From IMG/VR virus record IMGVR_UViG_3300045988_149090: a stretch of 53,311 bases of DNA, one strand, 5' to 3'. Every line of letters begins with the position of its first letter. Within the stretch, counting starts at the first letter, position 1. The notes under the pieces were generated by a model that was not told the origin of the DNA, ran no database searches, and was given only the letters and a program-made list of their open reading frames with translations. The translations under genes and the position numbers were made by a program. Source of the stretch: a virus. Below are positions 1 to 53,311 of this stretch, one piece after another.

Positions 1-82
1 CCCCCTTTAGGGGACAATAATAAAGAGAAATTTGGGGTACATTATTGTCCAGAACAATTATCCGACATGACTTTTCTTCCGG
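1..82. repeat. Left arm of terminal inverted repeat (pairs with 53230-53311)
   Basis: The reverse complement of 53230-53311 matches 1-82 at 81/82 positions. The single mismatch at nt 56 is a synonymous ATT/ATA Ile change in the shared reading frame. Similarity stops abruptly at nt 83. The outer limit is unknown because the window ends. Confidence 0.9.
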
Positions 83-390
83 AAATGACATTATATACTT
101 TACATTATGTTTGATATGATATACAGTTTGCTGAATATCAGTAGCCTTTTATGTTTATTTGTTTTTTTTCAAACAATAAAGTATCTTCCTCTTGTTTGCT
201 ATTTAATAGTTAATTGTTACTGGCTTATTATTATATTTGCCCTTTTAGCAGTACTGTATTGTGTGGTGTAAATGTTTAATAATTAATAAATTGAATACAA
301 AAAGTAAGAATGGAAATAATTTTGGGAATTGAGAACTTGTTACCATTTTGTTACTACTAATAATAAACTGTGTGTTTTTATTGAAAGAAT

Positions 391-1431
391 ATGAAAAAGC
401 TATTGAAAATAAAAGAGCCAATAAAGGTGAGAACAAAAAAGTTAGTAAATGGATGTCAATCCATATATCTAGACATATATATGAATGGAAGACGACAATA
501 CGAATTCTTAAAGTTGTATATTATCCCTGAACATAATCAAGCTGACAAAAAACGAAATGTGGAAACGCTAAATTTAGCAAATGCGATTAAGTCTCAGAGG
601 ATTGTGGAAATACAAAATCAAGCTTATGGATTTAATCGTAACAGATTGTCCGATGTGAAGCTGACTGACTATATGAAATTAGTAGCAGAACAAAGTGTAA
701 ACAATAAGGTGCGAAAAAGTACAATACATGCTGTCGTATGTCATTTGAAAAGATATACACCGAATGGAATATTGTTAAGGAAGGTAGACAAAGCCTATTT
801 ATTGGGGTTTATAGATTACTTGAAGAGAGCAAAACAAATACATAGTCAAAAAGAAAAAATGCTACATGTTAACACCCAACTTTATTATTTGAAGATGCTA
901 CGTTATTGTTTGAACTGTGCTGTCTATGAAGATTACATAACTGTTAACCCAATGGATAAAATAAAGAATGAGGATAAGCCAAAACGTTGTAGAACAGAAA
1001 GGGATTATCTCACAATAAAGGAATTAACCAGATTAGTTCATACTCCTTTTTATAATACCTTATTAAAAAAAGCATTTCTATTCAGCTGTTTTTGTGGATT
1101 GAGACATTGTGATATTATTGCATTGAGATGGGAAGATATACGTTATGATGAAAATGGAAATGCACTATTGAATATCATTCAGAAGAAAACGAAAGAAGCC
1201 ATATCGCTTCCACTCAGTTCAGAAGCTATAAAACATTTGCCAAACAGAGGAAATGCCCAAGAGACGGAAAAGGTATTTGCCGGATTGGTCTCATTAGGAC
1301 GGAGTAATGAAATTTTGCATAGATGGGTCGAGCAGGCTGGGATATCGAAACATGTAACCTTTCACGTTGCAAGACATTACCCAAATTCTTTCCCATTGAA
1401 AACAAACGACTTACAAAGAATTGTTTCTTGA
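391..1431 (+). pseudogene. Tyrosine recombinase (phage-integrase family), 5' portion; homology ends after box II (HVARH) at about nt 1377
   Basis: ATG at 391. Box I is present (CGLRHCDIIALRWEDI), followed by ...GISKHVTFHVARH. After that come 19 unrelated codons and a stop. The usual THATxxL...LGH...Y C-terminus is missing here and is found at 52005-52181. Confidence 0.75.
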
Positions 1432-1595
1432 TAGGTAACGATTTGGAAACGAGCGAAGTTCCGTATCTTACCTTGTTTTGCATTAAATCAAAAGAACGCT
1501 GGCTTCAAATGCAAAGGTAGCATTATTTTTTTGAAATACAAACTGTTATAGAGGATGAAATTCCTGTTTACGAAAGGATTCTTTCTTTTATTAGA

Positions 1596-2738
1596 CTAAA
1601 CCGTACAAGGGCACTTATATATGTTTAGCAGTTCATATATTGAAACCGATGGGCACAGAACTTGAATAGCACATTCCTTGCAACAACATCTTTTATTTCT
1701 TGCAAGATACCAAAGACAGCCCTGTGAACCAACCCACTTGTTTATAATGTAAGGTAAATCCATATCTCGCAAAGATTCTATTCTTTCATTTAAGCAACAA
1801 ACTTCACCATTAAAATTGATAGTTAAATGGCCGAAACAAGAGGGATTTATATACTCTTTTACATAACATTCTTTTAGTGTATGGCATGATTGAAGAATTT
1901 CATCTTTAGTCATAATCATTTGTGACTGTAAAGTAATTGTCTTTGTATCCAAAAAGACCGGGCAGAGAATTACATCCTTTCCTATCTTTGATATTTTGTC
2001 CACATCAGAAATCGATGTTATTATATATTTATATAGCAATCTTTCTTCGTTAAAGTTTAGCATATGAAACGGCGTGTGAGAGTCTACCAACAACTCAATT
2101 ACCAGCGAATCAAATTTACGTAGGATTTCTTTAATATAAGAAAAAGGATATGCTAAATAATGAATTCGGTAGATAACCTGTATATTTCGATCTCTTGCAT
2201 ATTCAAGAAACTTCTCTAACTTACCATATGATAATTCTCCTGACAATATGATTTTCTCCAAACAAAAAGAACGAAGTTGCAGGGAAATCTTTTCCATGTC
2301 AATTTCTACACAATTAGTATCTGGGTATTCTAATTGTTGGTATGAGAACGCATTAAGATATGTGAATATTGTATTGTTCAGTAATAATGTAAGGGATGTC
2401 AGCATCATATTTGTGTATGACGTGAGATTATAGCCTAAAGCCTTCTTTTCCTTCTGTAGTGAAGTTGCAATCCTTAATTTTCTTTCTGGGATGTATGGCA
2501 TAAACCCATCATACTGGATGTAATATCCAAAGTGGTTAGTAGCTATCTTTTGCAGCAAGAACTTGGTGTCGCAGTTCTCCTCGATATAGCCAAATCGGTT
2601 TAATCTGTCTATATTATGGTTAGCCAATACAACGTCTTTCAGATATACACCTTTGAACGTTATAGTGTCATATATGAGCAGTTCGGTTGATGTCGCTTTG
2701 ATATAGCAATGTGGGAAAAATATATACAGTCTATTCAT
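1596..2738 (-). CDS. Pseudo-rSAM / SPASM-like partner protein of the RiPP maturase (no CxxxCxxC motif, Cys-rich C-terminus)
   Basis: 380 aa. Its ATG overlaps the upstream stop (ATGA). No N-terminal radical-SAM Cys triad. The C-terminus is Cys-rich (CFGHL...VCCLNE...KRCCCKECAIQVLCP...KCPC). The arrangement resembles the GG-Bacteroidales pseudo-rSAM family as I recall it. Confidence 0.6.
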   Translation of the reverse strand: MNRLYIFFPHCYIKATSTELLIYDTITFKGVYLKDVVLANHNIDRLNRFGYIEENCDTKFLLQKIATNHFGYYIQYDGFMPYIPERKLRIATSLQKEKKALGYNLTSYTNMMLTSLTLLLNNTIFTYLNAFSYQQLEYPDTNCVEIDMEKISLQLRSFCLEKIILSGELSYGKLEKFLEYARDRNIQVIYRIHYLAYPFSYIKEILRKFDSLVIELLVDSHTPFHMLNFNEERLLYKYIITSISDVDKISKIGKDVILCPVFLDTKTITLQSQMIMTKDEILQSCHTLKECYVKEYINPSCFGHLTINFNGEVCCLNERIESLRDMDLPYIINKWVGSQGCLWYLARNKRCCCKECAIQVLCPSVSIYELLNIYKCPCTV

Positions 2739-4180
2739 TTTATAATAATATTATTTTCAAGAATTTCTATTATATTCGGGTGTGACTCTATGTATGATAC
2801 AGCCTCTGACAATAGCTTTGCAAACTTATTCTTAGATGTAAATTCTTCGCACTTACCATTGCTATAACAAAAAGAACATTTTGTACAACAAAACTGCATA
2901 TAGCATTTCTTGCACAAGAATGAAAATTCTGTAATCCTTTTCATGAATCTACTTGCAATATCATTGCAATCAATACGGACACATCCATTGTTGTCTATAA
3001 ATCCTAATGGTGAATCCCTGTTTACTTTCTCACATGGATGTATTTTCCCATCGTAACTTACGAACATTCGTTTTGAGAAAGGAATACAGGTACCTGTTGG
3101 CAGTATCTTGTTGTCTGTATTGTCATCTATGAGTAAGTCTGTCTCTTTATTAAATGAATTATTCAATAGTCTTGTACTAAATAGCAATATTCTATTAAAA
3201 AGAGGATTTTGAGTGATTAAGCCATGCTCCAACGCAATATCTTCAGGAATTTCAAAAGTTTTGAGCATAGACAATATCCTATCTCCATTTTTTGTGTCCT
3301 TTGTAGGAGTATGAACTGGGCTAAAATTTGGTGTCGTATTTAATTGAGATTTAAACCATTCAACTATATTCCTAACGTCACTTATATTGGAAAAAACGGC
3401 ATTATATCGAAATGTTGCAAACCATTTTGGGAACATACTTTCAACATCCATTAAGTTCTTCATTACGATGTCGAACGATGGGGAGCCATTAGGGGTTTTT
3501 CGATAAGAGTCATGTTCTTTGTTTCCGTCAAGGCTAATCAACATTTTGAAATTATGATGTGACAAAAAGTCGGCATGCTTTGATAAAAGCATTGCATTTG
3601 TCGTCATCGTAAAAAATAGTGAACGATTTCGAAATTCAACACATTTGGCATATTCAACAATTTGACGAATGACATCAAAGTTTACCAATGGCTCACCTCC
3701 GTAAAAGCTGATGGCAAAAGGCTCTTTAGGCGCATCCGATTTTGCTTCGCGCTGAAAAAGAACGACCAAATAGTCAATGATGCTTTTTGCTGTTTCAAAT
3801 TTCAGATTCCCCAAAACGCCCCTTCTGCTGTCAAATGTATCATAACCTTCGCTATAACAGCAATACTCGCATCTGAGGTTACAGAGTGTCGTCGTTTCGA
3901 ATATGATTTGGGACAAATTTATCAATGCATTTTGTATTGCATTGCCTGTTATGCATGCATCTAACGATGAGGTAAAATCATCGATGTAACCATATTCCCT
4001 TAATTGTCGAAGGGTCTCGGTCTCTTTATTTTTACCATTTGATATGATATCGTACAGGTCTTTGGGCAAAGGCAATATCGTCTTCGTTGATGGACTATAC
4101 AGATAATAATTGCTATGTTGGGTTTGAAAAGCAATGGACTCCATAAATTTAAAATAAGGAAAGCCAAAGTAATAAAACAA
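2735..4180 (-). CDS. Radical SAM peptide maturase with C-terminal SPASM domain
   Basis: CNLRCEYC (CxxxCxxC) near aa 100. GGEP motif present. The C-terminus is Cys-rich (CIPF...HPCEK...CKKCYMQFCCTKCSFCYSNGKC). The 4180 start is TTG; the first ATG is at 4144. Confidence 0.85.
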   Translation of the reverse strand: MFYYFGFPYFKFMESIAFQTQHSNYYLYSPSTKTILPLPKDLYDIISNGKNKETETLRQLREYGYIDDFTSSLDACITGNAIQNALINLSQIIFETTTLCNLRCEYCCYSEGYDTFDSRRGVLGNLKFETAKSIIDYLVVLFQREAKSDAPKEPFAISFYGGEPLVNFDVIRQIVEYAKCVEFRNRSLFFTMTTNAMLLSKHADFLSHHNFKMLISLDGNKEHDSYRKTPNGSPSFDIVMKNLMDVESMFPKWFATFRYNAVFSNISDVRNIVEWFKSQLNTTPNFSPVHTPTKDTKNGDRILSMLKTFEIPEDIALEHGLITQNPLFNRILLFSTRLLNNSFNKETDLLIDDNTDNKILPTGTCIPFSKRMFVSYDGKIHPCEKVNRDSPLGFIDNNGCVRIDCNDIASRFMKRITEFSFLCKKCYMQFCCTKCSFCYSNGKCEEFTSKNKFAKLLSEAVSYIESHPNIIEILENNIIIK

Positions 4181-4203
4181 TGGCTCTCCTTCAATTAGTG
4201 ATT

Positions 4204-4395
4204 TTAATCAATGTTCCAACTTCCTGCAGAGGCAACGTCATCACACATTGTGATTTCGCCTTCTCTAATGAAGCACTCACAAGGACAATAGCAATTACTA
4301 ATGCGAACAACATTGCCTTTTTGTCCTGCAATTCTCAATTTGTTTTTGAGTTGTTTGTTCTGTTCTTCTATAACAGACAATTTTAATACTCCCAT
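4204..4395 (-). CDS. RiPP-like precursor peptide (63 aa): helical leader plus Cys-rich core NCYCPCECFIREGEITMCDD
   Basis: ATG start, 23 nt upstream of the rSAM gene. The leader LKLSVIEEQNKQLKNKLRIAGQKG resembles GG-Bacteroidales-type leaders but lacks a GG. There are five Cys within 18 residues. Confidence 0.65.
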   Translation of the reverse strand: MGVLKLSVIEEQNKQLKNKLRIAGQKGNVVRISNCYCPCECFIREGEITMCDDVASAGSWNID

Positions 4396-4433
4396 AAGTT
4401 TTTCTTTTTAAACCCCATTTCATTGTTCACAAG

Positions 4434-6200
4434 TCAATCGCAGGGGTATTGCGCTTCGACCTGTTTGTGTATTGTTGTTAGATATTCATCCATAGGAATG
4501 TAAATATTCTTATCGCCATAAAGAGCATCGGTAAAAGTTTTTGGGAAAGCTGCGTATCCGATAAAGGCTCCTCTTAGCATGTACCCGTACTCTTTATTTT
4601 CCACACCTTTATTTTGAACATATCGTTCTATTTGGTCAAAGCCAAAAGGCTTAATAAAGAACGCCATCAAGGACTTCAGTACAACCAGATTATTTGGTAT
4701 GCTGAATGAAGAACATTGATTATGCTTGTATGCCCAAAACTCTCGAAGACTACGAAGTATTAGCTTGCCATTTTCTGTATTCGCATATTCTCGGCACTTG
4801 TATTTATTGGCTGATTCTACTATGAGGTTCAGAACCACATCGTCAGACAACACTCTTTTCTCACTTTTTAGAGCTTCATTAATAATAATGTCAAGAAACG
4901 CTTTCTCTTCAACAGAAGCGTTTACATCAATACTCACAGCAGAGTTTCTTAACGATAGGCATGAATAATTAACTTGACCATTATTTTTGCTTGATGTTTT
5001 TGCTTTACTGATAAGTTCATTCATAATTTCACTGACACGAACAAACAATGCTCCCAAAGTCGTGTCATACACAGAAGCTCCTGTATCAATGTTAGTTATC
5101 TGCTGTTTTATATTACATATGTCTTGTTTAATGGATTTGTACTCGTCATTATCTTCTTCGTATTTTTTGATTTTGTTTTTGAGATATTGTTTGCGTTCAT
5201 ATTCCAAAGTCCCCTTTTTGAAATATTCACGTGTTTTACCCATCTTGATGCCATTGTTGAGTTCTTGATTCTTTATAGAGTTTAATTCTTCAACCAAATC
5301 AGAAATGCCATCACGATATTCTATGTTGTAAAGCTTATTTTCTAATTCTTCTTTTTGAGCCATTAAATTATCTATTCTGTCAGTACCGCTTACTTGCTTG
5401 TTTTCTGAGAGTTCATCCGCACGCGCCTTAGACAATTTTATGATTTCTGAGAACAATTGAATAAGAATGTCGAACAAATTCGTTTTTGTCTTAATGATTC
5501 CGTTATATGCAGCCTTGGCTTTTTTTATAAGTGACATATATTCACCTGCATTCGAAACTGCACTTTCAGAAACCATTACTTGCGTATTTAATCCTGCAAA
5601 TGAATTTTTCAAATCTCGCAATTGGCATGAAAGTCGTTGCTCATGAGGGTCCTCTGCAAATACCATTGCATGGGTGTATGCAACAATCATTCCCTTTAAT
5701 CTATCATAAACATTGTCTTGGACAATGTATTCATGACGCTGAAAAGAAAAGGAATTCGCAATTCTATCAGTAACCAAAGGCTTCTTTGTTTTACCTGTAT
5801 TTATCACGAATTCAGATTTATATTTTTCTATACATTTTACCTCAAACAATATTTGTGATTCTGCAACAAAAGATTCAAGTAAATCATTCGAAGAGAACAG
5901 AAAAGCGACAGCACCCTTTTTGTAATAAATTGTTTTACTATATGTAAATAGGGTTTTACTTTTCTTGACTGGAGTTATATTTGATTTGTCCAAAATTTCC
6001 TCATTGACTTTTAATACGTAATCACCCTCTATTTCCTTTGTTGACAAGATAAGATAGTTAACTCTTTCATTTGTTCCATCTATATAACGGCTCAAATTGT
6101 TGCCATATCCTCTTACTTGATAGAAAGAGAATGGAGATATACTTTCTGAAACAAACGACTCCAGTAAGTTCCATGAATTTATGCCTATATAATAAAACAT
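4434..6200 (-). CDS. 588-aa protein of unknown function (duplicated N-terminal LLESFVxES motif, central K/E/N-rich coiled coil)
   Basis: ATG start, 4 nt after the helicase-like gene stop. I could find no Walker A or nuclease motif by eye. The long open frame in AT-rich DNA supports coding. Confidence 0.7.
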   Translation of the reverse strand: MFYYIGINSWNLLESFVSESISPFSFYQVRGYGNNLSRYIDGTNERVNYLILSTKEIEGDYVLKVNEEILDKSNITPVKKSKTLFTYSKTIYYKKGAVAFLFSSNDLLESFVAESQILFEVKCIEKYKSEFVINTGKTKKPLVTDRIANSFSFQRHEYIVQDNVYDRLKGMIVAYTHAMVFAEDPHEQRLSCQLRDLKNSFAGLNTQVMVSESAVSNAGEYMSLIKKAKAAYNGIIKTKTNLFDILIQLFSEIIKLSKARADELSENKQVSGTDRIDNLMAQKEELENKLYNIEYRDGISDLVEELNSIKNQELNNGIKMGKTREYFKKGTLEYERKQYLKNKIKKYEEDNDEYKSIKQDICNIKQQITNIDTGASVYDTTLGALFVRVSEIMNELISKAKTSSKNNGQVNYSCLSLRNSAVSIDVNASVEEKAFLDIIINEALKSEKRVLSDDVVLNLIVESANKYKCREYANTENGKLILRSLREFWAYKHNQCSSFSIPNNLVVLKSLMAFFIKPFGFDQIERYVQNKGVENKEYGYMLRGAFIGYAAFPKTFTDALYGDKNIYIPMDEYLTTIHKQVEAQYPCD

Positions 6201-6204
6201 ATTT

Positions 6205-7506
6205 CTAATTATTTTCTATTTCAACAACATATTCCTTCGATACATCTTTTAAAAATGATGTTTTCTTGCCCGTGTAGGAAATATAAAGATTACGTGAAGA
6301 ACGAGTACATGCTACATAGAAAGCATTCCTTTTACAGGTATTCGCCTCATTAGCAAATGGAACAAAAACATTGTCGAATTCAGACCCTTTTGCTGCATAG
6401 TATGTAAGAATACATGGTAGGTCGTTATTTGAAAAATCCAAAGTGTTGATTGTCCTAAAAGGAACGACATTTCCAGTTCGATAATGCACCTGAGTATTTA
6501 TCCCTCTTTGTGTTAAAAAATCGTTTACTTCACGCACGTCACTCTCATCAGGAACCAAGATTGCCACATCGTCCAAATCTTCCATTTTTATCCTATTTAA
6601 GATGCCTTCTAACTCTTTCTCTTTGGAAGAGTATTTCGTGATAATGGGTTTTGGATAATTAGGATAGTCGCTATTACCACCATCTTTCATGTTATTTGTC
6701 ATCAAATCCACCTTGACACTTTGAATTTGCTGAGCTACTTTTGCTATGGTCTTTGGCAAACGATAATTGTAATCTAACGAGAAACGTTTATATCCCAAAG
6801 TTTTAGCAATTTCATCAATGGAACTACCATTGAAGTTCATTTGTTGTACAGAATCCCCAAACAAGGAAAGGCTTTTTCCTCTATGGGCTATCATTCTTGA
6901 TTGATAGTCTGATACGTTGAAATCTTGCGCTTCATCGATGATGAGATAATCAATACGGTCTTCAGATTGTTTGTACATGGTTCCACTTGGAATCAGTTCA
7001 AATTTTTCTGTATTTGTCACGCTAAAGCCTGATGTGTATGGAATTTCTCTAAACCAACTAACTCTTCGTCCAAAGGCAGAGTAGAACTTATAATCAACCC
7101 AATCTGCGAAGTCAATTCCATAGGTAGTCTTGTCCTTTTCTGTGCGTTCAAATTTTCTGACGCTTAAATCATTTACCAAATAGAGCGTATTTCTATTTCC
7201 TTTCTCCCAATACACATCTCCAGTCAAATCGAAACCGCGGTGAGTCCAAGCCCATTCATATGCTATACGTTCCTTGTCTAAACCAAGTGCCTGCATACCA
7301 TATGCTATCATTCTCTTCAAGGCCACGGTAAAAATGACAATAGCATAACTTCCTTTATTTTTTGCCTGTAGAGCACGATGGATGGCGAGATTCGTTTTTC
7401 CACTACCAGCCGCTCCTTGTACTATTATATCATCGGTTATACTTTGTATGATGATTTTTCTTTGCGAATCATCCAAGTTTGAAATAAACCACTTTTCTAA
7501 TCTCAT
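6205..7506 (-). CDS. UvrD/Rep-like superfamily-1 helicase-type ATPase (compact, 433 aa)
   Basis: Motifs in SF1 order: GAAGSGKT (Walker A), LIIDEAQD (Walker B), YNYRLP, YYAAKGSEFD, FYVACTRSSRNL. Confidence 0.8.
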   Translation of the reverse strand: MRLEKWFISNLDDSQRKIIIQSITDDIIVQGAAGSGKTNLAIHRALQAKNKGSYAIVIFTVALKRMIAYGMQALGLDKERIAYEWAWTHRGFDLTGDVYWEKGNRNTLYLVNDLSVRKFERTEKDKTTYGIDFADWVDYKFYSAFGRRVSWFREIPYTSGFSVTNTEKFELIPSGTMYKQSEDRIDYLIIDEAQDFNVSDYQSRMIAHRGKSLSLFGDSVQQMNFNGSSIDEIAKTLGYKRFSLDYNYRLPKTIAKVAQQIQSVKVDLMTNNMKDGGNSDYPNYPKPIITKYSSKEKELEGILNRIKMEDLDDVAILVPDESDVREVNDFLTQRGINTQVHYRTGNVVPFRTINTLDFSNNDLPCILTYYAAKGSEFDNVFVPFANEANTCKRNAFYVACTRSSRNLYISYTGKKTSFLKDVSKEYVVEIENN

Positions 7507-7521
7507 AACTTAACCGATTTA

Positions 7522-7665
7522 TTAGAGAAAGGCTATAACGAGAATTGGACGGATCTTACTTTTTTCAGAAGAAGTTCCAATTCTATCATATCCACATCCA
7601 CTCAATGCGCATAACACAATGCTCATAACTATTCCTATGACAATATAAAGACTTTTCTTTTCCAT
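7522..7665 (-). CDS. Small putative lipoprotein (47 aa), first gene of the co-directional operon
   Basis: Not in the ORF track because it is under 60 aa. Translation: MEKKSLYIVIGIVMSIVLCALSGCGYDRIGTSSEKSKIRPILVIAFL, a signal-like hydrophobic stretch plus lipobox LSGC. It ends 15 nt before the helicase ATG. Confidence 0.4.
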   Translation of the reverse strand: MEKKSLYIVIGIVMSIVLCALSGCGYDRIGTSSEKSKIRPILVIAFL

Positions 7666-7695
7666 TTCTTATCTTTTACGTCGAATTTTTCTCCC

Positions 7696-7894
7696 TCTCT
7701 TCGTAAGAGAGGGATTAGGATAGAAACGTACTAAAAATCAACACTTCAAATCATGATAGTTATCTTTTTGCTAAACATTTCTATGTTCTTTCTATGTTTT
7801 TTGATATAAAAAGTTGATTTTCTCCCCGATACATTCTTTGATTTGCGCTATTTTGAGTATTTTTACACCGACAAATCCCTCTCTTACGAAGAGA
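7696..7894. promoter_or_regulatory. Perfect 21-bp inverted repeat pair (7696-7716 / 7874-7894) flanking a 157-bp spacer; candidate invertible or regulatory segment
   Basis: TCTCTTCGTAAGAGAGGGATT at 7696-7716 is the exact reverse complement of 7874-7894. It lies between the integrase stop (7919) and the lipoprotein-helicase operon start (7665). Confidence 0.45.
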
Positions 7895-7918
7895 TAACCT
7901 ATTTTGCTAAACACACTC

Positions 7919-9115
7919 CTACAGATTTTTCAATATCATCTCGTTCGCCTTGTCCACCAAAGAATTGTCCAATGATGCCAGATAGATTTGAGTAGTCGCC
8001 TCGGAATCATGTCCCATTCCCTCGCTGATGACGGAAAGCGGTACATTCTTGTTCTTTGCTATGCTTGCCCAAGAATGGCGGCTGACATACATAGTGAGAT
8101 TCACTTGCAATCCTACGATTATTGCTATTTCTTTTAGCTTGTTATTGACGAGGCGTAGTGCATTACGGTATTGTCGCTGCTCATTACCCACCTTATTGAT
8201 TATAGGCAGCAGGTAATCAGTCCCATTTCTCTGGTATTTGTCGACTATTTCCTGCATACACTTCTCCCACCTGATGAAAAGCTGTTGCCCCGTCTTGCGT
8301 CTGCGGTAAGAAAGGATTCCATTCTGTAAGTCTTTCTTTTTCAAGTAGGCCATGTCAATGAACGACATTCCACGTGTATAGAACGAGAAGAGGAACATAT
8401 CCCTTGCAAACTCCAATGACGGATTCATGGACAAGTCCAATTCCTTAATCTGTTTAATGGCTTTCAGTGGAATGGCACGTTTCACGGTCTTGTCTATGCC
8501 TGTATAGACGTGCCGGAATGGATTGCGCTGTTCCGTCAGTCCTTTCTCCACGGCACGATTATACACCGCACGGAGTATGCGCATATAGAATGAGACTGTG
8601 TTCATGGTTATATCCTGCGCCTTCATGTAAGCCTCATATTCCATCATAAGGTCGGAGCTAAATTCGTCCAACAGGACATCGCTATCTTCCCGGAAGCGCA
8701 TGAAGCTTTTTAGCGTGGCTGCATAATTCTCCGCTGTCCGTTCCTTGTTAAGCAGTTTCAGACGAACAATGACACCCTCCATGAACCGGAAGAAGGATTG
8801 TTCCCTTGTGGCCTCTTGATATTCCTCCACAATACTATCTGCCGTGAAAACATTACCGCTGTTTTCCATTCTTCCAATGATGGCTTTCAGCCTCTTCAAA
8901 TCCCATCCGATACGTTCCTTTATCGAACGTAGAATATCTGTTCTTCCATTGGCAGAAAGAATTACTACACCGCTTTTCTCATTCCATTCCTCCCTGAACA
9001 CCCGGTAATCCGTCTTTATCTGACGGATTACTCGGTTATGGATGACTTGGTAGTATATTGTCCCTTCCTTGTCTACGACAGTCGAAGGGCGGAACTTGAC
9101 CTTTACCGATGCCAT
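7919..9115 (-). CDS. Tyrosine integrase of the mobilizable element (Bacteroides IntDOT/NBU-like type)
   Basis: 398 aa, ATG start. N-terminal arm-binding-like MASVKVKFRPSTVVDKEGTIYYQV. C-terminal SRHSWAS...GMGHDSEATTQIYL supplies R-H...H...Y. It lies next to the Mob genes. Confidence 0.85.
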   Translation of the reverse strand: MASVKVKFRPSTVVDKEGTIYYQVIHNRVIRQIKTDYRVFREEWNEKSGVVILSANGRTDILRSIKERIGWDLKRLKAIIGRMENSGNVFTADSIVEEYQEATREQSFFRFMEGVIVRLKLLNKERTAENYAATLKSFMRFREDSDVLLDEFSSDLMMEYEAYMKAQDITMNTVSFYMRILRAVYNRAVEKGLTEQRNPFRHVYTGIDKTVKRAIPLKAIKQIKELDLSMNPSLEFARDMFLFSFYTRGMSFIDMAYLKKKDLQNGILSYRRRKTGQQLFIRWEKCMQEIVDKYQRNGTDYLLPIINKVGNEQRQYRNALRLVNNKLKEIAIIVGLQVNLTMYVSRHSWASIAKNKNVPLSVISEGMGHDSEATTQIYLASLDNSLVDKANEMILKNL

Positions 9116-9118
9116 ATA

Positions 9119-9787
9119 TCAATCGGATTTAAGGTTATCGGTCGGAGATTTGCCTTTCATGTCTTCCTGCATGATGCTGTCGGAAACGGCTTTCAAAGTC
9201 GTGCCATATCCGTCCGCCTGTTTCCGTACCCACTCGATGGCTTTTTCGTCCCGGCGGATGTCGAACACCTTGTTCAGCCAAAGCACATCATTGGCATTGC
9301 ATCCGCCCCAAGAGCGGATGGCACGGAACTTCAGCGCATCATCGGCATACTGACGTTTGGACTGCCATTGTCCGATGTTGCCCCACAGGGACAAGGCGCA
9401 TATCACACCAATCCCCACAACGAAAGAAAAGACCTTGCTCGATTTGATGTCGAAGCTGTGCCTGTGGATATGATCCTGTCGGGGCAGTTGCTGTTGAACA
9501 TCCGGTACTTTAAACTGTTCTTCAAGGAAACCGATTCGCTTCAAAATCACGGTTGTCACCTGTGCATAAGCCTCCCATTGCCTTGCCAACAAGTCCTTAA
9601 TCTCTTCGGATTGAGCCTTTGTCGTTTCCACAACAGCCTCCTTAATCGGGGATAAATCCGGCTTGTCATTCCCGATTTGAGGCTGTCGGTCTGCCACGTC
9701 GGGCAACTCTTCCAATTTACTTTTGATGCCATTTAAGGTTGTCTTGATTTCCTCAAAGAGGATGAATACATTGTTATTGTCTGCCAT
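9119..9787 (-). CDS. Mobilization accessory protein (MobC-like, one predicted TM helix) downstream of the relaxase
   Basis: ATG at 9787 (the track start at 9796 is TTG). It follows the relaxase stop by 2 nt. Hydrophobic segment VFSFVVGIGVICALSLW. The position is typical of the Bacteroides mobA-B-C order. Confidence 0.5.
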   Translation of the reverse strand: MADNNNVFILFEEIKTTLNGIKSKLEELPDVADRQPQIGNDKPDLSPIKEAVVETTKAQSEEIKDLLARQWEAYAQVTTVILKRIGFLEEQFKVPDVQQQLPRQDHIHRHSFDIKSSKVFSFVVGIGVICALSLWGNIGQWQSKRQYADDALKFRAIRSWGGCNANDVLWLNKVFDIRRDEKAIEWVRKQADGYGTTLKAVSDSIMQEDMKGKSPTDNLKSD

Positions 9788-9789
9788 AG

Positions 9790-10658
9790 TTACCAATTGA
9801 TTTTACGTTGTTTCTTCTTTTTCTTGTTTCTCAAATAAGGATCATAAGGCTGCTGTTCCTCCGGTTGATTGCTTGGAGAAAACAAGCCTAAAGACCCCTC
9901 GATAAGATTGCCGCCACTATCTGAAATTTGGCTTATCTCGTCCCGATTAGATTGCGGATGTGGTTGCGGTCGCATCTGTCGTTCCTCGTAATTGTTACGG
10001 CTCAATGCCGCGTCAATCTTGGAATAGCTGAAAGCGCGGTCTATCTTCGAGCCGTTGAAGCGGTAGCCGTTCATCGTAAAGACTATACCTTGAATTTCGT
10101 TTGTCTGCCCCTTGTACTTGAACTGCACATCGACGCCCTGCCGCTTCAACCGTTCAAGCAAGGTGTTCCAATCCTTGCATCTGCCGACTTCCGCCTTCAA
10201 GATTTGATATAGCCCGTACCTCGTCTTGTCCGGCTCTCGCAAACGCTCTACCTTCACTTGCTCCTTACCATTGGCAAAGTGAAGCCCGTATTTTTTGATA
10301 AGCTCCTTGCAGATGCGCTCGCTGCGAAAGCGGTCGTTCCTGTCGGAAATGGTCTTGCCGTTATTGTCGATACGGTTGAACGCTATATGCACGTGCGGAT
10401 GCTCCTTGTCGAAGTGCCGCCCGATGATGTATTGCGTATCCTTGATGCCCATCCGCTCCATATACTCACGGGCTATCCGAGCCATGACCGCATTGTTCAG
10501 CCGTGGCGCATCCTCCTTTGAGAAGCTCAATGCGATATGCCCGACAGCCTTTGTCACCCTCGGATTCATCCGTGCCTGACCGGTGAATCCCTGCGCTATC
10601 GTGTCGTTATTTTCCAAAAATAAGCCGTCCGCATCTATGATTTGAGTACCTTTTATAA
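9790..10658 (-). pseudogene. MobA/VirD2-type relaxase, N-terminally truncated by the prophage end
   Basis: Relaxase core present: GHIALSFS...HFDKEHPHVHIAFNRIDNNGKTISD. About 20 N-terminal codons and an ATG are missing. The upstream part of the open frame (to the TTG at 10815) runs through the phage end repeats. The boundary is uncertain by roughly 20 nt. Confidence 0.6.
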
Positions 10659-10730
10659 TCCGCAAAACGAAATGTTTCGACTTTTGGGAACGAAACGTTC
10701 TTTTTCCCAAAACGAAACGTTCTTTTTTTC
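10659..10730. repeat. Three tandem about 22-bp end repeats (ACGAAA cores at 10667, 10690, 10712): R1-R3-like transposase binding sites
   Basis: The three sites are tccgcaaaACGAAAtgtttcga / tgggaACGAAAcgttcttttt / cccaaaACGAAAcgttcttttt, spaced 23 and 22 bp. This mirrors the contiguous R-end sites of Mu. Confidence 0.7.
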
Positions 10731-10940
10731 GCACCCCTAAACACCCCCTACCCTGCCCTTTTCCGCTTAATTTCTCACTTCTAATTATTACTAAGAAATT
10801 TGGTAATCTCGCCAAAAATCGCTACATTTGTATAGTATAAATTGGTGTGTTGTGCACTCTCTCACACATACTAAAGCACTATCAAATTTCATTTTCTTAA
10901 AACATTTTCGACCGGCTTACGCCGGTATTTATAATAACAC

Positions 10941-10973
10941 GAACGGTGTTCGGAAACCATCCGAACACCGTTC
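10941..10973. terminator. Stem-loop terminator downstream of the tail-fibre gene
   Basis: GAACGGTGTTCGG-aaaccat-CCGAACACCGTTC, a 13-bp perfect stem followed by a T-rich tract on the plus strand. It lies 43 nt past the fibre stop codon on the minus strand. Confidence 0.6.
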
Positions 10974-11015
10974 TTTCGTTTTAGTCGCTTCGCTCCACGC
11001 TTTGGCGCTTTGCGC

Positions 11016-14000
11016 TTACAACACTTCGCGAATCGCTTTATACGCTTCCACGCTTTCCGCCCGAACGAGTTTGCCGCGGAAGGCCAGACGGGAGCCGACA
11101 TTCGCGCTCGAGTACGATGCATCGCTATTCGCATTCGCATTCGACACGCCGCCACTCGCATACGCATTGGAGGACCCGCGATAGACCACACGGAAGGCTG
11201 CGGTACTTATCCAATATTTATCGCAATAATATGTACTGGACGAGCCGTTAGCTGTTCCTACCGGTACGATATCCATGTATTTACCATGGGCAACACCTGT
11301 TATCCACTGGTCACTGATCGTTTTACCCTTCACCCAACGCACCGTGCCGTCCGGCATCCAAATACGCCATTTACCTTGGTTGCCACTATCGTTGGGTAAA
11401 TCAACACCGTCCATCATCTCGTACTTATGGCCGTAGATGTCCTCATAGCCCAGACAACTGATATTGTTTACCTGAGTCACGGTCGGAGAACCATACTCGT
11501 CCTGGCCACGATACCAAGCGTACTGGTGGATAGAACCGTCCACGATGGAATTCGTGATCTTGTCGTTTATTTTATACGCTTCGTCATAACCGATCGTATC
11601 CTGCATACCATAACCGGCTGTACCGCCCGTGATACGATTGCTCGTATGCTGACCGCCTCCGCACTGTTCCTGGCTGTCACGACGGCCATATCTTGCGTAA
11701 AACAAGTTCGCTATACGGGAGTGCATCAACGCGTCTATCTGTTGCATACCGCGCTGAACCGAGTAATAATGAAAGTCGATCCAGTTCATGCTGGCCGTCG
11801 TGGAATTACCTGTTATGCATGAACGCAACTTGCTACCTACCACGCTACTGCCTACTACCGCGCAAAGATGTTCCTCGTTGGCCACCCAATCGGGCTCCAT
11901 ATCCTCGATCTTGTCGGAGTTGGAAAGAACCACCTTGTCAAACTCGGCCGTGTTCAGGATCGAGAAGTGCAAGGCCGTGGCGTCCTCCGGAACATCCGAT
12001 ATCAAGTACATGCCGGCCTCGAACTTCAGACCGATCGTAGAGACCACGATGGTTTTGACCACGTTTCCGGAGCCGTCAACAAATAGACTGCCGACCAAAC
12101 CCGTACCGGGAACACTCGGAAAACGTACACGCTTATAGCCTTGTACATCCACCTTGCAGACTGAATAGGTCTTGTCCGTGCTATAAGAATCCTTCAACGT
12201 GGGTTTGCCACTCAAAAGTTTGCGCTCTGTAAGGAAACCGCCCTGCGTGTCTTTGATGTCGTCCAACGTCAGCACCGTCACATCCGGAACAGGAGGCATA
12301 TCGTCAGGGCCGTTGGAACTGTAACAGCTGTAATATTTCTCGTTCAGGTAGTCATTGACACCTTTCGACCAAAAGAACGGTTCGTACATCATCCAGTCGC
12401 CCTCGCTGCTGTCAAGTTTGGCTGCGCTGCCATCGTAGTATTTATTACTGCTGGTATCATCCAACGGACAATAGGTCATCTCGCCGTCCGGATTGTTCAC
12501 GTCAACCGTCTGGCCCGCCATCTCCACTTTACGGCTCGTGGGCTTTTTCGTCACCTTGGCAAGCACACGGTGGCGCTTCTTGAGGATCGCCGCCACGTGG
12601 GCATTCATGACGTAAGTATTGCCATACTTATAACCGGTCTCGTTGTCCGGGTTGGAAATGTTGGCATCGTCCGGAGCGCTTTCGTCCGACTCGATGATGC
12701 TGTAGGCCGGTTGTACGATCTCCAGTTCCGGATACCGCTCACGATACCGGTCGGCCTGTTCGTCATCCATGTACTTTGTCAGGCAGAGCCTGCCACGCAA
12801 TCCGGAATGACGGTTGTCTATCGCTCCGGTGGAGGTATAGGTACCATAATCGTAGTATTTCCCGAGCAGCCTGCCGTCATCCTCCATATCGATGTCAAGG
12901 ACAAAACGCTCCAGTTTACCGCTACCGTTCAACTTGGCCTGATGAAGACGTTCCAGCATGGCAAACCCGTCAATGCCCGGACAACCCATGAACCGGTAGC
13001 CTCGCACGTTACCGATGCCATCCAGTACCAATCCGCTCTCTGCCAACCTGGGAAGATATTCCAGAAACAGTTCCTCTATCGTTTCCGGCAAGCATAACTG
13101 CACAACAGGCGCACCGGTGGCAAGTTTCACGCGGGTAAGCCCCGTGCCTCTCACGTCCAGCTTCTTCAACCGTCCCTGCCAGCTCAAGTCCAAGGTCGTC
13201 ACGTTGCCGTTATCGCCATTCCGTGCCAGCAGGTTGTTGCGCATATTAAGCTCTTCCAGAAGAAGCATGCCGTTCGTCGAGGCCATGAATGAACCGTTAC
13301 GATAACCGCTGGCTTTCTCCACGCTCATGTCAAGTTTAACCAATGAGGTAAGCAAGCCGAAATTGAATCCGATGGCGAACGCGTCCTCATGCCACACCAG
13401 CTCCTTGACTTTGGCCGCGCCGATAATCTTCAGCGGGTCGTTCTCACCGAAGGCACGGGTCAGCTGCAGGGAGTGGAGCACGTCCGCATCCACCACGCCG
13501 CTGTCGGCCTGCACGCCGTTGCTGGTGGAAAGCTGCACACGGTACGGGATGGTCAGCCGGTACTGCATCGGCTTCAGTTTGTATGCCTTGTCCAGCGATG
13601 CCGTACTCTGGTAGAACTGGGCGCCCAGCGTAGAGACATAACCGTACTCCACCTGCTTCAGGTCATACCTGCGCTGGATGAAATAGTTACGGTGAGCTTT
13701 CAACGAACCCTTCAGACCGTAGATCTGCGGATACGTCTGTTTGGCACCGTCAGCCCCCACCGGCATCTCGTTCAGGAACGGATACACATACTTGAAGATG
13801 CCTGATTTGTTGTACAGCCGGCTGCACCACTTCTTCATCTGCTCGGTGTCGAAATGGTCAACGGCCTTCTGGATGCTGAAGGCACTCATGAAGCTGGTAC
13901 CGCCGTTCACACCCCTGGTCATCACTTCCTCCAGCAGATTGCCCATATTGCCCAGTATCAGGTTCCACAGCCAGCTGTTGTGTCCCTGCATCACATAGGC

Positions 14001-17000
14001 CCCGTCTCGCTTCGTCTGCCGGTTGTCGTCATACTTCCCGGTCAGGAACGACTTGTTGTCCGAACCCAGCTGGCAGTCACCGTCGTAATAGGTTATCCAC
14101 CACATCACGCCGTCCCATGTCCGCACCAGCATATTTTTCGCCAGCTGGTCCACACCCAGGTTGAACTGTACATACAGGTAGTAGGCGGCCAGGTTGGGAA
14201 GGTTGAAATACTTCCCGGCTTCCGCCTTGAAGGTCGGGCTCACCCATTTGGCCGTCGGGAACTTGTTGCCGTCATCCTCATAGTCCACCCCGTCAAAGGT
14301 GTGCGTCTCCTTGTTATAGGCCAGATTCTTGCCGGCAGGCGTTTCCTTCACGCATTTATAAAGGAAACTCATCATGCGGTCAAGCGCCTTGTACATCTTG
14401 TCGTACTTGTCACCGGTGCCCAGGTGTTCCTTGATGTTCGGTTCTTCTTCGGCATCACCTCCGCCATCGTTCCAGAACACGTCTTTCGGATGGTTGAACT
14501 CGAAACCGCCGTCAAAGTTGAAATCCATGAAGTCCGTATGGTCGGGCTCCGTGGACGGCAGCCAGCGGAACAGGCACAGGTCGTTCGAGTTGTTCAACGT
14601 CTCGATGCAGATGGGCAGGTATTCCTTCGGCCGGTCGCCGTTCGCCTGCAGGTAGTTCAGCGTATCACCGGTCCCCCACTGTTCTTCGCCGATGGTCTTG
14701 TCCTGGCCGAATATCGGGTAGCTGTCGCTCTTCTCGTTGTTCATGTTGTACTGGCCGTAGTAGGTCAGATCCTCATCCACACTCTTTGCCACAAACAGGT
14801 CACAGGGCAAGCCGTCAATGGCCGAGCGTATGTCTTCCTTGCACGTATCCGCATGGTCGGCGGCATACTGCTGGGCAGGGGTCAGGATACCCATTTCCTT
14901 CATGCCGTCATGGATGAACTTCGCGCCACCGGTGTTGGTGGTCATGGAGGAGTCCGAAAAGTCACACTTCGCACAGGCGAGTTTCGCCCCCACCGAGTTG
15001 TCCCGCAGTCGGAACAGGTTCTTCTTACCCTCCGTAGCTGTCGGGTTGCTCTGCTGCCCGTTACCGTCTATCTCGCCGTAGCTCATCCGTGCCGTGTAAC
15101 CGCTGGCTGTCTTCTGGAAGTAGAAGCGCAGGTTCTTGCGGGCATAGTTCACCGAACTGGTACCCTGGATACGCAGATAAATGTCACGGGCTATCCAGTC
15201 CAGCGCCCGGTTCTCACCGTTGTAGAATCTAACTTCCCGGCACAGCTTGTTGGCCTTCTTGTTGTTCAGCTGGGCCAGCGCATCCATCACGTTCAGCGTG
15301 TCGCTCTCGCTTGGCACCTCACTGCCCACGCTGCCCGTGCCTATCAGTACCAGGATCGAGTTCCGCCGCTTCTTCATCAGTCCCATCAGCTTCTCCATGC
15401 TCACCGTGTCCCCCTCGTTCAGCACGCGGTTGTCCTCATCCAGCGAACGCACGCCCGGTTCCCCGTCGGCATCCTCCAGATGGTTGCGGTCCACGATGTA
15501 GTTGTTAAGCACCTCGTCCGAAGTCAGCGCCTTGTTATAGATGCGCACGCTCTTCACGTTCAGGTCAGCCCCCTCCGATTTAAACTCCAGCTGGCTCCGG
15601 ATGTCGAAGTTCACCTTGTCCAGCCACTTCGAGGCGGCCGACTCCTCCCCGTTCACATAGAAGCCGATCAGCGTCCGCTGCTCGTTGGTCTCCACGTCCG
15701 GATAGAACACGTAAGTGATGCGGATATTCTTACCGGGTTCAAACTTCGTACCCACCGAGTCCTCATAGCGCAGGACCTGACCGGCATCCATCGCCTCCGT
15801 CACCACGCCGGTAAGGAACTTCGCCTCCTCCGGGGTCACCACCAGCCCGTAACGGTTGCCGTTTTGCAGGGTGCCCAGACAGGTGATCAGCTCCGCGTCG
15901 GTGTCAGTCACGTTGGCCGTGCTGTATTCTATCTCCAACGTCATGCCCACGTCGCGGATGGCAAAACCCTCGGGCTTGTCCGCCTCGTTGAACGGGCGAT
16001 AACCGCCGTCTGCCGTCAGTGTCATGCCCGCACCGCCGGCCAGCAGCAGGCGGTCCTTGTGCCAGCCGCTTCCTGCGCCGTATTCGTTCACGCTCCACAG
16101 CACATCACGGAATTCCATCCGTTTGTCCCCGCTCACCCAGCTTTCCGGGTTGTTTTCCGTGTTGCTTCGCCCGAAGGCATCGAACGTGCACACGGCATCC
16201 GGTGCCAGCGTGGCTTCAATGTCGGGGTGCGATGTGGTGTTCACCTGCACCTCAAGCACGGCATCACCGCACGACACACGGTAATCCAGCGGTTCCACGT
16301 TCACGTTCGTACGCCCGTAGCTGCCGGTCTCACCGCGCTGCAGCAGGTCTTCCTTCACCACACTGCCCCGGCTGGTCACTTTCACACGGGCCGTGTACGC
16401 ATCCCTGTCATAGCCGGCATACGTGAAGTTCCACGCCGTGAACTGCTCTGCCTCCAGTACGGGGTGCTTCCAGTCACGCTGGAACCCTGCCGCCCGGTGG
16501 TTGAACATCATGCCGGCATAGGCCGTCACACCTTCCCCGGCTTTCAGCAGGGTCAGGTAGTGTATCTCGCTCACCACGCCGGAGTTCTCGTGCAGCGCAT
16601 AGGCTTCCACCACGTTCATGCCCTCCCGCATTTCACTCAGCGCAACGGTGACGTTCTTCTGCTGGACACCGGAACCGGCTGACAGGCCAAGCGTATAGGG
16701 CTGCCCGCCGTTGATACGGTAGTAGATGTTCTTCTCGCCACTCGTTCCCTTAGCTGTAAATGGGATGTTCACGTCGTTCCGGTATCCCCCGTCAGCAAGT
16801 CCGTTCCCAACCGAATAAGTGGTACTTAGTTCCATAGCCACCATCGTCACCCTGGCGGTAGCGGTTTTCATCAGCGTACCGCCATCATAACCGGCCTGCG
16901 CCTCCACCTGCACGGTGTAGGTCGTGGCATCCTTCAGGTAAGGCGACGCGTCAAAAGTATAGCTCTGACCGGCCGTAACGCCGACAAACTCCGCATCCTG

Positions 17001-17537
17001 GAATTCTGAAAGGACCGTGGAGCCACGTTTTACGACCACCTTGGCCTTCAGGTCGCTGTAGCCACTCACCTCGCCGCCACCGGCCGTGCCCACGCCAACG
17101 GCATATCTCACCACGAAACCGGTACCCAACGACAAATACTGGGAAGCGGGCAAGGAGGAACCCGAAGCATCGGTCAGGTCTATATTCACCACCACCTTGT
17201 CATCGTCGCTATACTTGGAAAAGCGTACCTCCCTGTCGCTTTCCCCGCCTTCGCCATCCTTCTGCGTGACTGTCATCACGTACTGAGTGCCGTCCTCGCT
17301 GTCCGTCACGTCGATATTCGTCACGGTGCCCACCAGCGAGGCGAACACCGCGCCGCTCGTGGGGGCTTTCGTCTCACCGGCGGCCAGCTCCTCCGTAGGG
17401 GTGGCCTTGTCATCAATACTTTTGATATAGTTCTCCACCAACCGGCCGCTCACCGGAAGATTACCCGTGGATTCGTCACCGGACCAATCGGTCTTCTGCA
17501 TATCCAGACCGTCCTCGTCATACACTTTTTTCGCCAT
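11016..17537 (-). CDS. Giant tail fibre / receptor-binding protein (2173 aa) with C-terminal DGR variable region (C-type-lectin/FGE-like end)
   Basis: ATG start. It is the last gene of the tail operon. The C-terminus ...VVYRGSSNAYASGGVSNANANSDASYSSANVGSRLAFRG aligns to the TR. Internal LRR-like and CotH-like (TWDGVMWWITYYDGDCQLGSDN) stretches were seen by eye. Confidence 0.85.
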   Translation of the reverse strand: MAKKVYDEDGLDMQKTDWSGDESTGNLPVSGRLVENYIKSIDDKATPTEELAAGETKAPTSGAVFASLVGTVTNIDVTDSEDGTQYVMTVTQKDGEGGESDREVRFSKYSDDDKVVVNIDLTDASGSSLPASQYLSLGTGFVVRYAVGVGTAGGGEVSGYSDLKAKVVVKRGSTVLSEFQDAEFVGVTAGQSYTFDASPYLKDATTYTVQVEAQAGYDGGTLMKTATARVTMVAMELSTTYSVGNGLADGGYRNDVNIPFTAKGTSGEKNIYYRINGGQPYTLGLSAGSGVQQKNVTVALSEMREGMNVVEAYALHENSGVVSEIHYLTLLKAGEGVTAYAGMMFNHRAAGFQRDWKHPVLEAEQFTAWNFTYAGYDRDAYTARVKVTSRGSVVKEDLLQRGETGSYGRTNVNVEPLDYRVSCGDAVLEVQVNTTSHPDIEATLAPDAVCTFDAFGRSNTENNPESWVSGDKRMEFRDVLWSVNEYGAGSGWHKDRLLLAGGAGMTLTADGGYRPFNEADKPEGFAIRDVGMTLEIEYSTANVTDTDAELITCLGTLQNGNRYGLVVTPEEAKFLTGVVTEAMDAGQVLRYEDSVGTKFEPGKNIRITYVFYPDVETNEQRTLIGFYVNGEESAASKWLDKVNFDIRSQLEFKSEGADLNVKSVRIYNKALTSDEVLNNYIVDRNHLEDADGEPGVRSLDEDNRVLNEGDTVSMEKLMGLMKKRRNSILVLIGTGSVGSEVPSESDTLNVMDALAQLNNKKANKLCREVRFYNGENRALDWIARDIYLRIQGTSSVNYARKNLRFYFQKTASGYTARMSYGEIDGNGQQSNPTATEGKKNLFRLRDNSVGAKLACAKCDFSDSSMTTNTGGAKFIHDGMKEMGILTPAQQYAADHADTCKEDIRSAIDGLPCDLFVAKSVDEDLTYYGQYNMNNEKSDSYPIFGQDKTIGEEQWGTGDTLNYLQANGDRPKEYLPICIETLNNSNDLCLFRWLPSTEPDHTDFMDFNFDGGFEFNHPKDVFWNDGGGDAEEEPNIKEHLGTGDKYDKMYKALDRMMSFLYKCVKETPAGKNLAYNKETHTFDGVDYEDDGNKFPTAKWVSPTFKAEAGKYFNLPNLAAYYLYVQFNLGVDQLAKNMLVRTWDGVMWWITYYDGDCQLGSDNKSFLTGKYDDNRQTKRDGAYVMQGHNSWLWNLILGNMGNLLEEVMTRGVNGGTSFMSAFSIQKAVDHFDTEQMKKWCSRLYNKSGIFKYVYPFLNEMPVGADGAKQTYPQIYGLKGSLKAHRNYFIQRRYDLKQVEYGYVSTLGAQFYQSTASLDKAYKLKPMQYRLTIPYRVQLSTSNGVQADSGVVDADVLHSLQLTRAFGENDPLKIIGAAKVKELVWHEDAFAIGFNFGLLTSLVKLDMSVEKASGYRNGSFMASTNGMLLLEELNMRNNLLARNGDNGNVTTLDLSWQGRLKKLDVRGTGLTRVKLATGAPVVQLCLPETIEELFLEYLPRLAESGLVLDGIGNVRGYRFMGCPGIDGFAMLERLHQAKLNGSGKLERFVLDIDMEDDGRLLGKYYDYGTYTSTGAIDNRHSGLRGRLCLTKYMDDEQADRYRERYPELEIVQPAYSIIESDESAPDDANISNPDNETGYKYGNTYVMNAHVAAILKKRHRVLAKVTKKPTSRKVEMAGQTVDVNNPDGEMTYCPLDDTSSNKYYDGSAAKLDSSEGDWMMYEPFFWSKGVNDYLNEKYYSCYSSNGPDDMPPVPDVTVLTLDDIKDTQGGFLTERKLLSGKPTLKDSYSTDKTYSVCKVDVQGYKRVRFPSVPGTGLVGSLFVDGSGNVVKTIVVSTIGLKFEAGMYLISDVPEDATALHFSILNTAEFDKVVLSNSDKIEDMEPDWVANEEHLCAVVGSSVVGSKLRSCITGNSTTASMNWIDFHYYSVQRGMQQIDALMHSRIANLFYARYGRRDSQEQCGGGQHTSNRITGGTAGYGMQDTIGYDEAYKINDKITNSIVDGSIHQYAWYRGQDEYGSPTVTQVNNISCLGYEDIYGHKYEMMDGVDLPNDSGNQGKWRIWMPDGTVRWVKGKTISDQWITGVAHGKYMDIVPVGTANGSSSTYYCDKYWISTAAFRVVYRGSSNAYASGGVSNANANSDASYSSANVGSRLAFRGKLVRAESVEAYKAIREVL
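11084..11194 (-). repeat. DGR variable region (VR)
   Basis: The 111-nt segment aligns to TR 36978-37088 with 9 differences, every one at a TR adenine (A>C,T,C,T,G,G,T,G,G). Identity ends exactly at ...CCCGTCTGG. Confidence 0.9.
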
Positions 17538-17555
17538 ATCGTTATTCTTTAAAAG

Positions 17556-17732
17556 TTATTTCATCCGTTTCCAGCCATCCGTTCGGCTCCAGGGTTTGTC
17601 ACCGCGCCAAAAGCCCGCGCCGAAACAGCTCCGGATGGCTTGCCAAACCAGCCTGGCCCCTATATAGACCGTCGCCACCACCCGTTCGCCTACACGGATG
17701 GCTGTCACCTCTTTGTTTCCAACACTTATCAT
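17556..17732 (-). CDS. 58-aa ORF immediately upstream of the tail-fibre gene (hypothetical virion protein)
   Basis: Below the ORF-track cutoff. ATG at 17732 is preceded by GAGGAGGAATAGGT. Translation: MISVGNKEVTAIRVGERVVATVYIGARLVWQ... It fills an otherwise 197-nt gap. Confidence 0.4.
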   Translation of the reverse strand: MISVGNKEVTAIRVGERVVATVYIGARLVWQAIRSCFGAGFWRGDKPWSRTDGWKRMK

Positions 17733-17734
17733 AC

Positions 17735-18163
17735 CTATTCCTCCTCGTAAATCAGGTAAATGGTCTTGCCGTCCTTTTCCGGGAGACTTTCAAACTCCTC
17801 CTCACTCATCTCCTTATGTTTGTAGCCTTGGGCTATCGCATCCTCGGCCTTCTTCGCGGCCGCCTCCGCCTTTGCCGCCGATTCACCCGCCGTCTGAATG
17901 GCCTTTTTTGTCTCCTGGGTGGCCGCTTCCATTTCGGGAGCCAATCCCTCCACCCTTTCAGCGGCCTTGATCGCCCGGGCCGCCGCGTCATCGGCTGGCT
18001 TGCTCAATAAGGTGATCGGGACGTTCACCAGTTTGTCACCTTTCTGTCCCGGCAGGGATTTGACCCCGCTCAGCGAGCCGACCGTCTCAAGGGATTCGAC
18101 ACTCTTCGATTCCGCCTTGACCGCCTCCAAAACCTGGGCGATATCCGATTCTGTCAGTGCCAT
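17735..18163 (-). CDS. Hypothetical virion-associated protein (142 aa, Ala/Glu/Lys-rich)
   Basis: ATG start. Co-directional and tightly packed in the tail operon. Confidence 0.5.
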   Translation of the reverse strand: MALTESDIAQVLEAVKAESKSVESLETVGSLSGVKSLPGQKGDKLVNVPITLLSKPADDAAARAIKAAERVEGLAPEMEAATQETKKAIQTAGESAAKAEAAAKKAEDAIAQGYKHKEMSEEEFESLPEKDGKTIYLIYEEE

Positions 18164-18164
18164 A

Positions 18165-18452
18165 TCAAACCCCTCCCTCTATCAGTTCATAAACTTGGCC
18201 GTAACCGCCGGCCGTCAGGCTCTCGCCACATACCTCCTTGATAAGCGTACCCTCCTCGGTGGTGATCTCCAGGATTCCACCGCCCTGGATGATACGCTGG
18301 CACAGGACGTAAGCCTTGAACTTCTCATCACGGCCTACCGGTTTGTCTTTTCCGTAATTGAACAGGGCCTCCGCTACGGCGGTGGCGATGTTGTCGCCGC
18401 CAAGCTCGTTCCCGTCAAAGCCCCTGAATCTCCTGTTTAAGTCAACTTTCAT
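18165..18452 (-). CDS. Hypothetical phage protein (95 aa)
   Basis: ATG start, 1-nt gap to the next gene in the tail operon. Confidence 0.5.
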   Translation of the reverse strand: MKVDLNRRFRGFDGNELGGDNIATAVAEALFNYGKDKPVGRDEKFKAYVLCQRIIQGGGILEITTEEGTLIKEVCGESLTAGGYGQVYELIEGGV

Positions 18453-18472
18453 ATCTCTTTGGTTTTAAATGT

Positions 18473-21400
18473 TTATTCCCCTGTATAGCCGACTATGATG
18501 CCGCCCCTCACGATAAGTCTTATTTTGTCAAGGTCGGGATTCTGGGCGGCACCATCCCCCCAGTTCACACCCTCGTTATACACGTATGTACCGTCGGAAT
18601 TGCGGCTCTTGATGTACCGGAACCCTTTCGACGCACAAACATCACTTGTCAATCCGCTACCGGTATCCCTTACATCTACCGGACCCACAAAGAACCCGGC
18701 ATAGGTCATACCGCTGGCCGGGTAGGTTAAGGAGCCTATCGATGCGTATATAGCGGCCCCACCGGATGTCGCCCCGACTGATTTTACGCCAAACCGCCCA
18801 CTGGTAGCGCCATTGAAGGCCACGTCCACGATCCCCTCCGTCGAGGAACTCGAGACTCCCAGTTTCAAACTCCGGGAATCGTTTCCGAAATAATCGCGGC
18901 TCTTCCAATACAGACGGCCGGAATCGATGGTAAAGCCGCCAATCTTACCGCCGCTCGCCTTGACAGTACCGCTGATGTTCGCGTTCCGGGTCTCGATACT
19001 CCCGTCCGTGAGGACCTTGAAATAGCCGTTAGCCGTAACAAGCCCCTCCAGTTTGATTTGGTCGGCTTTAATGGTGACACCGGAAACAAGATTGCCGAAC
19101 TCGTCACGCTTGACATAGACATTCAGTTCCGCCTTCTTTACAAGCCCGTTGCTTGTAACGCCCTCAGCGAACAGCTTGGAAAAATTGGCGGTAGTCACCA
19201 ACCCGGATTTATTCCGCAATTCCCCGTTCTCATCGAAATGGACAGAAATCAGCCTGTTATATTTGGCCGTCGTGATAATGGAGGATGCCTCCAGCACATT
19301 GCCGTCCTTATCGAAATTCGCCGCCGCGATTCGGATCATCTTCTCCGACTGGTCGAAGAACGTGGCATACTTATACGCCAGGGCATCCGTCCGGTCTGTC
19401 GAGAACACCAACAAGGACACTTGGATAACACCCGTGAACGACAGCTTGAAGTCACCGGTCCCGTTCCACAGCCCGGAATGGTTGAATACCTTCTCCCCAC
19501 CGACCGGCAAATCACCGTCGTAAGCGAACATGTTGAAATTCTCGTATCCGTTCTTGTTGGAATTGACAAACTCGATACGCAGGTGTCCGGCCTCGATCAC
19601 CTTGTAATGGAAGGACAGGTAGACATAGCCCGGAATGCGAAGCCCGTCCCCGTTCAACTCCTTGAAATCGGGAATCGTGCGGAAATCCCCGTTCTTCTGC
19701 ATGATATAACTGTTCGTTATCCTGACGTAAGGAACCTTGCCGGTCTTTACGACCTCCACGTTGCCGTTCTCGCTCGATACTAACAGTTTGTTACCGGCAA
19801 GAATCCACTTGCCGCCGAAAGTCAGGAACGCGGCCTTGTACCCGCTTATCCATTTACTCATCCCCTCGGTAAACGTGGTGTTATCGAAAAAGCTCTGCTC
19901 CTCCCTCACCTCGTCGCGCAGACCCTCCACGGCTGATTGTATCTTACCCTCCGTAATTTCAAATTTCGTCAGGATATCCTCGCCGGTCATGAGGACGAAC
20001 GTACCTTTCAAATATACGTTGTCGCCATAGAGACCGTTCCCGTGTGGTTGGCTATTCGCCGGGAAAGCACTGTCCTTGATACCGTCAAGATTACCCACCC
20101 GGCAGCGCAAACAGCCGTTGAAGTTTTTCGCCATCACGCCATCCAGTATGTCAACACGTGGCTGGCCGTCCTCGGTAGCTGCTATGCTGATCAGGTTCTG
20201 CCGGAGCGGGTTTTCCGTGTTACCCATAAGTACACACTCATCGCCCGCCTTCGGTTCCGTCCCACCAAACTCCCTCTGGGGTACCGTTATCCCTTCCGCA
20301 TCGCCTTCCGACACTTCCACCCAGTAACCCCGAATCTCCGCCCCCGTAAAAACGGCACAGCGCATCAGGTCGTGCGCCACGAACGTGTTCTCTTGCTCAA
20401 AGGAGATGCGGTAATTGTTGCCCTCCTTGGTCACGGTCTTGATCTTACCGTTGGCGGCGGAGACAACCAGCTGCCCCCTTACGCTGCGTACCGTTTCTAT
20501 GAGCAGCTCCAGAGCCACCAACGTCTGCCGGATGGTCGCCTTGTCTATCGTGAGATTACTCAGCCCCGTTATTTTATCTATCCATATCTGCCAACCCTCG
20601 CCGAACATGCCGTCCACGAAACGGGTACTGCGGAGCAATTCCCGGATAACAGCCGTCAGAAACTCGGCGTTCCCGTCGCCGTCAACATTGCCTCCGGATT
20701 CACCGGCTTTGTAATCCCCAAAATAAGCCCCTTTCAGAAAACCGATCACCTCGGCAGCGGTATCCCGATGGCGTTTACTCAGGAATTCCCTTTGGCTTCT
20801 TTTTGCCGAGAAAAGGTTGTTGTCGGTCGGCAGCGTATTATCGAAGCTCCGGATAATATCGGGAAGCCCGGAACTTTCGGCCTTGGCTTTCGTATAGCTT
20901 TTCAATTCCCCTATACTGTCGTTTACCCTGTCAAATTTCGATACCTGCAGGGCGTCGCTGATCTCCAGGTCCATCTCCCCGGGAAGGTTTACCTTACGGG
21001 TGATCTTCGTAATGCGGCTCCTGCGGTAGCCGTCCTTTGGGAAATACTCGGCACTCTCCAAACGCACACGCCGGCCGACAAACAAATCGACTTCCTGCTG
21101 CTCGATCCACACATGATCGGTCGGAGCCTTGTAAGCGGCGATATCCAGCCAGTGGTCCTTGTTGTATTCGTCCACCGCAGTCGCAAATTCCTCCTCTGCC
21201 AGCCGGTAATACTTATCCGGCATCCGGATGTTCCAAAGGACATAGGTGTCCCCGGCCTTCGGGACGAGCTTGCCGCCCGGAAGCTGCGTATCATCACCGT
21301 AAGGCCAGATCGTGATGATCTCAAACTCACGGGTGGCGCTATCGAAATTCACCTCGAAATAATGGTCGTCCCCCTCTCCCAGCCCGGAAAGGTCACCGCT

Positions 21401-22342
21401 CTGGAAGGAGACGCGTTTCGTCTCACCGGCCAACTCATAATCGTTAGGATCGAAATCCATCCCGCCGTCCTTGAAGTAATAGACGGTAAAGGCCTTACCT
21501 TCCTCGTCCGTCACCTCCTCACTGCGGACACTGCTTACCGTTCCCACCCGCCGGGGATAGATATCGCTGAAGGCGGCCTGTTCGTAGTGGTCATAGATAC
21601 CGTACTCGTCCACGCCCACCTCCACGTACTTCTTTTTTCCGGGGAGCATCAGACGGGGGCTGCCGTACTTCTCGGCGTCGATGTTCCGGCTGCTGCCGAT
21701 CGGGAAAAGGCGTGTGTAGAACTTCGCCGTATTGCTCGTATCCCGCTCCAGGGAGGTCAGCCCCTTGCCGTATCCCAACGTGATCTCCTCACCGTGTTCG
21801 CAACGGCACACGTTTACCGTCTGCCCCTCGACCCACCACTCGGCCTTGCCTCCCACCTTGCCGGCGATCTCCTTCAAAGCCTGGTCGCAGTACATGCCCT
21901 CATAGTCGATCACGATAAGATCGGTACCGTCCACCTGCCCCACCTTCCAGTCGGTAATGTTACCCATGCCGTCGTTGATGGCCTTCACCACCATCGCCAC
22001 ATGGTCCCGCGGCGTGGCCGTCAATGTAAACAGGGGATTGGTGTCGCCGTCCGTTGTCTCCAGCACGAGAAAACGCCTGATCAGGCTCTCGATACCGTAC
22101 AGCTTCAGGTTATACTCCCACTCGCTCCCGCTTTTCTCTTTCGGGGTGTACCGCTCCGTCAGCCAGTACCGCTCGCCCATGTAGTCCGTGAAGTCGCCTA
22201 CATCAAGGGGGATATGGGCATAATGCGTGAAGGAGAGCGCCAGCACGTTGTCGCCCTGCACCTCCTTGCTCTGCGTCGAACTGTCACTTGCAGCCACGTC
22301 CGCACGCTTGGCCCCGGCTTTATCGTATATCGTTAGAAGCAT
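18473..22342 (-). CDS. Large tail tip / baseplate-hub (Tal-like) protein, 1289 aa
   Basis: It sits after the tape measure and the Dit-like gene. Its size and position are typical of a siphovirus tail-associated protein. Confidence 0.6.
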   Translation of the reverse strand: MLLTIYDKAGAKRADVAASDSSTQSKEVQGDNVLALSFTHYAHIPLDVGDFTDYMGERYWLTERYTPKEKSGSEWEYNLKLYGIESLIRRFLVLETTDGDTNPLFTLTATPRDHVAMVVKAINDGMGNITDWKVGQVDGTDLIVIDYEGMYCDQALKEIAGKVGGKAEWWVEGQTVNVCRCEHGEEITLGYGKGLTSLERDTSNTAKFYTRLFPIGSSRNIDAEKYGSPRLMLPGKKKYVEVGVDEYGIYDHYEQAAFSDIYPRRVGTVSSVRSEEVTDEEGKAFTVYYFKDGGMDFDPNDYELAGETKRVSFQSGDLSGLGEGDDHYFEVNFDSATREFEIITIWPYGDDTQLPGGKLVPKAGDTYVLWNIRMPDKYYRLAEEEFATAVDEYNKDHWLDIAAYKAPTDHVWIEQQEVDLFVGRRVRLESAEYFPKDGYRRSRITKITRKVNLPGEMDLEISDALQVSKFDRVNDSIGELKSYTKAKAESSGLPDIIRSFDNTLPTDNNLFSAKRSQREFLSKRHRDTAAEVIGFLKGAYFGDYKAGESGGNVDGDGNAEFLTAVIRELLRSTRFVDGMFGEGWQIWIDKITGLSNLTIDKATIRQTLVALELLIETVRSVRGQLVVSAANGKIKTVTKEGNNYRISFEQENTFVAHDLMRCAVFTGAEIRGYWVEVSEGDAEGITVPQREFGGTEPKAGDECVLMGNTENPLRQNLISIAATEDGQPRVDILDGVMAKNFNGCLRCRVGNLDGIKDSAFPANSQPHGNGLYGDNVYLKGTFVLMTGEDILTKFEITEGKIQSAVEGLRDEVREEQSFFDNTTFTEGMSKWISGYKAAFLTFGGKWILAGNKLLVSSENGNVEVVKTGKVPYVRITNSYIMQKNGDFRTIPDFKELNGDGLRIPGYVYLSFHYKVIEAGHLRIEFVNSNKNGYENFNMFAYDGDLPVGGEKVFNHSGLWNGTGDFKLSFTGVIQVSLLVFSTDRTDALAYKYATFFDQSEKMIRIAAANFDKDGNVLEASSIITTAKYNRLISVHFDENGELRNKSGLVTTANFSKLFAEGVTSNGLVKKAELNVYVKRDEFGNLVSGVTIKADQIKLEGLVTANGYFKVLTDGSIETRNANISGTVKASGGKIGGFTIDSGRLYWKSRDYFGNDSRSLKLGVSSSSTEGIVDVAFNGATSGRFGVKSVGATSGGAAIYASIGSLTYPASGMTYAGFFVGPVDVRDTGSGLTSDVCASKGFRYIKSRNSDGTYVYNEGVNWGDGAAQNPDLDKIRLIVRGGIIVGYTGE

Positions 22343-22363
22343 ATTCGAATCGTCTTTGAATGG

Positions 22364-22828
22364 TTATATAATCGGTACCGGCTCGCGGAACTTCACCTTG
22401 AATTTCCCGGCGTGGACCCCTTCCTTCCACAAATAGGTCAGCGGGGTGAACTTCGGACTGTCCGTGTATTTCACGTGCAGGGTCAGATCAAGCTGGGGAA
22501 ACGCGATGTCGAGCCACCCGTCCTTCCCTTTTTTCAGAAAATTGATGAACGCGAAGTATTTCCGCAGCCATCCCTCCTTTGTCTTGTTATACAGGGCAAA
22601 GTGCAGCGTCACGTCACGCGCCTCGTTCCTCGGGGTAAGGACCGCACTGTATTTCTCCCCGTCCTCCTCCCGTATGTCCACGGCCGTCTCCTTCTTCGTC
22701 TTGCTCGGGGTCAGGATCGCCGAGAGGTTATCCATGCCACCGCGCCGGTCCTCCACCAGGAACACGCCGTATTCCGTCCAGATGTCCGTGCCGTTCACCA
22801 GCACCAGCCCGCCCAATATATCTGCCAT
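22364..22828 (-). CDS. Distal tail protein (Dit-like), 154 aa
   Basis: Located immediately downstream of the tape measure gene (1-nt gap). The assignment is by position only. Confidence 0.45.
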   Translation of the reverse strand: MADILGGLVLVNGTDIWTEYGVFLVEDRRGGMDNLSAILTPSKTKKETAVDIREEDGEKYSAVLTPRNEARDVTLHFALYNKTKEGWLRKYFAFINFLKKGKDGWLDIAFPQLDLTLHVKYTDSPKFTPLTYLWKEGVHAGKFKVKFREPVPII

Positions 22829-22829
22829 G

Positions 22830-25800
22830 TCATTTCACTTTTAGTCCGTCACGTATCATTTTCTTTATCTCATCCTTTATCTCGCCCAGGTGGCCGGCAC
22901 TCACACCGGTGTTCTCGGCTATCCGGGCCAGGTGGCCTTCGGCCGTGTCCATCTTCTCCGACACGCTTTCCAGCCGGTCGTCCATGCTCGACCAATGTTG
23001 CAAACCGCCGGTAAACATCCCCTCCAGCTTCGTGCCCTGGTCATACGTCATGGCCGTGTAGCCGCCCGCTTTCGCGCTTTGACTGGTGCCGCCGGCTTCG
23101 GTCTTGTCGTAGCCCGTGGCCGCCGCCAGGTTGTCACGCAGGGCAAGGGCTTCATCCATATACTGCATGTACTCTTCCATCAGCGCGTTCCGTTCCGCCT
23201 CGGTCAGTTCGTTGTCCTCCATGGCCTTGCCGAACTTCTCCCACCAGCCTTTCAATTTCTCGCTATACAGCTCGCCTATCTTGTTACTCAGCATGGCTTT
23301 CATAAAGTACTCGGATATATCCTCCGCCGCATCCTTGGCACCGTACTTCATGTTCATCAGGTTGTCGATGAAGCTGCTGTACATACCATCGAATGAAATG
23401 CCCGTCAGCCCTTCATACAGCTGGTCGGTCAGTTCCTCCAGCTTGCCGGCCTGGTCTATGTAGTCATCCAGCTTCTCGGTCAGTCGCCCGCCATAGCCGC
23501 CCTTACCGGTATTCTGTATCTGCGTCCACATGTCCACGTTGCTGCGCAGCGCCTTCATCTCCTCCGGGCTCAGGCTCCACAGGTTCCCGTCCCACCGGCG
23601 GCCGATCTGTCCGCTCAGTTTGTCTATCTGTGCTTGGTTGAAACCACCCCAGTAGTAGTTCCACGAGTGGTGGCTTTTGCTGTAGCGTGCCTGTTCCTGC
23701 GCTATCTGCAGATAGTTTGCATTCGTCTCTTTCTGGTATTTGTAAGCATCCCGGTAAGCTTCCACCGATTTAGTCCCCTTGCTTGCCTTGATGGTATCGG
23801 TCAGGTCCTCAATGGAGGTCTGCAGTTTCTCGTTCCGGTCTGTAAGGCGGTCTATAGCCGCCTGCACTTCCCTGGCGTTCCCACCGATGCCGAACAGTTT
23901 GTTGAAACCTCCGAAAGACACCGTGTTCAGCAATCCCCCGATACCTTTCACAAGGGAACCGCCTATCTGTTTGAACAGGTCTCCGCTGAGGATATTGTCG
24001 AGTATTCCGGTTATCGCATTGAAAATGGTGTCTATCAATGATGAGATAATCGGGCCAATACCGTCTTTCAGCAAATCCAGTATGGAGAGAATGGCCGATA
24101 TGATCTGCCCGATGACTCCGGCACTTGACAGGGTCTCGGACATCCGGCTGATGGCATCACCGACCTTGCCTCCGATATTCAGTTTTGACAGACCGGTAAG
24201 CATATTCTGGATTCCTTCAAATGATCCCTGCAAGGTTCCGCTTGCAAAGCCGTGCAATCCGTTGGATACCATGTTCAACCCGTCAACCGTGTCCCGGGAG
24301 GCACTTTTCACCTCCCCGGCAAGCGCCTTCATTTCAGAGGTGGCGTTCAGGTATTCTTCGTCAGCTGAAGCACTGGACGATTGGGCCGTTTGAAGAGCGA
24401 TTTTGGTACGTTCTATTTCTGCCTGGTTACCGCTTTCAAGAGCCTTGTTGTAATCGGTCTGCGCCGCTTTTAACCGGGCGAATGCCGCTTCCTGCTGCAG
24501 TTCCGCATTTTGCACACGTGTTACGGCATCCCCCAAAGCGTGCATCTGCGTTTGTAACCGGGCAAAATCCAATGTGCCGTTACCACCGGGAAGCATGCTT
24601 TGAATACGTTCAATGGCATCGTAGACGACCTGCTGGTCTGCGGCTCCCGTTTTTTTGAACTCATCCGTCTTGACATACTGTTTAAGCTCGCCAAGCAGGT
24701 TCTTCATCTGGTCTGCAAGCAGGCCTGTCAAATCCCCGAATGCTGCTCCCCAGTCTATCTTTTGGGTCAGAGCTTCCATATCCACTTTATGCACAGCCGC
24801 ATCACGCTGTTTCTCCAAAGTCAGCCTTTCACCCTGGGACTGTGCCTTGCGGATTTTCTCGGCATATTCTTCAGCGATGGCCAGTTTCTGCTGCTGGAAG
24901 GTCCCGTATTCCTTCAGATAGTCACGCATGGCTTCCGCCTCTTCCCTGTACACGTCCGCCTCCGCTTTTTTCCTTGACTCGGTGTTTGAGGCACGGGCTT
25001 TTTCAAGTTCATCCTGTTGCTCCCGGGTAAGTCCGTTATCTCCGGTGGAAAGACCGGCTTCCTTGTTCTCACGCTTCCAGTCGGCTTCCTGCCGGTTTAT
25101 CTCTTCTTTCCGGGCGTTATAGTCATATTCGATTTGTGCCAGTTTCTTTTCGGTACCGGCTTGCATACGGTCTATCTCTTCCTTCCGGTTCTCGGCCTGC
25201 AGGGCGGCAAGATCCTGCGCCAGCCTGCGCTCTATGGCAAGCCGTTGCTTGGCTTCCGCTTCCGGATTCTTCCCGGACTGCTTGGGGTCGATATGTCCGC
25301 CGATATTTCCTTTTTTGGCTGCTTCTGCCGCTTTCTTTACCTCTTCCTCCGCTTTTTTCAGATAACCGTCGCGTTTGTTTTCGGCATTTTTCAACAGTAT
25401 GTCATAAGCTTCCTGATCATGTTTCTTAATGGCAGCCTGTGCGTCATAGAACTGCCCGGATTCTGCCATGCTTGACTGTATGATATATTGTCCCCATTTC
25501 CCGAAAAAACCCATGGCGCTTTCCGCCTCTTCCGGTTTCTGCGCCTTGATTTTATTCACCTCTTCATCGGCTTCTGCAGCTTTTTTTACAAGGTTCTGGA
25601 CATTGGCCTGGTGCAGCAGAACCTGTACATAGTCCTCGCTCTTTTGGATAAGGGTATCATACCATTCGGAAAGTGTTTTATAATACCCGAAAGATTCCCC
25701 GTACTTGCGGTTCAGTTCCTCTACCTTCGCCTTTTCCTGTTCCTTGCTGCCGGTGAAGTTCTTTATTTCATCGATGACCGATTTCAGTTCGAAGCGGGTA

Positions 25801-26477
25801 CGCACCATCTGGGCACGGCCGTCCTTCTCTATCTCGGTCATTTCCTTGAGTGATATGTTGAATTCATCCACGCCTTTTTTGGCACTGAACAGGTTTTTCG
25901 TCCAATCCCAGATTTCATCACCGTACATTACCAGCAGCATGATGCCGGTGGTCATGGCCGTCTGCCAGGAAAAGAGCGAGGACAGGACCTGTTTCCATAC
26001 CGGTGTGCCTTTCTTGCCTGACTTCTGCAGCTCATCATATTCCTTACGGGCACGGGCCAGTTCGTCCGTAAAAATCGGCAGGTTGTTGGATATGGCCAGA
26101 AAGAACATCTGCGGTCCCATGGCCAAAGAAGGCATTTCACGTGCCATCTGCTGGATGCTGTTGTGAAGCCCGTTGAACTGGCGCTGTGCATTGGGCATGT
26201 CTGCAGGGGTGACCTGCACGGATTCCGATTCCTCCTGCAGCAGTTTCAGTTTGCCACGCAATTCCTCAAGCTGCTTCTCCAGTGCATGGATCTGCGCGAT
26301 ATTGGCACTCTGGTCCAGATTGGGGGCAGCCGTCTCCCCGGCAAGGCGCAGCCTTTCCAGTTCAGCCTCCAGCAGTCTGACGGTATTACGCAGTTCCAGC
26401 GCCTCACGCTCGGCCTTGTTCATGCCGGGCGTGAGTTTGTCCTTCATCAAAAATTCAACTTCTACAGGTTTGCTCAT
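22830..26477 (-). CDS. Tail tape measure protein, 1215 aa
   Basis: Long, with coiled-coil-rich and Gly-rich hydrophobic segments (GVIGQIISAILSILDLL...). It is preceded by a frameshifted chaperone pair. Confidence 0.85.
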   Translation of the reverse strand: MSKPVEVEFLMKDKLTPGMNKAEREALELRNTVRLLEAELERLRLAGETAAPNLDQSANIAQIHALEKQLEELRGKLKLLQEESESVQVTPADMPNAQRQFNGLHNSIQQMAREMPSLAMGPQMFFLAISNNLPIFTDELARARKEYDELQKSGKKGTPVWKQVLSSLFSWQTAMTTGIMLLVMYGDEIWDWTKNLFSAKKGVDEFNISLKEMTEIEKDGRAQMVRTRFELKSVIDEIKNFTGSKEQEKAKVEELNRKYGESFGYYKTLSEWYDTLIQKSEDYVQVLLHQANVQNLVKKAAEADEEVNKIKAQKPEEAESAMGFFGKWGQYIIQSSMAESGQFYDAQAAIKKHDQEAYDILLKNAENKRDGYLKKAEEEVKKAAEAAKKGNIGGHIDPKQSGKNPEAEAKQRLAIERRLAQDLAALQAENRKEEIDRMQAGTEKKLAQIEYDYNARKEEINRQEADWKRENKEAGLSTGDNGLTREQQDELEKARASNTESRKKAEADVYREEAEAMRDYLKEYGTFQQQKLAIAEEYAEKIRKAQSQGERLTLEKQRDAAVHKVDMEALTQKIDWGAAFGDLTGLLADQMKNLLGELKQYVKTDEFKKTGAADQQVVYDAIERIQSMLPGGNGTLDFARLQTQMHALGDAVTRVQNAELQQEAAFARLKAAQTDYNKALESGNQAEIERTKIALQTAQSSSASADEEYLNATSEMKALAGEVKSASRDTVDGLNMVSNGLHGFASGTLQGSFEGIQNMLTGLSKLNIGGKVGDAISRMSETLSSAGVIGQIISAILSILDLLKDGIGPIISSLIDTIFNAITGILDNILSGDLFKQIGGSLVKGIGGLLNTVSFGGFNKLFGIGGNAREVQAAIDRLTDRNEKLQTSIEDLTDTIKASKGTKSVEAYRDAYKYQKETNANYLQIAQEQARYSKSHHSWNYYWGGFNQAQIDKLSGQIGRRWDGNLWSLSPEEMKALRSNVDMWTQIQNTGKGGYGGRLTEKLDDYIDQAGKLEELTDQLYEGLTGISFDGMYSSFIDNLMNMKYGAKDAAEDISEYFMKAMLSNKIGELYSEKLKGWWEKFGKAMEDNELTEAERNALMEEYMQYMDEALALRDNLAAATGYDKTEAGGTSQSAKAGGYTAMTYDQGTKLEGMFTGGLQHWSSMDDRLESVSEKMDTAEGHLARIAENTGVSAGHLGEIKDEIKKMIRDGLKVK

Positions 26478-27207
26478 TCCAGTTTGCTTTGAAAAAATCC
26501 TACTATATCGTTCGCTTCATCCTCGGCGCTGTGTTCCGGTCTGGGAGCACCGTTTCCGCCGCCTTGCTTTTTCCGCACATACCGCGGCGCGTCGTTCAGC
26601 ATCATGATCAGCGTCTGGTAATTCACACCGTCCAGAATGTAGTCCACACTCCAGCCCGTTGCACTCGCTATCTGCCACACGAAGCCGAAAGGGCTATGGG
26701 AACCCTCATACCGGGTTCTTAACTCCCCTTCCTTGCCTGGCTCAGTCTCGGAGTCATCGGGTTCGCCCGCGCTGTCGAGCTGATAATACGCATAAAATCC
26801 TTCGTGCCCATCAGACGCTCGAATGTCCGGAACATAGCCGTCAGATAGCGCCACTCCACAAAGTTCCGCAGCACCCATGCCGTCACCCCGATACCCACGT
26901 GCCGCGACACGTAGCCCCGGCATACCGTATAGGCCAGCAGACGGCTCACGGCCTTGCCATGCTCCGCCACAAAGGCCAGTTCCTCGGCCTTGTCCTTCGG
27001 TTGCCAGTCGGGGTTGATACCCATCTTCAGATATTCCCTGGCCAACAATATCTGACCCCGCAGTCTCGGACGCTTCATCGTCACACGTACCTCCACCGGG
27101 CGTTTCAGCCACGGAAACTTCCACCTTTTAAGCAAAACGGACACGCCACTGTCAAGCAGCGCGTCCGCACACTCCATCTCTATCAGTTGTTCCAGCCGGT
27201 CAGCCAT
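26474..27207 (-). CDS. Tail assembly chaperone, putative -1 frameshift fusion product (GT-like)
   Basis: The -1 frame (ORF 26474-27124) continues about 80 codons past the 0-frame stop and ends with an ATGA overlap on the tape measure start. The slippery site was not located. Confidence 0.45.
26719..27207 (-). CDS. Tail assembly chaperone (G-like), 162 aa
   Basis: ATG start. It lies between the major tail and tape measure genes. The overlapping -1 frame stays open down to 26474. Confidence 0.6.
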   Translation of the reverse strand: MADRLEQLIEMECADALLDSGVSVLLKRWKFPWLKRPVEVRVTMKRPRLRGQILLAREYLKMGINPDWQPKDKAEELAFVAEHGKAVSRLLAYTVCRGYVSRHVGIGVTAWVLRNFVEWRYLTAMFRTFERLMGTKDFMRIISSTARANPMTPRLSQARKGS

Positions 27208-27210
27208 ACG

Positions 27211-27786
27211 TTAGCCCTCCTCGCTTTGGAGCGATGCTGCAGCCGCGGCTTCCGCCGGCGGCAGCTTGTACTGCCCCCACTCGTCCGGTATTGCTTCCGT
27301 ATCGAACACGCCGTAAGGCTGCGAACCGTCCTCCGGCATCGCCACTTCGAGCGTAACCTCTATCTTGGAGGTTTCCGTAAGGGTCAGCTTGCCTGCAGGA
27401 TTGGAAAGCAGCGTGGCGTTGGGAATCAGTACGCTCTGTCCGGACACGAGGGAGAGTTCCCATGGTCCCTGCATGACAAGCACCTCCGATGGGGCTGTCC
27501 AGCCGATCGGAGTTTTCTTTTCCGAATCTTCTTTCTTATAATGCAGGCTGCCGCCAAGCAGTTTGTGCAGGTTCGAATAGTTCATCTGGATAACGTTAAA
27601 TGTCGGGGCGATGCCGCCGTTACTCTGTGGGATGACCAGCACCGGGGCACCCTGCACCTGTTCGGCCTCGATCTTCGCGGCCTCGGGTTTCTTGCCGCCC
27701 AGGTCAAACGAGTTCTTTTCAATATACCCGATTGTGAAATCCTTATACTTTACGGCTCCTATGCCGTACATAAAATTCTTGTTCAT
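27211..27786 (-). CDS. Major tail (tube) protein, 191 aa from the ATG at 27786
   Basis: Assigned by position upstream of the chaperones. The MNKNFMYGIG start overlaps the preceding stop by 4 nt. Confidence 0.5.
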   Translation of the reverse strand: MNKNFMYGIGAVKYKDFTIGYIEKNSFDLGGKKPEAAKIEAEQVQGAPVLVIPQSNGGIAPTFNVIQMNYSNLHKLLGGSLHYKKEDSEKKTPIGWTAPSEVLVMQGPWELSLVSGQSVLIPNATLLSNPAGKLTLTETSKIEVTLEVAMPEDGSQPYGVFDTEAIPDEWGQYKLPPAEAAAAASLQSEEG

Positions 27787-28349
27787 CTTTTTTTCAGTTT
27801 CATTGTTAATAACATACCGACAAGCAAGCCGGCAACCATTCCCCAAGTAAACACCCGCACCGGGTTCGGAGGACGTTTTTCCTCCGTTTGAACGTCATTT
27901 GAAATTTCGTTCTTGGTCTCGCTACGGATACGCGCCAGCTCTTCTTCATACCATAGCACCAGCTGCTGCAGACTGTCACACGAGGCTTCGGCCACGATGT
28001 TCCCGCTGTCGTCGCTGCCTACGGTCAGATTCGCCTGTCCACTCTTCCCGCGATACACCGCCCCTTCAGGAAGTTTACGGAGGCTGTCCGCCGGTATAGT
28101 CAGCTTCACCGAACTCGCCGGTACCCCCGCCATCACCAGTCCCGCCCGTCGACTTCCGCTCGCGCTGTCGGCGCTTGCCGTTTCCGTCCGGACTTCCCGG
28201 TTCATGCTCTTTCGGTGACTCGCGCAACCTGTCAAGCACAGGGCAATCGTCACGATGAGGACAGTTCCCGGCTGTATCAATAGCTTTTCTAAGACGGGCC
28301 ATCTCACGTGTATTGCGGGCCAGTTCTTTCTTTGTTTCACAAAATTCAT
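27783..28349 (-). CDS. Spanin-like lipoprotein (lipobox LTGC, C-terminal TM helix), overlapping the upstream gene out of frame
   Basis: ATG at 28349 lies inside 28075-28551. Sequence features: IVTIALCLTGCASH lipobox and C-terminal VFTWGMVAGLLVGMLLTMKLKKR. Confidence 0.55.
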   Translation of the reverse strand: MNFVKQRKNWPAIHVRWPVLEKLLIQPGTVLIVTIALCLTGCASHRKSMNREVRTETASADSASGSRRAGLVMAGVPASSVKLTIPADSLRKLPEGAVYRGKSGQANLTVGSDDSGNIVAEASCDSLQQLVLWYEEELARIRSETKNEISNDVQTEEKRPPNPVRVFTWGMVAGLLVGMLLTMKLKKR

Positions 28350-28551
28350 CTTTCAGAGGTTTTACAATATTCTCCATCAAAATGCGGGTGGCATGTTCGG
28401 CGTTATCTATGCGCATAGCCTCTGCACCGGCCTCGGCCTTCATCGCTTCCGCTTTCGCTTTTCTCACAGTAGCCCGCAAGGAGCCAATGGTCGCCACCGT
28501 ACCAACCAGGCCGCCGCCAAGGATAATGTTCATAAATTCGCTCAAGTCCAT
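28075..28551 (-). CDS. i-spanin- or holin-like membrane protein (N-terminal TM helix plus coiled coil)
   Basis: N-terminal IILGGGLVGTVATIGSL is followed by an AKAEAMKAEAGAEAM helical region. It lies directly downstream of the endolysin. Confidence 0.5.
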   Translation of the reverse strand: MDLSEFMNIILGGGLVGTVATIGSLRATVRKAKAEAMKAEAGAEAMRIDNAEHATRILMENIVKPLKDEFCETKKELARNTREMARLRKAIDTAGNCPHRDDCPVLDRLRESPKEHEPGSPDGNGKRRQRERKSTGGTGDGGGTGEFGEADYTGGQPP

Positions 28552-28565
28552 ACCACCCGGTTTTA

Positions 28566-29039
28566 TTATTGATTAATACCTATTTCTTTCAACCATTCCT
28601 GCACATCGAAACTCGGACAGGCTTTCGCTGCCAGTTCGTTGTGTCCTACAATGCGTACATCAGGAAATTTCCGGTGAAAATCCTTCACATACTTCTCCAG
28701 TGCCTTTTTCTGACAGCCAGTGCGGGTGTCTTTCGGGGTCTTACCGTCTTTTTCCACGCCTCCGGCATACACGATGTGACGGCTCACACTGTTATATCCC
28801 TTGGCTCCGTTGGTCACTTCCCAAGGGTCCACCTGTGCATCCTCATTGTTTTCTACCAGACGTTCCACGCCTCCGTTCAGGTGGAACAGGTCGGTATAGC
28901 CAACCTGCTTCCATCCTCTTCCTCCCTGGGCAACCGGAGATGTATGCCATTTGCGAATGTCCGCAGATGAAACCTCACGTCCCTCCGGAGTTGCCGTACA
29001 GTGTATTACCAGATATTTCAACTTTGCCATAATCATCAT
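28566..29039 (-). CDS. Endolysin: N-acetylmuramoyl-L-alanine amidase (T7-lysozyme/PGRP fold)
   Basis: Motifs LVIHCTATPEG...GWKQVGYTDLF...VGHNELAAKACPSFD. ATGA overlap with the capsid gene stop. Confidence 0.85.
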   Translation of the reverse strand: MMIMAKLKYLVIHCTATPEGREVSSADIRKWHTSPVAQGGRGWKQVGYTDLFHLNGGVERLVENNEDAQVDPWEVTNGAKGYNSVSRHIVYAGGVEKDGKTPKDTRTGCQKKALEKYVKDFHRKFPDVRIVGHNELAAKACPSFDVQEWLKEIGINQ

Positions 29040-30100
29040 GCTTGATAGCCGCTCATCATTACCACTCCGGCATCCTCTTTCTTGGGCATGCAGATGAAGT
29101 AATGGCGGAAGTTAATCAGGTTACGCTGGTTCAACGGGTCGTTCTTTGACTCGGAATAATACATCTTGGTAGAGCCTGTTGCCTTGAAAACCCGCTGTTT
29201 GTAGAAGGCAAACGAACACGGGAATTCACCGGCTTCTGCCGTTGCACCCAATGCCTTTTTCACTCCGGCTGTAGTATAAAGCGGATTGTTGCCGTACTCA
29301 TAGATTTCAAAGCCATACAGGTTGCCTACCTTGCCGCTGTTGCGGTCAATGTTGTACTGCTCGCGGAATGCCTGGCTGGTCAGCAGCAGGTCATTCACAT
29401 GGTCGGGGCAAAGCACCAGTCTGCGGCCGTCTGACGGCACGCGCAGGTTGTCAAGGGCACGCTTCATTTCCACAAGGTCATTCACGGTAAGGCGCAGACG
29501 GTTTGTGGCCGGATCTTTCTCGCCGGTAGTCTTAAGCACCGGGGTCGTTGCCGTATTCTTGTTCGCGCAAAGGGCATGGGCCGCCTTGGTGAACTTCGCA
29601 TCATTGATACTGTTGGCATGACCTTCCTTTACACGGGCGGTCTTGTCATAGCTGATGGCATAAAGTTCGTCATCCGTAATCGGCGTGGCCTTGGTCTGGA
29701 ATTTGTCAAGCTTGATGGCGATGTCCTTGTCTTCCAAAGCCTGTACGTCAATCGGGTAGGTCTTGTTGTTAATCAAGACGTCCGGATCCACCCCTACCTC
29801 TACCAGATGAATCACATCGTTGTTCACGATACTGCTTTGGTCGGGAATTCCTGACAGCCACGTGCCTTCCAGCCCGGCACGGAGTACCTTGACAAGCTCG
29901 CCCGTCCAGATTTCCGTATAAACCCCTTCACGGAGTATTGAAGCGCTCTGCGGAGCCATGCCCATGAAGGCTGCCACCGCATTCATTCCCACAGCTCCGG
30001 CTGCAGGAGAGAATCCCAGCACGGAAGCACACACGGCACCTGTCAGCGTATTGAACAGGAGTGCCGTCAAAAGCATTACAATTTTTCCCATTGTCTTCAT
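29036..30100 (-). CDS. Major capsid protein (HK97-fold type)
   Basis: ATG at 30100 (the track start at 30115 is TTG). It follows the protease/scaffold gene. About 350 aa. The family call is by position and general look only. Confidence 0.65.
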   Translation of the reverse strand: MKTMGKIVMLLTALLFNTLTGAVCASVLGFSPAAGAVGMNAVAAFMGMAPQSASILREGVYTEIWTGELVKVLRAGLEGTWLSGIPDQSSIVNNDVIHLVEVGVDPDVLINNKTYPIDVQALEDKDIAIKLDKFQTKATPITDDELYAISYDKTARVKEGHANSINDAKFTKAAHALCANKNTATTPVLKTTGEKDPATNRLRLTVNDLVEMKRALDNLRVPSDGRRLVLCPDHVNDLLLTSQAFREQYNIDRNSGKVGNLYGFEIYEYGNNPLYTTAGVKKALGATAEAGEFPCSFAFYKQRVFKATGSTKMYYSESKNDPLNQRNLINFRHYFICMPKKEDAGVVMMSGYQA

Positions 30101-30111
30101 TTTAAAGGTTT

Positions 30112-31047
30112 TCAAATTTCACAGGTCATTCCATATTCGGCCTTGTACAGACGCTTGTACTCCTCCGGGTTCTGCTCACGCATTTCAAGCAGTGCGTCAC
30201 TCGGGACATCGCTCAGCTTGGCATAGGTGGACGGCTGTGCCTGCTGCTTGCCACCCTGGTAACTCAGCACGGTGGAGATCTTCACCTGGGGTTGCATGGC
30301 ATCAAGCACATTCTTCAGCTCGTCGGATCCAACCTTCTTGCCCAGTTCGATAAACTGTGCCTTCTTGTCTTCCCCCAGTCGTTTCTCCGCTACGGCCTTT
30401 TCCACAAGACCGGTAATGCGGGCCAGGGTCAGCTTCCCGTTTTCATCTTTCAGAGAGTCATTCTCAGCCTTGGCCGCTTTCAGGTCATTCAATGCCCGGG
30501 TTACATCAGCCTCCGTCGCCGTTTCCGGCAGCCCCAATTGAAGGGCCAAAAGTTTCAGTTCCATTTCTTCTTCTGTTTTTTGATTATTGATTGATGGCAA
30601 GGGACATTCCCCGTCCCTTCCCAAAGTGATTTGTTTACCGTCTTTCATCAATATGATGGCATCATCGTTAGAACCAACGTCCACCAGAGAGACCTCGTAC
30701 AGTTTACTCTTGGTCACGGTCGGACAAGTCTGTCCCGGCAGTAGATGTTCGGGCTGTTCGCTCAGTTCCAGGATATCTATGCCGGCACTTACCATTCTCA
30801 GGCTGCCGAACTCAAATTGTTTCTTACACCTCTTACTGAGGTCGGTCGCCTCGTCAAACACGGGTTCACCGGTCACCTCGCCGTCTTCCACCCGGATATC
30901 CTTCACATAACCGATCACGCTACCGCGCTGGTGCATGTACAGCAGTACCGGATTCCGGCAGTACTGCTCCACACTCATGCCCGATGTCAGCACGCGGCTT
31001 CCGTAACTGTTCAGGCTGTCATTTGAAATTCTTACACGTTTACTCAT
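30112..31047 (-). CDS. Prohead protease fused to scaffold-like coiled-coil C-terminus
   Basis: The likely start is MSKRVRISNDSLNSYGSRVL at 31047. It has an HK97-protease-like N-half and an Ala/Glu/Lys-rich helical C-half, as in Mu gpI/Z. Confidence 0.6.
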   Translation of the reverse strand: MSKRVRISNDSLNSYGSRVLTSGMSVEQYCRNPVLLYMHQRGSVIGYVKDIRVEDGEVTGEPVFDEATDLSKRCKKQFEFGSLRMVSAGIDILELSEQPEHLLPGQTCPTVTKSKLYEVSLVDVGSNDDAIILMKDGKQITLGRDGECPLPSINNQKTEEEMELKLLALQLGLPETATEADVTRALNDLKAAKAENDSLKDENGKLTLARITGLVEKAVAEKRLGEDKKAQFIELGKKVGSDELKNVLDAMQPQVKISTVLSYQGGKQQAQPSTYAKLSDVPSDALLEMREQNPEEYKRLYKAEYGMTCEI

Positions 31048-31103
31048 TTTTCCATGCCACGCCTTTGTGCGTTGGCTCTGCAATATTACGGAGCACTCGC
31101 AGG

Positions 31104-31167
31104 GCCGCCAAAAATGTGTGCAACGGTTGCACACTTCTATGAAACCGTTACACATTATTTTGGCGGC
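31104..31167. promoter_or_regulatory. Nested palindromes in the divergent late-operon control region
   Basis: GTGTGCAAC-g-GTTGCACAC at 31116-31134 lies inside GCCGCCAAAAATG (31104-16) / CATTATTTTGGCGGC (31153-67). The region sits between the minus-strand protease/capsid operon and the plus-strand terminase operon. Confidence 0.45.
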
Positions 31168-31255
31168 AAACCGATAAGCGGACAACTTTGCGAACAAATC
31201 GGGCAGGTGTACAGTCATTCCAATACCTGCCGTTCAAACCTATATTCTTTATAAT

Positions 31256-31720
31256 ATGACAAAGGCAGAAATCGAAAAGAAGAAATCGCTCGCACGCTCA
31301 CTATTCCTCTCCGGAATGGAGCAAACGGAAATAGCGGAAAAGGTGGACGTGTCTCGTGTCACCATATCCAAATGGTGTACCTCCGAAGGGTGGAAAGAAG
31401 CAAGGGCGGCAAAGAACGTCACTCGCCCGGAACTGGTGAACAAGCTTCTGCTCACCATCGACACGCTTATCACACAAGTGAACTCGTCGGATGACCCCAC
31501 ATTGATAGCCGGGCTGGGCGACAAGCTGGCAAAACTGTCGGCGGTCATCGAGAAGCTCGACAAGAAGGCCAATGTGGTGGATGCCATCGAAGTGTTCATG
31601 GCATTTTCCAAATGGATCGAATACCGCTCGACGATCGACCCGGATGTGACCCCGGAATTGGTAAAGGCCATCAACAAGTACCAGGACCTGTACATAACCG
31701 AACAGATGGGCATAAAATAA
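31256..31720 (+). CDS. Terminase small subunit-like DNA-binding protein
   Basis: N-terminal HTH (MEQTEIAEKVDVSRVTISKW). Located immediately upstream of the large terminase. Confidence 0.6.
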   Translation: MTKAEIEKKKSLARSLFLSGMEQTEIAEKVDVSRVTISKWCTSEGWKEARAAKNVTRPELVNKLLLTIDTLITQVNSSDDPTLIAGLGDKLAKLSAVIEKLDKKANVVDAIEVFMAFSKWIEYRSTIDPDVTPELVKAINKYQDLYITEQMGIK

Positions 31721-31727
31721 CAAGGGC

Positions 31728-33287
31728 ATGGCAACAGCAGCGGAAAAGAAACAGGCATACGAACAGTGGAAAGAACACTGCAAAAGGGTACAGTCCATTA
31801 CGGATACGGCGCTGCTCGCAGGCGAGACACCGGCACAAAGGGACAGGCGCATTCTGCGGCTGCAGGGTAACTATGCCGCATTCTGCGAATATTACTTTCC
31901 CCACTTCCTCACCTTGCGTGACAAGACTACCGGGGAAGCCATACGCACCATTCACAATGCACCGTTCCACAATGCGGCAGCGGCCAAAGTAAGGGGTACG
32001 CCCAACCTGAAGGCGGTATTCATGTGGCCGCGCGGTCATGCCAAGTCCACTCACATGGACATCTTCGTCCCATTATGGCTCATGTTCCAACCAAAGCGGC
32101 TCATCAATTTCATGGTGGTGGTCGGCAAAAGCGAAGACTCTGCCACACGTCTGCTGGGCGATATTCAGGCGGAACTGGAACACAACCAGCGCATCATTGC
32201 CGACTTCGGCAAGCAGCAGGGGAATGCCTCCTGGCAGGATGGGGAGTTCAAGGCTGCCAACGGGGTGAAATTCCTGGCTTGCGGACGCGGACAGTCTCCG
32301 CGTGGTCTGCGCGACCGGGAAGCACGCCCGGACTACATCGTCATCGATGACTTGGATGACGACGAACTGTGCCGCAATGAGAAACGGGTGCATGACATTA
32401 CAGACTGGGTGAAAGAAGCCCTTTTTGGTGCACTGGATGTGGGCCGGGGACGCTTTATCATGGTCGGGAACCTCATTTCTAAAAACTCGGTGCTGGCCAA
32501 TCTCACCAAGACAAAAGGGGTACATGTATCCGTCATCAAGGCAATAGACAAGAACGGAGAACCGGTATGGCGCGAAAAATGGACGAAAGAGGAGGCGCAG
32601 GAATACAGGGATTTCGTAGGCTACCGGGCATGGGAAAAGGAGATGATGCACAACCCCATCGTGGACGGCACTATCTTCCGGGCAGACTGGATTCGTTACA
32701 AGAAACTGCCCAGACTGTCCAAGTATGAAATGCTGGTCTGCTATACCGACCCCTCTTTCAAATCGACCACTTCAAACGACTACAAGGCTTGCCGCCTTTG
32801 GGGCAAGATTGGGAAGGAACTGCACCTTATAGACTGTTACGTCCGGCAGGATACCGTTTCCGGAATGGTACGGTGGCTTTACGACCTCTACGAGCGTACA
32901 CGCGATACGGCAGCCGTCCAGTTCTTTATGGAAGCGAACTTCATGCAGGATGTCATTCTGGATGAGTTTGAGGCAGAAGGAAATCTGCGTGGATACCAAC
33001 TGCCCATCATGCCGGACAAACGAAAGAAGCCGGACAAGCTCCAGCGCATCGAAGCGGTGTCACCATTATGGGAACGCGGTTTCGTATTCTACAATGAGAA
33101 GTTGAAAGAATCGCCGGATATGCAGACCGGAATCGAACAGACCTTGGCTCTGGAGCGTGGCAGCCGTATTCACGATGATGCACCGGATGCCGACGAGGGA
33201 GCCATCTGGATGCTGCAGCGCAATTCAAGACAGGAGAGTTTTCAACCGGTGTTCGGCAAAAGGCCGACCGCCAAAAATATATGGTAA
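31728..33287 (+). CDS. Terminase large subunit
   Basis: Walker A-like WPRGHAKST and Walker B IVIDDLDDDE. It has a C-terminal nuclease-like half. 519 aa. Confidence 0.85.
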   Translation: MATAAEKKQAYEQWKEHCKRVQSITDTALLAGETPAQRDRRILRLQGNYAAFCEYYFPHFLTLRDKTTGEAIRTIHNAPFHNAAAAKVRGTPNLKAVFMWPRGHAKSTHMDIFVPLWLMFQPKRLINFMVVVGKSEDSATRLLGDIQAELEHNQRIIADFGKQQGNASWQDGEFKAANGVKFLACGRGQSPRGLRDREARPDYIVIDDLDDDELCRNEKRVHDITDWVKEALFGALDVGRGRFIMVGNLISKNSVLANLTKTKGVHVSVIKAIDKNGEPVWREKWTKEEAQEYRDFVGYRAWEKEMMHNPIVDGTIFRADWIRYKKLPRLSKYEMLVCYTDPSFKSTTSNDYKACRLWGKIGKELHLIDCYVRQDTVSGMVRWLYDLYERTRDTAAVQFFMEANFMQDVILDEFEAEGNLRGYQLPIMPDKRKKPDKLQRIEAVSPLWERGFVFYNEKLKESPDMQTGIEQTLALERGSRIHDDAPDADEGAIWMLQRNSRQESFQPVFGKRPTAKNIW

Positions 33288-33288
33288 C

Positions 33289-33519
33289 ATGATACAACTG
33301 ATTAAAAGAATGATTTTTGCATGGCGCTATAAACGTGCCGTTGCCCGTGCTTGCAAGTATGCCAAGCTCTACGGAAGAAAATACTACGTCCTGTATATGG
33401 GCGGCAAACTGAAAGTTGTCCCCAAAAGGAATATCTGCGAACTGATTCACCGCCACCGTTTCCGCAAGGGAACCACTATCCGGGATATAGAAAAAATGGC
33501 ATTATTCATCACTAAATAA
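33289..33519 (+). CDS. Small basic hypothetical protein (76 aa)
   Basis: ATG at 33289, right after the terminase stop. The upstream part of track ORF 33157-33519 overlaps the terminase. Confidence 0.4.
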   Translation: MIQLIKRMIFAWRYKRAVARACKYAKLYGRKYYVLYMGGKLKVVPKRNICELIHRHRFRKGTTIRDIEKMALFITK

Positions 33520-33526
33520 TAAGGTC

Positions 33527-33946
33527 ATGTTCATTACAGAAGAAGATTACAAAGTTGTCATCGGCGACAACGCATTGAAGGTCATCTCCCAGGTAAGCCC
33601 GGAAAACCGTACCAATGCAGAAGCGGAAGCCCGGGAAGAAATTGCCGGTTATCTACGGCCGAAATACGACTGTACGGCCATTTTCTCTGCACAGGATGAA
33701 CACCGGAACCGGCTCATTGTCATGTACACCTGCGACATTTCACTTTACCACATGAGCGCAGCCATGCCACAAAAGATGGGAAGCGAGATACGCAAGGAAC
33801 GATATGAACGGGCCATCAAGTGGCTTGAAGGCGTACAGGCCGGAAAAATTGTCCCTGATTTGCCCTTGGCTGTCGGAGAAGATGGGCTTCCGTCCGGAAA
33901 TTCACTTGTTTACAGCTGTCAGAAGCAGCTTCATCATAATTGGTAG
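33527..33946 (+). CDS. Mu gp36-like (DUF1320-like) head-associated protein
   Basis: 139 aa between terminase and portal. The start MFITEEDYKVVIG...L and overall pattern resemble the gp36 family as I recall it. Confidence 0.45.
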   Translation: MFITEEDYKVVIGDNALKVISQVSPENRTNAEAEAREEIAGYLRPKYDCTAIFSAQDEHRNRLIVMYTCDISLYHMSAAMPQKMGSEIRKERYERAIKWLEGVQAGKIVPDLPLAVGEDGLPSGNSLVYSCQKQLHHNW

Positions 33947-33950
33947 GACT

Positions 33951-35261
33951 ATGGATATTAAAGACTTTTTCAGCGGTATGTTTTCCAGTAAACCGAAAAA
34001 CGTACTGCAAACGCCATACGGCAATTTTAATCTGGCCAAGGGGAAAGACATCAAGCGGGTGCAGAAAATGGTCATCGACCTGCAGCGCACCACCGATGCA
34101 CTCACCCGGAAGGACATCAAGAACTGGCGCGATGCCTGGCAGTCGGCCATCAATGTGGACAGCCCCAGCCGCCAGCGCCTGTACGACATCTACCGGGACG
34201 CGGAAATAGATCTTCACCTCTCCGGATGCGTGGAGCAGCGCAGAGGGTTTGTCATGGCACGCTCTTTCAAAATCGTAGACGTGAAAGGGGATGAGAACGA
34301 GGAGGCGGTACACTTCTTCGACCAATCCTGGTTCAAACAGCTCATGCGATATGCGCTCGATTCCATCTACTGGGGACATTCGCTCATCGAATTGGGCGAC
34401 CTTTGCACTGACGGCGACGGCTGCATCTGTTATTCGGATGTGAAGCTTATTCCGCGTAAGCATGTCATTCCTGAATATGGGCGTGTCATAACCGACCTCG
34501 GACAGGACTGGACTACAGGTATAGACTACCGCCAGCCGCCTTTTTCGGACTGGCTCATTGAGGCCGGCAGACCTGACGACCTCGGGCTGTATCTCAAGGC
34601 AGCTTCACAGACTATCCCCAAAAAGAATATGCTGGCTTTTTGGGATACCTTCGGGGAAATATTCGGAATGCCCATGCGTATAGCACGCACCACCTCGCGC
34701 GACCAGAAAGAAATCGACCGCCTTGACAAGATGCTGCGTGAAGCCGGAACCGCTCTCTCCATGGTGGCAGGAATGGAAACCGAAATCGAATTTGTGGAAA
34801 GCGGCAAGGGAGATGCATTCAATGTCTATGACAAGCGCATCGATCGGGCCAATTCCGAACTGTCAAAGCTTATCATCGGACAAACGATGACCATTGAGGA
34901 CGGAAGCAGCCTCTCACAGTCTGAAACGCACCTTGAAGTGTTCCAGAACCTCGTGGAAAGTGACTGCGACATGCTGCGGGATATAGTGAACAACCAACTC
35001 ATTCCGCGCATGGTTCGTCACGGTTTTCCTGTCAAGGGACTGCGTTTTGATTGGGACTACTCCATTGACTACACTCCCGAACAGCAGAAAGCCTACGAAG
35101 AAATGGTACTGCAGCACTACAAGGTGAAGCCACAGTACTTTGAGGAAAAATACGGCATTCCGTGCGAGGAGAAGGAACCGAAGGAAGAGCCGGACCCGGC
35201 AGATCCGAAAAAGAAGAAAGACGACAAACAGGCTGGAACGCTATCCCGTTTTTTCGACTGA
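33951..35261 (+). CDS. Portal protein (Mu gp29 / DUF935-like)
   Basis: ATG at 33951 (MDIKDFFSG). 436 aa. Located upstream of the MuF-like gene. W..AW..A...PSRQRLYDIYRD pattern present. Confidence 0.75.
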   Translation: MDIKDFFSGMFSSKPKNVLQTPYGNFNLAKGKDIKRVQKMVIDLQRTTDALTRKDIKNWRDAWQSAINVDSPSRQRLYDIYRDAEIDLHLSGCVEQRRGFVMARSFKIVDVKGDENEEAVHFFDQSWFKQLMRYALDSIYWGHSLIELGDLCTDGDGCICYSDVKLIPRKHVIPEYGRVITDLGQDWTTGIDYRQPPFSDWLIEAGRPDDLGLYLKAASQTIPKKNMLAFWDTFGEIFGMPMRIARTTSRDQKEIDRLDKMLREAGTALSMVAGMETEIEFVESGKGDAFNVYDKRIDRANSELSKLIIGQTMTIEDGSSLSQSETHLEVFQNLVESDCDMLRDIVNNQLIPRMVRHGFPVKGLRFDWDYSIDYTPEQQKAYEEMVLQHYKVKPQYFEEKYGIPCEEKEPKEEPDPADPKKKKDDKQAGTLSRFFD

Positions 35262-35353
35262 GCCCCGAGGATTATTCGGGGCTGCATCTACGCTACAGTT
35301 CATTGCTTGGCAATCATACCCTCCAACTCTCAAAAGAGGACGAGGCAAAATTG

Positions 35354-36580
35354 ATGCGTGACAAGCTTACAGAGATGTTCGACCGCATGATGAAAGCCCT
35401 GTTCCGGGAGCAGGGGGCAAACCTTGAAATCAACATACTGGCTTCAGAAGAGGCGCAGGACTTTATAGAGACGCACGCCTCCGTCCTGGACTCTTCATTC
35501 CGGCAGGTGGAGATGTCCGAGGCCATGCGAGGGCGCCTGCAGAGGTCGGATTATATATTCTCAGGCCTAAAGACGTTCCATGAACTGAACGAAGCCTTCC
35601 CCTCCCTGCTGGATGAGAACGGCAATCGAAAAACGTTCGAACGCTTTTTGAACGATGTCCGGAAGATAGACGAAACCTATAATCGGGGCTACCTCCGGGC
35701 AGAGTACAACTTTGTGCAGGCTTCGGCGACTATGGCCGCCAAGTGGGAACGGTTCGCAGAAGACGGGGACCGCTACAACCTCCAGTACCGGACGGCCGGG
35801 GATGGCAAGGTTCGCCCGGAACATGCCGAACTGCATGGGGTAACACGACCTATGGCAGACCCCTTTTGGGAAGAGTATTTCCCGCCAAATGGATGGAACT
35901 GCAGGTGCACCGTAGTCCAGGTACGAAAATCCAAATATCCGGAAACGCCCTACGATGAGGCAATGGCATTGGGCGAGTCAGCCCTTCAAAGGGACACCAA
36001 AGGCATCTTCCGGTTCAACCCGGGAAAAGAACAGAAGACCATGCCGGATTACAACCCATACACCATCAAAAGGTGCAGGGATTGTGATATGGCCAAAGGG
36101 AAACTTAAACTGGCCTTCGTTCCGGACAACGAGCTGTGCGCCGCCTGCAAAATACTGCAAAAATGCGCCGGAGACCGGGAAAAGTCCGCACGAGCTATCG
36201 AACGTATCCATTATCTGCATGAAATGGAGCCTCTACTTCAAAAGAAAGTGGAAAAGAACATAAATGGCAAGGACTTGAATATCGGCTTTACCAAAGAGGG
36301 CAACAAGCACTTGTTCTCCGACACATTCGGACGGACACGCATCGTTTCCAAGGAGGACTTGAAGAACCTGGATTCACACCTTGAACGTGCCGAATATGTG
36401 GATGATTCCGCATTGACTCACCCAAGGACGGACAATGTGGAACACTTCTTCTACTTCAAAGTTAAAATCAATGGAAAATGGGTAAGGCTTAATGTTGCCA
36501 AAGAAGTAACAAGAAGGGATAACGGTTATATCCGCATAAAATACTTTTTATACTCAGTAAATGATATAATAGTAGAATAA
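35354..36580 (+). CDS. MuF-like head morphogenesis protein with about 190-aa C-terminal extension
   Basis: MuF signature ...VRPEHAELHG...PPNGWNCRCTVVQV. It is followed by CRDCDMAKG...CAACK and a beta-rich terminal domain. ATG at 35354. Confidence 0.8.
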   Translation: MRDKLTEMFDRMMKALFREQGANLEINILASEEAQDFIETHASVLDSSFRQVEMSEAMRGRLQRSDYIFSGLKTFHELNEAFPSLLDENGNRKTFERFLNDVRKIDETYNRGYLRAEYNFVQASATMAAKWERFAEDGDRYNLQYRTAGDGKVRPEHAELHGVTRPMADPFWEEYFPPNGWNCRCTVVQVRKSKYPETPYDEAMALGESALQRDTKGIFRFNPGKEQKTMPDYNPYTIKRCRDCDMAKGKLKLAFVPDNELCAACKILQKCAGDREKSARAIERIHYLHEMEPLLQKKVEKNINGKDLNIGFTKEGNKHLFSDTFGRTRIVSKEDLKNLDSHLERAEYVDDSALTHPRTDNVEHFFYFKVKINGKWVRLNVAKEVTRRDNGYIRIKYFLYSVNDIIVE

Positions 36581-36689
36581 AAAAAACAAAAGCACCAAGG
36601 GCGACACTTTGGACTAAAACGCCTGCTCGTCATTCCCTCAATGCTTCTGTGTTTGCAAATATACAAAACATTTTTTAATCCAATTGCTT

Positions 36690-36923
36690 ATGAACAAGAT
36701 TCTTTCATTTTTGAAACAAAGTAACCGCTACAAACACCTGGTAGGCGGTTTTATCGTGGGGCTGCCAGCCCTGACACCGTACGCGGCCTTATACGCAGCC
36801 GCCATCGCAGCCTCCTCGCTGGAGCTCAAAGACAAGCTCCGGGGCGGTCGTTGGGACTGGACGGACTGGACACTCACCGTGACCGGAGGAGCAATCGCCG
36901 CATTGATTTTCCTCGTTATCTAA
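36690..36923 (+). CDS. Small membrane protein (2 predicted TM helices), just upstream of the TR
   Basis: ATG at 36690 (the track start at 36684 is TTG). Hydrophobic segments: HLVGGFIVGLPALTPYAALYAAAIAASSL and TLTVTGGAIAALIFLVI. Confidence 0.5.
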   Translation: MNKILSFLKQSNRYKHLVGGFIVGLPALTPYAALYAAAIAASSLELKDKLRGGRWDWTDWTLTVTGGAIAALIFLVI

Positions 36924-36977
36924 CAAGGGGACTGGCTTTTATCCGTACCTTTGCACCCCGGTGGAGCTTCCTGATAG

Positions 36978-37088
36978 TCCGTGTGGTCTATCGCGGGTAC
37001 AACAATGCGAATGCGAATGGCGGCGTGTCGAATGCGAATGCGAATAACGATGCATCGAACTCGAACACGAATGTCGGCTCCCGTCTGG
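36978..37088 (+). repeat. DGR template repeat (TR); the 37089-37301 spacer precedes the RT
   Basis: 111 nt containing 27 adenines. It is rich in AAY codons in the VR frame (YNNANANGGVSNANANNDASNSNTN). Same strand as the RT and 213 nt upstream of it. The hairpin GGGGACGTGTCCCC lies in the spacer. Confidence 0.9.
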
Positions 37089-37301
37089 AAATCTAACAAT
37101 CGGCGTACAACACCGGGGACGTGTCCCCTACCGTGGTGCCGAGGGAAGCAAGCCACAGCAAAAGCGCACAGGTGCGGAAAGCTGAAAAATCACGCGTCGG
37201 GTGGAGTTTGGTAGGCTCAAGTCAGCTCGAAGAAGTCAGACCCGGGGAAAGGAAGGCCCTTATCTTCCGTTTGTAAAACAATCAAAAAAAACAATGCTAT
37301 A

Positions 37302-38603
37302 ATGCACAGGCAAGGATATATAGTGGAAGAGATTGCCGATTATTCCAATATGGCGGAATCATTCGACCAGGTCCTCCGTGGCTCCAAACGAAAAAAAAGC
37401 CGCCAGGGACGTTACCTGCTTGCGCACAGGGAAGAGGTGCTTCAGGAACTTACCGGAAAAATCAAGACGGGTACATTCACCGTCAAGGATTACCGGGAGA
37501 GGGAAATCGTGGAGGGTGGAAAAATGCGACGTATCCAGATACTCACCATGAAGGACCGCATCGCCGTCCACGCAATCATGGCCGTAGTGGACAGGCACCT
37601 GAAGAAACGGTTCATCCGTACCACCTCAGCCAGCATCAAGAACCGCGGCATGCACGACCTCATGGAGTACATACGCCGCGACATGAAAGAAGACCCGGAA
37701 GGAACACGCTACTGCTACAAATTCGACATCTCCAAGTTCTATGAGAGCGTGGGGCAGGATTTCGTAATGTATTGCGTCCGGAGGGTATTCAAAGACAAGA
37801 AACTCATCGCCATGCTTGACAACTTCGTAAGGCTCATGCCGCAAGGAATCAGCATCGGGCTGAGGTCGTCGCAAGGGTTGGGCAACCTGCTCCTGTCTGT
37901 TTTTTTAGACCATTATTTGAAGGACAAGTACGGCGTCCGCCATTTCTACCGCTATTGCGATGACGGCGTGGTACTCGGTGACGCGAAATCAGAATTGTGG
38001 AAGATTCGTGATGCCGTCCACTTCCAGGTCGCACAAATCGGGCTTACCGTAAAGCCTGATGAACGTGTATTCCCGGTGGACGAGGGCATAGACTTCTTGG
38101 GATATGTCATATACCCCGACCATGTGCGCCTACGCAAGCGCATCAAACAGAAGTTCGCCCGAAAAATGCACGAGGTCAAATCGAGGAAAAGAAGGCGTGA
38201 ACTGGTCGCTTCCTTCTATGGGATGGCCAAGCACGCCGACTGCAATATGTTGTTTAATAAATTAACAGGCAAAAAAATGAGATCATTTAAAGACTTGAAC
38301 GTTTCCTACAAGCCGGAAGACGGCAAGAAACGTTTTCCCGGCTCCGTGGTAAGCATCCGGGAATTAGTGAACTTACCCATCATCGTGAAGGACTTCGAGA
38401 CCGGCATCCGCACCGAACAGGGCGAAGACCGCTGTATCGTAGCCATCGAGATGAATGGCGAGGCCAAGAAGTTCTTCACCAACTCGGAAGAGATGAAGAA
38501 CATCCTCGCGCAAGTGAGTGAAATGCCGGACGGATTTCCGTTTGAGACCATCATCCGGACGGAAACTTTCGGCAAAGGTAGAACCAAGTATGTATTCAGC
38601 TGA
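37302..38603 (+). CDS. DGR reverse transcriptase (433 aa)
   Basis: YCDD catalytic box. DGR-type SQ motif (IGLRSSQGLGNLLLS). The TR lies immediately upstream. About 130 aa follow the RT core. Confidence 0.9.
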   Translation: MHRQGYIVEEIADYSNMAESFDQVLRGSKRKKSRQGRYLLAHREEVLQELTGKIKTGTFTVKDYREREIVEGGKMRRIQILTMKDRIAVHAIMAVVDRHLKKRFIRTTSASIKNRGMHDLMEYIRRDMKEDPEGTRYCYKFDISKFYESVGQDFVMYCVRRVFKDKKLIAMLDNFVRLMPQGISIGLRSSQGLGNLLLSVFLDHYLKDKYGVRHFYRYCDDGVVLGDAKSELWKIRDAVHFQVAQIGLTVKPDERVFPVDEGIDFLGYVIYPDHVRLRKRIKQKFARKMHEVKSRKRRRELVASFYGMAKHADCNMLFNKLTGKKMRSFKDLNVSYKPEDGKKRFPGSVVSIRELVNLPIIVKDFETGIRTEQGEDRCIVAIEMNGEAKKFFTNSEEMKNILAQVSEMPDGFPFETIIRTETFGKGRTKYVFS

Positions 38604-39088
38604 TGAAAAAAGTGGAAGGAAACACCGGGGTACGGTTGCTTGAATGCATAAACCCCATTAAAAACAAATGGCGTGTCCGATGGGACGTGCAGCCGGGAGA
38701 GAATGGATCGGCCACCTACATGGAAGAGGAGTTCGACCATCGACCCACCGAAGACGAGATACGCTCCACGGTCATAACATGGCACAACCGGGAAACCGAC
38801 AAGGATATCCTATCAGGTTTCACCTACGAGAATGTCCCGGTATGGTTGTCAAGCGAGAACCAGTTCAACTACAAGGCAGCCTACGACCTTGCCGTGCAAA
38901 CAGCAGGGGCGACTCTTCCGGTCGTGTTCAAATTCGGGACGGACACCGAACCGGTCTATCGCGAGTTTGCCACACTGGAAGACCTGACAGACTTCTATAC
39001 GAAAGCCATGCAGCATATCCAAAACACGCTGGCCGACGGATGGAAAAAGAAAGATGTATTTGATTTGTCGCTATATGCGGTAGATTAA
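38603..39088 (+). CDS. 161-aa protein translationally coupled to the RT (TGATG overlap); function unknown
   Basis: Its ATG shares one nt with the RT stop codon. I recognised no family. Confidence 0.55.
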   Translation: MKKVEGNTGVRLLECINPIKNKWRVRWDVQPGENGSATYMEEEFDHRPTEDEIRSTVITWHNRETDKDILSGFTYENVPVWLSSENQFNYKAAYDLAVQTAGATLPVVFKFGTDTEPVYREFATLEDLTDFYTKAMQHIQNTLADGWKKKDVFDLSLYAVD

Positions 39089-39169
39089 AAAAAGCCTTCC
39101 GGGGTAAGGCTGTAAAAAAAGCCCCCGGCCTGTTAATTAGTCGTCTCACTTACTTATTAACACAAAGAT

Positions 39170-39227
39170 ACCTCTTACAGGCACGACCGGGGGCATAGAC
39201 CCTCGTTCGCCTGCAAGAGGTTTTTTT
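39170..39227 (+). terminator. Rho-independent terminator after the DGR module
   Basis: ACCTCTTACAGGC (39170-82) pairs with GCCTGCAAGAGGT (39209-21) at 12/13, followed by T7. Confidence 0.6.
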
Positions 39228-39286
39228 GTGTACGCTTCTGCGCATAAATAAGTGAGACAGTGCAAAAGTACTAATTTTTGTTGAAT

Positions 39287-39529
39287 ATGAAAGTAATTGA
39301 GATACTGAAATTGAATAAAGGAATGCTGAAAACATGCCGGAAAGTAGGAATCCGGATGGAAGACGTACAGTATATCGAACTATACAATGACTACAACAGG
39401 CTGTTGGACGAAGGCGAAAAGGTTTCCTACATCGTGGCAGTACTGGCCGAACGTTATAATGTTTGCGAGCGAAAGGTATACACGCTCATCAAACGGCTGC
39501 AAAGCGACTGTAACCCGTTTGCAGTGTAA
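39287..39529 (+). CDS. Mor-like small transcriptional activator (80 aa)
   Basis: C-terminal HTH-like VAVLAERYNVCERKVYTLIKRL resembles the Mu Mor/C family layout. ATG at 39287. Confidence 0.4.
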   Translation: MKVIEILKLNKGMLKTCRKVGIRMEDVQYIELYNDYNRLLDEGEKVSYIVAVLAERYNVCERKVYTLIKRLQSDCNPFAV

Positions 39530-39597
39530 TGGGACAGCCTCCCCATTGAAGAGGGATAACGGCGCGGTACCTTTGCGGGGTATCAAAACAACACACC

Positions 39598-40236
39598 ATG
39601 AACAAGTATTATCAAATCCTAAAAAAGGTACTTGCCGACGGCAAGACACAAAAAGGCAGGAAAGGTGAAAGCCGTTACCTGCTGAACGAGACGGTAACAC
39701 TGTCCCCTGCGGAACTGCTCGATATTTTCGAGGGACACAATATCGCACGGAAGAAGCTCAGAAGCGAACTGTCGCTCTTCATGAGCGGGGAAAGACAGGT
39801 TGAGAAATACCGGGAAGCCGGGATAAACTGGTGGGACTACTGCGGCTCCATCCTCGTGAACTCCTACCCTACCTATTTCGAGAAGCTGCCACCTCTGATT
39901 GGCAAAATCAACCGGGAAAAACGAAGCAGCAAGAACTACGTGCTGTTCCTCGGTTCGACCGGCACGGAAAGCAACCAGGCACCATGCCTCAGCCTCGTAC
40001 AGTTCCAGATCGAACAAGGCGAACTGGTCCTGACGGCCTACCAGCGTAGCTCGGACGCCAACCTCGGATTACCGGCGGACATCTATCACCTGTACCTTAT
40101 ATCCCGGCAAATAGAACTACCCCTGAAATCCATCACAATCAACCTCGGCAACGTGCATATTTACGAGAACAACGTCACACGCACACAAGAACTGCTTGCC
40201 GGAAATCCTAACGTAAAATTCGAATTGAACGTATGA
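39598..40236 (+). CDS. Short thymidylate-synthase-family enzyme (212 aa) with Asp at the ThyA Asn177-equivalent; candidate dCMP (hydroxy)methylase
   Basis: By-eye alignment to ThyA: YYQILKKVLADGKTQKGRKG / APCLSLVQFQI (catalytic Cys) / YQRSSDANLGLPADIY / GNVHIYENN. Confidence 0.65.
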   Translation: MNKYYQILKKVLADGKTQKGRKGESRYLLNETVTLSPAELLDIFEGHNIARKKLRSELSLFMSGERQVEKYREAGINWWDYCGSILVNSYPTYFEKLPPLIGKINREKRSSKNYVLFLGSTGTESNQAPCLSLVQFQIEQGELVLTAYQRSSDANLGLPADIYHLYLISRQIELPLKSITINLGNVHIYENNVTRTQELLAGNPNVKFELNV

Positions 40237-41072
40237 AAAAGACGTATCTGTCAGCCCCGCTGCCATTCGTGGGCCAAAAGCGCATGTTCGCACGCAAGTT
40301 TATGAAAGTATTGGAACAATATCCGGAAAGCACGGTATTCGTTGACCTTTTCGGCGGTTCCGGCCTGTTATCACACATCACCAAACGATGCAAGCCGGAA
40401 GCCACGGTCATATACAACGATTTCGACAATTACCACAAGCGGTTGGAAAACATCCCAAGGACAAACCGGCTGATCGCCGACCTGCGTTCCATGGTAGGGA
40501 ATTCCGTTCCACGGCACAAGACCATAACCGGAGAACTGCGTGAGCGCATCTTCAGCCGTATCCTCCAGGAGGAGCACGAGACCGGTTACGTGGACTTCAT
40601 CACCCTGTCCTCCTCTTTGATGTTCTCCATGAAATATAAACTGAGCGTACCGGAGATGCGGAAGGAAGCCCTTTATAACAACATCCGGAAAGCGGACTAT
40701 CCGGAGTGCACGGATTATCTGGAGGGGCTGGAAATCGTCTCCTGCGATTATAAGGAGCTGTTCAACCGCTACAAAGACACGCCGGGCGTGGTGTTCCTGG
40801 TGGACCCGCCGTACCTTTCCACCGACGTGGGTACTTACAATATGAGTTGGCGTATGTCGGATTACCTCGACGTGCTGAACGTGCTATCCGGGCATCCGTT
40901 CGTCTATTTCACCTCAAACAAATCCTCCATCCTGGAGCTGTGCGAATGGATCGGGAAAAACAAAAATACCGGCAACCCGTTCGAGGGATGTACCCGGATG
41001 GAGTTCAACGCCCACATAAACTACAGCTCATCCTACACGGACATGATGCTGTTCAAAAAAGAGGCTGCCTGA
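40233..41072 (+). CDS. Dam-like N6-adenine DNA methyltransferase
   Basis: Motif I FVDLFGGSGLL is N-terminal and motif IV DPPY is at about aa 190 (alpha-group order). ATGA overlap with the ThyA-like gene. Confidence 0.8.
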   Translation: MKKTYLSAPLPFVGQKRMFARKFMKVLEQYPESTVFVDLFGGSGLLSHITKRCKPEATVIYNDFDNYHKRLENIPRTNRLIADLRSMVGNSVPRHKTITGELRERIFSRILQEEHETGYVDFITLSSSLMFSMKYKLSVPEMRKEALYNNIRKADYPECTDYLEGLEIVSCDYKELFNRYKDTPGVVFLVDPPYLSTDVGTYNMSWRMSDYLDVLNVLSGHPFVYFTSNKSSILELCEWIGKNKNTGNPFEGCTRMEFNAHINYSSSYTDMMLFKKEAA

Positions 41073-41101
41073 CGGCGTTTCTTTGCCCCCTGTTGAAATA
41101 G

Positions 41102-41137
41102 AAAGCCTCCGGCGGTAATTTGTCCGCCGGAGGCTTT
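41102..41137. terminator. Bidirectional stem-loop between convergent genes
   Basis: AAAGCCTCCGGCGG-taatttgt-CCGCCGGAGGCTTT, a 14-bp perfect stem. Confidence 0.7.
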
Positions 41138-41156
41138 ACTGTCCGAACATGGCCGT

Positions 41157-41597
41157 TTATCGAAGCCGTTTGAAGGCCACGCACGAATACACCTCGATAT
41201 TTTCCACGATCTCCTCGTGGTTGTGGTTCGTCTGGCTCTCCACAAGGTCAAATGCCATGAAAGTATCGCCATCCATGCACGAGAGCCGCTCATGTATCAG
41301 TTCCGGCAGGTCAAACACCTCCAACGCCTCTTCCTTGAACGGGCTGCCCTCGTTGGCCGCACCGGCCCAGTCCGTCACGATATGCAGTTTCACTTCCGGT
41401 TCGGCCCGATATTCCACCCCGTCCACAATCGCGTTCCAGCGTATCGGGCAGAACTCCACGAATACGGCAGGGCGTTCCCAATTCTCCTCCTGCTCGATAA
41501 ACTCCACATTGTGGTTCCACAGGTCGATGTGTTTTATCAAGCCTCCGCCCACCTCCTTCAGCTCCTTGCAGAGCATATTATAAAGTTCCTTTCTCAT
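41157..41597 (-). CDS. Hypothetical virion/neck protein (146 aa)
   Basis: ATGA-coupled to the gpG-like gene. No motif recognised. Confidence 0.4.
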   Translation of the reverse strand: MRKELYNMLCKELKEVGGGLIKHIDLWNHNVEFIEQEENWERPAVFVEFCPIRWNAIVDGVEYRAEPEVKLHIVTDWAGAANEGSPFKEEALEVFDLPELIHERLSCMDGDTFMAFDLVESQTNHNHEEIVENIEVYSCVAFKRLR

Positions 41598-42163
41598 TTC
41601 CGTCTTATATCAAATTCAACATTGAAATATTCCGTTATATTCTCCTCTATGATTTCACGGACAGCCTTCTCCACTTCGGGAGAAACCCCCAAGAAACGCC
41701 TTCGGGGAATCTTGATCATGCTGCCCTCCTTTTTCAACGCCATGAACTTCCAGAACTCCGCCTCGCCGGTCAGCTGCACGGTACGTTTGTCCTTGCGTTT
41801 CTCTCCATTCTTCCTGCGCCCGAAAGAACCGGTCGCCTCGTAGTATTTATGCCAAAAATAACGCTTCATCTTTTTTGTCACCCTTATCTCCCCGCCGTCA
41901 TTGTGGATGACCGCATACGGAAGGTCGGTGTAAAACGTGATGCTGTTCTCCGTGGTCCGGCTGGAAACGCTCCGCCTGAGCCGGCCGGTATCTATCAAAA
42001 TAGAACCTCCGGGACGTGTCGGGCTTTTACGCCGCTGCCATGCCTCGGAGAAAAAAGCCTGACGCTCAAAATTACGGTCGAACTCATCTGTCATCTCCAC
42101 CCGGATATCCTGCAGGATCCGGGCGATTATCTTCTGCACGTCCTTGTTCATAGTCATCGTCAT
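41594..42163 (-). CDS. Mu gpG / HK97 gp10-like virion morphogenesis protein
   Basis: LIDTGRLRRSV motif, plus ...AVIHNDGG. 189 aa. Confidence 0.5.
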   Translation of the reverse strand: MTMTMNKDVQKIIARILQDIRVEMTDEFDRNFERQAFFSEAWQRRKSPTRPGGSILIDTGRLRRSVSSRTTENSITFYTDLPYAVIHNDGGEIRVTKKMKRYFWHKYYEATGSFGRRKNGEKRKDKRTVQLTGEAEFWKFMALKKEGSMIKIPRRRFLGVSPEVEKAVREIIEENITEYFNVEFDIRRK

Positions 42164-42386
42164 TAAAGAGTAAAAGCTGGCGGGTCTCCTCGTCAGCTAT
42201 CTTCTTGCTCGCATCCGCGCTCGCGTTGAGTATATTGTAGAATGTACGTTCGGTAACGGCATATACAGGATATACGTACCGCCGCCAGATCTCGCGGTTC
42301 GGTACACCGCGTTTGGCATATTGGTCGTATATCCTGTTTATCTCCTCCACACGTTTCTCATAACTTACTCCGCGTCGCTTTGCCAT
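42084..42386 (-). CDS. Small hypothetical (possible DNA-binding) protein, 100 aa
   Basis: ATG start. Its last approximately 26 codons overlap the next gene in another frame. Confidence 0.35.
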   Translation of the reverse strand: MAKRRGVSYEKRVEEINRIYDQYAKRGVPNREIWRRYVYPVYAVTERTFYNILNASADASKKIADEETRQLLLFNDDDYEQGRAEDNRPDPAGYPGGDDR

Positions 42387-42389
42387 CGC

Positions 42390-42620
42390 TTACTCCTTCT
42401 TTGGATTATATGGTTGAATGTCCAGTTCCATCTTCGCGCTCACTATCACCCGGCCGCTGCCGCCACATTGGGGACAAGCCTCCTCGGTAATATTCACTTT
42501 CTTTTTTCTGAAAATCCGAGAAGGAAGTTCGGTCGTTCTCTGTACGACACCCGTGCCGCGACAAGCACGGCACAAGGCTACTTTGGGGCTCTTCTCTACA
42601 TTCTGTATCATACTCTTCAT
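42390..42620 (-). CDS. Zinc-ribbon protein (CRACRGTG...CPQCGGSG)
   Basis: ATG at 42620, 2 nt after the upstream stop. It has two CxxCxGxG motifs like DnaJ Cys-rich repeats. Confidence 0.5.
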   Translation of the reverse strand: MKSMIQNVEKSPKVALCRACRGTGVVQRTTELPSRIFRKKKVNITEEACPQCGGSGRVIVSAKMELDIQPYNPKKE

Positions 42621-42622
42621 TT

Positions 42623-43288
42623 TTAGGATTCTGTCATACCCAACGGGATGGGCTTCCACATCCCGTTATTGTCTCTTATCTCAGCTCTGATGAACTGCTT
42701 GCTCACCTCCGGCTGGTAACTCTCCTCGATGATGCGCACGCCTTCCATGAAACGCTCGTCACCGGTTTCCATCGCTACCTTGCGCAATTGAACGATGCGC
42801 GAGGCTTTCAACGTACCTTTGGCATCACGTGCCAACAGGCGGAGAACCATGCTCACCAGCGCCTTGGTCTTTTCGTCCTTGGCGAGGCTTTCGATATACT
42901 CCTTCACGATGGCAATTCCGTCCTCCACCGTATCGCGGTAACCGTCTGTCACATACACGCCCAACGTGATACGCTTGCTTCCCTCGCTGTTGGTGAATGT
43001 GTGACTGCGCTGATCGTCCTTTGCTTTCGTCTTGAACAGGTCGGACTTCATTTCAAGGATGGTCTTGAAATTCTCCATCACCGTCCGCTTGCTCTCCTTG
43101 ATGCGCTCGCTGATACCCAGCAACACCGGAATAGAGCGTTCGATCTCCTCGTCCACCATCTGCTTATACATCTCGCGGTCGGCTCTCGCCTTCTCTTCCG
43201 CGACTTTCTTGGCTTTCGCCTGACGGAAGGCATCAAACTCCGCCTTCTCGGTTTCCGTCATTACGACGGTCTGGTTCTTCTCTTCCAT
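42623..43288 (-). CDS. Mu-like early protein (DUF3164-like?), 221 aa
   Basis: Located in the early operon downstream of GemA-like. The family call is from memory only. Confidence 0.4.
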   Translation of the reverse strand: MEEKNQTVVMTETEKAEFDAFRQAKAKKVAEEKARADREMYKQMVDEEIERSIPVLLGISERIKESKRTVMENFKTILEMKSDLFKTKAKDDQRSHTFTNSEGSKRITLGVYVTDGYRDTVEDGIAIVKEYIESLAKDEKTKALVSMVLRLLARDAKGTLKASRIVQLRKVAMETGDERFMEGVRIIEESYQPEVSKQFIRAEIRDNNGMWKPIPLGMTES

Positions 43289-43316
43289 AATTCAAATCGT
43301 TTTTGTTGTTAATCCA

Positions 43317-43517
43317 TCAATTCTCATACTCCTCACCATAATCTGGCGTTTCCAACTCGCTTTCCAACAGGGCTTCCTCATATTTCTCATAAGACCACTC
43401 GTTCAGCCTGTTGAAAAACTCTTCCCGATCATCCCGGTCCATTTCCGGGAACACGTCAAGTATCTGGTTCTTGACATTCTCAAGCAGTTCATTAAATCTC
43501 TTATCCATATCCGTCAA
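43317..43517 (-). CDS. Small acidic hypothetical protein (66 aa)
   Basis: ATG start. Co-directional in the early operon. Confidence 0.4.
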   Translation of the reverse strand: MTDMDKRFNELLENVKNQILDVFPEMDRDDREEFFNRLNEWSYEKYEEALLESELETPDYGEEYEN

Positions 43518-44005
43518 TTTTTAGGAGCTTTGGTGTTTATGAGCATATAGGTCACCGCCGCCGGTTGTTTTACTTCCTCTTTCTTTTTTTCCTTGAGCCC
43601 GCCCTTGCGCCGGATAGAGCGCAGCTTTACAGCCAGTTGTTCCAGTTCGTCCGAAGAGATTTGACTGAACGCCTTTCCCGCAATCCGGGGATTCCGGCAG
43701 AAGTCATTGACACGCGCCCAGTCCGAAGTGTCGATTCCCATTTTTTGCATGAGTCTCAAACACACGCTGCGCCAATATTTAAGTTCCTCCTGCATCTTCT
43801 GACGACGCTCGTCCACACCGGCCAATTTCTCCAATCCCTCACAACAGGTCTTATATTCAAGCCTCGTCATTTCACGAAGACTGTCTGTCCGGTTCCATGT
43901 ATACTGCAACACGATGGACTTCTTGAACTCTTCCCGGTCTCCGTTGAACGGCAGCTTGTTGAACAAAGCGTAAAACCGGGCGAAATTGGTTATTTCCTGT
44001 GCCAT
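43514..44005 (-). CDS. GemA/gp16-like (DUF1018-like?) early protein
   Basis: 163 aa in the Mu-like semi-essential early region. The assignment is weak, based on general similarity. Confidence 0.35.
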   Translation of the reverse strand: MAQEITNFARFYALFNKLPFNGDREEFKKSIVLQYTWNRTDSLREMTRLEYKTCCEGLEKLAGVDERRQKMQEELKYWRSVCLRLMQKMGIDTSDWARVNDFCRNPRIAGKAFSQISSDELEQLAVKLRSIRRKGGLKEKKKEEVKQPAAVTYMLINTKAPKN

Positions 44006-44006
44006 A

Positions 44007-44252
44007 TCATCCTTTCACTTTTTTCTCCACCGAAAGGATAGCCAGACTTATCATCATAAGTTTTACAGACTGACTGTCCTCCTCAAGCAAATCAATATCC
44101 GCAACCACAGGCTCACCGCTCATGGCGTTCCATACTTGCTCTACCTCTTCCGTCTTCTTTTGGTTCATCAAAAAGAGATACGCATCATACTCGGAACGAT
44201 CAAACTCAAATACGACCTGAACTTTCTGTTTTTCTTCCATAGTTCCTATCAT
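44007..44252 (-). CDS. Hypothetical early protein (81 aa)
   Basis: ATGA overlap with the upstream gene. Confidence 0.4.
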   Translation of the reverse strand: MIGTMEEKQKVQVVFEFDRSEYDAYLFLMNQKKTEEVEQVWNAMSGEPVVADIDLLEEDSQSVKLMMISLAILSVEKKVKG

Positions 44253-44464
44253 TTATTGTTTTCTTTCTTCGTTACTTCATATCCTTTTTCTTTAAGATAC
44301 GTTGCCACATAATCATCATTGCCAAGGTCATTCAGCACATCAAAAAGATAACTTGACACATACCCTGCAACGGCATGTGCCGATGCATAATCAATTTTTT
44401 CAGAGATAAACTCCACCTTCTTGGTTCTACCCAATCCTCGAAATGCTTTTTCAATGTCATTCAT
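44249..44464 (-). CDS. Hypothetical early protein (71 aa from the ATG at 44464)
   Basis: The track start at 44527 is TTG and overlaps the upstream gene. Confidence 0.4.
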   Translation of the reverse strand: MNDIEKAFRGLGRTKKVEFISEKIDYASAHAVAGYVSSYLFDVLNDLGNDDYVATYLKEKGYEVTKKENNK

Positions 44465-44483
44465 AATTCTATATTTTAAACTG

Positions 44484-44780
44484 TTATTCAAACAATACTT
44501 TAATGCCGCATGAACTCGCCACGTCAAGTTCCAGCTTCGCGCCTTTACTCAGTTCCCAGTCCTTCAGCATATAGATATACTCACAATCCAGAAGCAGGGC
44601 GATATCCGCCCGCATGTGCTCTCTCCAATGGGCCTCATCCGGTAGCCCGTTCTTAAAAGGATTGACCGGGGAAAAGCCCATATTTCTCAAATTCTGTTCC
44701 GCATTGGCAAACGCACCCTTGCGCTCGTCAATGTTATAGTGGGCTATTGCCCCGCTGATGTAAACCTTGTCTTTTTCCAT
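44484..44780 (-). CDS. DUF4406 / nucleoside deoxyribosyltransferase-like small protein
   Basis: MEKDKVYISGAIA... start at 44780. ...DWELSKGAKLE near the C-terminus. Confidence 0.4.
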   Translation of the reverse strand: MEKDKVYISGAIAHYNIDERKGAFANAEQNLRNMGFSPVNPFKNGLPDEAHWREHMRADIALLLDCEYIYMLKDWELSKGAKLELDVASSCGIKVLFE

Positions 44781-44781
44781 A

Positions 44782-45402
44782 TCACAAATTATTACTCGTT
44801 TGAATGATTCCTTCTTCCCACACCACATAATAGCTGCCGGCCTCACCGATGGCACGGCCTTGACAATATGCCTTATAACCGACCACCCGGATCTTCATGT
44901 CGCAGATATAACGCAAACGGATCGCACCGCCTCCCATCGGCTGGCTCTTCTTTTCCTGGCTGATCCAGATGAAGCACTTTTTCGGGAAACGCTTCATCAA
45001 GGCTACCGCATCCGGATACTCCCATTCCGACACCTGATACGAATCCACGATGATAAACTTCGGGGACTTCGGCCTCTTCAATCGGTCTATCAGTTCCTCA
45101 TAGGTCTCGTCCACAACCACACGGAACTTGCCTTGCACCTCGTTCATCTTCAAATATTCCATACGGCGTTGGAATGTCTGGTTCACGCCCTCTTCATAAC
45201 TCAAGTACAACACAAGGCCGTATTTGCACAGTTCCTTGCCAAGCTGCATCACAAAGCTGCTCTTTCCGCTGGCACTGGCACCGCTGATGAACCAGGAGGC
45301 ATTCTCCGCAGGGAACCCGAAAGGCTTGTTCCATTTCTCACCCCACGGCAACGTCACCCATTTCTTGGCGGCTATGTCTTTCGGACTATATGCTCGTTTC
45401 AT
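44782..45402 (-). CDS. RecA-fold P-loop ATPase (Sak4/AAA_24-like?)
   Basis: Walker A SGASASGKSSF and Walker B FIIVDSYQ. 206 aa. Confidence 0.5.
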   Translation of the reverse strand: MKRAYSPKDIAAKKWVTLPWGEKWNKPFGFPAENASWFISGASASGKSSFVMQLGKELCKYGLVLYLSYEEGVNQTFQRRMEYLKMNEVQGKFRVVVDETYEELIDRLKRPKSPKFIIVDSYQVSEWEYPDAVALMKRFPKKCFIWISQEKKSQPMGGGAIRLRYICDMKIRVVGYKAYCQGRAIGEAGSYYVVWEEGIIQTSNNL

Positions 45403-45626
45403 GGCTCTTTTTCTATTGATTCAATCCTATATTTCAGAAACCCTTTGATGATATGCGGAGGATGGTGTATCGGGCAGAATTGCCCTACGTGAAGCCCCCA
45501 ATACGGGACATAAGCATCTTTCCATATTTCATTTTGAAATGGTCCGGCTTCCTCCACAAGACCACCTTCATTTACTTTGAGCCATAACAGGTCTTGGCCT
45601 TTGTCCTCTAAAACTATCTTAACCAT
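45399..45626 (-). CDS. Hypothetical early protein (75 aa)
   Basis: Located between the MuB-like and ATPase genes, with ATGA-type overlap. Confidence 0.4.
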   Translation of the reverse strand: MVKIVLEDKGQDLLWLKVNEGGLVEEAGPFQNEIWKDAYVPYWGLHVGQFCPIHHPPHIIKGFLKYRIESIEKEP

Positions 45627-45629
45627 TTC

Positions 45630-46502
45630 CTATGCCATTTTAAGTTTCTCTATCTCGGTATATACTCGCCTCAGACCTCCACGTGTCTTGCGTACAATCT
45701 GCGCTATATCCGCACCTGCCGGGGCATTTACTTTAGCCACCGTCCGAGCTTGGGCATTCAAAAACGCCTCACGCTCCTTGCCGTCATCAGGTGTCACCTT
45801 GCTGTAACGGTCTCCATAACGGCTCAACATCTCGGTATAGCCCACTTTCTTACATTCTATCGAACGGTTGATCTTTTCTTTCAAACCATCCGCACCCATC
45901 ATATACCAGGCACAACTGCGTTCGGTGGCATTCCACAAAGCCTTCAGCTCAAGGAACGCCTCATACTGCAAATCCCCGGCCTCGTCCAAAATAATAAGCG
46001 GATTCTCAATGGAACGGAGGTAATAAGTCAAATCCTCGTATACATCGCTATATTTACCTTTGGCATCCACTCCGAACTCCGCAGCTATCTTACGCACCAG
46101 CTTCAGCTTGGTCTTCACCTGCGAGCAGTCGATATACACGGCATTCTTGTGGTTCTGCACATAATACCTTGCGGTAAAAGTCTTTCCGATGTTTGGAATG
46201 TCGCATAGGATAGCCGACAGGCTCGACTGCTGGGAGAACTCCAGCTGGGCGGTTATATACTCGAACGTGGCGGTCTTGGCAACCTTCCACTCCATATCGG
46301 CACGGAGGCCCACACCCAAACGACGGGCTATACTTATCCAGTTGGCATCACTAAGGGCTTTATCCGTCTGTCCGTTCTTAATGGCACTGTACACCGATGT
46401 GCTGATGCCAAGGGAGGCGGCATGTTTCGCGTCACTCGGATAGTTCGCACGGTTGGCAGCTATCGCTCCCAAAATCTTCTGTTTTTGCGCTTCTGTAATC
46501 AT
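45630..46502 (-). CDS. MuB-like transposition ATPase with N-terminal HTH
   Basis: Walker A DIPNIGKT and Walker B ILDEAGD. Located directly downstream of the transposase. Confidence 0.7.
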   Translation of the reverse strand: MITEAQKQKILGAIAANRANYPSDAKHAASLGISTSVYSAIKNGQTDKALSDANWISIARRLGVGLRADMEWKVAKTATFEYITAQLEFSQQSSLSAILCDIPNIGKTFTARYYVQNHKNAVYIDCSQVKTKLKLVRKIAAEFGVDAKGKYSDVYEDLTYYLRSIENPLIILDEAGDLQYEAFLELKALWNATERSCAWYMMGADGLKEKINRSIECKKVGYTEMLSRYGDRYSKVTPDDGKEREAFLNAQARTVAKVNAPAGADIAQIVRKTRGGLRRVYTEIEKLKMA

Positions 46503-46540
46503 AATTCAAACGCTGTTATAATGTTATTCTAATCGTATTC

Positions 46541-48553
46541 TTACATATCTCCAATAGCCATTGCCGCCATATTGGTCGGCTGCCATTCGTAAGCTTCATC
46601 GGGTTCTTCAGGAACAGGTGCCGTAGGTAATACAAGGCTTTCCGTTTCCTCATCTTCTTCCTCACGTTGGACCGGTGCCACACCTACCTGACCGATAGCG
46701 TTATCACGTACCCATTTGTCAAAGTGACTCATTATCTTTGCCTGTTCCGTATAAGCTGCCTTATCTTCTTCGGTCTGTTCCGCCATTACACGGCTATAAG
46801 TCACAACCGGGCGCACCTTGTCGATATAGCGGTCATTCTGATACAGGAACACATCGGTCGGTTTGCCTTCCTCATCCGGCAAATAGAAAGCCGTCACCTT
46901 GCGGTTATTAGGCTCCAACTTCTCAAGAACCTCCGGACCACTCAGCCACCAGTCAGCGTACGCCACACGTACCGTACTGTTCCGTCTTACGCTTGTTTCC
47001 ACCCTCTCGCCGATATAACGGCTCAGGGTCAGTTTGTCAAGCGGGCGCAGAGTCGGGTTGATCCTCGCCACAAGCACATCCCAGCGGGTCATACCCGGAT
47101 ATTTCTTCTGGTTGGGGTGCAGCGTGTTGTTCCACTCCGCACAGTCCCGGCGGTCATCGGCCACAAGTTCCTCAAACGTATAATATTTCCGATCCTCGTA
47201 AGTATGGTTCCCACTGTCGCTGATTTTCTTCTGATCCACACGCCGTGCCCCTTTACCGTACCAACGACCCACCCCTTCATGGTTCTTATGGGCGATAGTT
47301 GTCTTGAATGCGCCGTTCAACGGTTCGGCATATTTGTCCTGAGAGTTCAACGGTGCACAAAAGCGCACAAACTTGAACACCTCACCGGCTTTCAGGAAGC
47401 CCTCCTTGTACTTGCTCATCAAATGCTGCTCCACCTCGATACCGGCAGGCATCCCCCACCCGTTACGCTCAATCAGGCGGAACATATCCCGGAAACAGGC
47501 AACCACAAGGGCTTCGTCTTTATCACGGCCGTAAGCAAGCCCCACACGGCACTGGCTCACCATATCGTAGGCATAATAAGCATGTACGTATTCACCACCC
47601 TTCATGCGACGCGGAAGATCCACGTCATCCATCGTAATCTGGGACAAGGAGAACTCTCCACTGTGGCGGTGCATGTGTGGCATTTGCTCGTGGTAGAATT
47701 CCGACCACCCACGACGCTTTTTCTCTATGAGTACCTGGTTGGCCGGCTTGTTCAAGATGTTGCGAATGGTACTTTCGCTCAGTTCTTTCGGATCACCGTT
47801 CTTATCCGTAAAATCGTTATGGTTGAATATTTCCCCGGTTTCCAAATCCCATACCTCCAACTCACCACACACAAAGGAGATATACATCTCGTGTACGTCA
47901 CTGCCATAAGGCTGGTTCGGCAGCACCGTGATGCTCAGCACGAGACGCTCGGTCTTGTAATCCACTTTCCTCGCGCACTGGTTACCGAACTTTCCACTGA
48001 TAAGGCACTCATAACCGTACTGCTTGTACTCGTTCACCTTCTTTCGGAAACGCAAGGTACTCGCCGGCAGATCATGCCCGAACTCTTCGCGCAGCGTCTC
48101 AATGGTAGTAGCCATCATGCTCCAATCATACTTCTCTCCCATTAACTTTCGATAATCACGACTACGATTGTACAACTTGATACAAGTATTCAGTACTGAA
48201 GCATTTATCGCATACTTTCTGGCAAGCTCGTCAGAAGCCTTATCGCTGGACTGCCGGGCAGCCCAATCCATAAAGAAAGCGACGGCAGCCTGATCAAGCT
48301 CGTAATTCGATATTATCCAGCCACGCAAAAGCACGGCATTGCCACCAGGATATTTCTCCTCGACTTTTTCTTTGTAAGAGGTAGGCAGACTATCAATAAC
48401 AATCAAAGCTCCATTTCCTTTCGCTCCACCACCACGACGTGCTACCTTTATCCGGCCACTGGATGCCATATACTTGTAATTCGGAACAGTCATTATTCCG
48501 CCATCAACAAGTTCACGAAACGATATGCAAAGTTTGTTATCGAAAAATTCCAT
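46541..48553 (-). CDS. MuA-like DDE transposase
   Basis: ATG at 48553 is preceded by AAGGAGGTG. About 670 aa. Candidate DDE residues lie in ITMDDVDL ... YAYDMVS ... GIEVEQH. The gene order repressor / Ner-like / A / B matches Mu. Confidence 0.8.
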   Translation of the reverse strand: MEFFDNKLCISFRELVDGGIMTVPNYKYMASSGRIKVARRGGGAKGNGALIVIDSLPTSYKEKVEEKYPGGNAVLLRGWIISNYELDQAAVAFFMDWAARQSSDKASDELARKYAINASVLNTCIKLYNRSRDYRKLMGEKYDWSMMATTIETLREEFGHDLPASTLRFRKKVNEYKQYGYECLISGKFGNQCARKVDYKTERLVLSITVLPNQPYGSDVHEMYISFVCGELEVWDLETGEIFNHNDFTDKNGDPKELSESTIRNILNKPANQVLIEKKRRGWSEFYHEQMPHMHRHSGEFSLSQITMDDVDLPRRMKGGEYVHAYYAYDMVSQCRVGLAYGRDKDEALVVACFRDMFRLIERNGWGMPAGIEVEQHLMSKYKEGFLKAGEVFKFVRFCAPLNSQDKYAEPLNGAFKTTIAHKNHEGVGRWYGKGARRVDQKKISDSGNHTYEDRKYYTFEELVADDRRDCAEWNNTLHPNQKKYPGMTRWDVLVARINPTLRPLDKLTLSRYIGERVETSVRRNSTVRVAYADWWLSGPEVLEKLEPNNRKVTAFYLPDEEGKPTDVFLYQNDRYIDKVRPVVTYSRVMAEQTEEDKAAYTEQAKIMSHFDKWVRDNAIGQVGVAPVQREEEDEETESLVLPTAPVPEEPDEAYEWQPTNMAAMAIGDM

Positions 48554-48565
48554 ACTCACACCTCC

Positions 48566-48928
48566 TTATTTCAATGCGGCCGCAAAATTTTGGATGCTGT
48601 CTATATTGGAAAATGTCACATTATCATAATGTCTCACCTCTTCCCCTTTATAAGTCACCACACCCGTGCTGTCGTTTTTACTGATCTCTAACAATGCGCC
48701 GTTCGGAAAATATTGGCGTATCACGTTATCATGGTCGTGTAGTGTCTCCATAACCGGAGCCACCGCCATTACAATACCACCACGCTCACGGGCGGCCTTC
48801 TGGATCCTACGGATGGTATCCGTATCCTGTTCAAAACGCAGGGCTTTCCAAACCGTCACGCTGCTTACGTTGAAAGCCTTGGCCAAAAACTGGCGATCCT
48901 CACTTGTTACATGAATATACTTCTTCAT
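48566..48928 (-). CDS. Ner/Cro-like early DNA-binding regulator
   Basis: HTH LAKAFNVSSVTVWKAL. Located just upstream of the transposase. Confidence 0.5.
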   Translation of the reverse strand: MKKYIHVTSEDRQFLAKAFNVSSVTVWKALRFEQDTDTIRRIQKAARERGGIVMAVAPVMETLHDHDNVIRQYFPNGALLEISKNDSTGVVTYKGEEVRHYDNVTFSNIDSIQNFAAALK

Positions 48929-48990
48929 ATCTCACTTGATTTTAATATCCTAATTCGTTATATTTGTTGCGTTTAAAAAAAATAACCGAC

Positions 48991-49368
48991 TTATGCCTCA
49001 AAATCCGACATCACTGCCTTTCTTGGTATCTTACGCTGATACTCTCTCATCAGCGAAGAGCAGACCTCTAATCCAAACAGCCCTGACAGCGATTGCATCT
49101 CTTCAAGAAATTGACTGCGTGTGTATCGACAACATAACGCTACCTGACGATATTGCAGAAGCCGGCGCTCGACTTGGAGCATACACGACAGCTGATCTTG
49201 TCTGGTTCCACTTCTCAAAGCATTCACTAATGACGCAAAAGGTGTTCGAGAAAGCCGTTCGCGGACTCTTTGCTCATAGTCAGTTGGGAAGCCCGGTATG
49301 GGTGTTTCTTCTGCCGGAGAAATACCGACATCTTTACCCTTCTCCGTGGAATTGATTGTTCTTTTCAT
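48991..49368 (-). CDS. Hypothetical early protein (125 aa)
   Basis: ATG start. Co-directional with the early operon. The plus-strand ORF 48993-49355 is its antisense shadow. Confidence 0.4.
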   Translation of the reverse strand: MKRTINSTEKGKDVGISPAEETPIPGFPTDYEQRVRERLSRTPFASLVNALRSGTRQDQLSCMLQVERRLLQYRQVALCCRYTRSQFLEEMQSLSGLFGLEVCSSLMREYQRKIPRKAVMSDFEA

Positions 49369-49396
49369 AAGTCACTCATTTTAGTGTCTATATCTG

Positions 49397-49442
49397 AGGG
49401 AGTCCAGGGAATCGAACCCTGGCGCAAGAACCATACACTCCC
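49397..49442 (-). ncRNA. tRNA-like acceptor/T-arm minihelix (not a complete tRNA)
   Basis: On the minus strand: GGGAGT-(15 nt)-CAGGG-TTCGATT-CCCTG-g-ACTCCC-t. It has a canonical T-arm and a 6-bp acceptor-like stem, with no D arm or anticodon arm. It lies in a 138-nt non-coding gap. Confidence 0.35.
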
Positions 49443-49506
49443 GTGTGTCTTTCCACACCGCCACCCGTCTCTTGACGCCTTCCGGGTTGTCACGCTCGGT
49501 TTTCCG

Positions 49507-49917
49507 TTATCCTTCAACACTTTCACCTTTCTCTATAACTTCAAGAAGCATTATAAACTTCTCACGTACAGACTGCTTCATCTCCAGTTCTAATGTATGC
49601 GCCAGATTTGAAGCTGCACTGGTACTGTTCCTGCGAATGCTTCCGGAAAGAAGACTGTCAGTCAAACTGCTTATCTTGTTTTCTATAAACAACTTTGCTT
49701 CCTCATGACTGCCAACGGATAAAACCGTTTTCAAAGCGCGGTAACAAGCAAGCTCTCGTTGTGTTTTGTACATCTCTTCAGCATACCAGCAAAAGAAGTG
49801 TTCATAGTCCTCGTTCATCTCTTTGGTGTACTTGTCAGCTTGTTGTACCAAAGCGTCTATATGGTTCTTCACAAAACTGAATACAAAATCCCAGCAATCC
49901 ATTTTCTTATTTTCCAT
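49507..49917 (-). CDS. Hypothetical early protein (136 aa)
   Basis: ATG start, early operon. Confidence 0.45.
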   Translation of the reverse strand: MENKKMDCWDFVFSFVKNHIDALVQQADKYTKEMNEDYEHFFCWYAEEMYKTQRELACYRALKTVLSVGSHEEAKLFIENKISSLTDSLLSGSIRRNSTSAASNLAHTLELEMKQSVREKFIMLLEVIEKGESVEG

Positions 49918-49925
49918 AATCTCAC

Positions 49926-50132
49926 TTATTTAAATTCGTTTATAATCGGTTTCAAACTCACGCCGTAGCAGCTCATCAAGCGCCGAATAAGATTCTTTAC
50001 ATAAAAATCAGGTGCGGAAAACACAATCCCGGTCTCTTCAGTGTATCTGAAACTGATACCGTCCATCATCAACACGTAAGCTACTTTGTGCTTCACGCTT
50101 TGTGTCTGCCATTCTTTGATTTCTTCGTTCAT
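49926..50132 (-). CDS. First early-operon ORF (68 aa), hypothetical
   Basis: ATG start. Divergent from the repressor gene. Confidence 0.4.
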   Translation of the reverse strand: MNEEIKEWQTQSVKHKVAYVLMMDGISFRYTEETGIVFSAPDFYVKNLIRRLMSCYGVSLKPIINEFK

Positions 50133-50216
50133 TTTCTTTAAGTGCTAAAATTCGTTATTCTCGACCCTTTTCTGTATCTTTGGCCGCTCGTTAATTTCTT
50201 AACTCGATGCAAATAT

Positions 50217-50264
50217 AGTATGAGATTTTCATACTACAAAATATTTAAGCGTAATTTTTCATAC
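50217..50264. promoter_or_regulatory. Candidate operator sites in the repressor / early-promoter intergenic region
   Basis: Palindrome AGTATGA-gattt-TCATACT (50217-50235), plus a second TTTTCATAC copy at 50256-50264 (the first is at 50226-50234). Confidence 0.45.
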
Positions 50265-50276
50265 CAAACTCATTTT

Positions 50277-50672
50277 ATGGAGGAAAATATCAGATTCATT
50301 CAAATACTTGACGAATTAAAAGCTCAAGGGCAAATAACCGATTATGTACAAGCAGCAAGCATACTTGGCACAAATAAAGCTGGCATAAGCGACATAAAAA
50401 GTGGTCGGAAGAAATTATCAATAGAGCTACTCAGAAGTCTGAAATATTCATACCCTAATATTTCGATTGATTGGATCATCATGGGAACAGGGGATGCTTT
50501 CATAACAATGAAAGAGAAGCAGGAAACCACAGATGCACACTTATTCGTACAAACCATAACCCAACAAGCGGAAGAAATCGGCCGTCTCAAAGAACAAATT
50601 CGCCAAATGAATCTTGAAAAAGGGAAACCTGCATCGGATGCGTACACTTCTGGAGATGCAAATGTAGGGTAG
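50277..50672 (+). CDS. Phage repressor (HTH, cI/Mu c-like position)
   Basis: ATG at 50277. HTH DYVQAASILGTNKAGISDIKSGRKKLS. Transcribed toward the phage end, divergent from the early operon. Confidence 0.65.
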   Translation: MEENIRFIQILDELKAQGQITDYVQAASILGTNKAGISDIKSGRKKLSIELLRSLKYSYPNISIDWIIMGTGDAFITMKEKQETTDAHLFVQTITQQAEEIGRLKEQIRQMNLEKGKPASDAYTSGDANVG

Positions 50673-51138
50673 AGCGCACTTTTACCATCCGGAGAACATG
50701 AAACGTTACCCTGAGGATACCCCCGATTATACCTTCAGACTCCCCTCTCTCGGTATTCCCCCTCCATCCACCCCATATAATCGCCTGAAAAGGACTGATA
50801 ATCCGTTATATAATAATGTATGCTTTTTATAGGTGGTGGTTTTTAGGGTGGGTGTATCAAGGCATATTTTACACCTATCATTCAAAAAACCATATTTTAC
50901 CATACTTCCAACTACCCCCTCTCAAAACCATGTTTACTAACCCCAGTTCTTATAAAAACTAACCCCACTTTCTAACCCCAGTACTATCCCCACCTCCAAA
51001 ATTGCCACTCCAAGTGTCACACCAAATGTAGAAATCGCCATCTGAGAGCACAAAAAAAGGAGACCATAAGTCTCCCCCACAAGAATAACTGCCGAATGGT
51101 GATTTTCTTTCGTTCTAATGCCATTCTAATCTATTCAC

Positions 51139-51369
51139 CTACTCTCCCCTCCTACTCCCTGAAATAAGCGTAGATTGCTTGATTATAGCCCTTTTAGTGC
51201 ATACTGTACCATTACCGGACAGACCGGCATGTAACAAATAATTCTTGGTCGCACCCACCTGTTCCGCCGTCAAAACCGTATAAACAGCCGAAATACTACT
51301 AAAATACCAATCTCTTCGCTTTGTTCCGTCTATTCCGTGCGTCAAATGCACATGTACAACCTTTGCCAT
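51139..51369 (-). CDS. Small hypothetical protein (76 aa) near the phage left end
   Basis: ATG start. MAKVVHVHLTHGIDGTKRRDWYFSSISAVYTVLTAEQVG... I recall similar small proteins from Bacteroides mobile elements; not verified. Confidence 0.4.
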   Translation of the reverse strand: MAKVVHVHLTHGIDGTKRRDWYFSSISAVYTVLTAEQVGATKNYLLHAGLSGNGTVCTKRAIIKQSTLISGSRRGE

Positions 51370-51582
51370 ATCACTATATTTTATAGTACAAATATACTAA
51401 ATAATCATTATATGGAATATTTTAGAAACATATAATCCAAAACAAGGCATAAAAAAAGCGGCCACAACCGCTATCTTCCTCTCCTGCTTACACACCATGT
51501 AAACTTCATGTAAGCCCATTTAAAGCAATCGCCAAACCGATGCAACCAAAACAGCCCTCCACGTAAACAGAAATTAAACCTG

Positions 51583-51604
51583 CGTAAACGTTTCGTTTTG
51601 CGGA
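51583..51604. repeat. Outermost left-end repeat (L1-like), inverted copy of 10659-10680
   Basis: The reverse complement TCCGCAAAACGAAACGTTTACG compares with TCCGCAAAACGAAATGTTTCGA. Confidence 0.7.
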
Positions 51605-52004
51605 AGTTCCTTCTATCCTTCCCCGTAACCTATTGTATTATAAAGCGATGTGTTGTTTTATTCAATATATCGTTTTATACGCTTCGTTCTGTGCCCCGTA
51701 CACCTTGAATTTTTCCACTTTCATACGCTTATATTTTTTGTTGGCAAAATTAGCCTGTCTATAAGCGTTCCTTGATACGCAAAATACTGTGGATGAGCGC
51801 AAACGAAACGGTGAGGACTTCTTTTCATTGCCTACCGTTACCGACATCCGTTTCGGTAACTGCCCGGCTAACGGTTTGGTAACCGAATGACCTCAATATT
51901 CCGTTACCGTTTGCATTTTCCACATTTAGCAAAATACAGAAACATTGCTCATTTCAAACGACTTACGTTTAATCTTCACCTCTACGCTTTTCCTTGCAGT
52001 GCCT

Positions 52005-52181
52005 ATCACTTTCCACACAGCACGCCATACACATGCAACAATGATGCTGACGTTGGGAGTAGATTTATATACAGTCTCCAAGTTATTGGGACATACCAAT
52101 ATACAGACAACACAAATTTACGCAAAGCTTGTGGATGAAAGTAAAAAGAAGGCCGTCGCTTTGATTCCTAATATAACATAA
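52005..52181 (+). pseudogene. 3' fragment of a tyrosine recombinase gene (box II to stop)
   Basis: ITFHTARHTHATMMLTLGVDLYTVSKLLGHTNIQTTQIYAKL... contains HxxRH, the LGH His and the catalytic Tyr. No upstream recombinase sequence is adjacent. Confidence 0.75.
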
Positions 52182-52947
52182 GAGCTAGTTGAATTCGAAA
52201 TACAATTTGCCATTTTGTATTTTTAGTCATCACTTCGTGTTCCTAATTCACTTAAAAGATATTAGGAGCCTAATAAATGCTGCTAAAACTCATTATGTAA
52301 ACTGTAAGTGTCATTGATTTGTTGATCTTTGATTAAAAAATGATAGATATTTTTTATTCATGCAAATAATTGCATTCCTATTTTGAGTTATTGGCGTTAA
52401 AATGAAGAATACTGAACATCAGCTGCTTTGGCTCCCTAAAATGGATTTTAAGATGAATGGAGGGCTATTTCAAAGAAGTGGTTTATCATTTTATGAAAAA
52501 AACTGTTTTTCTACCGAGAATAAGTTAATATCTTGTTTGCTAGATATTGTATTTTTGTTTGCCGGATATTAACTTGCTACATACAAAAAACAAGTCCTTT
52601 AGAGAAAGTATTACATAAATATCTGTATAAATGTAGGGTATTTGTATTTTCATCCTTATTTTTTGCGGATACTTTTTCTATTTTTTCTTTTTCGCAAGAA
52701 AAGTAGATTAGTAGAAATTGCTAAAAAGTGACTATTTGACACAAAATATAACATTCTATATGACAATTGTACATCGTTAATTCAAAAGTTTTAAAATGGT
52801 AATAGACTTCATATAAACATTCAGGGGCTTTGTTAGAAGCTTTTGAAGAAAAAACGAGATTATTTCATCTTTTCATATAAAATTCTTTGGTATTATTAAA
52901 AATGTGTCTATTTTTGCACCATATTTTGTGTTATACGGACACGAAAA

Positions 52948-53311
52948 ATGGTTGAAAAAATGAGGTATAAAAACTCTAACATAAGAAAGTGCCTAAATAC
53001 TAAAACAATAGCACAGTGTGCAGCGTTCTTTTTATACTGTTTGCTCCCTTTAAAAGGAATTTGCCAAACGGGGGAAAGTACTGTAGATGCTTTAGTGAAA
53101 ATGGGATTTGAAAATGTTGGATGGACAGAAGATGGCAATGAACGTGTTTATGTTCTGCAAAACTCTGCATATCGTTTGCAGGGTGTAGGCATAGGTAAGG
53201 CGGTAGATATTATTCAAAAGATGGGTTTACCGGAAGAAAAGTCATGTCGGATAATAGTTCTGGACAATAATGTACCCCAAATTTCTCTTTATTATTGTCC
53301 CCTAAAGGGGG
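52948..53311 (+). CDS. 5' part of a secreted/outer-membrane-type protein gene running off the window (121 codons, no stop)
   Basis: ATG at 52948 (or 52960). Signal-like IAQCAAFFLYCLLPLKGICQ, then DALVKMGFENVGWTEDGNERVYVLQNSAYR... It is absent from the ORF track because it has no stop. The last 82 nt form the inverted-repeat arm. Confidence 0.6.
   Translation, partial: MVEKMRYKNSNIRKCLNTKTIAQCAAFFLYCLLPLKGICQTGESTVDALVKMGFENVGWTEDGNERVYVLQNSAYRLQGVGIGKAVDIIQKMGLPEEKSCRIIVLDNNVPQISLYYCPLKG
53230..53311. repeat. Right arm of terminal inverted repeat, inside the 52948-53311 partial CDS
   Basis: See 1-82. The arm encodes ...PEEKSCRIIVLDNNVPQISLYYCPLKG in the frame of the partial ORF that runs off the window. 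Confidence 0.9.

Follow-up and report, generated by a model that had tools for sequence, protein, structure and literature searches.

A probable programmed inversion switch between two YjbH-like surface operons of Bacteroides uniformis, apparently jammed by inserted mobile DNA

We report that the 53,311-nt stretch recorded as IMGVR_UViG_3300045988_149090 (all of it hereafter referred to as the window) is in all likelihood (roughly 85%) the segment that a programmed switch of Bacteroides uniformis inverts, here jammed by an insertion. The switch belongs to a known class, the 5'-end-swapping inversions of Bacteroides, and what is new is its target, operons encoding YjbH-like, DUF3869 lipoprotein and OmpA proteins. 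This reading draws on how the locus is built, on an empty site, on the occurrence of either orientation among different strains, and on a conserved site that is consistently associated with a recombinase gene. We infer that inversion is catalysed by the recombinase, with crossover at a 17-nt core, and that the predicted promoter is active. Inversion at the cores would then fuse the promoter and a 5' gene part to one body or the other; the fused operon would be expressed and the other would be left without promoter, start codon and signal peptide.

Table 1. Coordinates of features of the putative switch and of the mobile DNA within the window
Feature	Coordinates	Strand	Remarks
Left arm of inverted repeat	1..85	-	5' end of the promoterless, probably silent YjbH-like gene copy (body A)
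Left 17-nt core CCGGAAGAAAAGTCATG	66..82	-	Putative crossover site
Tyrosine recombinase codons 1-325	391..1365	+	Pfam Arm-DNA-bind_5, Phage_int_SAM_5, Phage_integrase; intact length 379 aa
Right-hand 9.3 kb of ~15-kb integrative mobilizable element	1366..10652	.	
41-kb Mu-type transposable prophage, relative of Hankyphage (Bacteroides phage p00), with diversity-generating retroelement	10653..51701	.	
Left-hand 315 nt of mobilizable element, ending ...CACTTTCCAC	51702..52016	.	99.7-100% to element coordinates 2545-2859 of L095 and L100
Orphaned last 54 recombinase codons (TARHTHAT...LGHTNIQTTQIYA...)	52017..52181	+	Rest of catalytic site including the tyrosine
Bacteroides promoter consensus match (TTTG ... 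TAnnTTTG), aimed at right arm	52886..52916	+	Consensus-level only
Mobile 5' part: start codon, signal-like peptide, first half of N-terminal domain	52948..53229	+	
Right arm of inverted repeat	53227..53311	+	Joins 5' part to the predicted expressed body outside the window
Right 17-nt core CCGGAAGAAAAGTCATG	53230..53246	+	Putative crossover site

The window ends in an inverted repeat whose arms were found by a repeat finder to be 98% complementary with a single mismatch (Table 1). This is the same repeat as that given in an earlier note on this DNA (1-82 and 53230-53311, 81 of 82 positions); both arms translate as PEEKSCRIIVLDNNVPQISLYYCPLKG and the sole mismatch, at window position 56, is ATT versus ATA, both Ile and hence synonymous as that note had stated. 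An 85-nt repeat with one mismatch cannot have arisen by chance in 53 kb. That it reaches both window ends is a consequence of assembly, the contig having been cut there: the exact match between the ends is 55 nt, which is the k-mer size of a SPAdes-type assembly, the first base of the SPAdes contig L003 is exactly window position 1, and in the k = 127 contig L019 the same repeat covers 158 nt and is cut after exactly 127 identical bases. The suggestion that the repeat may extend outward was borne out, in that it is near-perfect over at least 158 nt in L019 and in L090 gives way to paralogous gene bodies that are 85% identical over approximately 1 kb. The SNP alleles appeared swapped in L019 compared to the window, hinting at a crossover inside the SNP, an idea that was dropped since L090 has the same allele on both arms. 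A search by eye for dyad symmetry around the core gave nothing convincing.

In other assemblies the native locus consists of two paralogous four-gene operons (in order YjbH-like barrel gene body, DUF3869-type lipoprotein, OmpA-like, YjbH) that face outward from a segment of approximately 2.6 kb, which carries the gene for a 379-aa tyrosine recombinase and, downstream and co-oriented with it, the promoter, the start codon and approximately 90 codons. The size of about 2.7 kb foreseen for the segment without foreign DNA agrees with the 2.6-2.8 kb found: the empty-site contig L019 is 2805 bp long and matches window positions 1-1365 and 52009-53311 at 99.5-99.8% identity, and 2599 nt separate the arms in L090. 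The latter spans the whole locus, with arms of 1057 nt at 85%, an intact 379-aa recombinase and further operon-wide inverted homology of 94-99%. The body A ORF, which is cut by the contig end and runs on leftward from nt 1, continues for 328 aa in the 207-kb scaffold L001, where it heads an operon followed by genes for a 302-aa lipoprotein, OmpA and YjbH, with RuvX, Def, ThrRS and IF3 as neighbours. For the right side, no exact match is on record for the ORF of the 78-aa recombinase fragment, and the right-hand body of this exact strain is known by proxy from L092, which is 99.7% identical to the segment of the window and continues beyond the right arm as a B-type body. Both flanks do continue as paralogous ORFs, as the earlier note had expected, with bodies seen in L001, L090, L091 and L092 and the arms in frame in both genes.

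Relative to one and the same chromosomal flank the segment is found in either orientation, as judged by comparison across strains and not among cells of one clone. Specifically, a 189-kb contig has it flipped, with the breakpoint exactly at the inner edge of the repeat: when L090 is compared with L001 plus the window, the flank of L001 aligns at 98.7% on the minus strand as far as this edge and the central segment aligns on the plus strand. The two orientations come from different strains, the central segments of which are only 86-90% identical. A third arrangement, in L091, has the B cassette on the RuvX side and shows that other rearrangements also reshape the locus, probably homologous recombination between the long operon repeats. 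The proposal that inversion moves the promoter and 5' segment between paralogous bodies is supported by the anatomy and by both orientations; it had been framed as a swap from gene to gene, and the swapped part in fact heads a whole four-gene operon. Of the term "shufflon-type 5'-end swapping" the second half stands and the multi-segment half does not: B. uniformis has a two-state locus with two sites and one segment, in contrast to the classical multi-segment shufflon (R64 Rci type), and three bodies were seen in L032 (B. stercorirosoris) only. It also differs from an invertible-promoter ON/OFF switch in that its repeats are part of coding sequence and that the segment contains, besides a recombinase gene, approximately 90 codons of the YjbH-like gene.

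The right arm continues an ORF with a basic-then-hydrophobic, signal-like N-terminus, as described earlier, with candidate start codons at 52948 or 52960 and a helix predicted by AlphaFold2 for residues 8-28. On the minus strand nothing but MSF (ATG at 91-89) precedes the left arm, again in agreement with the first description; this start is not conserved, being absent in L090 where there is no start at all, and the silent copy is therefore simply without one. The left copy is 5'-truncated in the sense that a promoter, predicted by consensus (6 matches in the window versus 1.2 expected), together with a start is present only in the right copy. Among database proteins the 5' part occurs fused to bodies of types A, B and C (P0078, P0082 and P0080); start-less forms of bodies A and C plus a B-like one (P0073, P0136 and P0075) are also present, as are mosaic bodies, e.g. 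P0079. Searching with the 121-aa 5' part alone returned proteins of at most 203 aa and the full-length chimera as query found many of 415 aa; the short matches mostly reflect contig ends or the database itself. Frameshifts in lysine-rich A-tracts were considered as a further layer of phase variation, an idea that was dropped because 66 of 74 loci have an intact full-length ORF. A Foldseek comparison with the PDB gave only generic porin-like barrels (TM about 0.3), a result that favours a beta-barrel fold without pointing to anything more specific, and no NCBIfam model covers the barrel protein, the lipoproteins or the short YjbH protein.

The tyrosine recombinase gene that had been noticed just inside the left arm corresponds to an ORF (391-1431) with three Pfam domains, and its intact length was taken from alignment to the 379-aa proteins of L019 and L090. 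The interruption of this gene is confirmed by the last 54 codons on the far side of a 50.6-kb insertion (1366-52016), which splits it after codon 325. The disrupted ORF runs into element DNA and ends with TFH followed directly by VARHYPNSFPLKTNDLQRIVS and a stop; the truncated protein retains an H-x-x-R-H box, supplied by the element end, and loses its last 54 residues with the catalytic tyrosine. Because of this loss the switch in this strain is probably locked, most likely in a state where the 5' part faces the right-hand (B-type) operon and body A would be silent. Members of 829-870 aa in the 90% cluster of the recombinase were considered as fusions and rejected, as they are valyl-tRNA synthetases and a clustering artefact.

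The insertion is a mobilizable element with a nested Hankyphage-like prophage carrying a diversity-generating retroelement. The 9.3-kb part of the element opens with the 5-nt coupling sequence GTTGC (1366-1370) followed by the element end AAGACATTACCC, and contains genes for a 380-aa ORF, a radical SAM protein, 63-aa and 588-aa ORFs, a GajB-like UvrD helicase, an integrase (7919-9115, minus strand), a 222-aa ORF and a relaxase without its 5' end. The prophage takes the place of 5.6 kb of the element. A 9.6-kb element with a simple phage insertion and a 5-bp duplication was rejected, since intact copies are approximately 15.2 kb and 5.6 kb has been replaced; a relaxase reconstructed across the phage junction still lacks a start codon, which fits this loss. 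The retroelement of the prophage comprises a reverse transcriptase gene at 37302-38603 and two repeats (36978-37088 and 11084-11194) that are 92% complementary, all nine mismatches being at adenines of the copy adjoining that gene.

Comparison across Bacteroides species revealed an inverted second body in 18 of 72 loci. The recombinase gene lies between the arms, co-oriented with the 5' part, in all 18 duplicated loci and is absent from all 47 single-operon loci. Over 16 arm pairs the two arms agree at 26% of positions just inside the core, at 98.9% over its 17 nt and at 75-82% beyond; there are nine core variants, which are species-specific, and one or two core mismatches in two of the 16 pairs. 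The core is located inside the codons for P-E-E-K-S-C, and its conservation could in part reflect protein constraint on L-P-x-x-K-x-C. These data bear on the view that there is no programmed switch, and that RecA-dependent recombination between the inverted operons has left rare fixed strain differences to which the recombinase is incidental. While the operons do share 85-99% inverted homology over several kilobases, the cassette exchange in L091 goes beyond what the core sites alone would produce and mosaic bodies such as P0079 occur, we consider this view improbable: the orientation breakpoint falls exactly at the inner edge of homology, an edge found at the same codon in about 15 species, the core stays identical between the arms as the codons after it drift to 50-60% at third positions, and the distribution of the recombinase gene follows that of the duplicated loci without exception.

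Less improbable, although still unlikely, is that the switch remains active here with another genomic tyrosine recombinase inverting the now 53-kb segment in trans. In B. fragilis several distant sites are reportedly served by single invertases (Tsr0667 and Tsr19; PMC4747536), and the break of the contig at both arms of the repeat could stem from a sample containing both junctions. A repeat exceeding k would by itself, however, cause such a break; the left junction as resolved by L001 and L002 has a single orientation, every truncated 346-aa recombinase copy that is read through the left arm has the same join, and the core sequence occurs just twice in the window. The remaining explanation, that the terminal repeat is an assembly fold-back or constitutes the terminal repeats of the inserted mobile DNA, we regard as next to impossible. 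The repeat does end exactly at the contig ends with an exact match of the usual k-mer length, but the same arms flank the empty-site segment in L019, L090, L091 and L092, they are coding sequence of two genes, and independent assemblies read through each of them into different flanks, which settles the artefact that the earlier note had named as a possible refutation; moreover, the ends of the mobile DNA (1366-1371 and 52016) differ from the terminal repeat. A programmed switch, probably disabled by the insertion, is the reading that we retain.

Such a switch resembles the PUL shufflon BT1032-BT1053 of B. thetaiotaomicron with its tyrosine recombinase BT1041 (Porter et al. 2020, bioRxiv 10.1101/521070), in which a locus-encoded tyrosine recombinase likewise moves the sole full-length 5' end and its expression signals among paralogous operon-heading genes, the recombination site lies in the 5' coding region and the other copies are 5'-truncated and silent. 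The targets there are SusC-like TonB-dependent transporters with three recombining genes, compared to a YjbH-like barrel and two sites (three in one species) here, and unlike BT1041 the present recombinase is encoded on the invertible segment itself. Exchange of outer-membrane protein genes by tyrosine-recombinase inversion is also known from the shufflon-type SusC/SusD clusters of B. fragilis (Nakayama-Imaohji et al. 2009, cited in PMC4747536); as far as that citing account goes, Tsr0667 is one master invertase serving three clusters and nine other regions, whereas here each duplicated locus has its own recombinase. In layout the locus is similar to the BT1927-type loci of B. thetaiotaomicron, eight S-layer lipoprotein/OmpA loci under invertible promoters (bioRxiv 10.1101/521070), where a tyrosine recombinase gene adjoins a phase-variable operon for outer-membrane lipoprotein and OmpA-like proteins; the likely role in both is to vary the cell surface against phage and host defences. 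The BT1927 type flips a 301-bp promoter between 17-nt repeats and turns one operon ON or OFF, whereas the piece flipped here carries coding sequence and would choose between two. Inverted repeats in coding sequences, a neighbouring recombinase and alternative alleles are features that it has in common with a bacteria-wide catalogue of gene-altering programmed inversions (Milman et al. 2023, PMC9881135); the families enriched in that catalogue include SusC/RagA, HsdS, phage tail and PilV, and the word YjbH is absent from its main text. The operon content, lipobox proteins with His-rich C-termini together with OmpA-like and DUF940-family genes, is that of the DUF3869 lipoprotein/OmpA/DUF940 (YjbH) gene clusters of Bacteroides (PMC4387736), the main text of which lacks the words recombinase and integrase.

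An unexpected result concerns where the mobilizable element inserts. In 18 of the 20 copies examined it interrupts a tyrosine recombinase gene, not always the same one, within the codons of the HxxR box: (F/Y/T/W)-H codons (S-Y in one copy) come directly before it and, at every far junction that was read, R-H codons follow. At least a dozen recombinase genes are hit, including invertases adjoining fimbrial loci and the present surface-operon switch. The joined ends of the element itself would read T-F-H-x-x-R-H, and the 5-nt coupling sequences vary per junction as in CTnDOT-type integration. We tentatively suggest that this ~15-kb element may be specialised for integration into the codons of the H-x-x-R catalytic box, in tyrosine recombinase genes generally. 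If so, a very common mobile element of the gut would systematically disable invertases and rival integrases, with the effect that phase-variable surface structures become fixed and rearrangements are set off among recombinase genes. The insertion pattern suggests that tyrosine recombinase genes are disabled preferentially, which would tie the spread of a mobile element to loss of phase variation.

Taken together, our data add a new target family, the widespread and uncharacterised YjbH-like/DUF3869 lipoprotein/OmpA operons, to the inversions that vary the surface of Bacteroides, with a precise putative recombination core common to about 18 species. Finally, the window probably represents a natural "locked" mutant in which a mobile element has removed the catalytic tyrosine of the invertase, and comparing strains with and without the insertion offers a route to the roles of the two operons, e.g. 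in phage or immune evasion.

In the window, the repeat finder paired positions 1-85 with 53227-53311 as inverted-repeat arms that are 98% complementary, and translation of either arm gave PEEKSCRIIVLDNNVPQISLYYCPLKG. The right arm is the continuation of an ORF with its start at 52948 and a signal-like N-terminus, and on the minus strand of the left arm nothing but MSF lies ahead of the shared reading frame. The sole mismatch between the arms, at position 56, is ATT versus ATA (Ile either way), and hence the repeat finder and the arm translations confirm the earlier note, according to which the repeat is embedded in a coding sequence and differs by one synonymous Ile codon. The exact match at the window termini is 55 nt, ending at the mismatch. 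The first base of L003, a SPAdes contig from a different sample, corresponds to window position 1, and L019, a contig assembled with megahit (k=127), has the same repeat over 158 nt with an exact terminal match of 127 nt, up to the same polymorphic site. These terminal-match lengths and contig ends mark the window as an assembler-type contig of unique DNA between two inverted-repeat copies; the true repeat length therefore cannot be read from its ends.

Other assemblies extend the locus on both sides. L001, a 207 kb scaffold that is 99.99% identical to window 1-11431, extends leftward, where the left ORF encodes 328 aa. Rightward of the right arm, the contig L092 (99.5-99.8% identical to the native parts of the window) carries a B-type body, different from that on the left, and after it the genes for a DUF3869 lipoprotein and an OmpA-like protein. 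The ORFs thus carry on as paralogous bodies in both directions, as had been anticipated. The entire locus without insertion is covered by L090 (189 kb), in which the two operons are paralogous and inverted over their full extent, with matching stretches of 1057 nt (85%), 781 nt (94%), 686 nt (89%) and 100 nt (99%). The cluster members bear names that assign the locus to Bacteroides uniformis.

To compare orientations, the L001 flank was joined to the window with its insertion removed, and the composite was aligned to L090. The flank matched the minus strand at 98.7% as far as the inner edge of the repeat, and the central segment matched the plus strand at 86-90%. Hence, between these different contigs (L001 plus window versus L090), the segment is inverted relative to the common flank, and the orientation changes at the repeat. 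Among database proteins the 5' part occurs in fusions with each of the body types A, B and C, and start-less forms are present for A, for C and for a B-like body. In L091 (ERZ28596374 scaffold_30), from another B. uniformis strain, the RuvX side has a B-type cassette and not the A-type seen in L090; this arrangement requires, besides the inversion at the core, that a larger stretch be inverted between the distal OmpA/YjbH repeats, and therefore the long operon repeats also recombine in other ways. Among B. uniformis strains the switch region has diverged far more than its surroundings: the invertible segment (composite 9813-12271) is 86-90% identical between L090 or L091 and the window, and the flanks are 97-99% identical.

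Features of the locus, the foreign DNA and the modelled product (window coordinates unless stated otherwise)
Feature	Position	Strand	Content
Recombinase, last 54 codons	52017-52181		LGH and the catalytic Y of QIYA
Cargo of the mobilizable element	1596-7506	minus	380-aa ORF, radical SAM, 63-aa and 588-aa ORFs, GajB-like UvrD helicase
Intact mobilizable element			Two tandem integrases; HTH proteins, DUF3408, MobC, relaxase; third integrase; GajB-like helicase, 588-aa protein, radical SAM protein, 380-aa protein
Prophage	10653-51701		Mu-type transposase, transposition ATPase, portal, head, tape-measure and tail-fibre proteins
Retroelement target gene	11016-17537	minus	2173 aa; variable repeat at 3' end
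Retroelement variable repeat	11084-11194
Retroelement template repeat	36978-37088
Retroelement reverse transcriptase	37302-38603
L001, after the 328-aa ORF			302-aa lipoprotein, OmpA-like, YjbH, then RuvX, Def, TPR protein, ThrRS, IF3
L090, left operon		minus	YjbH, OmpA, DUF3869 lipoprotein, start-less body
L090, middle	2599 nt	plus	Recombinase and 5' part
L090, right operon		plus	Body A, 302-aa lipoprotein, OmpA, YjbH; then RuvX, Def, ThrRS
Signal-like helix (AlphaFold2 model)	residues 8-28
Small alpha/beta domain (AlphaFold2 model)	residues 38-112
Long antiparallel strand run (AlphaFold2 model)	about residues 153-351

The anatomy of the locus, its empty site, its two orientations and its conservation are demonstrated, and they support the 5'-end-swapping switch proposed in the earlier note. 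In such a switch two operons would share a single promoter and 5' part, and the recombinase encoded in the segment would, by inverting it, pick the operon to be read; we infer this catalysis, the promoter activity and a phenotype. A rightward match to the Bacteroides promoter consensus is located at 52886-52916. A switch that moves only a promoter is ruled out, as the segment also carries the 5' coding part. With respect to the term shufflon-type, 5'-end swapping by inversion stands, but in B. uniformis the locus is not a multi-segment shufflon.

The empty site is provided by L019, where 73-1437 correspond to window 1-1365 and 1431-2733 to window 52009-53311. This gives a native segment of about 2.6-2.8 kb, in keeping with the roughly 2.7 kb predicted for it without the foreign DNA. 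The uninterrupted recombinase has 379 aa (L019 and L090); in the window its ORF keeps codons 1-325 and then runs through 22 foreign codons to a stop. Since the window recombinase is without its tyrosine, the switch, now at 53 kb, has most likely been locked in the state in which body A is silent, barring another recombinase acting in trans.

When species-representative genomes were scanned, 72 loci turned up in Bacteroides and its relatives. Of these, 18 have a second, inverted body at 2.0-2.7 kb upstream from the 5' part, and each of these 18 duplicated loci has the recombinase between its arms, in the same orientation as the 5' part. Among the loci with enough upstream sequence, 47 are single operons without a recombinase; seven of the 72 were too short for classification. 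The locus of B. stercorirosoris DSM 26884 is a true multi-cassette form of the switch: it has three alternative bodies, at about -8855 and -3302 from the 5' part in addition to the expressed one, each with the 17-nt core.

In every duplicated locus the arm-to-arm homology starts at the same codon. Over 16 arm pairs the identity is 26% just inside the core, 98.9% over the 17-nt core and 75-82% beyond it, where third codon positions are down to 50-60% between arms. The core exists in nine species-specific versions, e.g. CCGGAAGAAAAGTCATG, CCGGATAAAAAGCCATG, CCACAGAATAAGCCATG and CCCGAAAATAAGCCATG, and both arms of one genome share the version in 14 of the 16 pairs. This concerted pattern is the requirement of a recombination site, and from the sequence comparison we infer that the exact crossover point would lie within the core (53230-53246 / 66-82). 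In the database protein P0121 (from an ENA contig of 1990 bp), the sequence directly after the core runs on in frame into the N-terminus of a group II intron-type reverse transcriptase (...AMQ/CRIIVLDNN), either because an intron inserted at the recombination site or because the assembly is chimeric.

The foreign DNA is a 50.6-kb insertion at 1366-52016, whose outer part is a mobilizable element (1366-10652 and 51702-52016); intact copies of this element (L093-L100) are about 15.2 kb. In the window a 41-kb prophage takes the place of 5.6 kb of this element, among them the tandem integrases, MobC and the 5' end of the relaxase gene. The right end of the prophage was set by eight genomes with flanks differing beyond it. 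Ten Bacteroides genome records, complete or large, have near-identical copies of its right-hand 12 kb, all with different flanks. It is a Mu-type transposable prophage related to Bacteroides phage p00 (Hankyphage), with about 75% nucleotide identity around the reverse transcriptase. ACCTT flanks the prophage at 10648-10652 and 51702-51706 and is also present at both positions in intact elements (2855-2859 and 8464-8468 in L093); it may stem either from a duplicated target combined with a deletion at microhomology, or from an adjacent deletion linked to transposition. The window has a second long inverted repeat, which forms the variable and template copies of a diversity-generating retroelement: the two 111-nt copies differ at nine positions, all nine at adenines of the template copy beside the reverse transcriptase.

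The mobilizable element is very common, occurring in 13451 blocks of the collection, and ends in AAGACATTACCC and CACTTTCCA(C/T). We inspected the ends of 20 copies (L093-L111 plus the window): besides the window copy these are eight in looked-up contexts and eleven on metagenome contigs, the eleven read at one junction only. In 18 of the 20 the element end directly follows an open frame ...G-I-x-K-x-(I/V/L)-(T/S)-(F/Y/T/W)-H, with S-Y as its ending in one of the 18; this frame end is the start of the tyrosine recombinase H-x-x-R box, and the copies are spread over many recombinase genes. Among the copies read at both ends, the far junction resumes with R-H codons in the window and in seven of the eight looked-up copies. 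The 5-nt junction sequences vary (GTTGC and ACAGC in the window, ACAGC being the original host sequence), and the element ends, once joined, would read T-F-H-x-x-R-H; a candidate target has the form TT(T/C)CA(C/T)-N5-CGNCA(T/C). Two further copies lie near this kind of switch, and in L094 the switch's own recombinase gene is split. The L097 copy (ERZ28645537 scaffold_1; flanks at about 2383-2556 and 17739-18335) has on one flank a C-terminal fragment of the switch's recombinase (95% identical) and on the other an unrelated recombinase N-terminus (26% identical) beside a MutS2-like gene, which points to a rearrangement of the chromosome between two copies of the element. The cargo may be an anti-phage defence module; its radical SAM protein has a weak viperin-like match, and comparison with known defence systems matched no complete one.

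The AlphaFold2 model of the 415-aa YjbH-like protein has a mean pLDDT of 79.7. Among PDB structures it is best matched by porin-type barrels of the outer membrane, at low TM-score, and Pfam gave weak YjbH matches only. Residues 91-96, encoded by the core, are in a loop after the helix 73-88 of the model, and therefore the swapped unit begins inside the N-terminal domain. The operon lipoproteins, with lipobox-like N-termini and His/Gly-rich C-termini, agree with the DUF3869 / OmpA / DUF940 clusters described previously, of unknown function (PMC4387736).

The present switch shares its proposed mechanism with the PUL shufflon of B. thetaiotaomicron (BT1041) and with the SusC/SusD inversions of B. 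fragilis, and it is one of the gene-altering programmed inversions, a class already catalogued. In the literature searched we found no description of the target family or locus as invertible, nor, in a limited search, of such targeting of recombinase genes by the element. The switch is thus a newly recognised case within a known class and not a new mechanism, and the most novel lead is the mobile element that may target recombinase genes.

Follow-up and report, generated by a model that had tools for sequence, protein, structure and literature searches.

The question raised by this locus is whether a helicase gene pair and a peptide-maturation gene trio, lying head to tail on a mobile element, constitute one composite system or two cargo modules that are merely adjacent. 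A preliminary description of the window (the whole stretch of DNA analysed here, 53,311 nt) framed these alternatives, and framed them well. We find that the two halves form a linked block in at least five genomic contexts, but the link is probably not obligate: the pair occurs without the trio at most loci.

Organization of the operon

Six open reading frames (ORFs) on the minus strand run head to tail, with gaps of 15, 4, 38 and 23 nt and one ATGA overlap, in which the stop codon of the radical SAM (rSAM) gene is overlapped by the start codon of the pseudo-rSAM gene. This reproduces the layout given previously, except that seven genes had been announced and six are listed and present.

7522..7665, minus strand: lipobox ORF, 47 aa, with an LSGC lipoprotein-type signal
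6205..7506, minus strand: compact SF1 UvrD-like helicase, 433 aa, with Walker A GAAGSGKT and DEAQD; Pfam and NCBIfam matches
4434..6200, minus strand: 588-aa protein of an uncharacterised family; ORF without family matches
4204..4395, minus strand: precursor peptide, 63 aa, 5 Cys; alignment of 8 variants
4156..4191, minus strand: conserved RNA hairpin between the peptide and rSAM genes; RNAalifold
2735..4144, minus strand: radical SAM/SPASM peptide maturase, 469 aa from ATG 4144, with CNLRCEYC; TIGR04148 match
1596..2738, minus strand: pseudo-rSAM partner, 380 aa, Cys-rich; sub-cutoff TIGR04150 match

A scan of the minus strand across the operon region (3922-10614) found no consensus sigma-70 promoter, no exact Bacteroidetes TAnnTTTG promoter and no terminator-like site, and no promoter- or terminator-like sequence separates the helicase/588 half from the trio half. 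Because the gaps are 4-38 nt and the scanned region holds no such motif on this strand, the helicase, 588-aa, peptide, rSAM and pseudo-rSAM genes probably share one transcript in this clade. The 47-aa ORF with its LSGC signal is present as described, but it is found only in near-identical copies (L028 and L029) and is missing from every other version of the block, and comparison with the sister elements L074 and L075 shows its body of ~128 nt to be an indel. It is lineage-specific and is unsupported as a component of the system.

A conserved helicase pair in defence islands

The helicase matches the Pfam families UvrD_C, UvrD-helicase and AAA_19, in agreement with its initial designation as an SF1 helicase-like ATPase. 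In the PADLOC search that had been proposed, the helicase gave partial RTasHel and GajB matches only (GajB, about 60 bits or less). The 588-aa protein, true to the earlier remark that it has no recognisable motif, had zero matches in Pfam, NCBIfam and PADLOC. As a pair, the two are absent from PADLOC 2.0. The proposed fold search was likewise unproductive, with no significant match to the 588-aa model (AF2, mean pLDDT 94.4) in PDB or BFVD. Its conserved N-terminal alpha/beta domain, in which E19, S22, P23 and K122 are invariant, is followed by a helical central region and a C-terminal domain that is also helical. The family comprises 599 representative clusters. Both the N-terminal MxYYI..SWNLLESFVxESISP motif and the internal LLESFVAES repeat, a second copy that had been spotted from the letters, are conserved across the family. 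An SMC/Rad50-like coiled-coil ATPase was considered for this protein and rejected (no Walker A or signature motif; Foldseek TM <0.1, E >0.01).

The helicase gene adjoins a 588-family gene in 26/26 genome loci with upstream DNA, and even the distant family members P0161 and P0265 adjoin a UvrD-like gene. By this arrangement, the two are a strictly conserved pair and the invariant core of the family's loci. A census of 143 neighbouring proteins at 21 loci returned WYL (8-9), MTase (9), DUF1848 (7), retron-type RT (6), ADP-ribosylglycohydrolase (4), SLFN (4) and HisKin-conflict (3) proteins, and TIR, SIR2, CHAT, HipA and Abi_2 genes also lie nearby. These are defence-island genes, as the comparison with anti-phage islands in the preliminary description had anticipated, and the census, which is qualitative and without a formal background statistic, places the 588-aa family in defence islands.

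The pair resembles Gabija (GajA/GajB), Hachiman and Nhi in the tight coupling of a UvrD-like SF1 helicase to a second protein and in its location in defence islands and on mobile elements. Unlike in Gabija, the 588-aa partner is neither an OLD/TOPRIM nuclease nor any known domain, and the GajB profiles match only partially at the scores given above; an identification of the operon as Gabija was rejected on the partial GajB matches and on a 588-aa partner without a PADLOC or Pfam match. A different likeness emerges in one clade of the pair that has no trio. Class 1 UG/Abi RT systems UG35 and UG25 combine MTase-RT-alphaRep with a UvrD helicase or DUF1848, and this clade has an overlapping four-gene operon, MTase-helicase-588-DUF1848, whose MTase, helicase and DUF1848 proteins match PADLOC RT_UG35, RTasHel and RTasDUF1848; in contrast to those systems, it has no reverse transcriptase and carries the 588-aa protein in place of RT-alphaRep. 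This arrangement is not in the window itself.

A sister branch of the GG-Bacteroidales peptide system

The trio had been likened to the GG-Bacteroidales RiPP trio (TIGR04148/TIGR04150/TIGR04149), a likeness that its two enzymes bear out and its precursor does not. The rSAM protein, with its CxxxCxxC cluster (CNLRCEYC), scores 318.8 bits against TIGR04148 (cutoff 300), and its relatives 329-344 bits; against TIGR03974 (NCBIfam), a match that bears on the SCIFF comparison below, it scores 91 bits, far under the cutoff. The pseudo-rSAM aligns with TIGR04150 over its full length, though at 77 bits against a cutoff of 250, and its homologs in L033, L041 and L045 are likewise below cutoff (65-69 bits). 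For the peptide, a TIGR04149 search stayed empty up to E=10. The trio thus shares with the GG-Bacteroidales system the two-enzyme pair, the gene order, the stop/start overlap and a Cys-rich precursor directly upstream; it differs in a precursor without a GG leader, a partner enzyme far below its cutoff, no nearby C39/ABC exporter and a peptide conserved as a whole, including its termini. We place it as a sister branch of that system.

The rSAM start is assigned to ATG 4144 because L001, L002 and L005 have an in-frame stop between the upstream TTG and this conserved ATG. The start at TTG 4180 that had been entertained is therefore discarded, and the MFYYxG-x7-ES pattern apparently shared by the rSAM and 588-aa proteins, read as a docking motif, is an artefact of the same upstream frame.

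Alignment of 8 peptide variants shows an invariant N-terminal MG.LKL..(I/L).EQNK, a CxCPC core and a C-terminal SWNID; none contains GG, as had been reported for the window copy. The peptide retains 65% identity where the pseudo-rSAM has 25%, and it is conserved over its whole length with both termini invariant, far more so than its enzymes. Such high conservation is unusual for a competitive bacteriocin. In the hairpin that follows the peptide gene, 11 pairs are predicted from 8 loci, among them loci with the trio alone, and 5 of these pairs show compensatory changes. The reported absence of an exporter from the element is also borne out: no ABC signature occurs in the window (53 kb), and the helicase is the only ORF of >150 aa with a Walker A motif. 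The gene lists of the window-type element and of the other trio contexts contain no ABC, C39 or HlyD Pfam match, and neither an exporter nor a peptidase lies near the trio in about 8 trio contexts, unlike exported class II-type or RiPP bacteriocin clusters with their dedicated transporter.

SCIFF (ScfA/ScfB) is a short Cys-rich peptide conserved over its full length, which has an rSAM/SPASM maturase of thioether type encoded next door and lacks an exporter of its own; it belongs to another peptide family and to other taxa than the trio described here. The invariant-ended, GG-less peptide resembles conserved intracellular-type rSAM substrates such as SCIFF. In an integrated composite system, the cross-linked 63-aa peptide would stay inside the cell and act with the pair as effector, cofactor or regulator, making a five-gene defence system, and DUF1848 and MTase would take that role where the pair has no trio. 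The peptide without GG and with both ends invariant favours this idea, as does the absence of an exporter or peptidase; the loss of the docking motif counts against it.

Pair and trio are linked in one clade and separable elsewhere

The five-gene block (helicase, 588-aa, peptide, rSAM, pseudo-rSAM) keeps a constant order in at least five genomic contexts (L001-5, L028-31, L041-47, L074-78 and L080-82), so the two halves do co-occur elsewhere. It persists down to identities of 47% (588-aa), 43% (rSAM) and 25% (pseudo-rSAM), with 12-38 nt between the 588-aa and peptide genes. The neighbourhood comparison also shows the halves apart. The pair occurs without the trio at 21/27 species-level genome loci (L007-L027), with WYL, MTase plus DUF1848, or a retron-type RT next door, and in one such clade the downstream DUF1848 gene overlaps. 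The trio occurs without the pair in three lineages (L033-36, L037-39 and L040), the first with TIR/VWA/WYL genes alongside. In these loci a non-coding stretch of its own precedes the trio, and the promoter must lie there. Because both halves are found alone in this way, we regard the pair and the trio as separable modules that are inherited together, and probably transcribed together, in one clade.

Remnants at two loci record past changes: L006 retains a leader remnant with the trio missing, and L040 retains the end of a 588 gene. All trio-positive loci fall within the top helicase clade (>=79% pairwise identity). In the rSAM identity matrix, lineages with the trio alone nest between block-carrying lineages, which leaves two histories: an ancestral link with several losses, or repeated formation of the link. 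Both hint at selection that favours linkage, an outcome not expected under simple hitch-hiking.

Under pure hitch-hiking, the trio would be an ordinary bacteriocin-type RiPP cluster with an unlinked exporter, placed by chance downstream of a defence pair on a mosaic mobile element, and the layout would reflect descent of one block. Restriction to the top helicase clade is consistent with such a single acquisition. TIGR04148/TIGR04150 enzyme pairs are reported from bacteriocin-like clusters, some with an ABC exporter and HlyD (PMC4573289), and RiPP clusters generally co-localize with defence and mobility genes (PMC12715929). This account is improbable given a precursor that lacks GG and fails TIGR04149, a peptide that varies far less than its enzymes do (contrary to bacteriocins, which diversify), the close spacing without a promoter motif, and the L040 remnant, which shows that the modules were once fused at the sequence level. 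The composite is a better, although still doubtful, candidate: block order and tight spacing are kept to low identity in five contexts, the trio of L033-36 sits beside TIR/VWA/WYL genes even without the pair, and another clade of the pair has the overlapping DUF1848 gene. However, each half persists alone in several lineages, and the trio keeps its own hairpin, behind its own upstream region, where the pair is absent.

An invertible DNA switch on a mobilizable element

The surroundings of the operon contain the following features.

391..1431, plus strand: truncated tyrosine integrase marking the conserved block end; cut after ..ARH
7696..7894, no strand: invertible DNA switch, 157-nt segment 7717-7873; perfect 21-nt inverted repeats
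7696-7716 and 7874-7894: inverted-repeat arms, 21 nt, perfect; repeat pair search
7919..9115, minus strand: tyrosine recombinase, 398 aa, next to the switch on its upstream side; Arm-DNA-bind_5, Phage_int_SAM_5 and Phage_integrase domains
9119..10654, minus strand: integrative mobilizable element backbone, 225-aa ORF and MobA/VirD2-type relaxase; Relaxase domain

Homology to other copies ends near 1355-1409, and the integrase is cut at the point where a different integrase is cut in L028. At the other end, the relaxase has lost its 5' end in the window, which diverges from L028, L048, L055 and L058 at 10654; the full backbone in L028 includes MobC, DUF3408 and HTH_17. The operon is assigned to a Bacteroidales (Prevotella-type) integrative mobilizable element.

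Among the regulatory features of the locus, the strongest is this switch, located between the operon and the tyrosine recombinase gene; the preliminary description missed it. The 157-nt segment is exactly inverted in L028 relative to the window, whereas the remainder of the 9.3 kb that the two share has only three mismatches, apart from six at the very end of the match. Flank-anchored junctions place seven assemblies in orientation A (the window, L048, L055, L056, L065, L067 and L071, the last read on the recombinase side only). Three are read as orientation B: L028 from both of its flank-anchored junctions, L063 from the one next to the operon, and L029 from a contig that begins within the segment. 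Since the segment occurs both ways round in otherwise near-identical assemblies, the operon is predicted to be phase-variable. The sister switch of L074 and L075 has its own inverted repeats, is also present in both orientations, and holds an exact TAnnTTTG motif (TAAATTTG) that faces the operon in L075 and away from it in L074. The window-type switch holds only the near-consensus promoter motifs TTGATTTG and TATTTTGA, with no exact TAnnTTTG in either orientation. By our tentative ON/OFF assignment of the orientations, the window probably represents the OFF state.

L074 and L075 carry a recombinase homolog of 61% identity at the equivalent position, beside their own inverted-repeat pair. Because of its position, and because in the sister element recombinase and repeats co-vary, the 7919..9115 protein is a candidate Tsr-like invertase of the element. 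The arrangement resembles the Tsr15/Tsr16 invertons of Bacteroides, in which a tyrosine recombinase lies beside a short segment with perfect inverted repeats of ~21-23 nt, just ahead of an operon that runs in the same direction, and is found in both orientations in populations; Tsr15/Tsr16 in B. fragilis provide the precedent for a recombinase-adjacent inverton (PMC13139388). Known Tsr cargo consists of surface structures (fimbriae, SusC/D, capsule, lipoproteins), whereas the cargo here is a cytoplasmic helicase pair and a peptide-maturation trio on a mobilizable element.

A working model

The account we favour, with modest confidence, is a phase-variable cargo operon on a Bacteroidales mobilizable element that joins two separable modules. 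The 157-bp segment between recombinase gene and operon is found in both orientations in natural populations; the adjacent recombinase would flip it, and the orientation of L028, rather than that of the window, would aim a Bacteroidetes-type promoter at the operon, so that a fraction of the cells would express the five genes as a single transcript. The helicase and 588-aa genes, a few bases apart or overlapping, are conserved while accessory genes vary; their products most likely survey foreign nucleic acid, the helicase serving as motor or sensor and the 588-aa protein, through its conserved N-terminal domain, as partner or effector. The maturase, a member of the TIGR04148 family, together with the pseudo-rSAM would cross-link the 63-aa peptide at its CxCPC core, and the hairpin after the peptide gene may set the ratio of peptide to enzyme transcript. 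The modules would be co-inherited and co-regulated in this clade, with neither needing the other.

A bolder proposal, which we consider unlikely, is that the five genes make up a mobile, phase-variable immune system. Its rSAM-cross-linked, non-exported 63-aa peptide would work inside the cell alongside the SF1 helicase and a new-fold protein, and a Tsr-type inverton would restrict expression of the whole system to a subpopulation. If this were true, a RiPP-type peptide would take part in nucleic-acid surveillance, as effector, cofactor or switch, instead of being a secreted antibiotic.

Operon layout and gene starts

Six minus-strand ORFs run head to tail in the region 7665–1596, rather than the seven of the preliminary description, whose gaps of 15, 4, 38 and 23 nt and ATGA overlap are borne out by the coordinates. 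Positions 1–7900 form a ~33% G+C island, adjoining DNA of ~50–55% G+C.

ORFs of the operon, in transcription order
7665–7522, minus: 47-aa ORF with an LSGC lipobox
7506–6205, minus: SF1 helicase, 433 aa
6200–4434, minus: 588-aa protein, no family match
4395–4204, minus: 63-aa peptide with five Cys
4144 (ATG) to 2735, minus: rSAM/SPASM enzyme, TIGR04148 match
2738–1596, minus: Cys-rich partner, 380 aa, full-length but low-scoring TIGR04150 match

We place the rSAM start at ATG 4144 because a stop codon lies between the alternative TTG and this ATG in three relatives (loci L001, L002 and L005); the conserved N-terminus at the ATG reads MESIAFQ or MEAIVFQ. The docking motif 'MFYYxG..ES' previously proposed as common to the rSAM and the 588-aa protein needs the TTG start and was rejected as an artefact. 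The second LLESFVAES copy in the 588-aa protein is genuine and conserved in its family, as is the motif MxYYI..SWNLLESFVxESISP. The 47-aa lipobox ORF was rejected as a component of the system, being present only in near-identical copies; in sister elements its ~128-nt body is missing and conserved GGAAAAGAAAAGTC runs directly into the helicase start. Neither small ORF (47 or 63 aa) has a match in Pfam, NCBIfam, PADLOC or PHROGs. A megablast of window 1–9200 against phage records returned no match; for Bacteroidetes, scanning for sigma-70 promoters is not informative.

A helicase-linked gene family in defence islands

The helicase matches UvrD_C, UvrD-helicase and AAA_19, which upholds its earlier description as an SF1 helicase-like ATPase; in PADLOC it matches the RTasHel and GajB models only partially. 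The 588-aa protein, in which no motif had been recognised, likewise matches nothing in Pfam, NCBIfam, PADLOC or PHROGs beyond one chance-level PHROG match, and nothing in the PDB by sequence profile. A profile scan of one genome per species placed members of its family at 27 loci in Prevotella, Phocaeicola, Bacteroides, Parabacteroides and unnamed Bacteroidales, and the helicase gene lies immediately upstream, a few bases apart or overlapping, at every one of the 26 loci for which upstream DNA is available. Searching 1.84 billion representatives by profile extended the family to 599 clusters (E ≤ 1e-3). A UvrD-like gene still precedes the 588 gene in both distant members looked up, and in one of these an overlapping DUF1848 gene then follows.

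Across an alignment of 88 diverse members, E19, S22, P23, K122 and G548 are invariant. AlphaFold2 modelled the N-terminal domain poorly from 14 sequences; with the 88-sequence alignment the model reached a mean pLDDT of 94.4 and a pTM of 0.85, and consists of an N-terminal alpha/beta domain of ~135 residues, ~25-residue helices from 155 to 403 and a helical C-terminal domain. Foldseek found no significant match to this model in the PDB (best E 0.12) or BFVD (best E 0.011). Likeness to SMC/Rad50-type proteins in these two libraries proved to be coiled-coil noise (TM <0.1), and the protein has neither a Walker A motif nor an ABC signature. A PD-(D/E)xK reading of E19/D71/E120-x-K122 was dropped, as no fold match supports it. 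One 46%-identical Prevotellaceae member (WP_195253867.1) is named 'lantibiotic ABC transporter' at NCBI; the name looks unfounded, since ABC and transporter domains are both absent from the family.

We surveyed 143 proteins encoded within 5 kb of the pair at 21 genome loci that lack the trio of peptide, rSAM and partner genes. Among them are 8–9 WYL regulators, mostly directly upstream of the pair, 9 small methyltransferases (MTases) like the N-terminus of RT_UG35, 7 DUF1848 proteins, 6 retron-type reverse transcriptases (RTs), 4 ADP-ribosylglycohydrolases, 4 Schlafen AlbA_2 proteins and 3 HisKin-conflict/iREC proteins; Abi_2, CHAT/TPR, SIR2 and HipA genes lie beside other copies. On the basis of this census and these contexts, the surroundings are the signature of a putative defence-island gene pair, which is itself absent from PADLOC 2.0.

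Seven loci (L015–L017, L021, L023, L026 and L027) carry a co-directional cluster in the order MTase, helicase, 588 and DUF1848, with overlaps in L016 between the MTase stop and helicase start and between the 588 stop and DUF1848 start; L032 groups in the same clade. UG35 and UG25 RT systems comprise an MTase–RT–alphaRep protein paired with a UvrD helicase or DUF1848 (PMC9226505). The MTase, helicase and DUF1848 of the four-gene cluster match the PADLOC models of these systems, but the cluster has no RT. Six further loci (L009, L014, L019, L020, L022 and L025) have a WYL regulator upstream of the pair and, downstream, a retron-type RT with an unknown ~180-aa C-terminal extension. The gap between pair and RT, about 330 nt in L009 and L025, could contain a retron ncRNA.

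A peptide-maturation trio without a GG leader

The trio had been likened to the GG-Bacteroidales RiPP trio, a resemblance that extends to both enzymes and stops at the precursor. All rSAMs tested (window, L033 and L041) exceed the TIGR04148 cutoff of 300 bits, at 319–344 bits (318.8 for the window). The alignment of the window's 380-aa partner to TIGR04150 is full-length but reaches only 77 bits (cutoff 250), and the partners tested, including those of L033, L041 and L045, score 65–77 bits. None of the trio peptides matches TIGR04149. Eight aligned peptide variants contain no GG and share MG.LKL..(I/L).EQNK, C35-x-C37-P-C39, F42-I43, G46-E47 and a C-terminal SWNID; identity among their pseudo-rSAM partners falls to 25%. 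The reported lack of an exporter also stands, with no transporter or peptidase in the window or near any of roughly eight trio contexts. The trio represents a branch of the GG-Bacteroidales rSAM peptide system in which the precursor lacks a GG leader and an exporter and is better conserved than the two enzymes.

A conserved hairpin at 4156–4191, between the peptide and rSAM genes, shows compensatory changes in 5 of 11 pairs and also occurs in trio-only loci. In peptide-maturation operons, structure at such a position is usually interpreted as setting the ratio of precursor to enzyme transcripts, and we infer that the trio hairpin may do so here.

Linkage of the pair and the trio

The helicase, 588, peptide, rSAM and pseudo-rSAM genes occur in the same order, with 12–38 nt between the 588 and peptide genes, in five different contexts.

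Contexts of the five-gene block
L028, L029: window-type element
L074, L075: sister element, recombinase 61% identical
L001–5, L030, L076, L077: Abi_2-flanked mobilizable element
L045–47: another mobilizable element; 588-aa protein 56% identical
L041–44: CHAT/SIR2/HipA island; 588-aa protein 47%, rSAM 44% and partner 28% identical

Each half is also found alone. The pair lacks the trio in 21 of the 27 species-level loci, and the trio forms a self-contained unit without the pair in L033–36 (followed by TIR/VWA, RyR, TIR and WYL genes), in L037–39 (among housekeeping genes) and in L040 (behind a NusG-like gene). The helicases of all trio-positive loci form the top clade (at least 79% identical pairwise, 82–83% to the window). 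In the rSAM identity matrix, the trio-only L033 and L037 (54–57% to the window) fall between the window clade and L041/L045 (42–45%); from this placement, pair and trio were either linked in the ancestor, with several later losses, or joined on more than one occasion. In the trio-only L040, the last ~30 nt of the 588 gene (GTCGAAGCGCAATACCCCTGCG..) and a short spacer with a CCCC...GGGG element survive as conserved non-coding sequence ahead of the peptide gene (L040 6290–6355, window 4396–4460). L006 has the 588 gene and then only a leader remnant. Both remnants are deletion scars.

The co-occurrence that the preliminary description anticipated for a composite system is therefore real in five contexts, and is not general. 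These comparisons suggest that the block is conserved more deeply than chance adjacency would predict, with each half autonomous elsewhere. We lean, by a modest degree, towards two separable modules, inherited and regulated together in the window's clade. True functional integration, which the order and spacing kept across five contexts would favour, is in our view less likely but still a serious alternative; the pair-only majority and the persistence of the trio on its own argue against obligate coupling.

An invertible switch upstream of the operon

Perfect 21-nt inverted repeats (7696–7716 and 7874–7894) enclose 157 nt between the stop of a tyrosine recombinase gene (7919–9115) and the first ORF of the operon. 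L028, a 52.6-kb ENA contig, matches window 1355–10654 with three mismatches outside the segment and six at the very end of the match, and its 157-nt segment is exactly inverted. We scanned metagenome contigs for the repeat arm and applied flank-anchored junction tests. The window's orientation (A) is also found in L048, L055, L056, L065, L067 and L071, and the inverted orientation (B) in L028 and L063. L029 is read as orientation B because this contig starts within the segment, oriented there as in L028; L058 ends at a repeat arm. The sister element has a switch at the same position, with its own 21–23-nt repeats about 160 nt apart, and L074 and L075 have the middle segment in opposite orientations. 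This switch includes an exact Bacteroidetes -7 motif, TAAATTTG, pointing at the operon in L075. The homologous near-consensus sequence of the window-type switch, TTTGCGCTATTTTGAG, points at the operon in orientation B, and the window is therefore probably in the OFF state. The architecture is that of the Tsr15/Tsr16 invertons of B. fragilis (PMC13139388), but the cargo here is cytoplasmic rather than surface-exposed.

In L071, a low-coverage human-gut contig (reverse strand, last 330 nt), the second arm is followed, 19 nt on, by the interior of an OLD/ABC-type ATPase ORF (EEPEAHIH..TTHS) in place of the operon. This join is either a chimera of the assembly or the outcome of an alternative recombination event.

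Mobile element and Mu-like prophage

The operon is carried by an integrative mobilizable element, with a relaxase in the window and, additionally in L028, MobC, DUF3408 and HTH_17. At 10654, inside the relaxase 5′ end, the window diverges from four independent copies of the element. A Mu-like transposable prophage then extends from 10655 to near 51606, with Portal_Mu, Mu F, a MuB-like AAA_22 protein, a 672-aa probable transposase and large tail proteins, and an inverted motif, TCCGCAAAACGAAA(C/T)GTTT, at both ends. Its right flank is a different locus and not the remainder of the relaxase, so the contig arose either by rearrangement or because the assembly ran through a transposing phage present in multiple copies. 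Within the prophage, a 433-aa reverse transcriptase (RVT_1; 37302–38603, plus strand) is possibly part of a diversity-generating retroelement targeting nearby tail genes.

The IMG/VR contig L079 (6525–7236) contains a related Mu-like phage whose right end meets the element ~97 nt from codon 9 of the peptide gene. We thus rejected L079 as a recent trio-only locus; it is a phage insertion into the five-gene block, the second case in which phage of this type is independently joined to the element.

Tyrosine-integrase genes lie beside the block in the window (1355–1431), L028 (12961–13037) and L079 (10002–11129). These differing genes are all cut directly after the box-II ..ARH codons, with tails YPNSFPLKTNDLQRIVS and FQSSFMFRINNLQRIAT, and the same conserved flank follows; a C-terminal integrase fragment in the window, from ITFHTARH (51945–52181), is 50 kb away. 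The ..ARH motif may be where the block or element inserts into integrase genes; a search for a tRNA att site found none. The low-G+C right end (50659–52120, minus) contains five TAnnTTTG motifs about 356–368 nt apart; no tandem repeat was found for this array at 50.6–52.1 kb (~362-nt spacing).

Implications

The pair family, the GG-less trio branch and a switch with cytoplasmic cargo are undescribed within the libraries and literature searched. Of the new facts, the most useful concern the invertible switch and, for the helicase/588 family, how large it is and where it sits. These pairs form a large family in Bacteroidales defence islands, without a Pfam or PADLOC model or structural relative, and are a promising new candidate defence system in the dominant gut and oral phylum. 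A precursor that lacks a GG and an exporter, and whose conservation exceeds that of its enzymes, suggests that a RiPP-like peptide has a conserved role inside the cell. The switch, seen in both states in public assemblies and putatively recombinase-driven, would place cytoplasmic cargo on a mobilizable element under its control, unlike known invertible switches of this kind, which have surface structures as cargo. Should the helicase pair prove defensive, the mobile element would be carrying a form of bet-hedged immunity.

What the first reader, a model, noticed from the sequence alone, without database searches (positions are those of the whole stretch)
4434..7506. Compact SF1 helicase-like ATPase plus 588-aa orphan protein: candidate uncharacterised two-gene defence module
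The 433-aa protein keeps all core SF1 motifs (GAAGSGKT, IIDEAQD, YNYR, KGSEFD, VACTRS) but is much shorter than UvrD/Rep. Its partner, 4 nt downstream, has a duplicated N-terminal motif, a long K/E/N-rich coiled coil and a helical C-terminal domain. I see no ATPase, nuclease, Toprim or HEPN signature in it, so it does not match the helicase-partner pairs I know (Gabija, Hachiman, Nhi and similar). The pair sits on an integrative mobilizable element next to an integrase and downstream of a possible invertible segment.
Basis: inference. Interest (0 to 1): 0.65.

Follow-up and report, generated by a model that had tools for sequence, protein, structure and literature searches.

The report
Unnamed helicase-plus-effector defence gene pair
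Two tightly linked genes, a stripped-down DNA helicase and a 588-residue protein of no known family, form a conserved pair that sits among anti-virus genes on mobile DNA of gut Bacteroidales and matches no named defence system.

Summary
A 433-aa SF1/UvrD-like ATPase (6205-7506, minus strand) with all core motifs is followed 4 nt later by a 588-aa protein (4434-6200). That protein has no Pfam, NCBIfam, PADLOC or PDB sequence match.

The partner is not an orphan: at least 603 clusters at 50% identity exist, mostly in Bacteroidota. In all 44 related loci with upstream DNA, a homologous helicase lies directly upstream, from a 4-nt overlap to about 16 nt apart.

Neighbours include type I R-M, retron-type and UG19 reverse transcriptases, Tiamat, AbiE, HipA, Thoeris, Schlafen/AlbA and WYL regulators. 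Many loci lie in the cargo region of conjugative elements. This supports a defence role, which no experiment has tested.

A confident model of the first 150 residues gives fold matches only to NAD-dependent nucleic-acid ADP-ribosyltransferases (Tpt1/KptA, DarT). Profile comparisons give no sequence support, and no de-ADP-ribosylating partner is present.

The closest known analogue is DarHTG (2026): DarT, an antitoxin and a UvrD-like helicase lacking domain 2B.

In the window's clade the pair is always followed by a Cys-rich peptide and a radical-SAM maturase pair. Another clade has a methyltransferase and DUF1848 instead.

Verdict: a real, widespread, unnamed helicase-effector module, and a new variant of a known kind.

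The parts
6205..7506 (-). Compact SF1/UvrD-like ATPase (433 aa). Walker A is at K37 and Walker B at D191/E192. It is far shorter than UvrD, Rep or HelD.
   Evidence: ORF. Pfam UvrD_C, UvrD-helicase and AAA_19. PADLOC RTasHel and GajB give partial hits only. The best PDB sequence match is the B. subtilis HelD 1A/2A core, 4e-10. Motifs are invariant in 13 homologues.
5751..6200 (-). Partner residues 1-150: the alpha/beta N-terminal domain and the most conserved part of the protein. The invariant residues are E19, S22, P23, Y27, R30, G33 and K122. The predicted fold resembles Tpt1/KptA/DarT ADP-ribosyltransferases.
   Evidence: Domain model pLDDT 81.5, pTM 0.80. In Foldseek against PDB, the top 15 hits are all Tpt1/KptA/DarT (best E 7e-3, prob 0.99; DarT prob 0.84-0.96). 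BFVD best hit E 3.5e-4. Invariant residues; conservation by region. There is no sequence support.
4986..5750 (-). Partner residues 151-405: a K/E/N-rich bundle of long helices, the least conserved region.
   Evidence: Helices 155-402 in the model. Whole-protein Foldseek returns only coiled-coil and helical-bundle noise, nothing at E<=0.001. Mean pairwise identity is 0.49, against 0.63 for the N-domain.
4434..4985 (-). Partner residues 406-588 plus the stop codon: a beta-hairpin and a helical C-terminal domain. The family-wide motif is WGAxxGFAxLPKTFT (G548 invariant).
4204..4395 (-). 63-aa Cys-rich ORF (CxCPCxC, C-terminal SWNID), a probable precursor peptide for the downstream radical-SAM enzyme. 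It is linked to the pair only in this clade.
   Evidence: ORF. It is 63-90% identical in L001, L004, L010 and L035 at the same position. It has no NCBIfam hit.
2735..4180 (-). Radical SAM/SPASM peptide maturase.
   Evidence: NCBIfam TIGR04148 GG_samocin_CFB, 318.8 bits against a cut-off of 300. Pfam Radical_SAM.
1596..2738 (-). Pseudo-radical-SAM partner protein. It overlaps the maturase stop codon by 4 nt.
   Evidence: TIGR04150, 77 bits, below the cut-off of 250. Syntenic in related loci.
7696..7894 (.). Perfect 21-bp inverted repeats (7696-7716 and 7874-7894) around a 157-bp segment, lying between the integrase and the helicase operon. This is a recombination site: possibly an invertible segment, and also the end of the integrase/relaxase element.
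   Evidence: Five metagenome contigs share the window's orientation. L064 shows an inverted junction. L072 joins the repeat to other DNA. There is no Bacteroides -7 promoter motif inside.
7919..9115 (-). Tyrosine integrase of the neighbouring mobilizable element.
   Evidence: Pfam Phage_int_SAM_5, Phage_integrase and Arm-DNA-bind_5.
9790..10815 (-). MobA/VirD2-type relaxase of the neighbouring mobilizable element.
   Evidence: Pfam Relaxase, 1.9e-36.

Best explanation
The two genes form the conserved core of an unnamed helicase-plus-effector immune module against phages or other invading DNA. It travels as cargo on Bacteroidales conjugative and mobilizable elements and in defence islands.

Shown:
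- The two genes are inherited as a unit and are probably translationally coupled.
- The ATPase motifs are under strict conservation.
- The partner diverges much faster than the helicase.
- The neighbours are defence genes.

Inferred mechanism:
- The 2B-less UvrD/HelD-like motor loads on an abnormal nucleic-acid structure made by an invader, such as DNA ends or replication intermediates, and exposes single strands.
- The partner is held on the motor through its helical bundle and C-terminal domain.
- Its N-terminal ART-like domain then uses NAD+ to modify the exposed nucleic acid, as DarT does on ssDNA or Tpt1 on RNA/DNA phosphates. This stalls replication of the invader, possibly at the cost of the cell.

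Accessory genes differ by clade and probably tune or regulate the core. They are a WYL repressor, a SAM methyltransferase with DUF1848, an ExoX-like C-terminal protein, or, as in this window, a Cys-rich peptide with its radical-SAM maturase pair.
For: Pairing: the helicase is immediately upstream of the partner on the same strand in all 44 loci that include upstream DNA. The spacing runs from -4 to about +16 nt. These loci give 32 distinct identity pairs, and divergence is correlated (Spearman 0.85). The pairing holds for partners only 29-31% identical, in Sphingobacterium and environmental contigs.

Selection pattern: where the helicase is 82-84% identical, the partner is 47-56%.

Intact ATPase motifs.

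Defence neighbourhood:
- WYL regulator directly upstream in several clades.
- Retron-type RT and Schlafen/AlbA.
- RT with HisKin-conflict and iREC.
- Tiamat TmtA and a Mokosh-like helicase.
- Type I R-M abutting upstream and a UG19 RT with RTas1465 12 nt downstream.
- Type I R-M, AbiEi/AbiEii and a PD-(D/E)XK nuclease in the variable flank of a conjugative element.
- HipA, SIR2 and CHAT-TPR.
- Thoeris ThsA/ThsB.

ART-like fold. The only Pfam family hit by more than one N-domain is 2CompART.

Precedent: in DarHTG, a UvrD-like helicase without domain 2B is required together with the DarT active site for defence (PMC13069673).
Against: - There is no experimental evidence of any kind.
- The ART assignment rests on fold search alone (TM 0.45-0.54, best PDB E 7e-3).
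- hhalign of the N-domain profile gives 0.07% probability against four DarT sequences and 1.7% against four Tpt1 ART lobes. The PDB profile search finds nothing.
- By my visual comparison with the DarT and Tpt1 sequences retrieved, not a computed alignment, the strand-1 His of DarT/Tpt1 (YHFTH / LYHGT) appears replaced by Tyr, Trp or Phe (YYIP, FWIP).
- E120 is not strictly conserved.
- No Macro, ARH or NADAR gene that could reverse ADP-ribosylation is seen in any locus.
- I computed no formal enrichment statistic against a genomic background.
- In the window itself the immediate neighbours are a peptide-maturation trio and mobile-element genes, not known defence genes.
Confidence: 0.55

Rival explanations
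1. The pair is a defence module, but the partner is not an ADP-ribosyltransferase. Its N-domain could be a novel nuclease, an NAD/ADP-ribose-binding sensor or a purely structural adaptor. The toxic or protective activity would then come from the helicase (DNA unwinding or NTP depletion, as proposed for GajB) or from another part of the partner.
For: There is no sequence-level link to any ART and the canonical strand-1 His appears absent by visual comparison with the sequences. No antitoxin-like hydrolase is present in any locus. The (D/E)-V-K motif at residues 120-122 and the invariant K122 could also fit a nuclease-type site.
Against: In fold search the first 15 PDB hits are all Tpt1/KptA/DarT and no nuclease folds appear. 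MazF-type hits have probability 0.01-0.02. The model does not place residues 120-122 in a beta-strand, as a PD-(D/E)XK site would require.
Confidence: 0.22
2. The pair serves the mobile element itself. It could be a replication, transfer or maintenance helicase with its loader or adaptor, or an exclusion function, rather than host immunity.
For: Most loci are on conjugative or mobilizable elements, between tra genes and a relaxase. The helicase is very strongly conserved. UvrD/PcrA-type helicases support rolling-circle replication of some integrative elements (general knowledge).
Against: - The pair occurs in elements with unrelated backbones and in loci without transfer genes within 8 kb: L042 in the Sphingobacterium chromosome, and L044 between an R-M system and an RT system.
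- Within one element family it sits in the variable cargo region.
- It is lost to IS insertion in L045/L046.
- The partner evolves fast, which is unusual for a housekeeping adaptor.
- WYL regulators are typical of defence operons (PMC9122601, listed).
Confidence: 0.1
3. In this clade the functional unit is the five-gene operon: helicase, partner, Cys-rich peptide, radical-SAM maturase and pseudo-rSAM. The pair would regulate the modified peptide, provide immunity to it, or be activated by it.
For: The five-gene order is kept although the maturase has diverged to 43% identity and the pseudo-rSAM to 25%. Gaps are short and no terminator-like site lies on the coding strand between 4100 and 8000. 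A second clade carries another radical-SAM-like protein (DUF1848) after the partner. No exporter or peptidase gene lies beside the trio in the window.
Against: Most clades of the pair lack the trio entirely: L005-L008, L015-L033 and L042-L048. TIGR04148-type maturase clusters are known as self-contained peptide systems (NCBIfam naming). The pair is therefore the only invariant core.
Confidence: 0.08
4. The helicase is a HelD/HelR-like RNA-polymerase recycling ATPase, and the partner supplies the polymerase-binding arms in trans.
For: The best NCBIfam hit (HelD_BACSU, 4e-19) and the best PDB sequence hit (6wvk HelD, 4e-10) are to the HelD 1A/2A core. The partner is rich in long helical hairpins.
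Against: The scores are far below family cut-offs (67.9 against 419). The helicase matches only the C-terminal third of the HelD model and lacks HelD's extra N-terminal and inserted regions (the arm architecture itself is general knowledge). Foldseek of the partner returns no HelD in its listed hits. The genomic context is defence and mobile DNA, not transcription.
Confidence: 0.03

Closest known systems
DarHTG (Liu-DS3; DarT + DarG3 + DarH), Nucleic Acids Res 2026, PMC13069673
   Same: It has a UvrD-family helicase lacking domain 2B, encoded with an ART-fold nucleic-acid modifier. Both the helicase ATP site and the ART active site are needed for anti-phage defence in E. coli.
   Different: DarHTG has a canonical DarT (DUF4433) as a separate small protein plus an ADP-ribosylglycohydrolase-like antitoxin. 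Here the ART-like domain is undetectable by sequence. It is fused to about 440 residues of helical bundle and C-terminal domain, and no antitoxin gene exists. I could not obtain DarH sequences, so I did not test homology between the helicases.
Gabija (GajA/GajB) and type II Gabija (GajB/GajC)
   Same: Both are two-gene operons of a UvrD-like helicase plus an effector of about 580 aa. The helicase here hits many GajB models (best 3e-17).
   Different: The partner has no OLD-type ATPase or Toprim (GajA) and no MazF-like fold (GajC). The GajB hits are partial. The type II GajB has its Walker A at K252 because of an extra N-terminal domain, whereas here it is at K37.
DarTG toxin-antitoxin defence
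   Same: Predicted fold of the effector domain, and the idea of blocking replication by ADP-ribosylating DNA (PMC9503650).
   Different: There is no DUF4433 match, no Macro or NADAR antitoxin, the strand-1 His appears absent, and a dedicated helicase is present.
Accessory genes of UG35 and UG25 reverse-transcriptase systems (Mestre et al. 2022, PMC9226505)
   Same: The best PADLOC hit of the helicase is RTasHel, the UvrD-like helicase associated with UG35 RTs. One clade of the pair is flanked by a methyltransferase resembling the UG35 N-terminal domain and by DUF1848, the partner of UG25.
   Different: There is no reverse transcriptase in the operon. The partner matches no RT model. Where an RT lies nearby it is of an unrelated type, retron-like or UG19.
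HelD/HelR RNA-polymerase recycling ATPases
   Same: Closest solved sequence for the 1A/2A motor core.
   Different: The helicase is about 340 residues shorter and matches only the C-terminal motor core. Scores are far below the family cut-offs.

Membership tests
Gabija | GajB: UvrD-like SF1 helicase | tested here: inconclusive
   Partial hits to many PADLOC GajB models (best 3.1e-17, 60 bits, three stretches). An equally good hit goes to RTasHel.
Gabija | GajA: OLD-family ATPase plus Toprim nuclease partner | tested here: not met
   The partner has no hit in PADLOC, Pfam or NCBIfam. Fold search shows no Toprim or ABC ATPase.
DarTG / DarHTG | DarT (DUF4433) ADP-ribosyltransferase recognisable by sequence | tested here: not met
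   No Pfam hit at E<=10 in 26 N-domains. hhalign against four DarT sequences gives probability 0.07%.
DarTG / DarHTG | ART fold of the effector | tested here: inconclusive
   Foldseek top 15 PDB hits are all Tpt1/KptA/DarT (E 7e-3 to 1.2, prob up to 0.99, TM 0.32-0.54). BFVD best hit E 3.5e-4. I could not map catalytic residues because no coordinates were available.
DarTG / DarHTG | Cognate de-ADP-ribosylating antitoxin (Macro, NADAR or ARH) | tested here: not met
   None is present among the neighbours in the window or in about 20 distinct loci. The single Macro fusion (P0059) is the tail of a neighbouring Thoeris ThsA.
DarTG / DarHTG | UvrD-like helicase lacking domain 2B (DarH) | tested here: inconclusive
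   At 433 aa it is about 240-290 residues shorter than Rep or UvrD. Matches cover only the core motifs. I made no structure of the helicase and had no DarH sequence to compare.
UG/Abi (DRT) reverse-transcriptase systems | Reverse transcriptase gene in the operon | tested here: not met
   No RVT_1 or RT model hits either protein. Nearby RTs in other loci are of unrelated types.
Hachiman | HamA (DUF1837) plus SF2 HamB helicase | tested here: not met
   There is no PADLOC Ham hit, and the helicase is SF1.
Nhi / AbiO single-protein nuclease-helicases | Nuclease domain fused to the SF1 helicase | tested here: not met
   Only weak partial hits to the helicase part (Nhi 3.9e-9, AbiO 1e-7). There is no nuclease domain.
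HelD/HelR | Full-length match above the curated cut-off, covering the N-terminal and inserted regions as well as the motor core | tested here: not met
   67.9 bits against a cut-off of 419. Only model positions 541-777 are matched.
TIGR04148-type radical-SAM peptide cluster (neighbour, not the pair) | Maturase above cut-off, plus the pseudo-rSAM (TIGR04150) and a family-model precursor peptide | tested here: inconclusive
   Maturase: 318.8 bits against a cut-off of 300, met. Pseudo-rSAM: 77 bits against 250, below cut-off. Peptide: no NCBIfam hit, although it is conserved and Cys-rich.

The most novel reading that the evidence does not exclude
The partner founds a new clade of nucleic-acid ADP-ribosyltransferases. 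This clade would have lost the canonical H-Y-E / R-S-E signature and use the invariant set E19, S22, P23, Y27, R30, G33 and K122. It would need no antitoxin, because the enzyme is held inactive by its own helical bundle and C-terminal domain until a dedicated 2B-less UvrD-like motor presents single-stranded invader DNA. Clade-specific radical-SAM-type accessories (peptide maturase or DUF1848 with a methyltransferase) would add a second layer, such as self-marking or peptide-based control.
Probability: 0.22. Interest if true: 0.8.

Novelty: new variant of a known kind. Interest (0 to 1): 0.6.

Why it matters
Gut Bacteroidales are among the most abundant human symbionts, yet their phage defences are poorly charted because most discovery work uses E. 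coli or Bacillus. One helicase variant of this pair is indexed in more than 2,700 blocks of the public assembly collection and is annotated only as 'ATP-binding domain-containing protein'. The partner has no annotation at all.

If the pair is a defence system, it adds a common determinant of phage and plasmid susceptibility that spreads on conjugative elements in the gut. If the ART-like reading is right, it gives a self-contained enzyme that is delivered by a helicase, needs no antitoxin and modifies nucleic acid. That would extend the DarT concept and could interest DNA-modification tool builders.

Tried and rejected
- Sequence searches of the partner found nothing: Pfam, NCBIfam, PADLOC, PHROGs, PDB by phmmer, and PDB with an N-domain profile. 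Ten distant homologues also gave nothing meaningful.
- Whole-protein Foldseek against PDB returned only coiled-coil and helical-bundle noise. Modelling the N-domain alone was needed.
- hhalign of the N-domain against DarT and against the Tpt1 ART lobe was negative.
- BLAST found no relative of the pair in plasmids (DNA) or of the partner in phages (protein).
- The search for related loci with the very divergent alignment failed for lack of conserved stretches. I repeated it with the closer alignment.
- I considered that the adjacent reverse transcriptases belong to the system. I rejected this because they are of three unrelated types with their own partners.
- I considered that the Macro-domain fusion P0059 links the partner to ADP-ribose chemistry. 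I rejected this because it is the C-terminus of a neighbouring Thoeris ThsA followed by ThsB.
- I considered a PD-(D/E)XK site at E120-V-K122. It is not supported by the model's secondary structure or by fold hits.
- I tested the invertible-promoter idea. The repeats are real and one contig shows an inverted junction. However, no Bacteroides -7 motif lies inside, and another contig shows the repeat is also an element end. This is unresolved.
- The 47-aa lipoprotein-like ORF upstream of the helicase (7522-7665) is not conserved.
- Two integrase fragments at the window ends do not align as halves of one gene.
- The DarHTG paper holds no sequences as text, so I could not compare DarH with this helicase.
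Full report
**1. What is there**

The ORF list shows two minus-strand genes. One encodes a 433-aa protein at 6205-7506 and the other a 588-aa protein at 4434-6200, with four bases between them.

It matches UvrD_C, UvrD-helicase and AAA_19 in Pfam. Its defence-model hits are all partial: RTasHel 2e-18, GajB 3e-17, Nhi and AbiO weaker. Its best curated-family hit is the C-terminal third of HelD, at 68 bits against a cut-off of 419. The best solved sequence is B. subtilis HelD, core domains only.

Thirteen helicases down to 48% identity keep Walker A and B, GDxxQ, NYRxPK, AKGxEF and VAxTR without exception. The ATPase is therefore under selection.

The second protein has no match in Pfam, NCBIfam, PADLOC or PDB by sequence. 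It has only a trivial coiled-coil hit in PHROGs.

The block lies in a 30-36% G+C stretch (positions 1-8000). The adjoining 8-11 kb is 45-48% G+C and most of the remainder is 45-60%.

**2. The partner is a family, and the pair is the unit**

A word-indexed search found 287 relatives, almost all unnamed. An exhaustive profile search found 603 clusters at 50% identity, 301 of them below 1e-10. These include 600-770-aa proteins that share the N-terminal 200-250 residues and a C-terminal WGAxxGFAxLPKTFT motif.

A species-representative genome scan returned 25 loci. All but one are from Bacteroidales (Prevotella, Bacteroides, Phocaeicola, Parabacteroides); the exception is a MAG labelled Ruminiclostridium. 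More distant members occur in Sphingobacterium and environmental contigs.

In every one of 44 loci that include upstream DNA, a homologue of the helicase sits directly upstream on the same strand. The spacing runs from a 4-nt overlap to about 16 nt.

Divergence of the two genes is correlated (Spearman 0.85 over 32 distinct pairs), but the partner always diverges faster. Helicase/partner identities to the window are 92/74%, 82-84/47-56%, 75-79/45-46%, 59-61/40-43% and 45/29-31%.

Within the partner, the N-domain is the most conserved region and the helical middle the least.

**3. Context**

The commonest helicase variant (P0132) is indexed in 2,752 blocks of the assembly collection. It lies between the tra genes and the relaxase of Bacteroidales conjugative elements. 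Its flank is variable and can hold type I R-M with a Schlafen/AlbA protein, AbiEi/AbiEii or a PD-(D/E)XK nuclease.

Other contexts are:
- An HTH gene and a WYL regulator upstream, with a retron-type RT and Schlafen/AlbA downstream, in Prevotella corporis.
- WYL upstream, with an RT plus HisKin-conflict and iREC downstream.
- Tiamat TmtA and a Mokosh-like helicase.
- HipA, SIR2 and CHAT-TPR.
- Type I R-M abutting upstream, and a UG19 RT with RTas1465 12 nt downstream.
- Thoeris ThsA/ThsB.

The nearby RTs are of three unrelated types, so they are island neighbours and not parts of the system.

No named system was found in PADLOC v2. Literature searches found no description of this pair.

I did not compute an enrichment statistic. 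The defence-island claim rests on about a dozen distinct contexts read by eye.

**4. Clade-specific accessories**

In the window's clade the pair is always followed by three genes. These are a 62-63-aa Cys-rich ORF (CxCPCxC...SWNID), a radical SAM/SPASM maturase (TIGR04148, above cut-off) and a pseudo-rSAM protein.

This order persists although the maturase has fallen to 43% identity and the pseudo-rSAM to 25%. No terminator-like site lies on the coding strand, so co-transcription is likely. This step is inferred.

Another clade has a SAM methyltransferase overlapping the helicase start and DUF1848 after the partner. These two domains are the accessories of the UG35 and UG25 RT systems of Mestre et al. 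2022. No RT is present in that clade.

The Sphingobacterium clade adds a small ExoX-like C-terminal protein.

Only the helicase and the partner are universal.

**5. Structure**

The full-length model is confident (pLDDT 82, pTM 0.69). It has an alpha/beta domain (1-135) with one low-confidence loop (26-46) that nevertheless holds invariant residues. It then has nine long helices (155-402), a hairpin and a helical C-terminal domain. Searching PDB with it gave only helical noise.

I modelled residues 1-150 alone (pLDDT 81.5, pTM 0.80). The first 15 PDB matches are all NAD-dependent nucleic-acid ADP-ribosyltransferases:
- Yeast Tpt1: E 7e-3, probability 0.99, TM 0.45/0.54.
- Thermus DarT in four states: probability 0.84-0.96.
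- Archaeal KptA/Tpt1, Thermosipho DarTG and M. tuberculosis DarT.

From rank 16 on, nearly everything else has probability at or below 0.03; the few higher-probability exceptions are further Tpt1/KptA entries.

Against predicted viral structures the best match is E 3.5e-4. Further hits are uncharacterised proteins of jumbo phages, giant viruses, a baculovirus and an iridovirus, plus one PARP-catalytic-domain protein. These are virus groups known to encode ARTs (PMC9503650).

The only Pfam family touched by more than one of 26 N-domains is 2CompART, at a weak E of 0.056.

Several results count against the ART reading:
- Profile-profile comparison with DarT gives 0.07% probability and with the Tpt1 ART lobe 1.7%.
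- By eye, the first strand-helix unit resembles DarT and Tpt1 in pattern: YYIPxxSxNFNNIFSTESISP against LYHFTHxxNLxSILxxGLLS and FLYHGTxxxLxxIxxxGL. However, the position where I would place the His holds an aromatic residue. This is my reading of the sequences, not a computed alignment.
- No reversing hydrolase accompanies the pair in any locus.

I put the ART-like fold at roughly 60% and an active ART at roughly 30%.

**6. Mechanism and comparison**

The best-supported reading is a helicase-plus-effector immune module. The motor detects or processes invader nucleic acid, and the fast-evolving partner executes.

The nearest published analogue is DarHTG. There a UvrD-like helicase lacking domain 2B is required, together with the DarT active site, for defence.

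This pair differs from DarHTG in three ways. It has no recognisable DarT sequence. The ART-like domain is fused to about 440 further residues. There is no antitoxin.

It fails the membership tests for Gabija (no GajA), type II Gabija (no MazF-like GajC, different helicase architecture), Hachiman, Nhi/AbiO, DRT systems and HelD.

The rivals, in order of likelihood, are: the same role without ART chemistry, a mobile-element function, a five-gene peptide-linked unit, and a HelD-like role.

**7. Surroundings**

The 21-bp perfect inverted repeats at 7696-7716 and 7874-7894 are real. Five metagenome contigs share the window's arrangement. One contig (L064) carries the helicase side joined to the inner segment in the inverted orientation for 100 nt before unrelated DNA. 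Another (L072) joins the repeat to a different flank.

The repeat is therefore a recombination site of the adjacent integrase. It also marks the end of the integrase/relaxase element, so the pair lies just outside that element. No Bacteroides -7 motif lies inside the segment.

Positions 11-50 kb are a Hankyphage-like transposable prophage inserted in that element.

**8. Verdict**

The pair is a widespread, unnamed member of the helicase-effector class, with a likely ART-like effector. It is a new variant of a known kind. Interest is 0.6, limited by the absence of any functional test and by the fold-only basis of the mechanism.

Noticed in passing
window 11016-50000: A Hankyphage-like transposable prophage, about 75% identical to Bacteroides phage p00 over the RT region. 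It encodes a terminase (31728-33287), portal (33804-35261), major head protein (29036-30115), tape-measure-like protein (22830-26477), tail-fibre-like protein (18473-22342), a 2173-aa protein (11016-17537), a DGR-type reverse transcriptase (37302-38603) and a Mu-like transposase (46541-48559). Contig L059 joins window 7874-10654 to 51701-52135 with only 5.6 kb between, so the prophage sits inside the integrase/relaxase element.
   Followed up: partly
window 7696-7894; L064, L072: L064 shows the 157-bp segment in inverted orientation next to the helicase-side repeat. L072 shows the same repeat joined to unrelated DNA. The site is both a possible switch and an element boundary. No promoter motif lies inside it.
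   Followed up: partly
window 1596-4395: A radical-SAM peptide trio (Cys-rich 63-aa ORF, TIGR04148 maturase, pseudo-rSAM) with no exporter or leader peptidase beside it. The peptide stays 63-90% identical where the maturase is only 43-78% identical. The peptide matches no NCBIfam precursor model.
   Followed up: partly
L021, L023-L025, L032, L033, L047, L048: A four-gene variant: a SAM methyltransferase (similar to the N-terminal domain of UG35 RTs), the helicase, the partner, then zero to three small ORFs, then DUF1848 (the UG25-associated gene). The accessory toolkit of two RT systems is reused here without an RT.
   Followed up: partly
L075 (protein P0059): Partner residues 1-432 are fused in frame to the C-terminal Macro part of a Thoeris ThsA, followed by ThsB_TIR. 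This is either a deletion between neighbouring defence systems or an assembly chimera. It was seen in a single contig.
   Followed up: yes
L045, L046: An IS21-family insertion has cut the helicase to its last 126 residues, while the partner and the ExoX-like gene remain.
   Followed up: no
window 391-1431 and 51945-52181: Two tyrosine-integrase fragments lie at the ends of the window. One is cut just after its HVARH motif. The other is only a C-terminal piece (FHTARH...Y). They do not align as two halves of one gene.
   Followed up: partly
window 7522-7665 (-): A 47-aa ORF with a lipoprotein-type signal (LSGC) lies just upstream of the helicase. It is not conserved in related loci.
   Followed up: yes
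window 1-11000: G+C rises in steps: 30-36% up to 8 kb, 45-48% over the integrase/relaxase genes, and mostly 50-60% in the prophage. This suggests three pieces of different origin lying side by side.
   Followed up: no

Follow-up and report, generated by a model that had tools for sequence, protein, structure and literature searches.

Hankyphage p00 (Bacteroides phage p00, BK010646; Benler 2018, PMC6199706; PMC12135933) carries its DGR in a compact form, with the variable repeat (VR, 38049-38164) and the template repeat (TR, 38419-38534) on one strand and 255 nt apart. DGRs of the p00 type are active in culture (PMC12135933). For Bordetella phage BPP-1, action of the donor functions in trans was shown experimentally, as cited in PMC5758913. 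Wu et al. 2018 (PMC5758913) found non-adjacent targets in 45 of 372 DGRs and described, among these, two phage-associated DGRs without an adjacent target and one target 20 kb off. DGRs with non-adjacent targets are also known from Treponema and Legionella, and some gut prophages have a second VR at a distance (PMC12629997).

Here, we investigated a 53,311-nt stretch of viral DNA (IMG/VR record IMGVR_UViG_3300045988_149090), called the window below. We consider it highly probable that this Mu-like Bacteroidales prophage carries a working DGR whose donor module and target lie apart, and that one cassette can rewrite any compatible VR in the cell. See Table 1 for the coordinates of all features. 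Homology to the window ends at 10648-10654 in at least 13 independent contigs or genomes, which then continue into unrelated host DNA, and TCCGCAAAACGAAA is common to both prophage ends in inverted orientation (10659 and 51591-51604). Between these ends are MuA-like, MuB-like, Mu portal, and Mu F genes. The prophage is of a very common Mu-like Bacteroidales type and is a distant relative of Hankyphage p00. The DGR target is the last gene ahead of the right prophage end, and unrelated host genes directly adjoin it in eight NCBI genomes.

Table 1. Features of the prophage and its DGR (window coordinates).
Feature	Position	Strand	Basis or remark
Mu-like transposable prophage, ~41 kb	~10654..51617		Homology limits, shared inverted ends, Mu-type genes; ends approximate to a few bases
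DGR target, 2173-aa tail-fibre-type protein	11016..17537	-	ORF; homologous to p00 target 31489-38226
Candidate hairpin TTCCGC-N15-GCGGAA	11055..11081	-	Earlier note; codes for protein C terminus
Putative IMH-like 3' boundary: invariant GC-rich VR end GTCGGCTCCCGTCTGG plus VR-specific flank CCTTCCGCGG	11074..11099	-	TR/VR divergence point
VR, codons ~2115-2151 of target	11084..11194	-	TR match; hypervariable in relatives
Terminase, Mu-type portal, Mu F head genes	31728..36580	+	Pfam Portal_Mu, Phage_Mu_F; directly upstream of TR-RT, co-oriented
Small hydrophobic ORF, 77-79 aa	36684..36923	+	Immediately upstream of TR
TR, W type	36978..37088	+	Alignment to VR; copies in relatives
RT-3 RNA (Rfam RF03068), TR-RT spacer	37098..37244	+	136 bits, E = 9e-33, model 1-148 of 148
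DGR reverse transcriptase (RT), 433 aa	37302..38603	+	RVT_1 1.4e-14; YCDD, IGLRSSQ motifs
DUF4376 protein, 161 aa	38603..39088	+	Pfam DUF4376; start overlaps RT stop
Small HTH protein, weak Mor-like match	within block 39278..41072	+	Pfam
Thymidylate synthase (thyA)	39598..40236	+	Pfam; relocated block
D12-class adenine methyltransferase	40233..41072	+	Pfam; relocated block
MuB-like ATPase	45630..46502	-	AAA_22 and HTH domains in MuA/MuB region; tblastx to p00 MuA/MuB region
MuA-like transposase	46541..48559	-	AAA_22 and HTH domains in MuA/MuB region; tblastx to p00 MuA/MuB region

The TR aligns without gaps to the reverse complement of the VR over 111 nt, with 102/111 positions matching. All nine mismatches (TR coordinates 36999, 37001, 37002, 37010, 37017, 37047, 37058, 37065, and 37067) fall on an A of the TR, which holds 27 A in total (hypergeometric P = 9.3e-7), and the adenine-only pattern claimed in an earlier note on this DNA was thereby reproduced. 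So was the abrupt end of identity, which is sharp on both sides; beyond it the TR reads AAATCTAAC and the VR reads CCTTCCGCG. Read in the VR frame, the TR has its adenines at codon positions 1/2/3 in a ratio of 12/14/1 and contains 11 AAY codons, in line with the AAY richness described before. The TR-VR separation of 25.8 kb and the opposite strands are also as claimed. No third copy of the repeat was found within the window. The VR had been taken for the last ~35 codons of the target protein; it does lie near the C-terminus, but 22 codons still follow. The VR domain, a candidate C-type-lectin fold, gave no Pfam or PDB sequence match, and its single-sequence AF2 model had a pLDDT of only 30, so the fold could not be confirmed.

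Together with the adenine-only TR/VR pair, the RVT_1-type RT with its YCDD and IGLRSSQ motifs and a full-length RT-3 RNA directly 3' of the TR bear out the DGR reading. The RT-3 family is also found 3' of the TR in p00, in type-B and type-C phages, and in other split cassettes, and this RNA is presumably the 3' part of the template RNA. The small ORF upstream of the TR has no Pfam or NCBIfam match; it is kept in split cassettes at 59-100% amino acid identity, and canonical type-C phages carry it between their VR and TR, with homology beginning at window position 36689. The DUF4376 ORF is annotated as "Avd" in GenBank Hankyphage records (see the note in PV107404). However, its AF2 model (pLDDT 94) is an alpha/beta structure, not a four-helix bundle, and gave no match below E = 0.7 against the PDB. 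The protein thus lacks the Avd fold, and no canonical Avd turned up elsewhere. A role of the DUF4376 protein in the DGR is plausible.

At the 3' boundary, TR and VR part exactly after CTGG. The VR flank CCTTCCGCGG is kept in every target type (W, B, C, and p00), and TR flanks vary. By analogy with the BPP-1 model, this boundary may function like an IMH. The earlier note had also pointed out a candidate hairpin here. The inverted repeat is present in the sequence, but a structure is not borne out: the DNA fold has z = +0.89, 164/200 shuffles fold equally well or better, and the 3' arm carries uncompensated changes in C-type and p00-type flanks.

The prophage in the window and p00 are both Mu-like transposable Bacteroidales phages with homologous giant tail-fibre targets and a C-terminal VR. 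Both have a homologous RT (81% amino acid identity), RT-3 RNA, and DUF4376 ORF; thyA and a gene for a Dam-like methylase come next, and in both the VR ends in CTGG and then CCTTCCGCGG. Their head and early modules share only ~25-50% amino acid identity. The p00 order is early genes, structural genes, and then VR, TR, RT, and so on. Unlike in p00, the TR-to-methylase block of the window is inverted and separates the early genes from the head genes, and the target lies right at the end of the prophage. This block is the only part relocated and inverted relative to p00, with the breakpoint between VR and TR (p00 38326-38401); its 39278-41072 portion is collinear and co-oriented with p00 40687-42596. 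By synteny, then, it was the donor block (TR-RT-DUF4376-thyA-methylase) that moved, and the target stayed put. The remote, inverted geometry described earlier stands, but the target is not the displaced part. The comparison with published Hankyphage genomes that the note proposed shows the split geometry to be absent there, with VR and TR co-stranded in p00. A related RT occurs in 24/24 related GenBank phage records, and in the 20 most similar it lies within ~5 kb of the record end, as in p00; at E <= 1e-20, the window-type Mu F has no match in any of the 24.

The split layout is, nonetheless, not the exception it had been taken for, but the usual organization in a sister lineage that is large and very common. 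The order portal-MuF-TR-RT occurs in 47/67 IMG/VR loci with a related RT, across at least eight TR types. Twelve IMG/VR contigs are collinear with the window across MuF-TR-RT at 96-99.8%. The window layout is shared by ten assembly loci, of which nine come from eight NCBI genomes and one is an ENA contig. In these, collinearity reaches the right end at 97.8-99.9% and host genes come next after the target. The 25.8-kb spacing was seen again in three genomes. TR/VR repeats and Mu-like transposition in culture can mislead assemblers, and the TR-RT block might have been misplaced or inverted in the window assembly. We give this next to no credence, as dozens of independent assemblies, complete NCBI chromosomes among them, reproduce the MuF-TR and target-to-host junctions. 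Because 47/67 IMG/VR loci and ten assembly loci share it, the split layout is neither an artefact nor a one-off.

We then asked whether variation in related genomes and contigs is confined to TR-adenine positions, as the earlier note had suggested. A flank-anchored search, blind to VR content, returned 46 distinct VRs, including 29 well-aligned W-type VRs (30 tabulated). In the W-type VRs, 316/810 A cells (39%) were changed versus 53/2520 non-A cells (~2%); of the latter, 13 fall at boundary position 1, and a single indel outlier accounts for about 29. The VRs are thus hypervariable at TR-A positions and near-invariant elsewhere. The TR itself is invariant, being identical in 11/12 IMG/VR copies, 2 GTDB genomes, and 4/5 further assemblies. 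A single TR/VR pair cannot date mutagenesis, and with neither Avd nor a hairpin found, the A-to-N differences might date from a time of TR/VR adjacency, the rearranged element no longer homing. Such a relic is very improbable: split-layout prophages (98-99.9%) all differ in their VRs, only at TR-adenine positions, and CP103067.1, a genome with two copies of the prophage, has a different VR in each. The layout has also been kept across its TR types with RT and RT-3 RNA intact. As far as sequences can tell, the DGR is active in the split geometry across related genomes.

Several VRs do not match the TR beside them. Four loci (L019, L022, L024, and L027) equal the B-type loci L037 and L038 in their flanks (299/300 upstream, 231/231 spacer, 598/600 downstream) and in the adjacent TR-B (111/111), yet their VRs have the W base at 9/10 diagnostic non-A positions. 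The RT ORFs adjacent to the mismatched VRs are intact. A W-type TR lies 25.9 kb off in the same prophage in IMG 2921101260_000002, and 129.7 kb from the mismatched VR in P. massiliensis SN4. Conversely, a prophage near-identical to the window (GCA_024463155.2) has a p00-type VR, and a W-type prophage (IMG 3300045988_103955) has a mosaic VR; because of these two, the prophage's own TR is evidently not the sole donor. As VR backbones beside an intact TR-B cassette match a window-type TR that is distant in the same prophage or lies in another one, homing appears to act in trans. DGR donor functions do work in trans from a plasmid, as cited in PMC5758913. The W-pattern searches that first yielded mismatched VRs select W-type VRs, and their hits therefore give no measure of how often each donor is used. 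Some metagenome contigs (e.g., L056 and L087) may be TR/VR assembly chimeras.

Alternatively, the mismatched VRs could stem from co-infecting phages whose VR regions underwent homologous recombination or gene conversion with each other, with the split DGR writing only its own VR. These phages are mosaic, with targets 78-99% identical to the window paired with different cassettes; the VR of L087 is an exact, unmutated TR-B copy, unlike mutagenic homing; and the donor of the p00-type VR in GCA_024463155.2 was searched for but not located. We still regard this as unlikely. The extent of the converted tract matches that of the TR-homologous segment (5' edge at VR positions 1-11, 3' edge at 101 to +11), and the upstream and spacer flanks that are nearly or fully identical to B-type phages are just 67-76% identical to W-type targets. 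Sequence shared at the tract edges, ~10-20 nt, is short for RecA-type exchange. Furthermore, converted VRs bear fresh A-position substitutions relative to TR-W, and in 3/3 checkable cases the genome also carries a W-type TR.

We therefore favor homing in trans from a separate donor module. This module comprises the small ORF, TR, RT-3 RNA, RT, and DUF4376 protein, downstream of and co-oriented with terminase-portal-MuF; its target is the tail-fibre gene at the right prophage end, 25.8 kb off on the other strand. On the model of BPP-1 and of the p00-type DGR, whose activity is known from experiment, TR-RT-3 RNA would be transcribed as a unit, and the RT would copy it into cDNA with misincorporation opposite template adenines. 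The cDNA would then replace the VR, probably guided by shared 5' homology and the conserved 3' boundary (GTCTGG then CCTTCCGCGG). With such a diffusible intermediate, adjacency and orientation of TR-RT and VR would not matter, and one cassette could rewrite any compatible VR in the cell, be it in a different prophage or beside a second cassette that is itself intact.

In general, the window DGR resembles that of BPP-1 in its adenine-specific TR-to-VR flow, which reaches the C-terminal part of a receptor-binding protein, in its AAY-rich TR and GC-rich IMH-like end, and in a structured RNA between TR and RT (RT-10 in BPP-1, RT-3 in the window; PMC5737381). However, BPP-1 keeps mtd-VR, avd, TR, and brt in that order within ~3 kb. 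It also possesses a four-helix Avd and, past its IMH, a GC-rich cruciform that is functional; in the window, no Avd fold and no significant hairpin turned up. Like other DGRs with non-adjacent targets, the window DGR has its target kilobases from TR-RT. In most of those, the remote VR is extra to an adjacent one; in the window, the sole target is remote and inverted. Unlike these earlier examples, the window layout is fixed across a large, very prevalent phage lineage, and in natural variants a remote or foreign TR appears to have overwritten the VR beside another intact cassette.

The template repeat (TR) and the reverse complement of the variable repeat (VR) align without gaps over 111 nt with 102 matches, and identity breaks off sharply on either side of the repeat. 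All 9 mismatches lie at plus-strand adenines of the TR, which has 27 adenines in 111 nt (chance P = 9.3e-7). The adenine-only differences, the distance between the repeats, and their opposite strands, as described in the earlier note, are therefore confirmed. In the minus-strand VR frame, 12, 14, and 1 of the TR adenines fall at codon positions 1, 2, and 3, and there are 11 AAY codons. No third copy of the repeat was present in the window. The VR had been placed in the last 35 codons of the target gene; it is indeed near the C-terminus, at codons ~2115–2151 of a 2173-codon ORF, but a further 22 codons follow it. See the table for the coordinates of these and other features.

Coordinates of the features discussed, in the window and in Hankyphage p00
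Feature	Window	Strand in window	p00	Remark
Tyrosine integrase gene	7919-9115			
Relaxase gene, C-terminal part	9790-10650	-		
Limit of matches to other contigs and genomes	10648-10654			
Mu-like prophage	10654-51617			
Target (tail-fibre) ORF	11016-17537	-	31489-38226	
Candidate hairpin	11055-11081			
VR	11084-11194	-	38049-38164	
Antisense ORF, 942 codons	13854-16682	+		
ORF of 142-aa product	17735-18163			
Antisense ORF, 799 codons	19937-22336	+		
TR	36978-37088	+	38419-38534	
RT-3 RNA	37098-37244			38551-38700 in retrieved locus L001
DUF4376 ORF	38603-39088			
Small ORF	39278-39529			
Structural genes	10916-36000		38326-12650	inverted; tblastx map
TR through methylase	36961-41068		38401-42596	same orientation; tblastx map
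Early genes	43604-51321		9158-431	inverted; tblastx map

The 3′ boundary of the repeat shows the distinction between IMH and IMH*. The VR has an invariant GC-rich end, GTCGGCTCCCGTCTGG, and then a VR-specific flank, CCTTCCGCGG, which is conserved in all target types; the TRs are instead followed by AAATCTAAC or ACAACAATCG. We regard the invariant VR end and its flank together as the putative IMH. About 34% of DGRs have a GC-rich hairpin or cruciform immediately 3′ of the IMH (PMC5758913). The hairpin proposed beside the VR in the earlier note (6-bp stem, 15-nt loop) is not supported and was rejected as a DGR cruciform, as its DNA fold is no stabler than shuffled sequences (z = +0.89) and its arms change in relatives without compensation. 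For the VR domain itself, examined for a C-type-lectin or Ig fold, neither Pfam (E <= 1) nor a PDB sequence search gave any match, and an AF2 model from the single sequence was unusable (pLDDT 30). By eye only, the VR peptide RVVYRG...VGSRLAFRG resembles CLec-type VRs.

We searched for variation of the repeat in other genomes. Because a first pattern search, which constrained non-A bases over the 70 nt at the 3′ end of the repeat, was treated as biased, the test was rerun with a pattern anchored on the 45 nt 3′ of the VR, ignoring the VR content. This returned 46 complete VRs, each distinct. Among VRs with the window-type (W) backbone (30 tabulated, 29 of them well aligned), 316 of 810 adenine cells were substituted (39%) versus 53 of 2520 non-adenine cells (~2%); 13 of those 53 fall at boundary position 1 and ~29 come from one indel-bearing sequence. 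The population check on A-templated positions proposed in the earlier note is thus positive. The W-type TR was identical in 11 of 12 IMG/VR copies, and ten loci (nine in eight NCBI genomes and one ENA contig) carried ten different VRs. The complete chromosome CP103067.1 (GCA_024758205.1) has two prophage copies, at 1.66 and 2.63 Mb (loci L186 and L187), with VRs that differ from each other and depart from the TR at 14 and 13 A positions, respectively. With hypervariable W-type VRs, an invariant TR, and ten different VRs in ten loci, the DGR has therefore gone on diversifying its target in the split geometry.

DGR-type reverse transcriptases (RTs) carry YxDD and, in motif 4, [LIV]GxxxSQ, the latter being diagnostic. 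The window RT has an RVT_1 domain (E = 1.4e-14) with both YCDD and IGLRSSQ, and is 81% identical in amino acid sequence to the RT of Hankyphage p00 (Bacteroides phage p00, BK010646), whose DGR type is experimentally active in culture (PMC12135933). Nine bases 3′ of the TR is a full-length RT-3 RNA (Rfam RF03068, 136 bits). The RT-3 family was also found 3′ of the TR in five related cassettes, including p00, canonical cassettes of types B and C, and other split ones. RT-1 to RT-19 were described by Weinberg et al. as orphan motifs near RT genes, with RT-10 placed between the TR and RT of BPP-1 (PMC5737381). In all cassette types examined, RT-3 occupies precisely the interval between TR and RT. 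Therefore, RT-3 can be assigned to this DGR family and is evidently the TR-RT spacer RNA of the p00/window DGRs, the counterpart of RT-10 in BPP-1. Together, the RT, the TR/VR pair, the RT-3 RNA, and the population variation bear out the DGR interpretation of the earlier note.

The sole conserved RT-linked ORF encodes a DUF4376 protein and overlaps the RT stop codon. Recent GenBank Hankyphage records label it “Avd.” No match to canonical Avd or an Avd-family Pfam entry was found in the donor block. An AF2 model of the DUF4376 protein from a 30-sequence alignment (pLDDT 94) has a mixed α/β fold, not a four-helix bundle, and had no PDB match with E < 0.7, so we rejected its identification as canonical Avd. 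Judging from this model, the protein may be either a new DGR accessory protein or the product of an ORF unrelated to homing. A small ORF in the same block has weak HTH and Mor-family matches (E about 0.004); it may encode an activator of late genes that travels together with the DGR, thyA, and the methylase gene.

The surrounding element is a Mu-like transposable prophage encoding MuA-like and MuB-like proteins, a Mu-type portal, and Mu F. Its ends share the motif TCCGCAAAACGAAA in inverted orientation, and a short direct repeat, CCTT(T/C), flanks them. The match to the window stops at the same prophage end in dozens of independent contigs and genomes, which then run on into unrelated host DNA; this DNA differs in each genome carrying the prophage, indicating variable insertion sites. 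The prophage splits a MobA/VirD2-type relaxase gene, whose frame continues across the excised junction, with host DNA resuming at 51618. A tyrosine integrase gene adjoins the interrupted relaxase gene, so the phage sits inside what is in turn a mobilizable or integrative element. Two very long ORFs on the antisense strand of the target gene and of the gene for a 1289-aa tail protein are probably a by-product of codon composition.

The split arrangement, which the earlier note took as unusual, proved to be common. Twelve IMG/VR contigs are collinear with the window through the MuF-TR-RT junction at 96–99.8% identity. A protein-guided search for RT relatives gave 67 IMG/VR loci: 47 have the order portal-MuF-(small ORF)-TR-RT-thyA, 17 have target-VR-TR-RT, and 3 were too short for a call. 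At least 8 different TR sequences occur in split cassettes. The 142-aa tail-region protein of the window has exact matches listed in 22,595 assembly blocks; for the RT, the figure is 6,136. Ten places among the listed matches to the 142-aa protein are collinear with window positions 28163-10654 at 97.8–99.9% identity, with different host genes directly after the target in each. Furthermore, the TR-VR spacing of 25.8–25.9 kb recurs in GCA_048453085.1, GCA_033058855.2, GCA_024463155.2, and IMG 2921101260_000002. The split layout is neither an artefact nor an oddity, and the lineage is extremely common in human gut data.

We then compared the window with p00, the closest described phage. Both are Mu-like transposable phages of Bacteroidales with MuA/MuB, a Mu portal, and Mu F. 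The split layout itself is absent from p00, whose right end carries on one strand the target, the adjacent VR, a 64-codon ORF, and the TR, and then RT, the DUF4376 ORF, thyA, and a methylase gene. Whereas p00 has the order early-structural-donor, the window phage reads early-[methylase..RT, TR inverted]-structural-target-VR-end. The target is still directed at the right end. A single inversion relative to p00 was rejected, as the early and structural blocks are oriented with respect to each other as in p00. Therefore, the change is a relocation plus inversion of a 4.4-kb donor block, the only displaced segment, with a breakpoint exactly between VR and TR. In the window, this block lies 3′ of terminase-portal-MuF on the same strand. 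The remote, inverted geometry reported earlier is thus real, but the donor block has moved and not the target. No significant match of the p00 ends was found in the window as an attR remnant beside the relocated block. An origin of the remote cassette as a recent duplicate of an adjacent one was also rejected, as W-type cassettes have only 70–75% nucleotide identity to types B, C, and p00.

By megablast, p00-like records match the window only over the TR-RT-DUF4376 region, at ~75% nucleotide identity. Many tail genes of the two phages are 60–85% identical in amino acid sequence, compared with only 25–50% in head and early genes, and the window Mu F has no match in Hankyphage records at E <= 1e-20. 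The Hankyphage genus cut-off is over 70% intergenomic similarity (PMC12135933), and the window phage would fall short of it, as judged from these matches. On its sequence, we place it in a lineage related to, but distinct from, Hankyphage p00. Among 24 GenBank phage records with a related RT, the 20 most similar have the RT within about 5 kb of the record end, as in p00.

Some VRs do not match the TR beside them. In six IMG/VR contigs and two GTDB genomes, the target-VR adjoins a TR-RT of type B, C, or p00-like, and the VR agrees with the W-type TR at all or all but one of the non-A positions while differing from its own adjacent TR at 6–18; the searches that first exposed these VRs select for W-type VRs, and several of the cases are short metagenome contigs. 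The clearest comparison is between four loci with such a VR (L019, L022, L024, and L027) and two with a matching one (L037 and L038). Their upstream flanks (299/300), VR-TR spacers (231/231), adjacent type-B TRs (111/111), and next 600 nt (598/600) are identical or nearly so. At diagnostic non-A positions, the former four have the W base at 9 of 10 (positions 11 to 101), and the latter two the B base at 10 of 10. The converted tract lies within the TR-homologous segment; its 5′ limit falls somewhere in positions 1–11, and its 3′ limit somewhere from position 101 to +11. Converted VRs carry fresh A-position substitutions relative to the W-type TR, and the adjacent RT ORFs are intact.

A W-type TR was found in each of the three checkable cases with a mismatched VR. 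In IMG 2921101260_000002, it lies 25.9 kb from the VR in the same collinear prophage, which therefore holds two cassettes. In Parabacteroides massiliensis SN4, it is on the same scaffold 129.7 kb away, and at that separation presumably in a second prophage. In Mediterranea massiliensis P2645T, it is on a separate contig from the mismatched VR. B-type VRs occur on contigs where only the type-B TR cassette was detected. The opposite direction is seen in a prophage of GCA_024463155.2 (JANGCV020000001.1; loci L181, 16970-17080, and L191, 1177-1287) that is 99.8–99.98% identical to the window. It has an exact W-type TR 25.85 kb from the VR, yet the VR backbone is of p00 type, with one internal non-A mismatch to the p00 TR versus 18 to its own TR. 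A p00-type phage was sought in this assembly; the cluster representative P0121 was found on one unrelated contig, and the donor was not located.

The simplest reading of the mismatched VRs is a diffusible intermediate. The cDNA or RNP would diffuse, and the choice of target would be set solely by the short VR boundaries common to all target types, CGTCTGG and then the conserved flank. Distance, strand, and even the prophage of residence would be irrelevant to homing, and the donor block could therefore be relocated without loss of function. Such independence of distance and strand is in keeping with a phage whose replication involves transposing to many sites on the chromosome. Short-patch recombination between the VRs of co-infecting phages would also yield mismatched VRs. 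We consider it less economical because the tract edges coincide with the limits of the TR and because only about 10–20 nt are shared at those edges, in flanks that are 67–76% identical. With a diffusible intermediate, DGR homing in this phage family would be promiscuous in trans: a cassette would rewrite any VR in the cell with the shared IMH-like boundary, be it 25.9 kb away on the opposite strand, beside an intact TR-RT, or in a co-resident prophage. The directions would be from W-type cassettes to B- and C-type phages and from p00-type cassettes to W-type phages. We put the chances of this reading as a whole at about even.

Several further VR arrangements were observed. The VR of IMG/VR 3300045988_103955 (VR L108; TR L113/L007) is a mosaic. 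Its 5′ part agrees with its own TR, down to a private G20A, whereas its IMH-proximal positions 77–104 have the diagnostic bases of a C-like TR, as though written from two TRs, one of which contributed near the IMH alone. Metagenome contig L087 has, within a window-type target, a VR identical to the type-B TR and free of mutations, and on metagenome contig L056, TR-upstream sequence and a C-like TR are joined to the 3′ flank of the VR and to the phage end. Either these two contigs are chimeras assembled at the TR/VR repeat, or they record non-mutagenic conversion or recombination. In the polylysogens NZ_LT700191.1 and NZ_LT635838.1, a W-pattern search located a W-type TR, and the other prophage carried a VR with the W backbone. 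No W-pattern VR was among the matches listed for the W-type prophage’s own target (~1.117 Mb and ~742 kb, respectively), and reciprocal VR overwriting is possible.

In effect, nature has already done the genetics: these variants combine identical flanks with an intact neighbouring cassette and a VR written from a different, distant TR. They argue that homing does not require adjacency, a given strand, or even residence in the same prophage, and that related cassettes can compete for, or cross-template, one VR. If homing in trans is correct, the backbone of a VR would tell which donor wrote it last, phages sharing a cell would trade receptor-binding scaffolds or force them on one another, and freedom to act in trans would be what let the donor block leave its target. 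This bears on host-range evolution in polylysogens. DGR activity and induction have already been measured for the Bacteroides thetaiotaomicron Hankyphage (PMC12135933), and homing in trans is directly testable in that system.

DGR surveys and annotation pipelines mostly seek a VR beside the RT. Roux et al. 2021 state that remote targets escape their survey pipeline, and the lineage is extremely common; therefore, a major class of active phage DGRs may be under-called or mis-paired. The DGR element class is not new, nor is the possibility that it acts remotely. Wu et al. listed 45 of 372 DGRs with non-adjacent targets, including two phage-associated DGRs without an adjacent target and with a single target 20 kb off, and cite trans complementation of BPP-1 donor functions (PMC5758913). 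Distal second VRs are known in four gut prophage species (PMC12629997). The Hankyphage papers examined contain only the adjacent layout. Against this background, three things appear new: the split, inverted layout, fixed as the standard organization of a very prevalent phage lineage; the link of RT-3 RNA to this DGR family; and natural evidence of a distant or foreign TR overwriting a VR beside an intact cassette.
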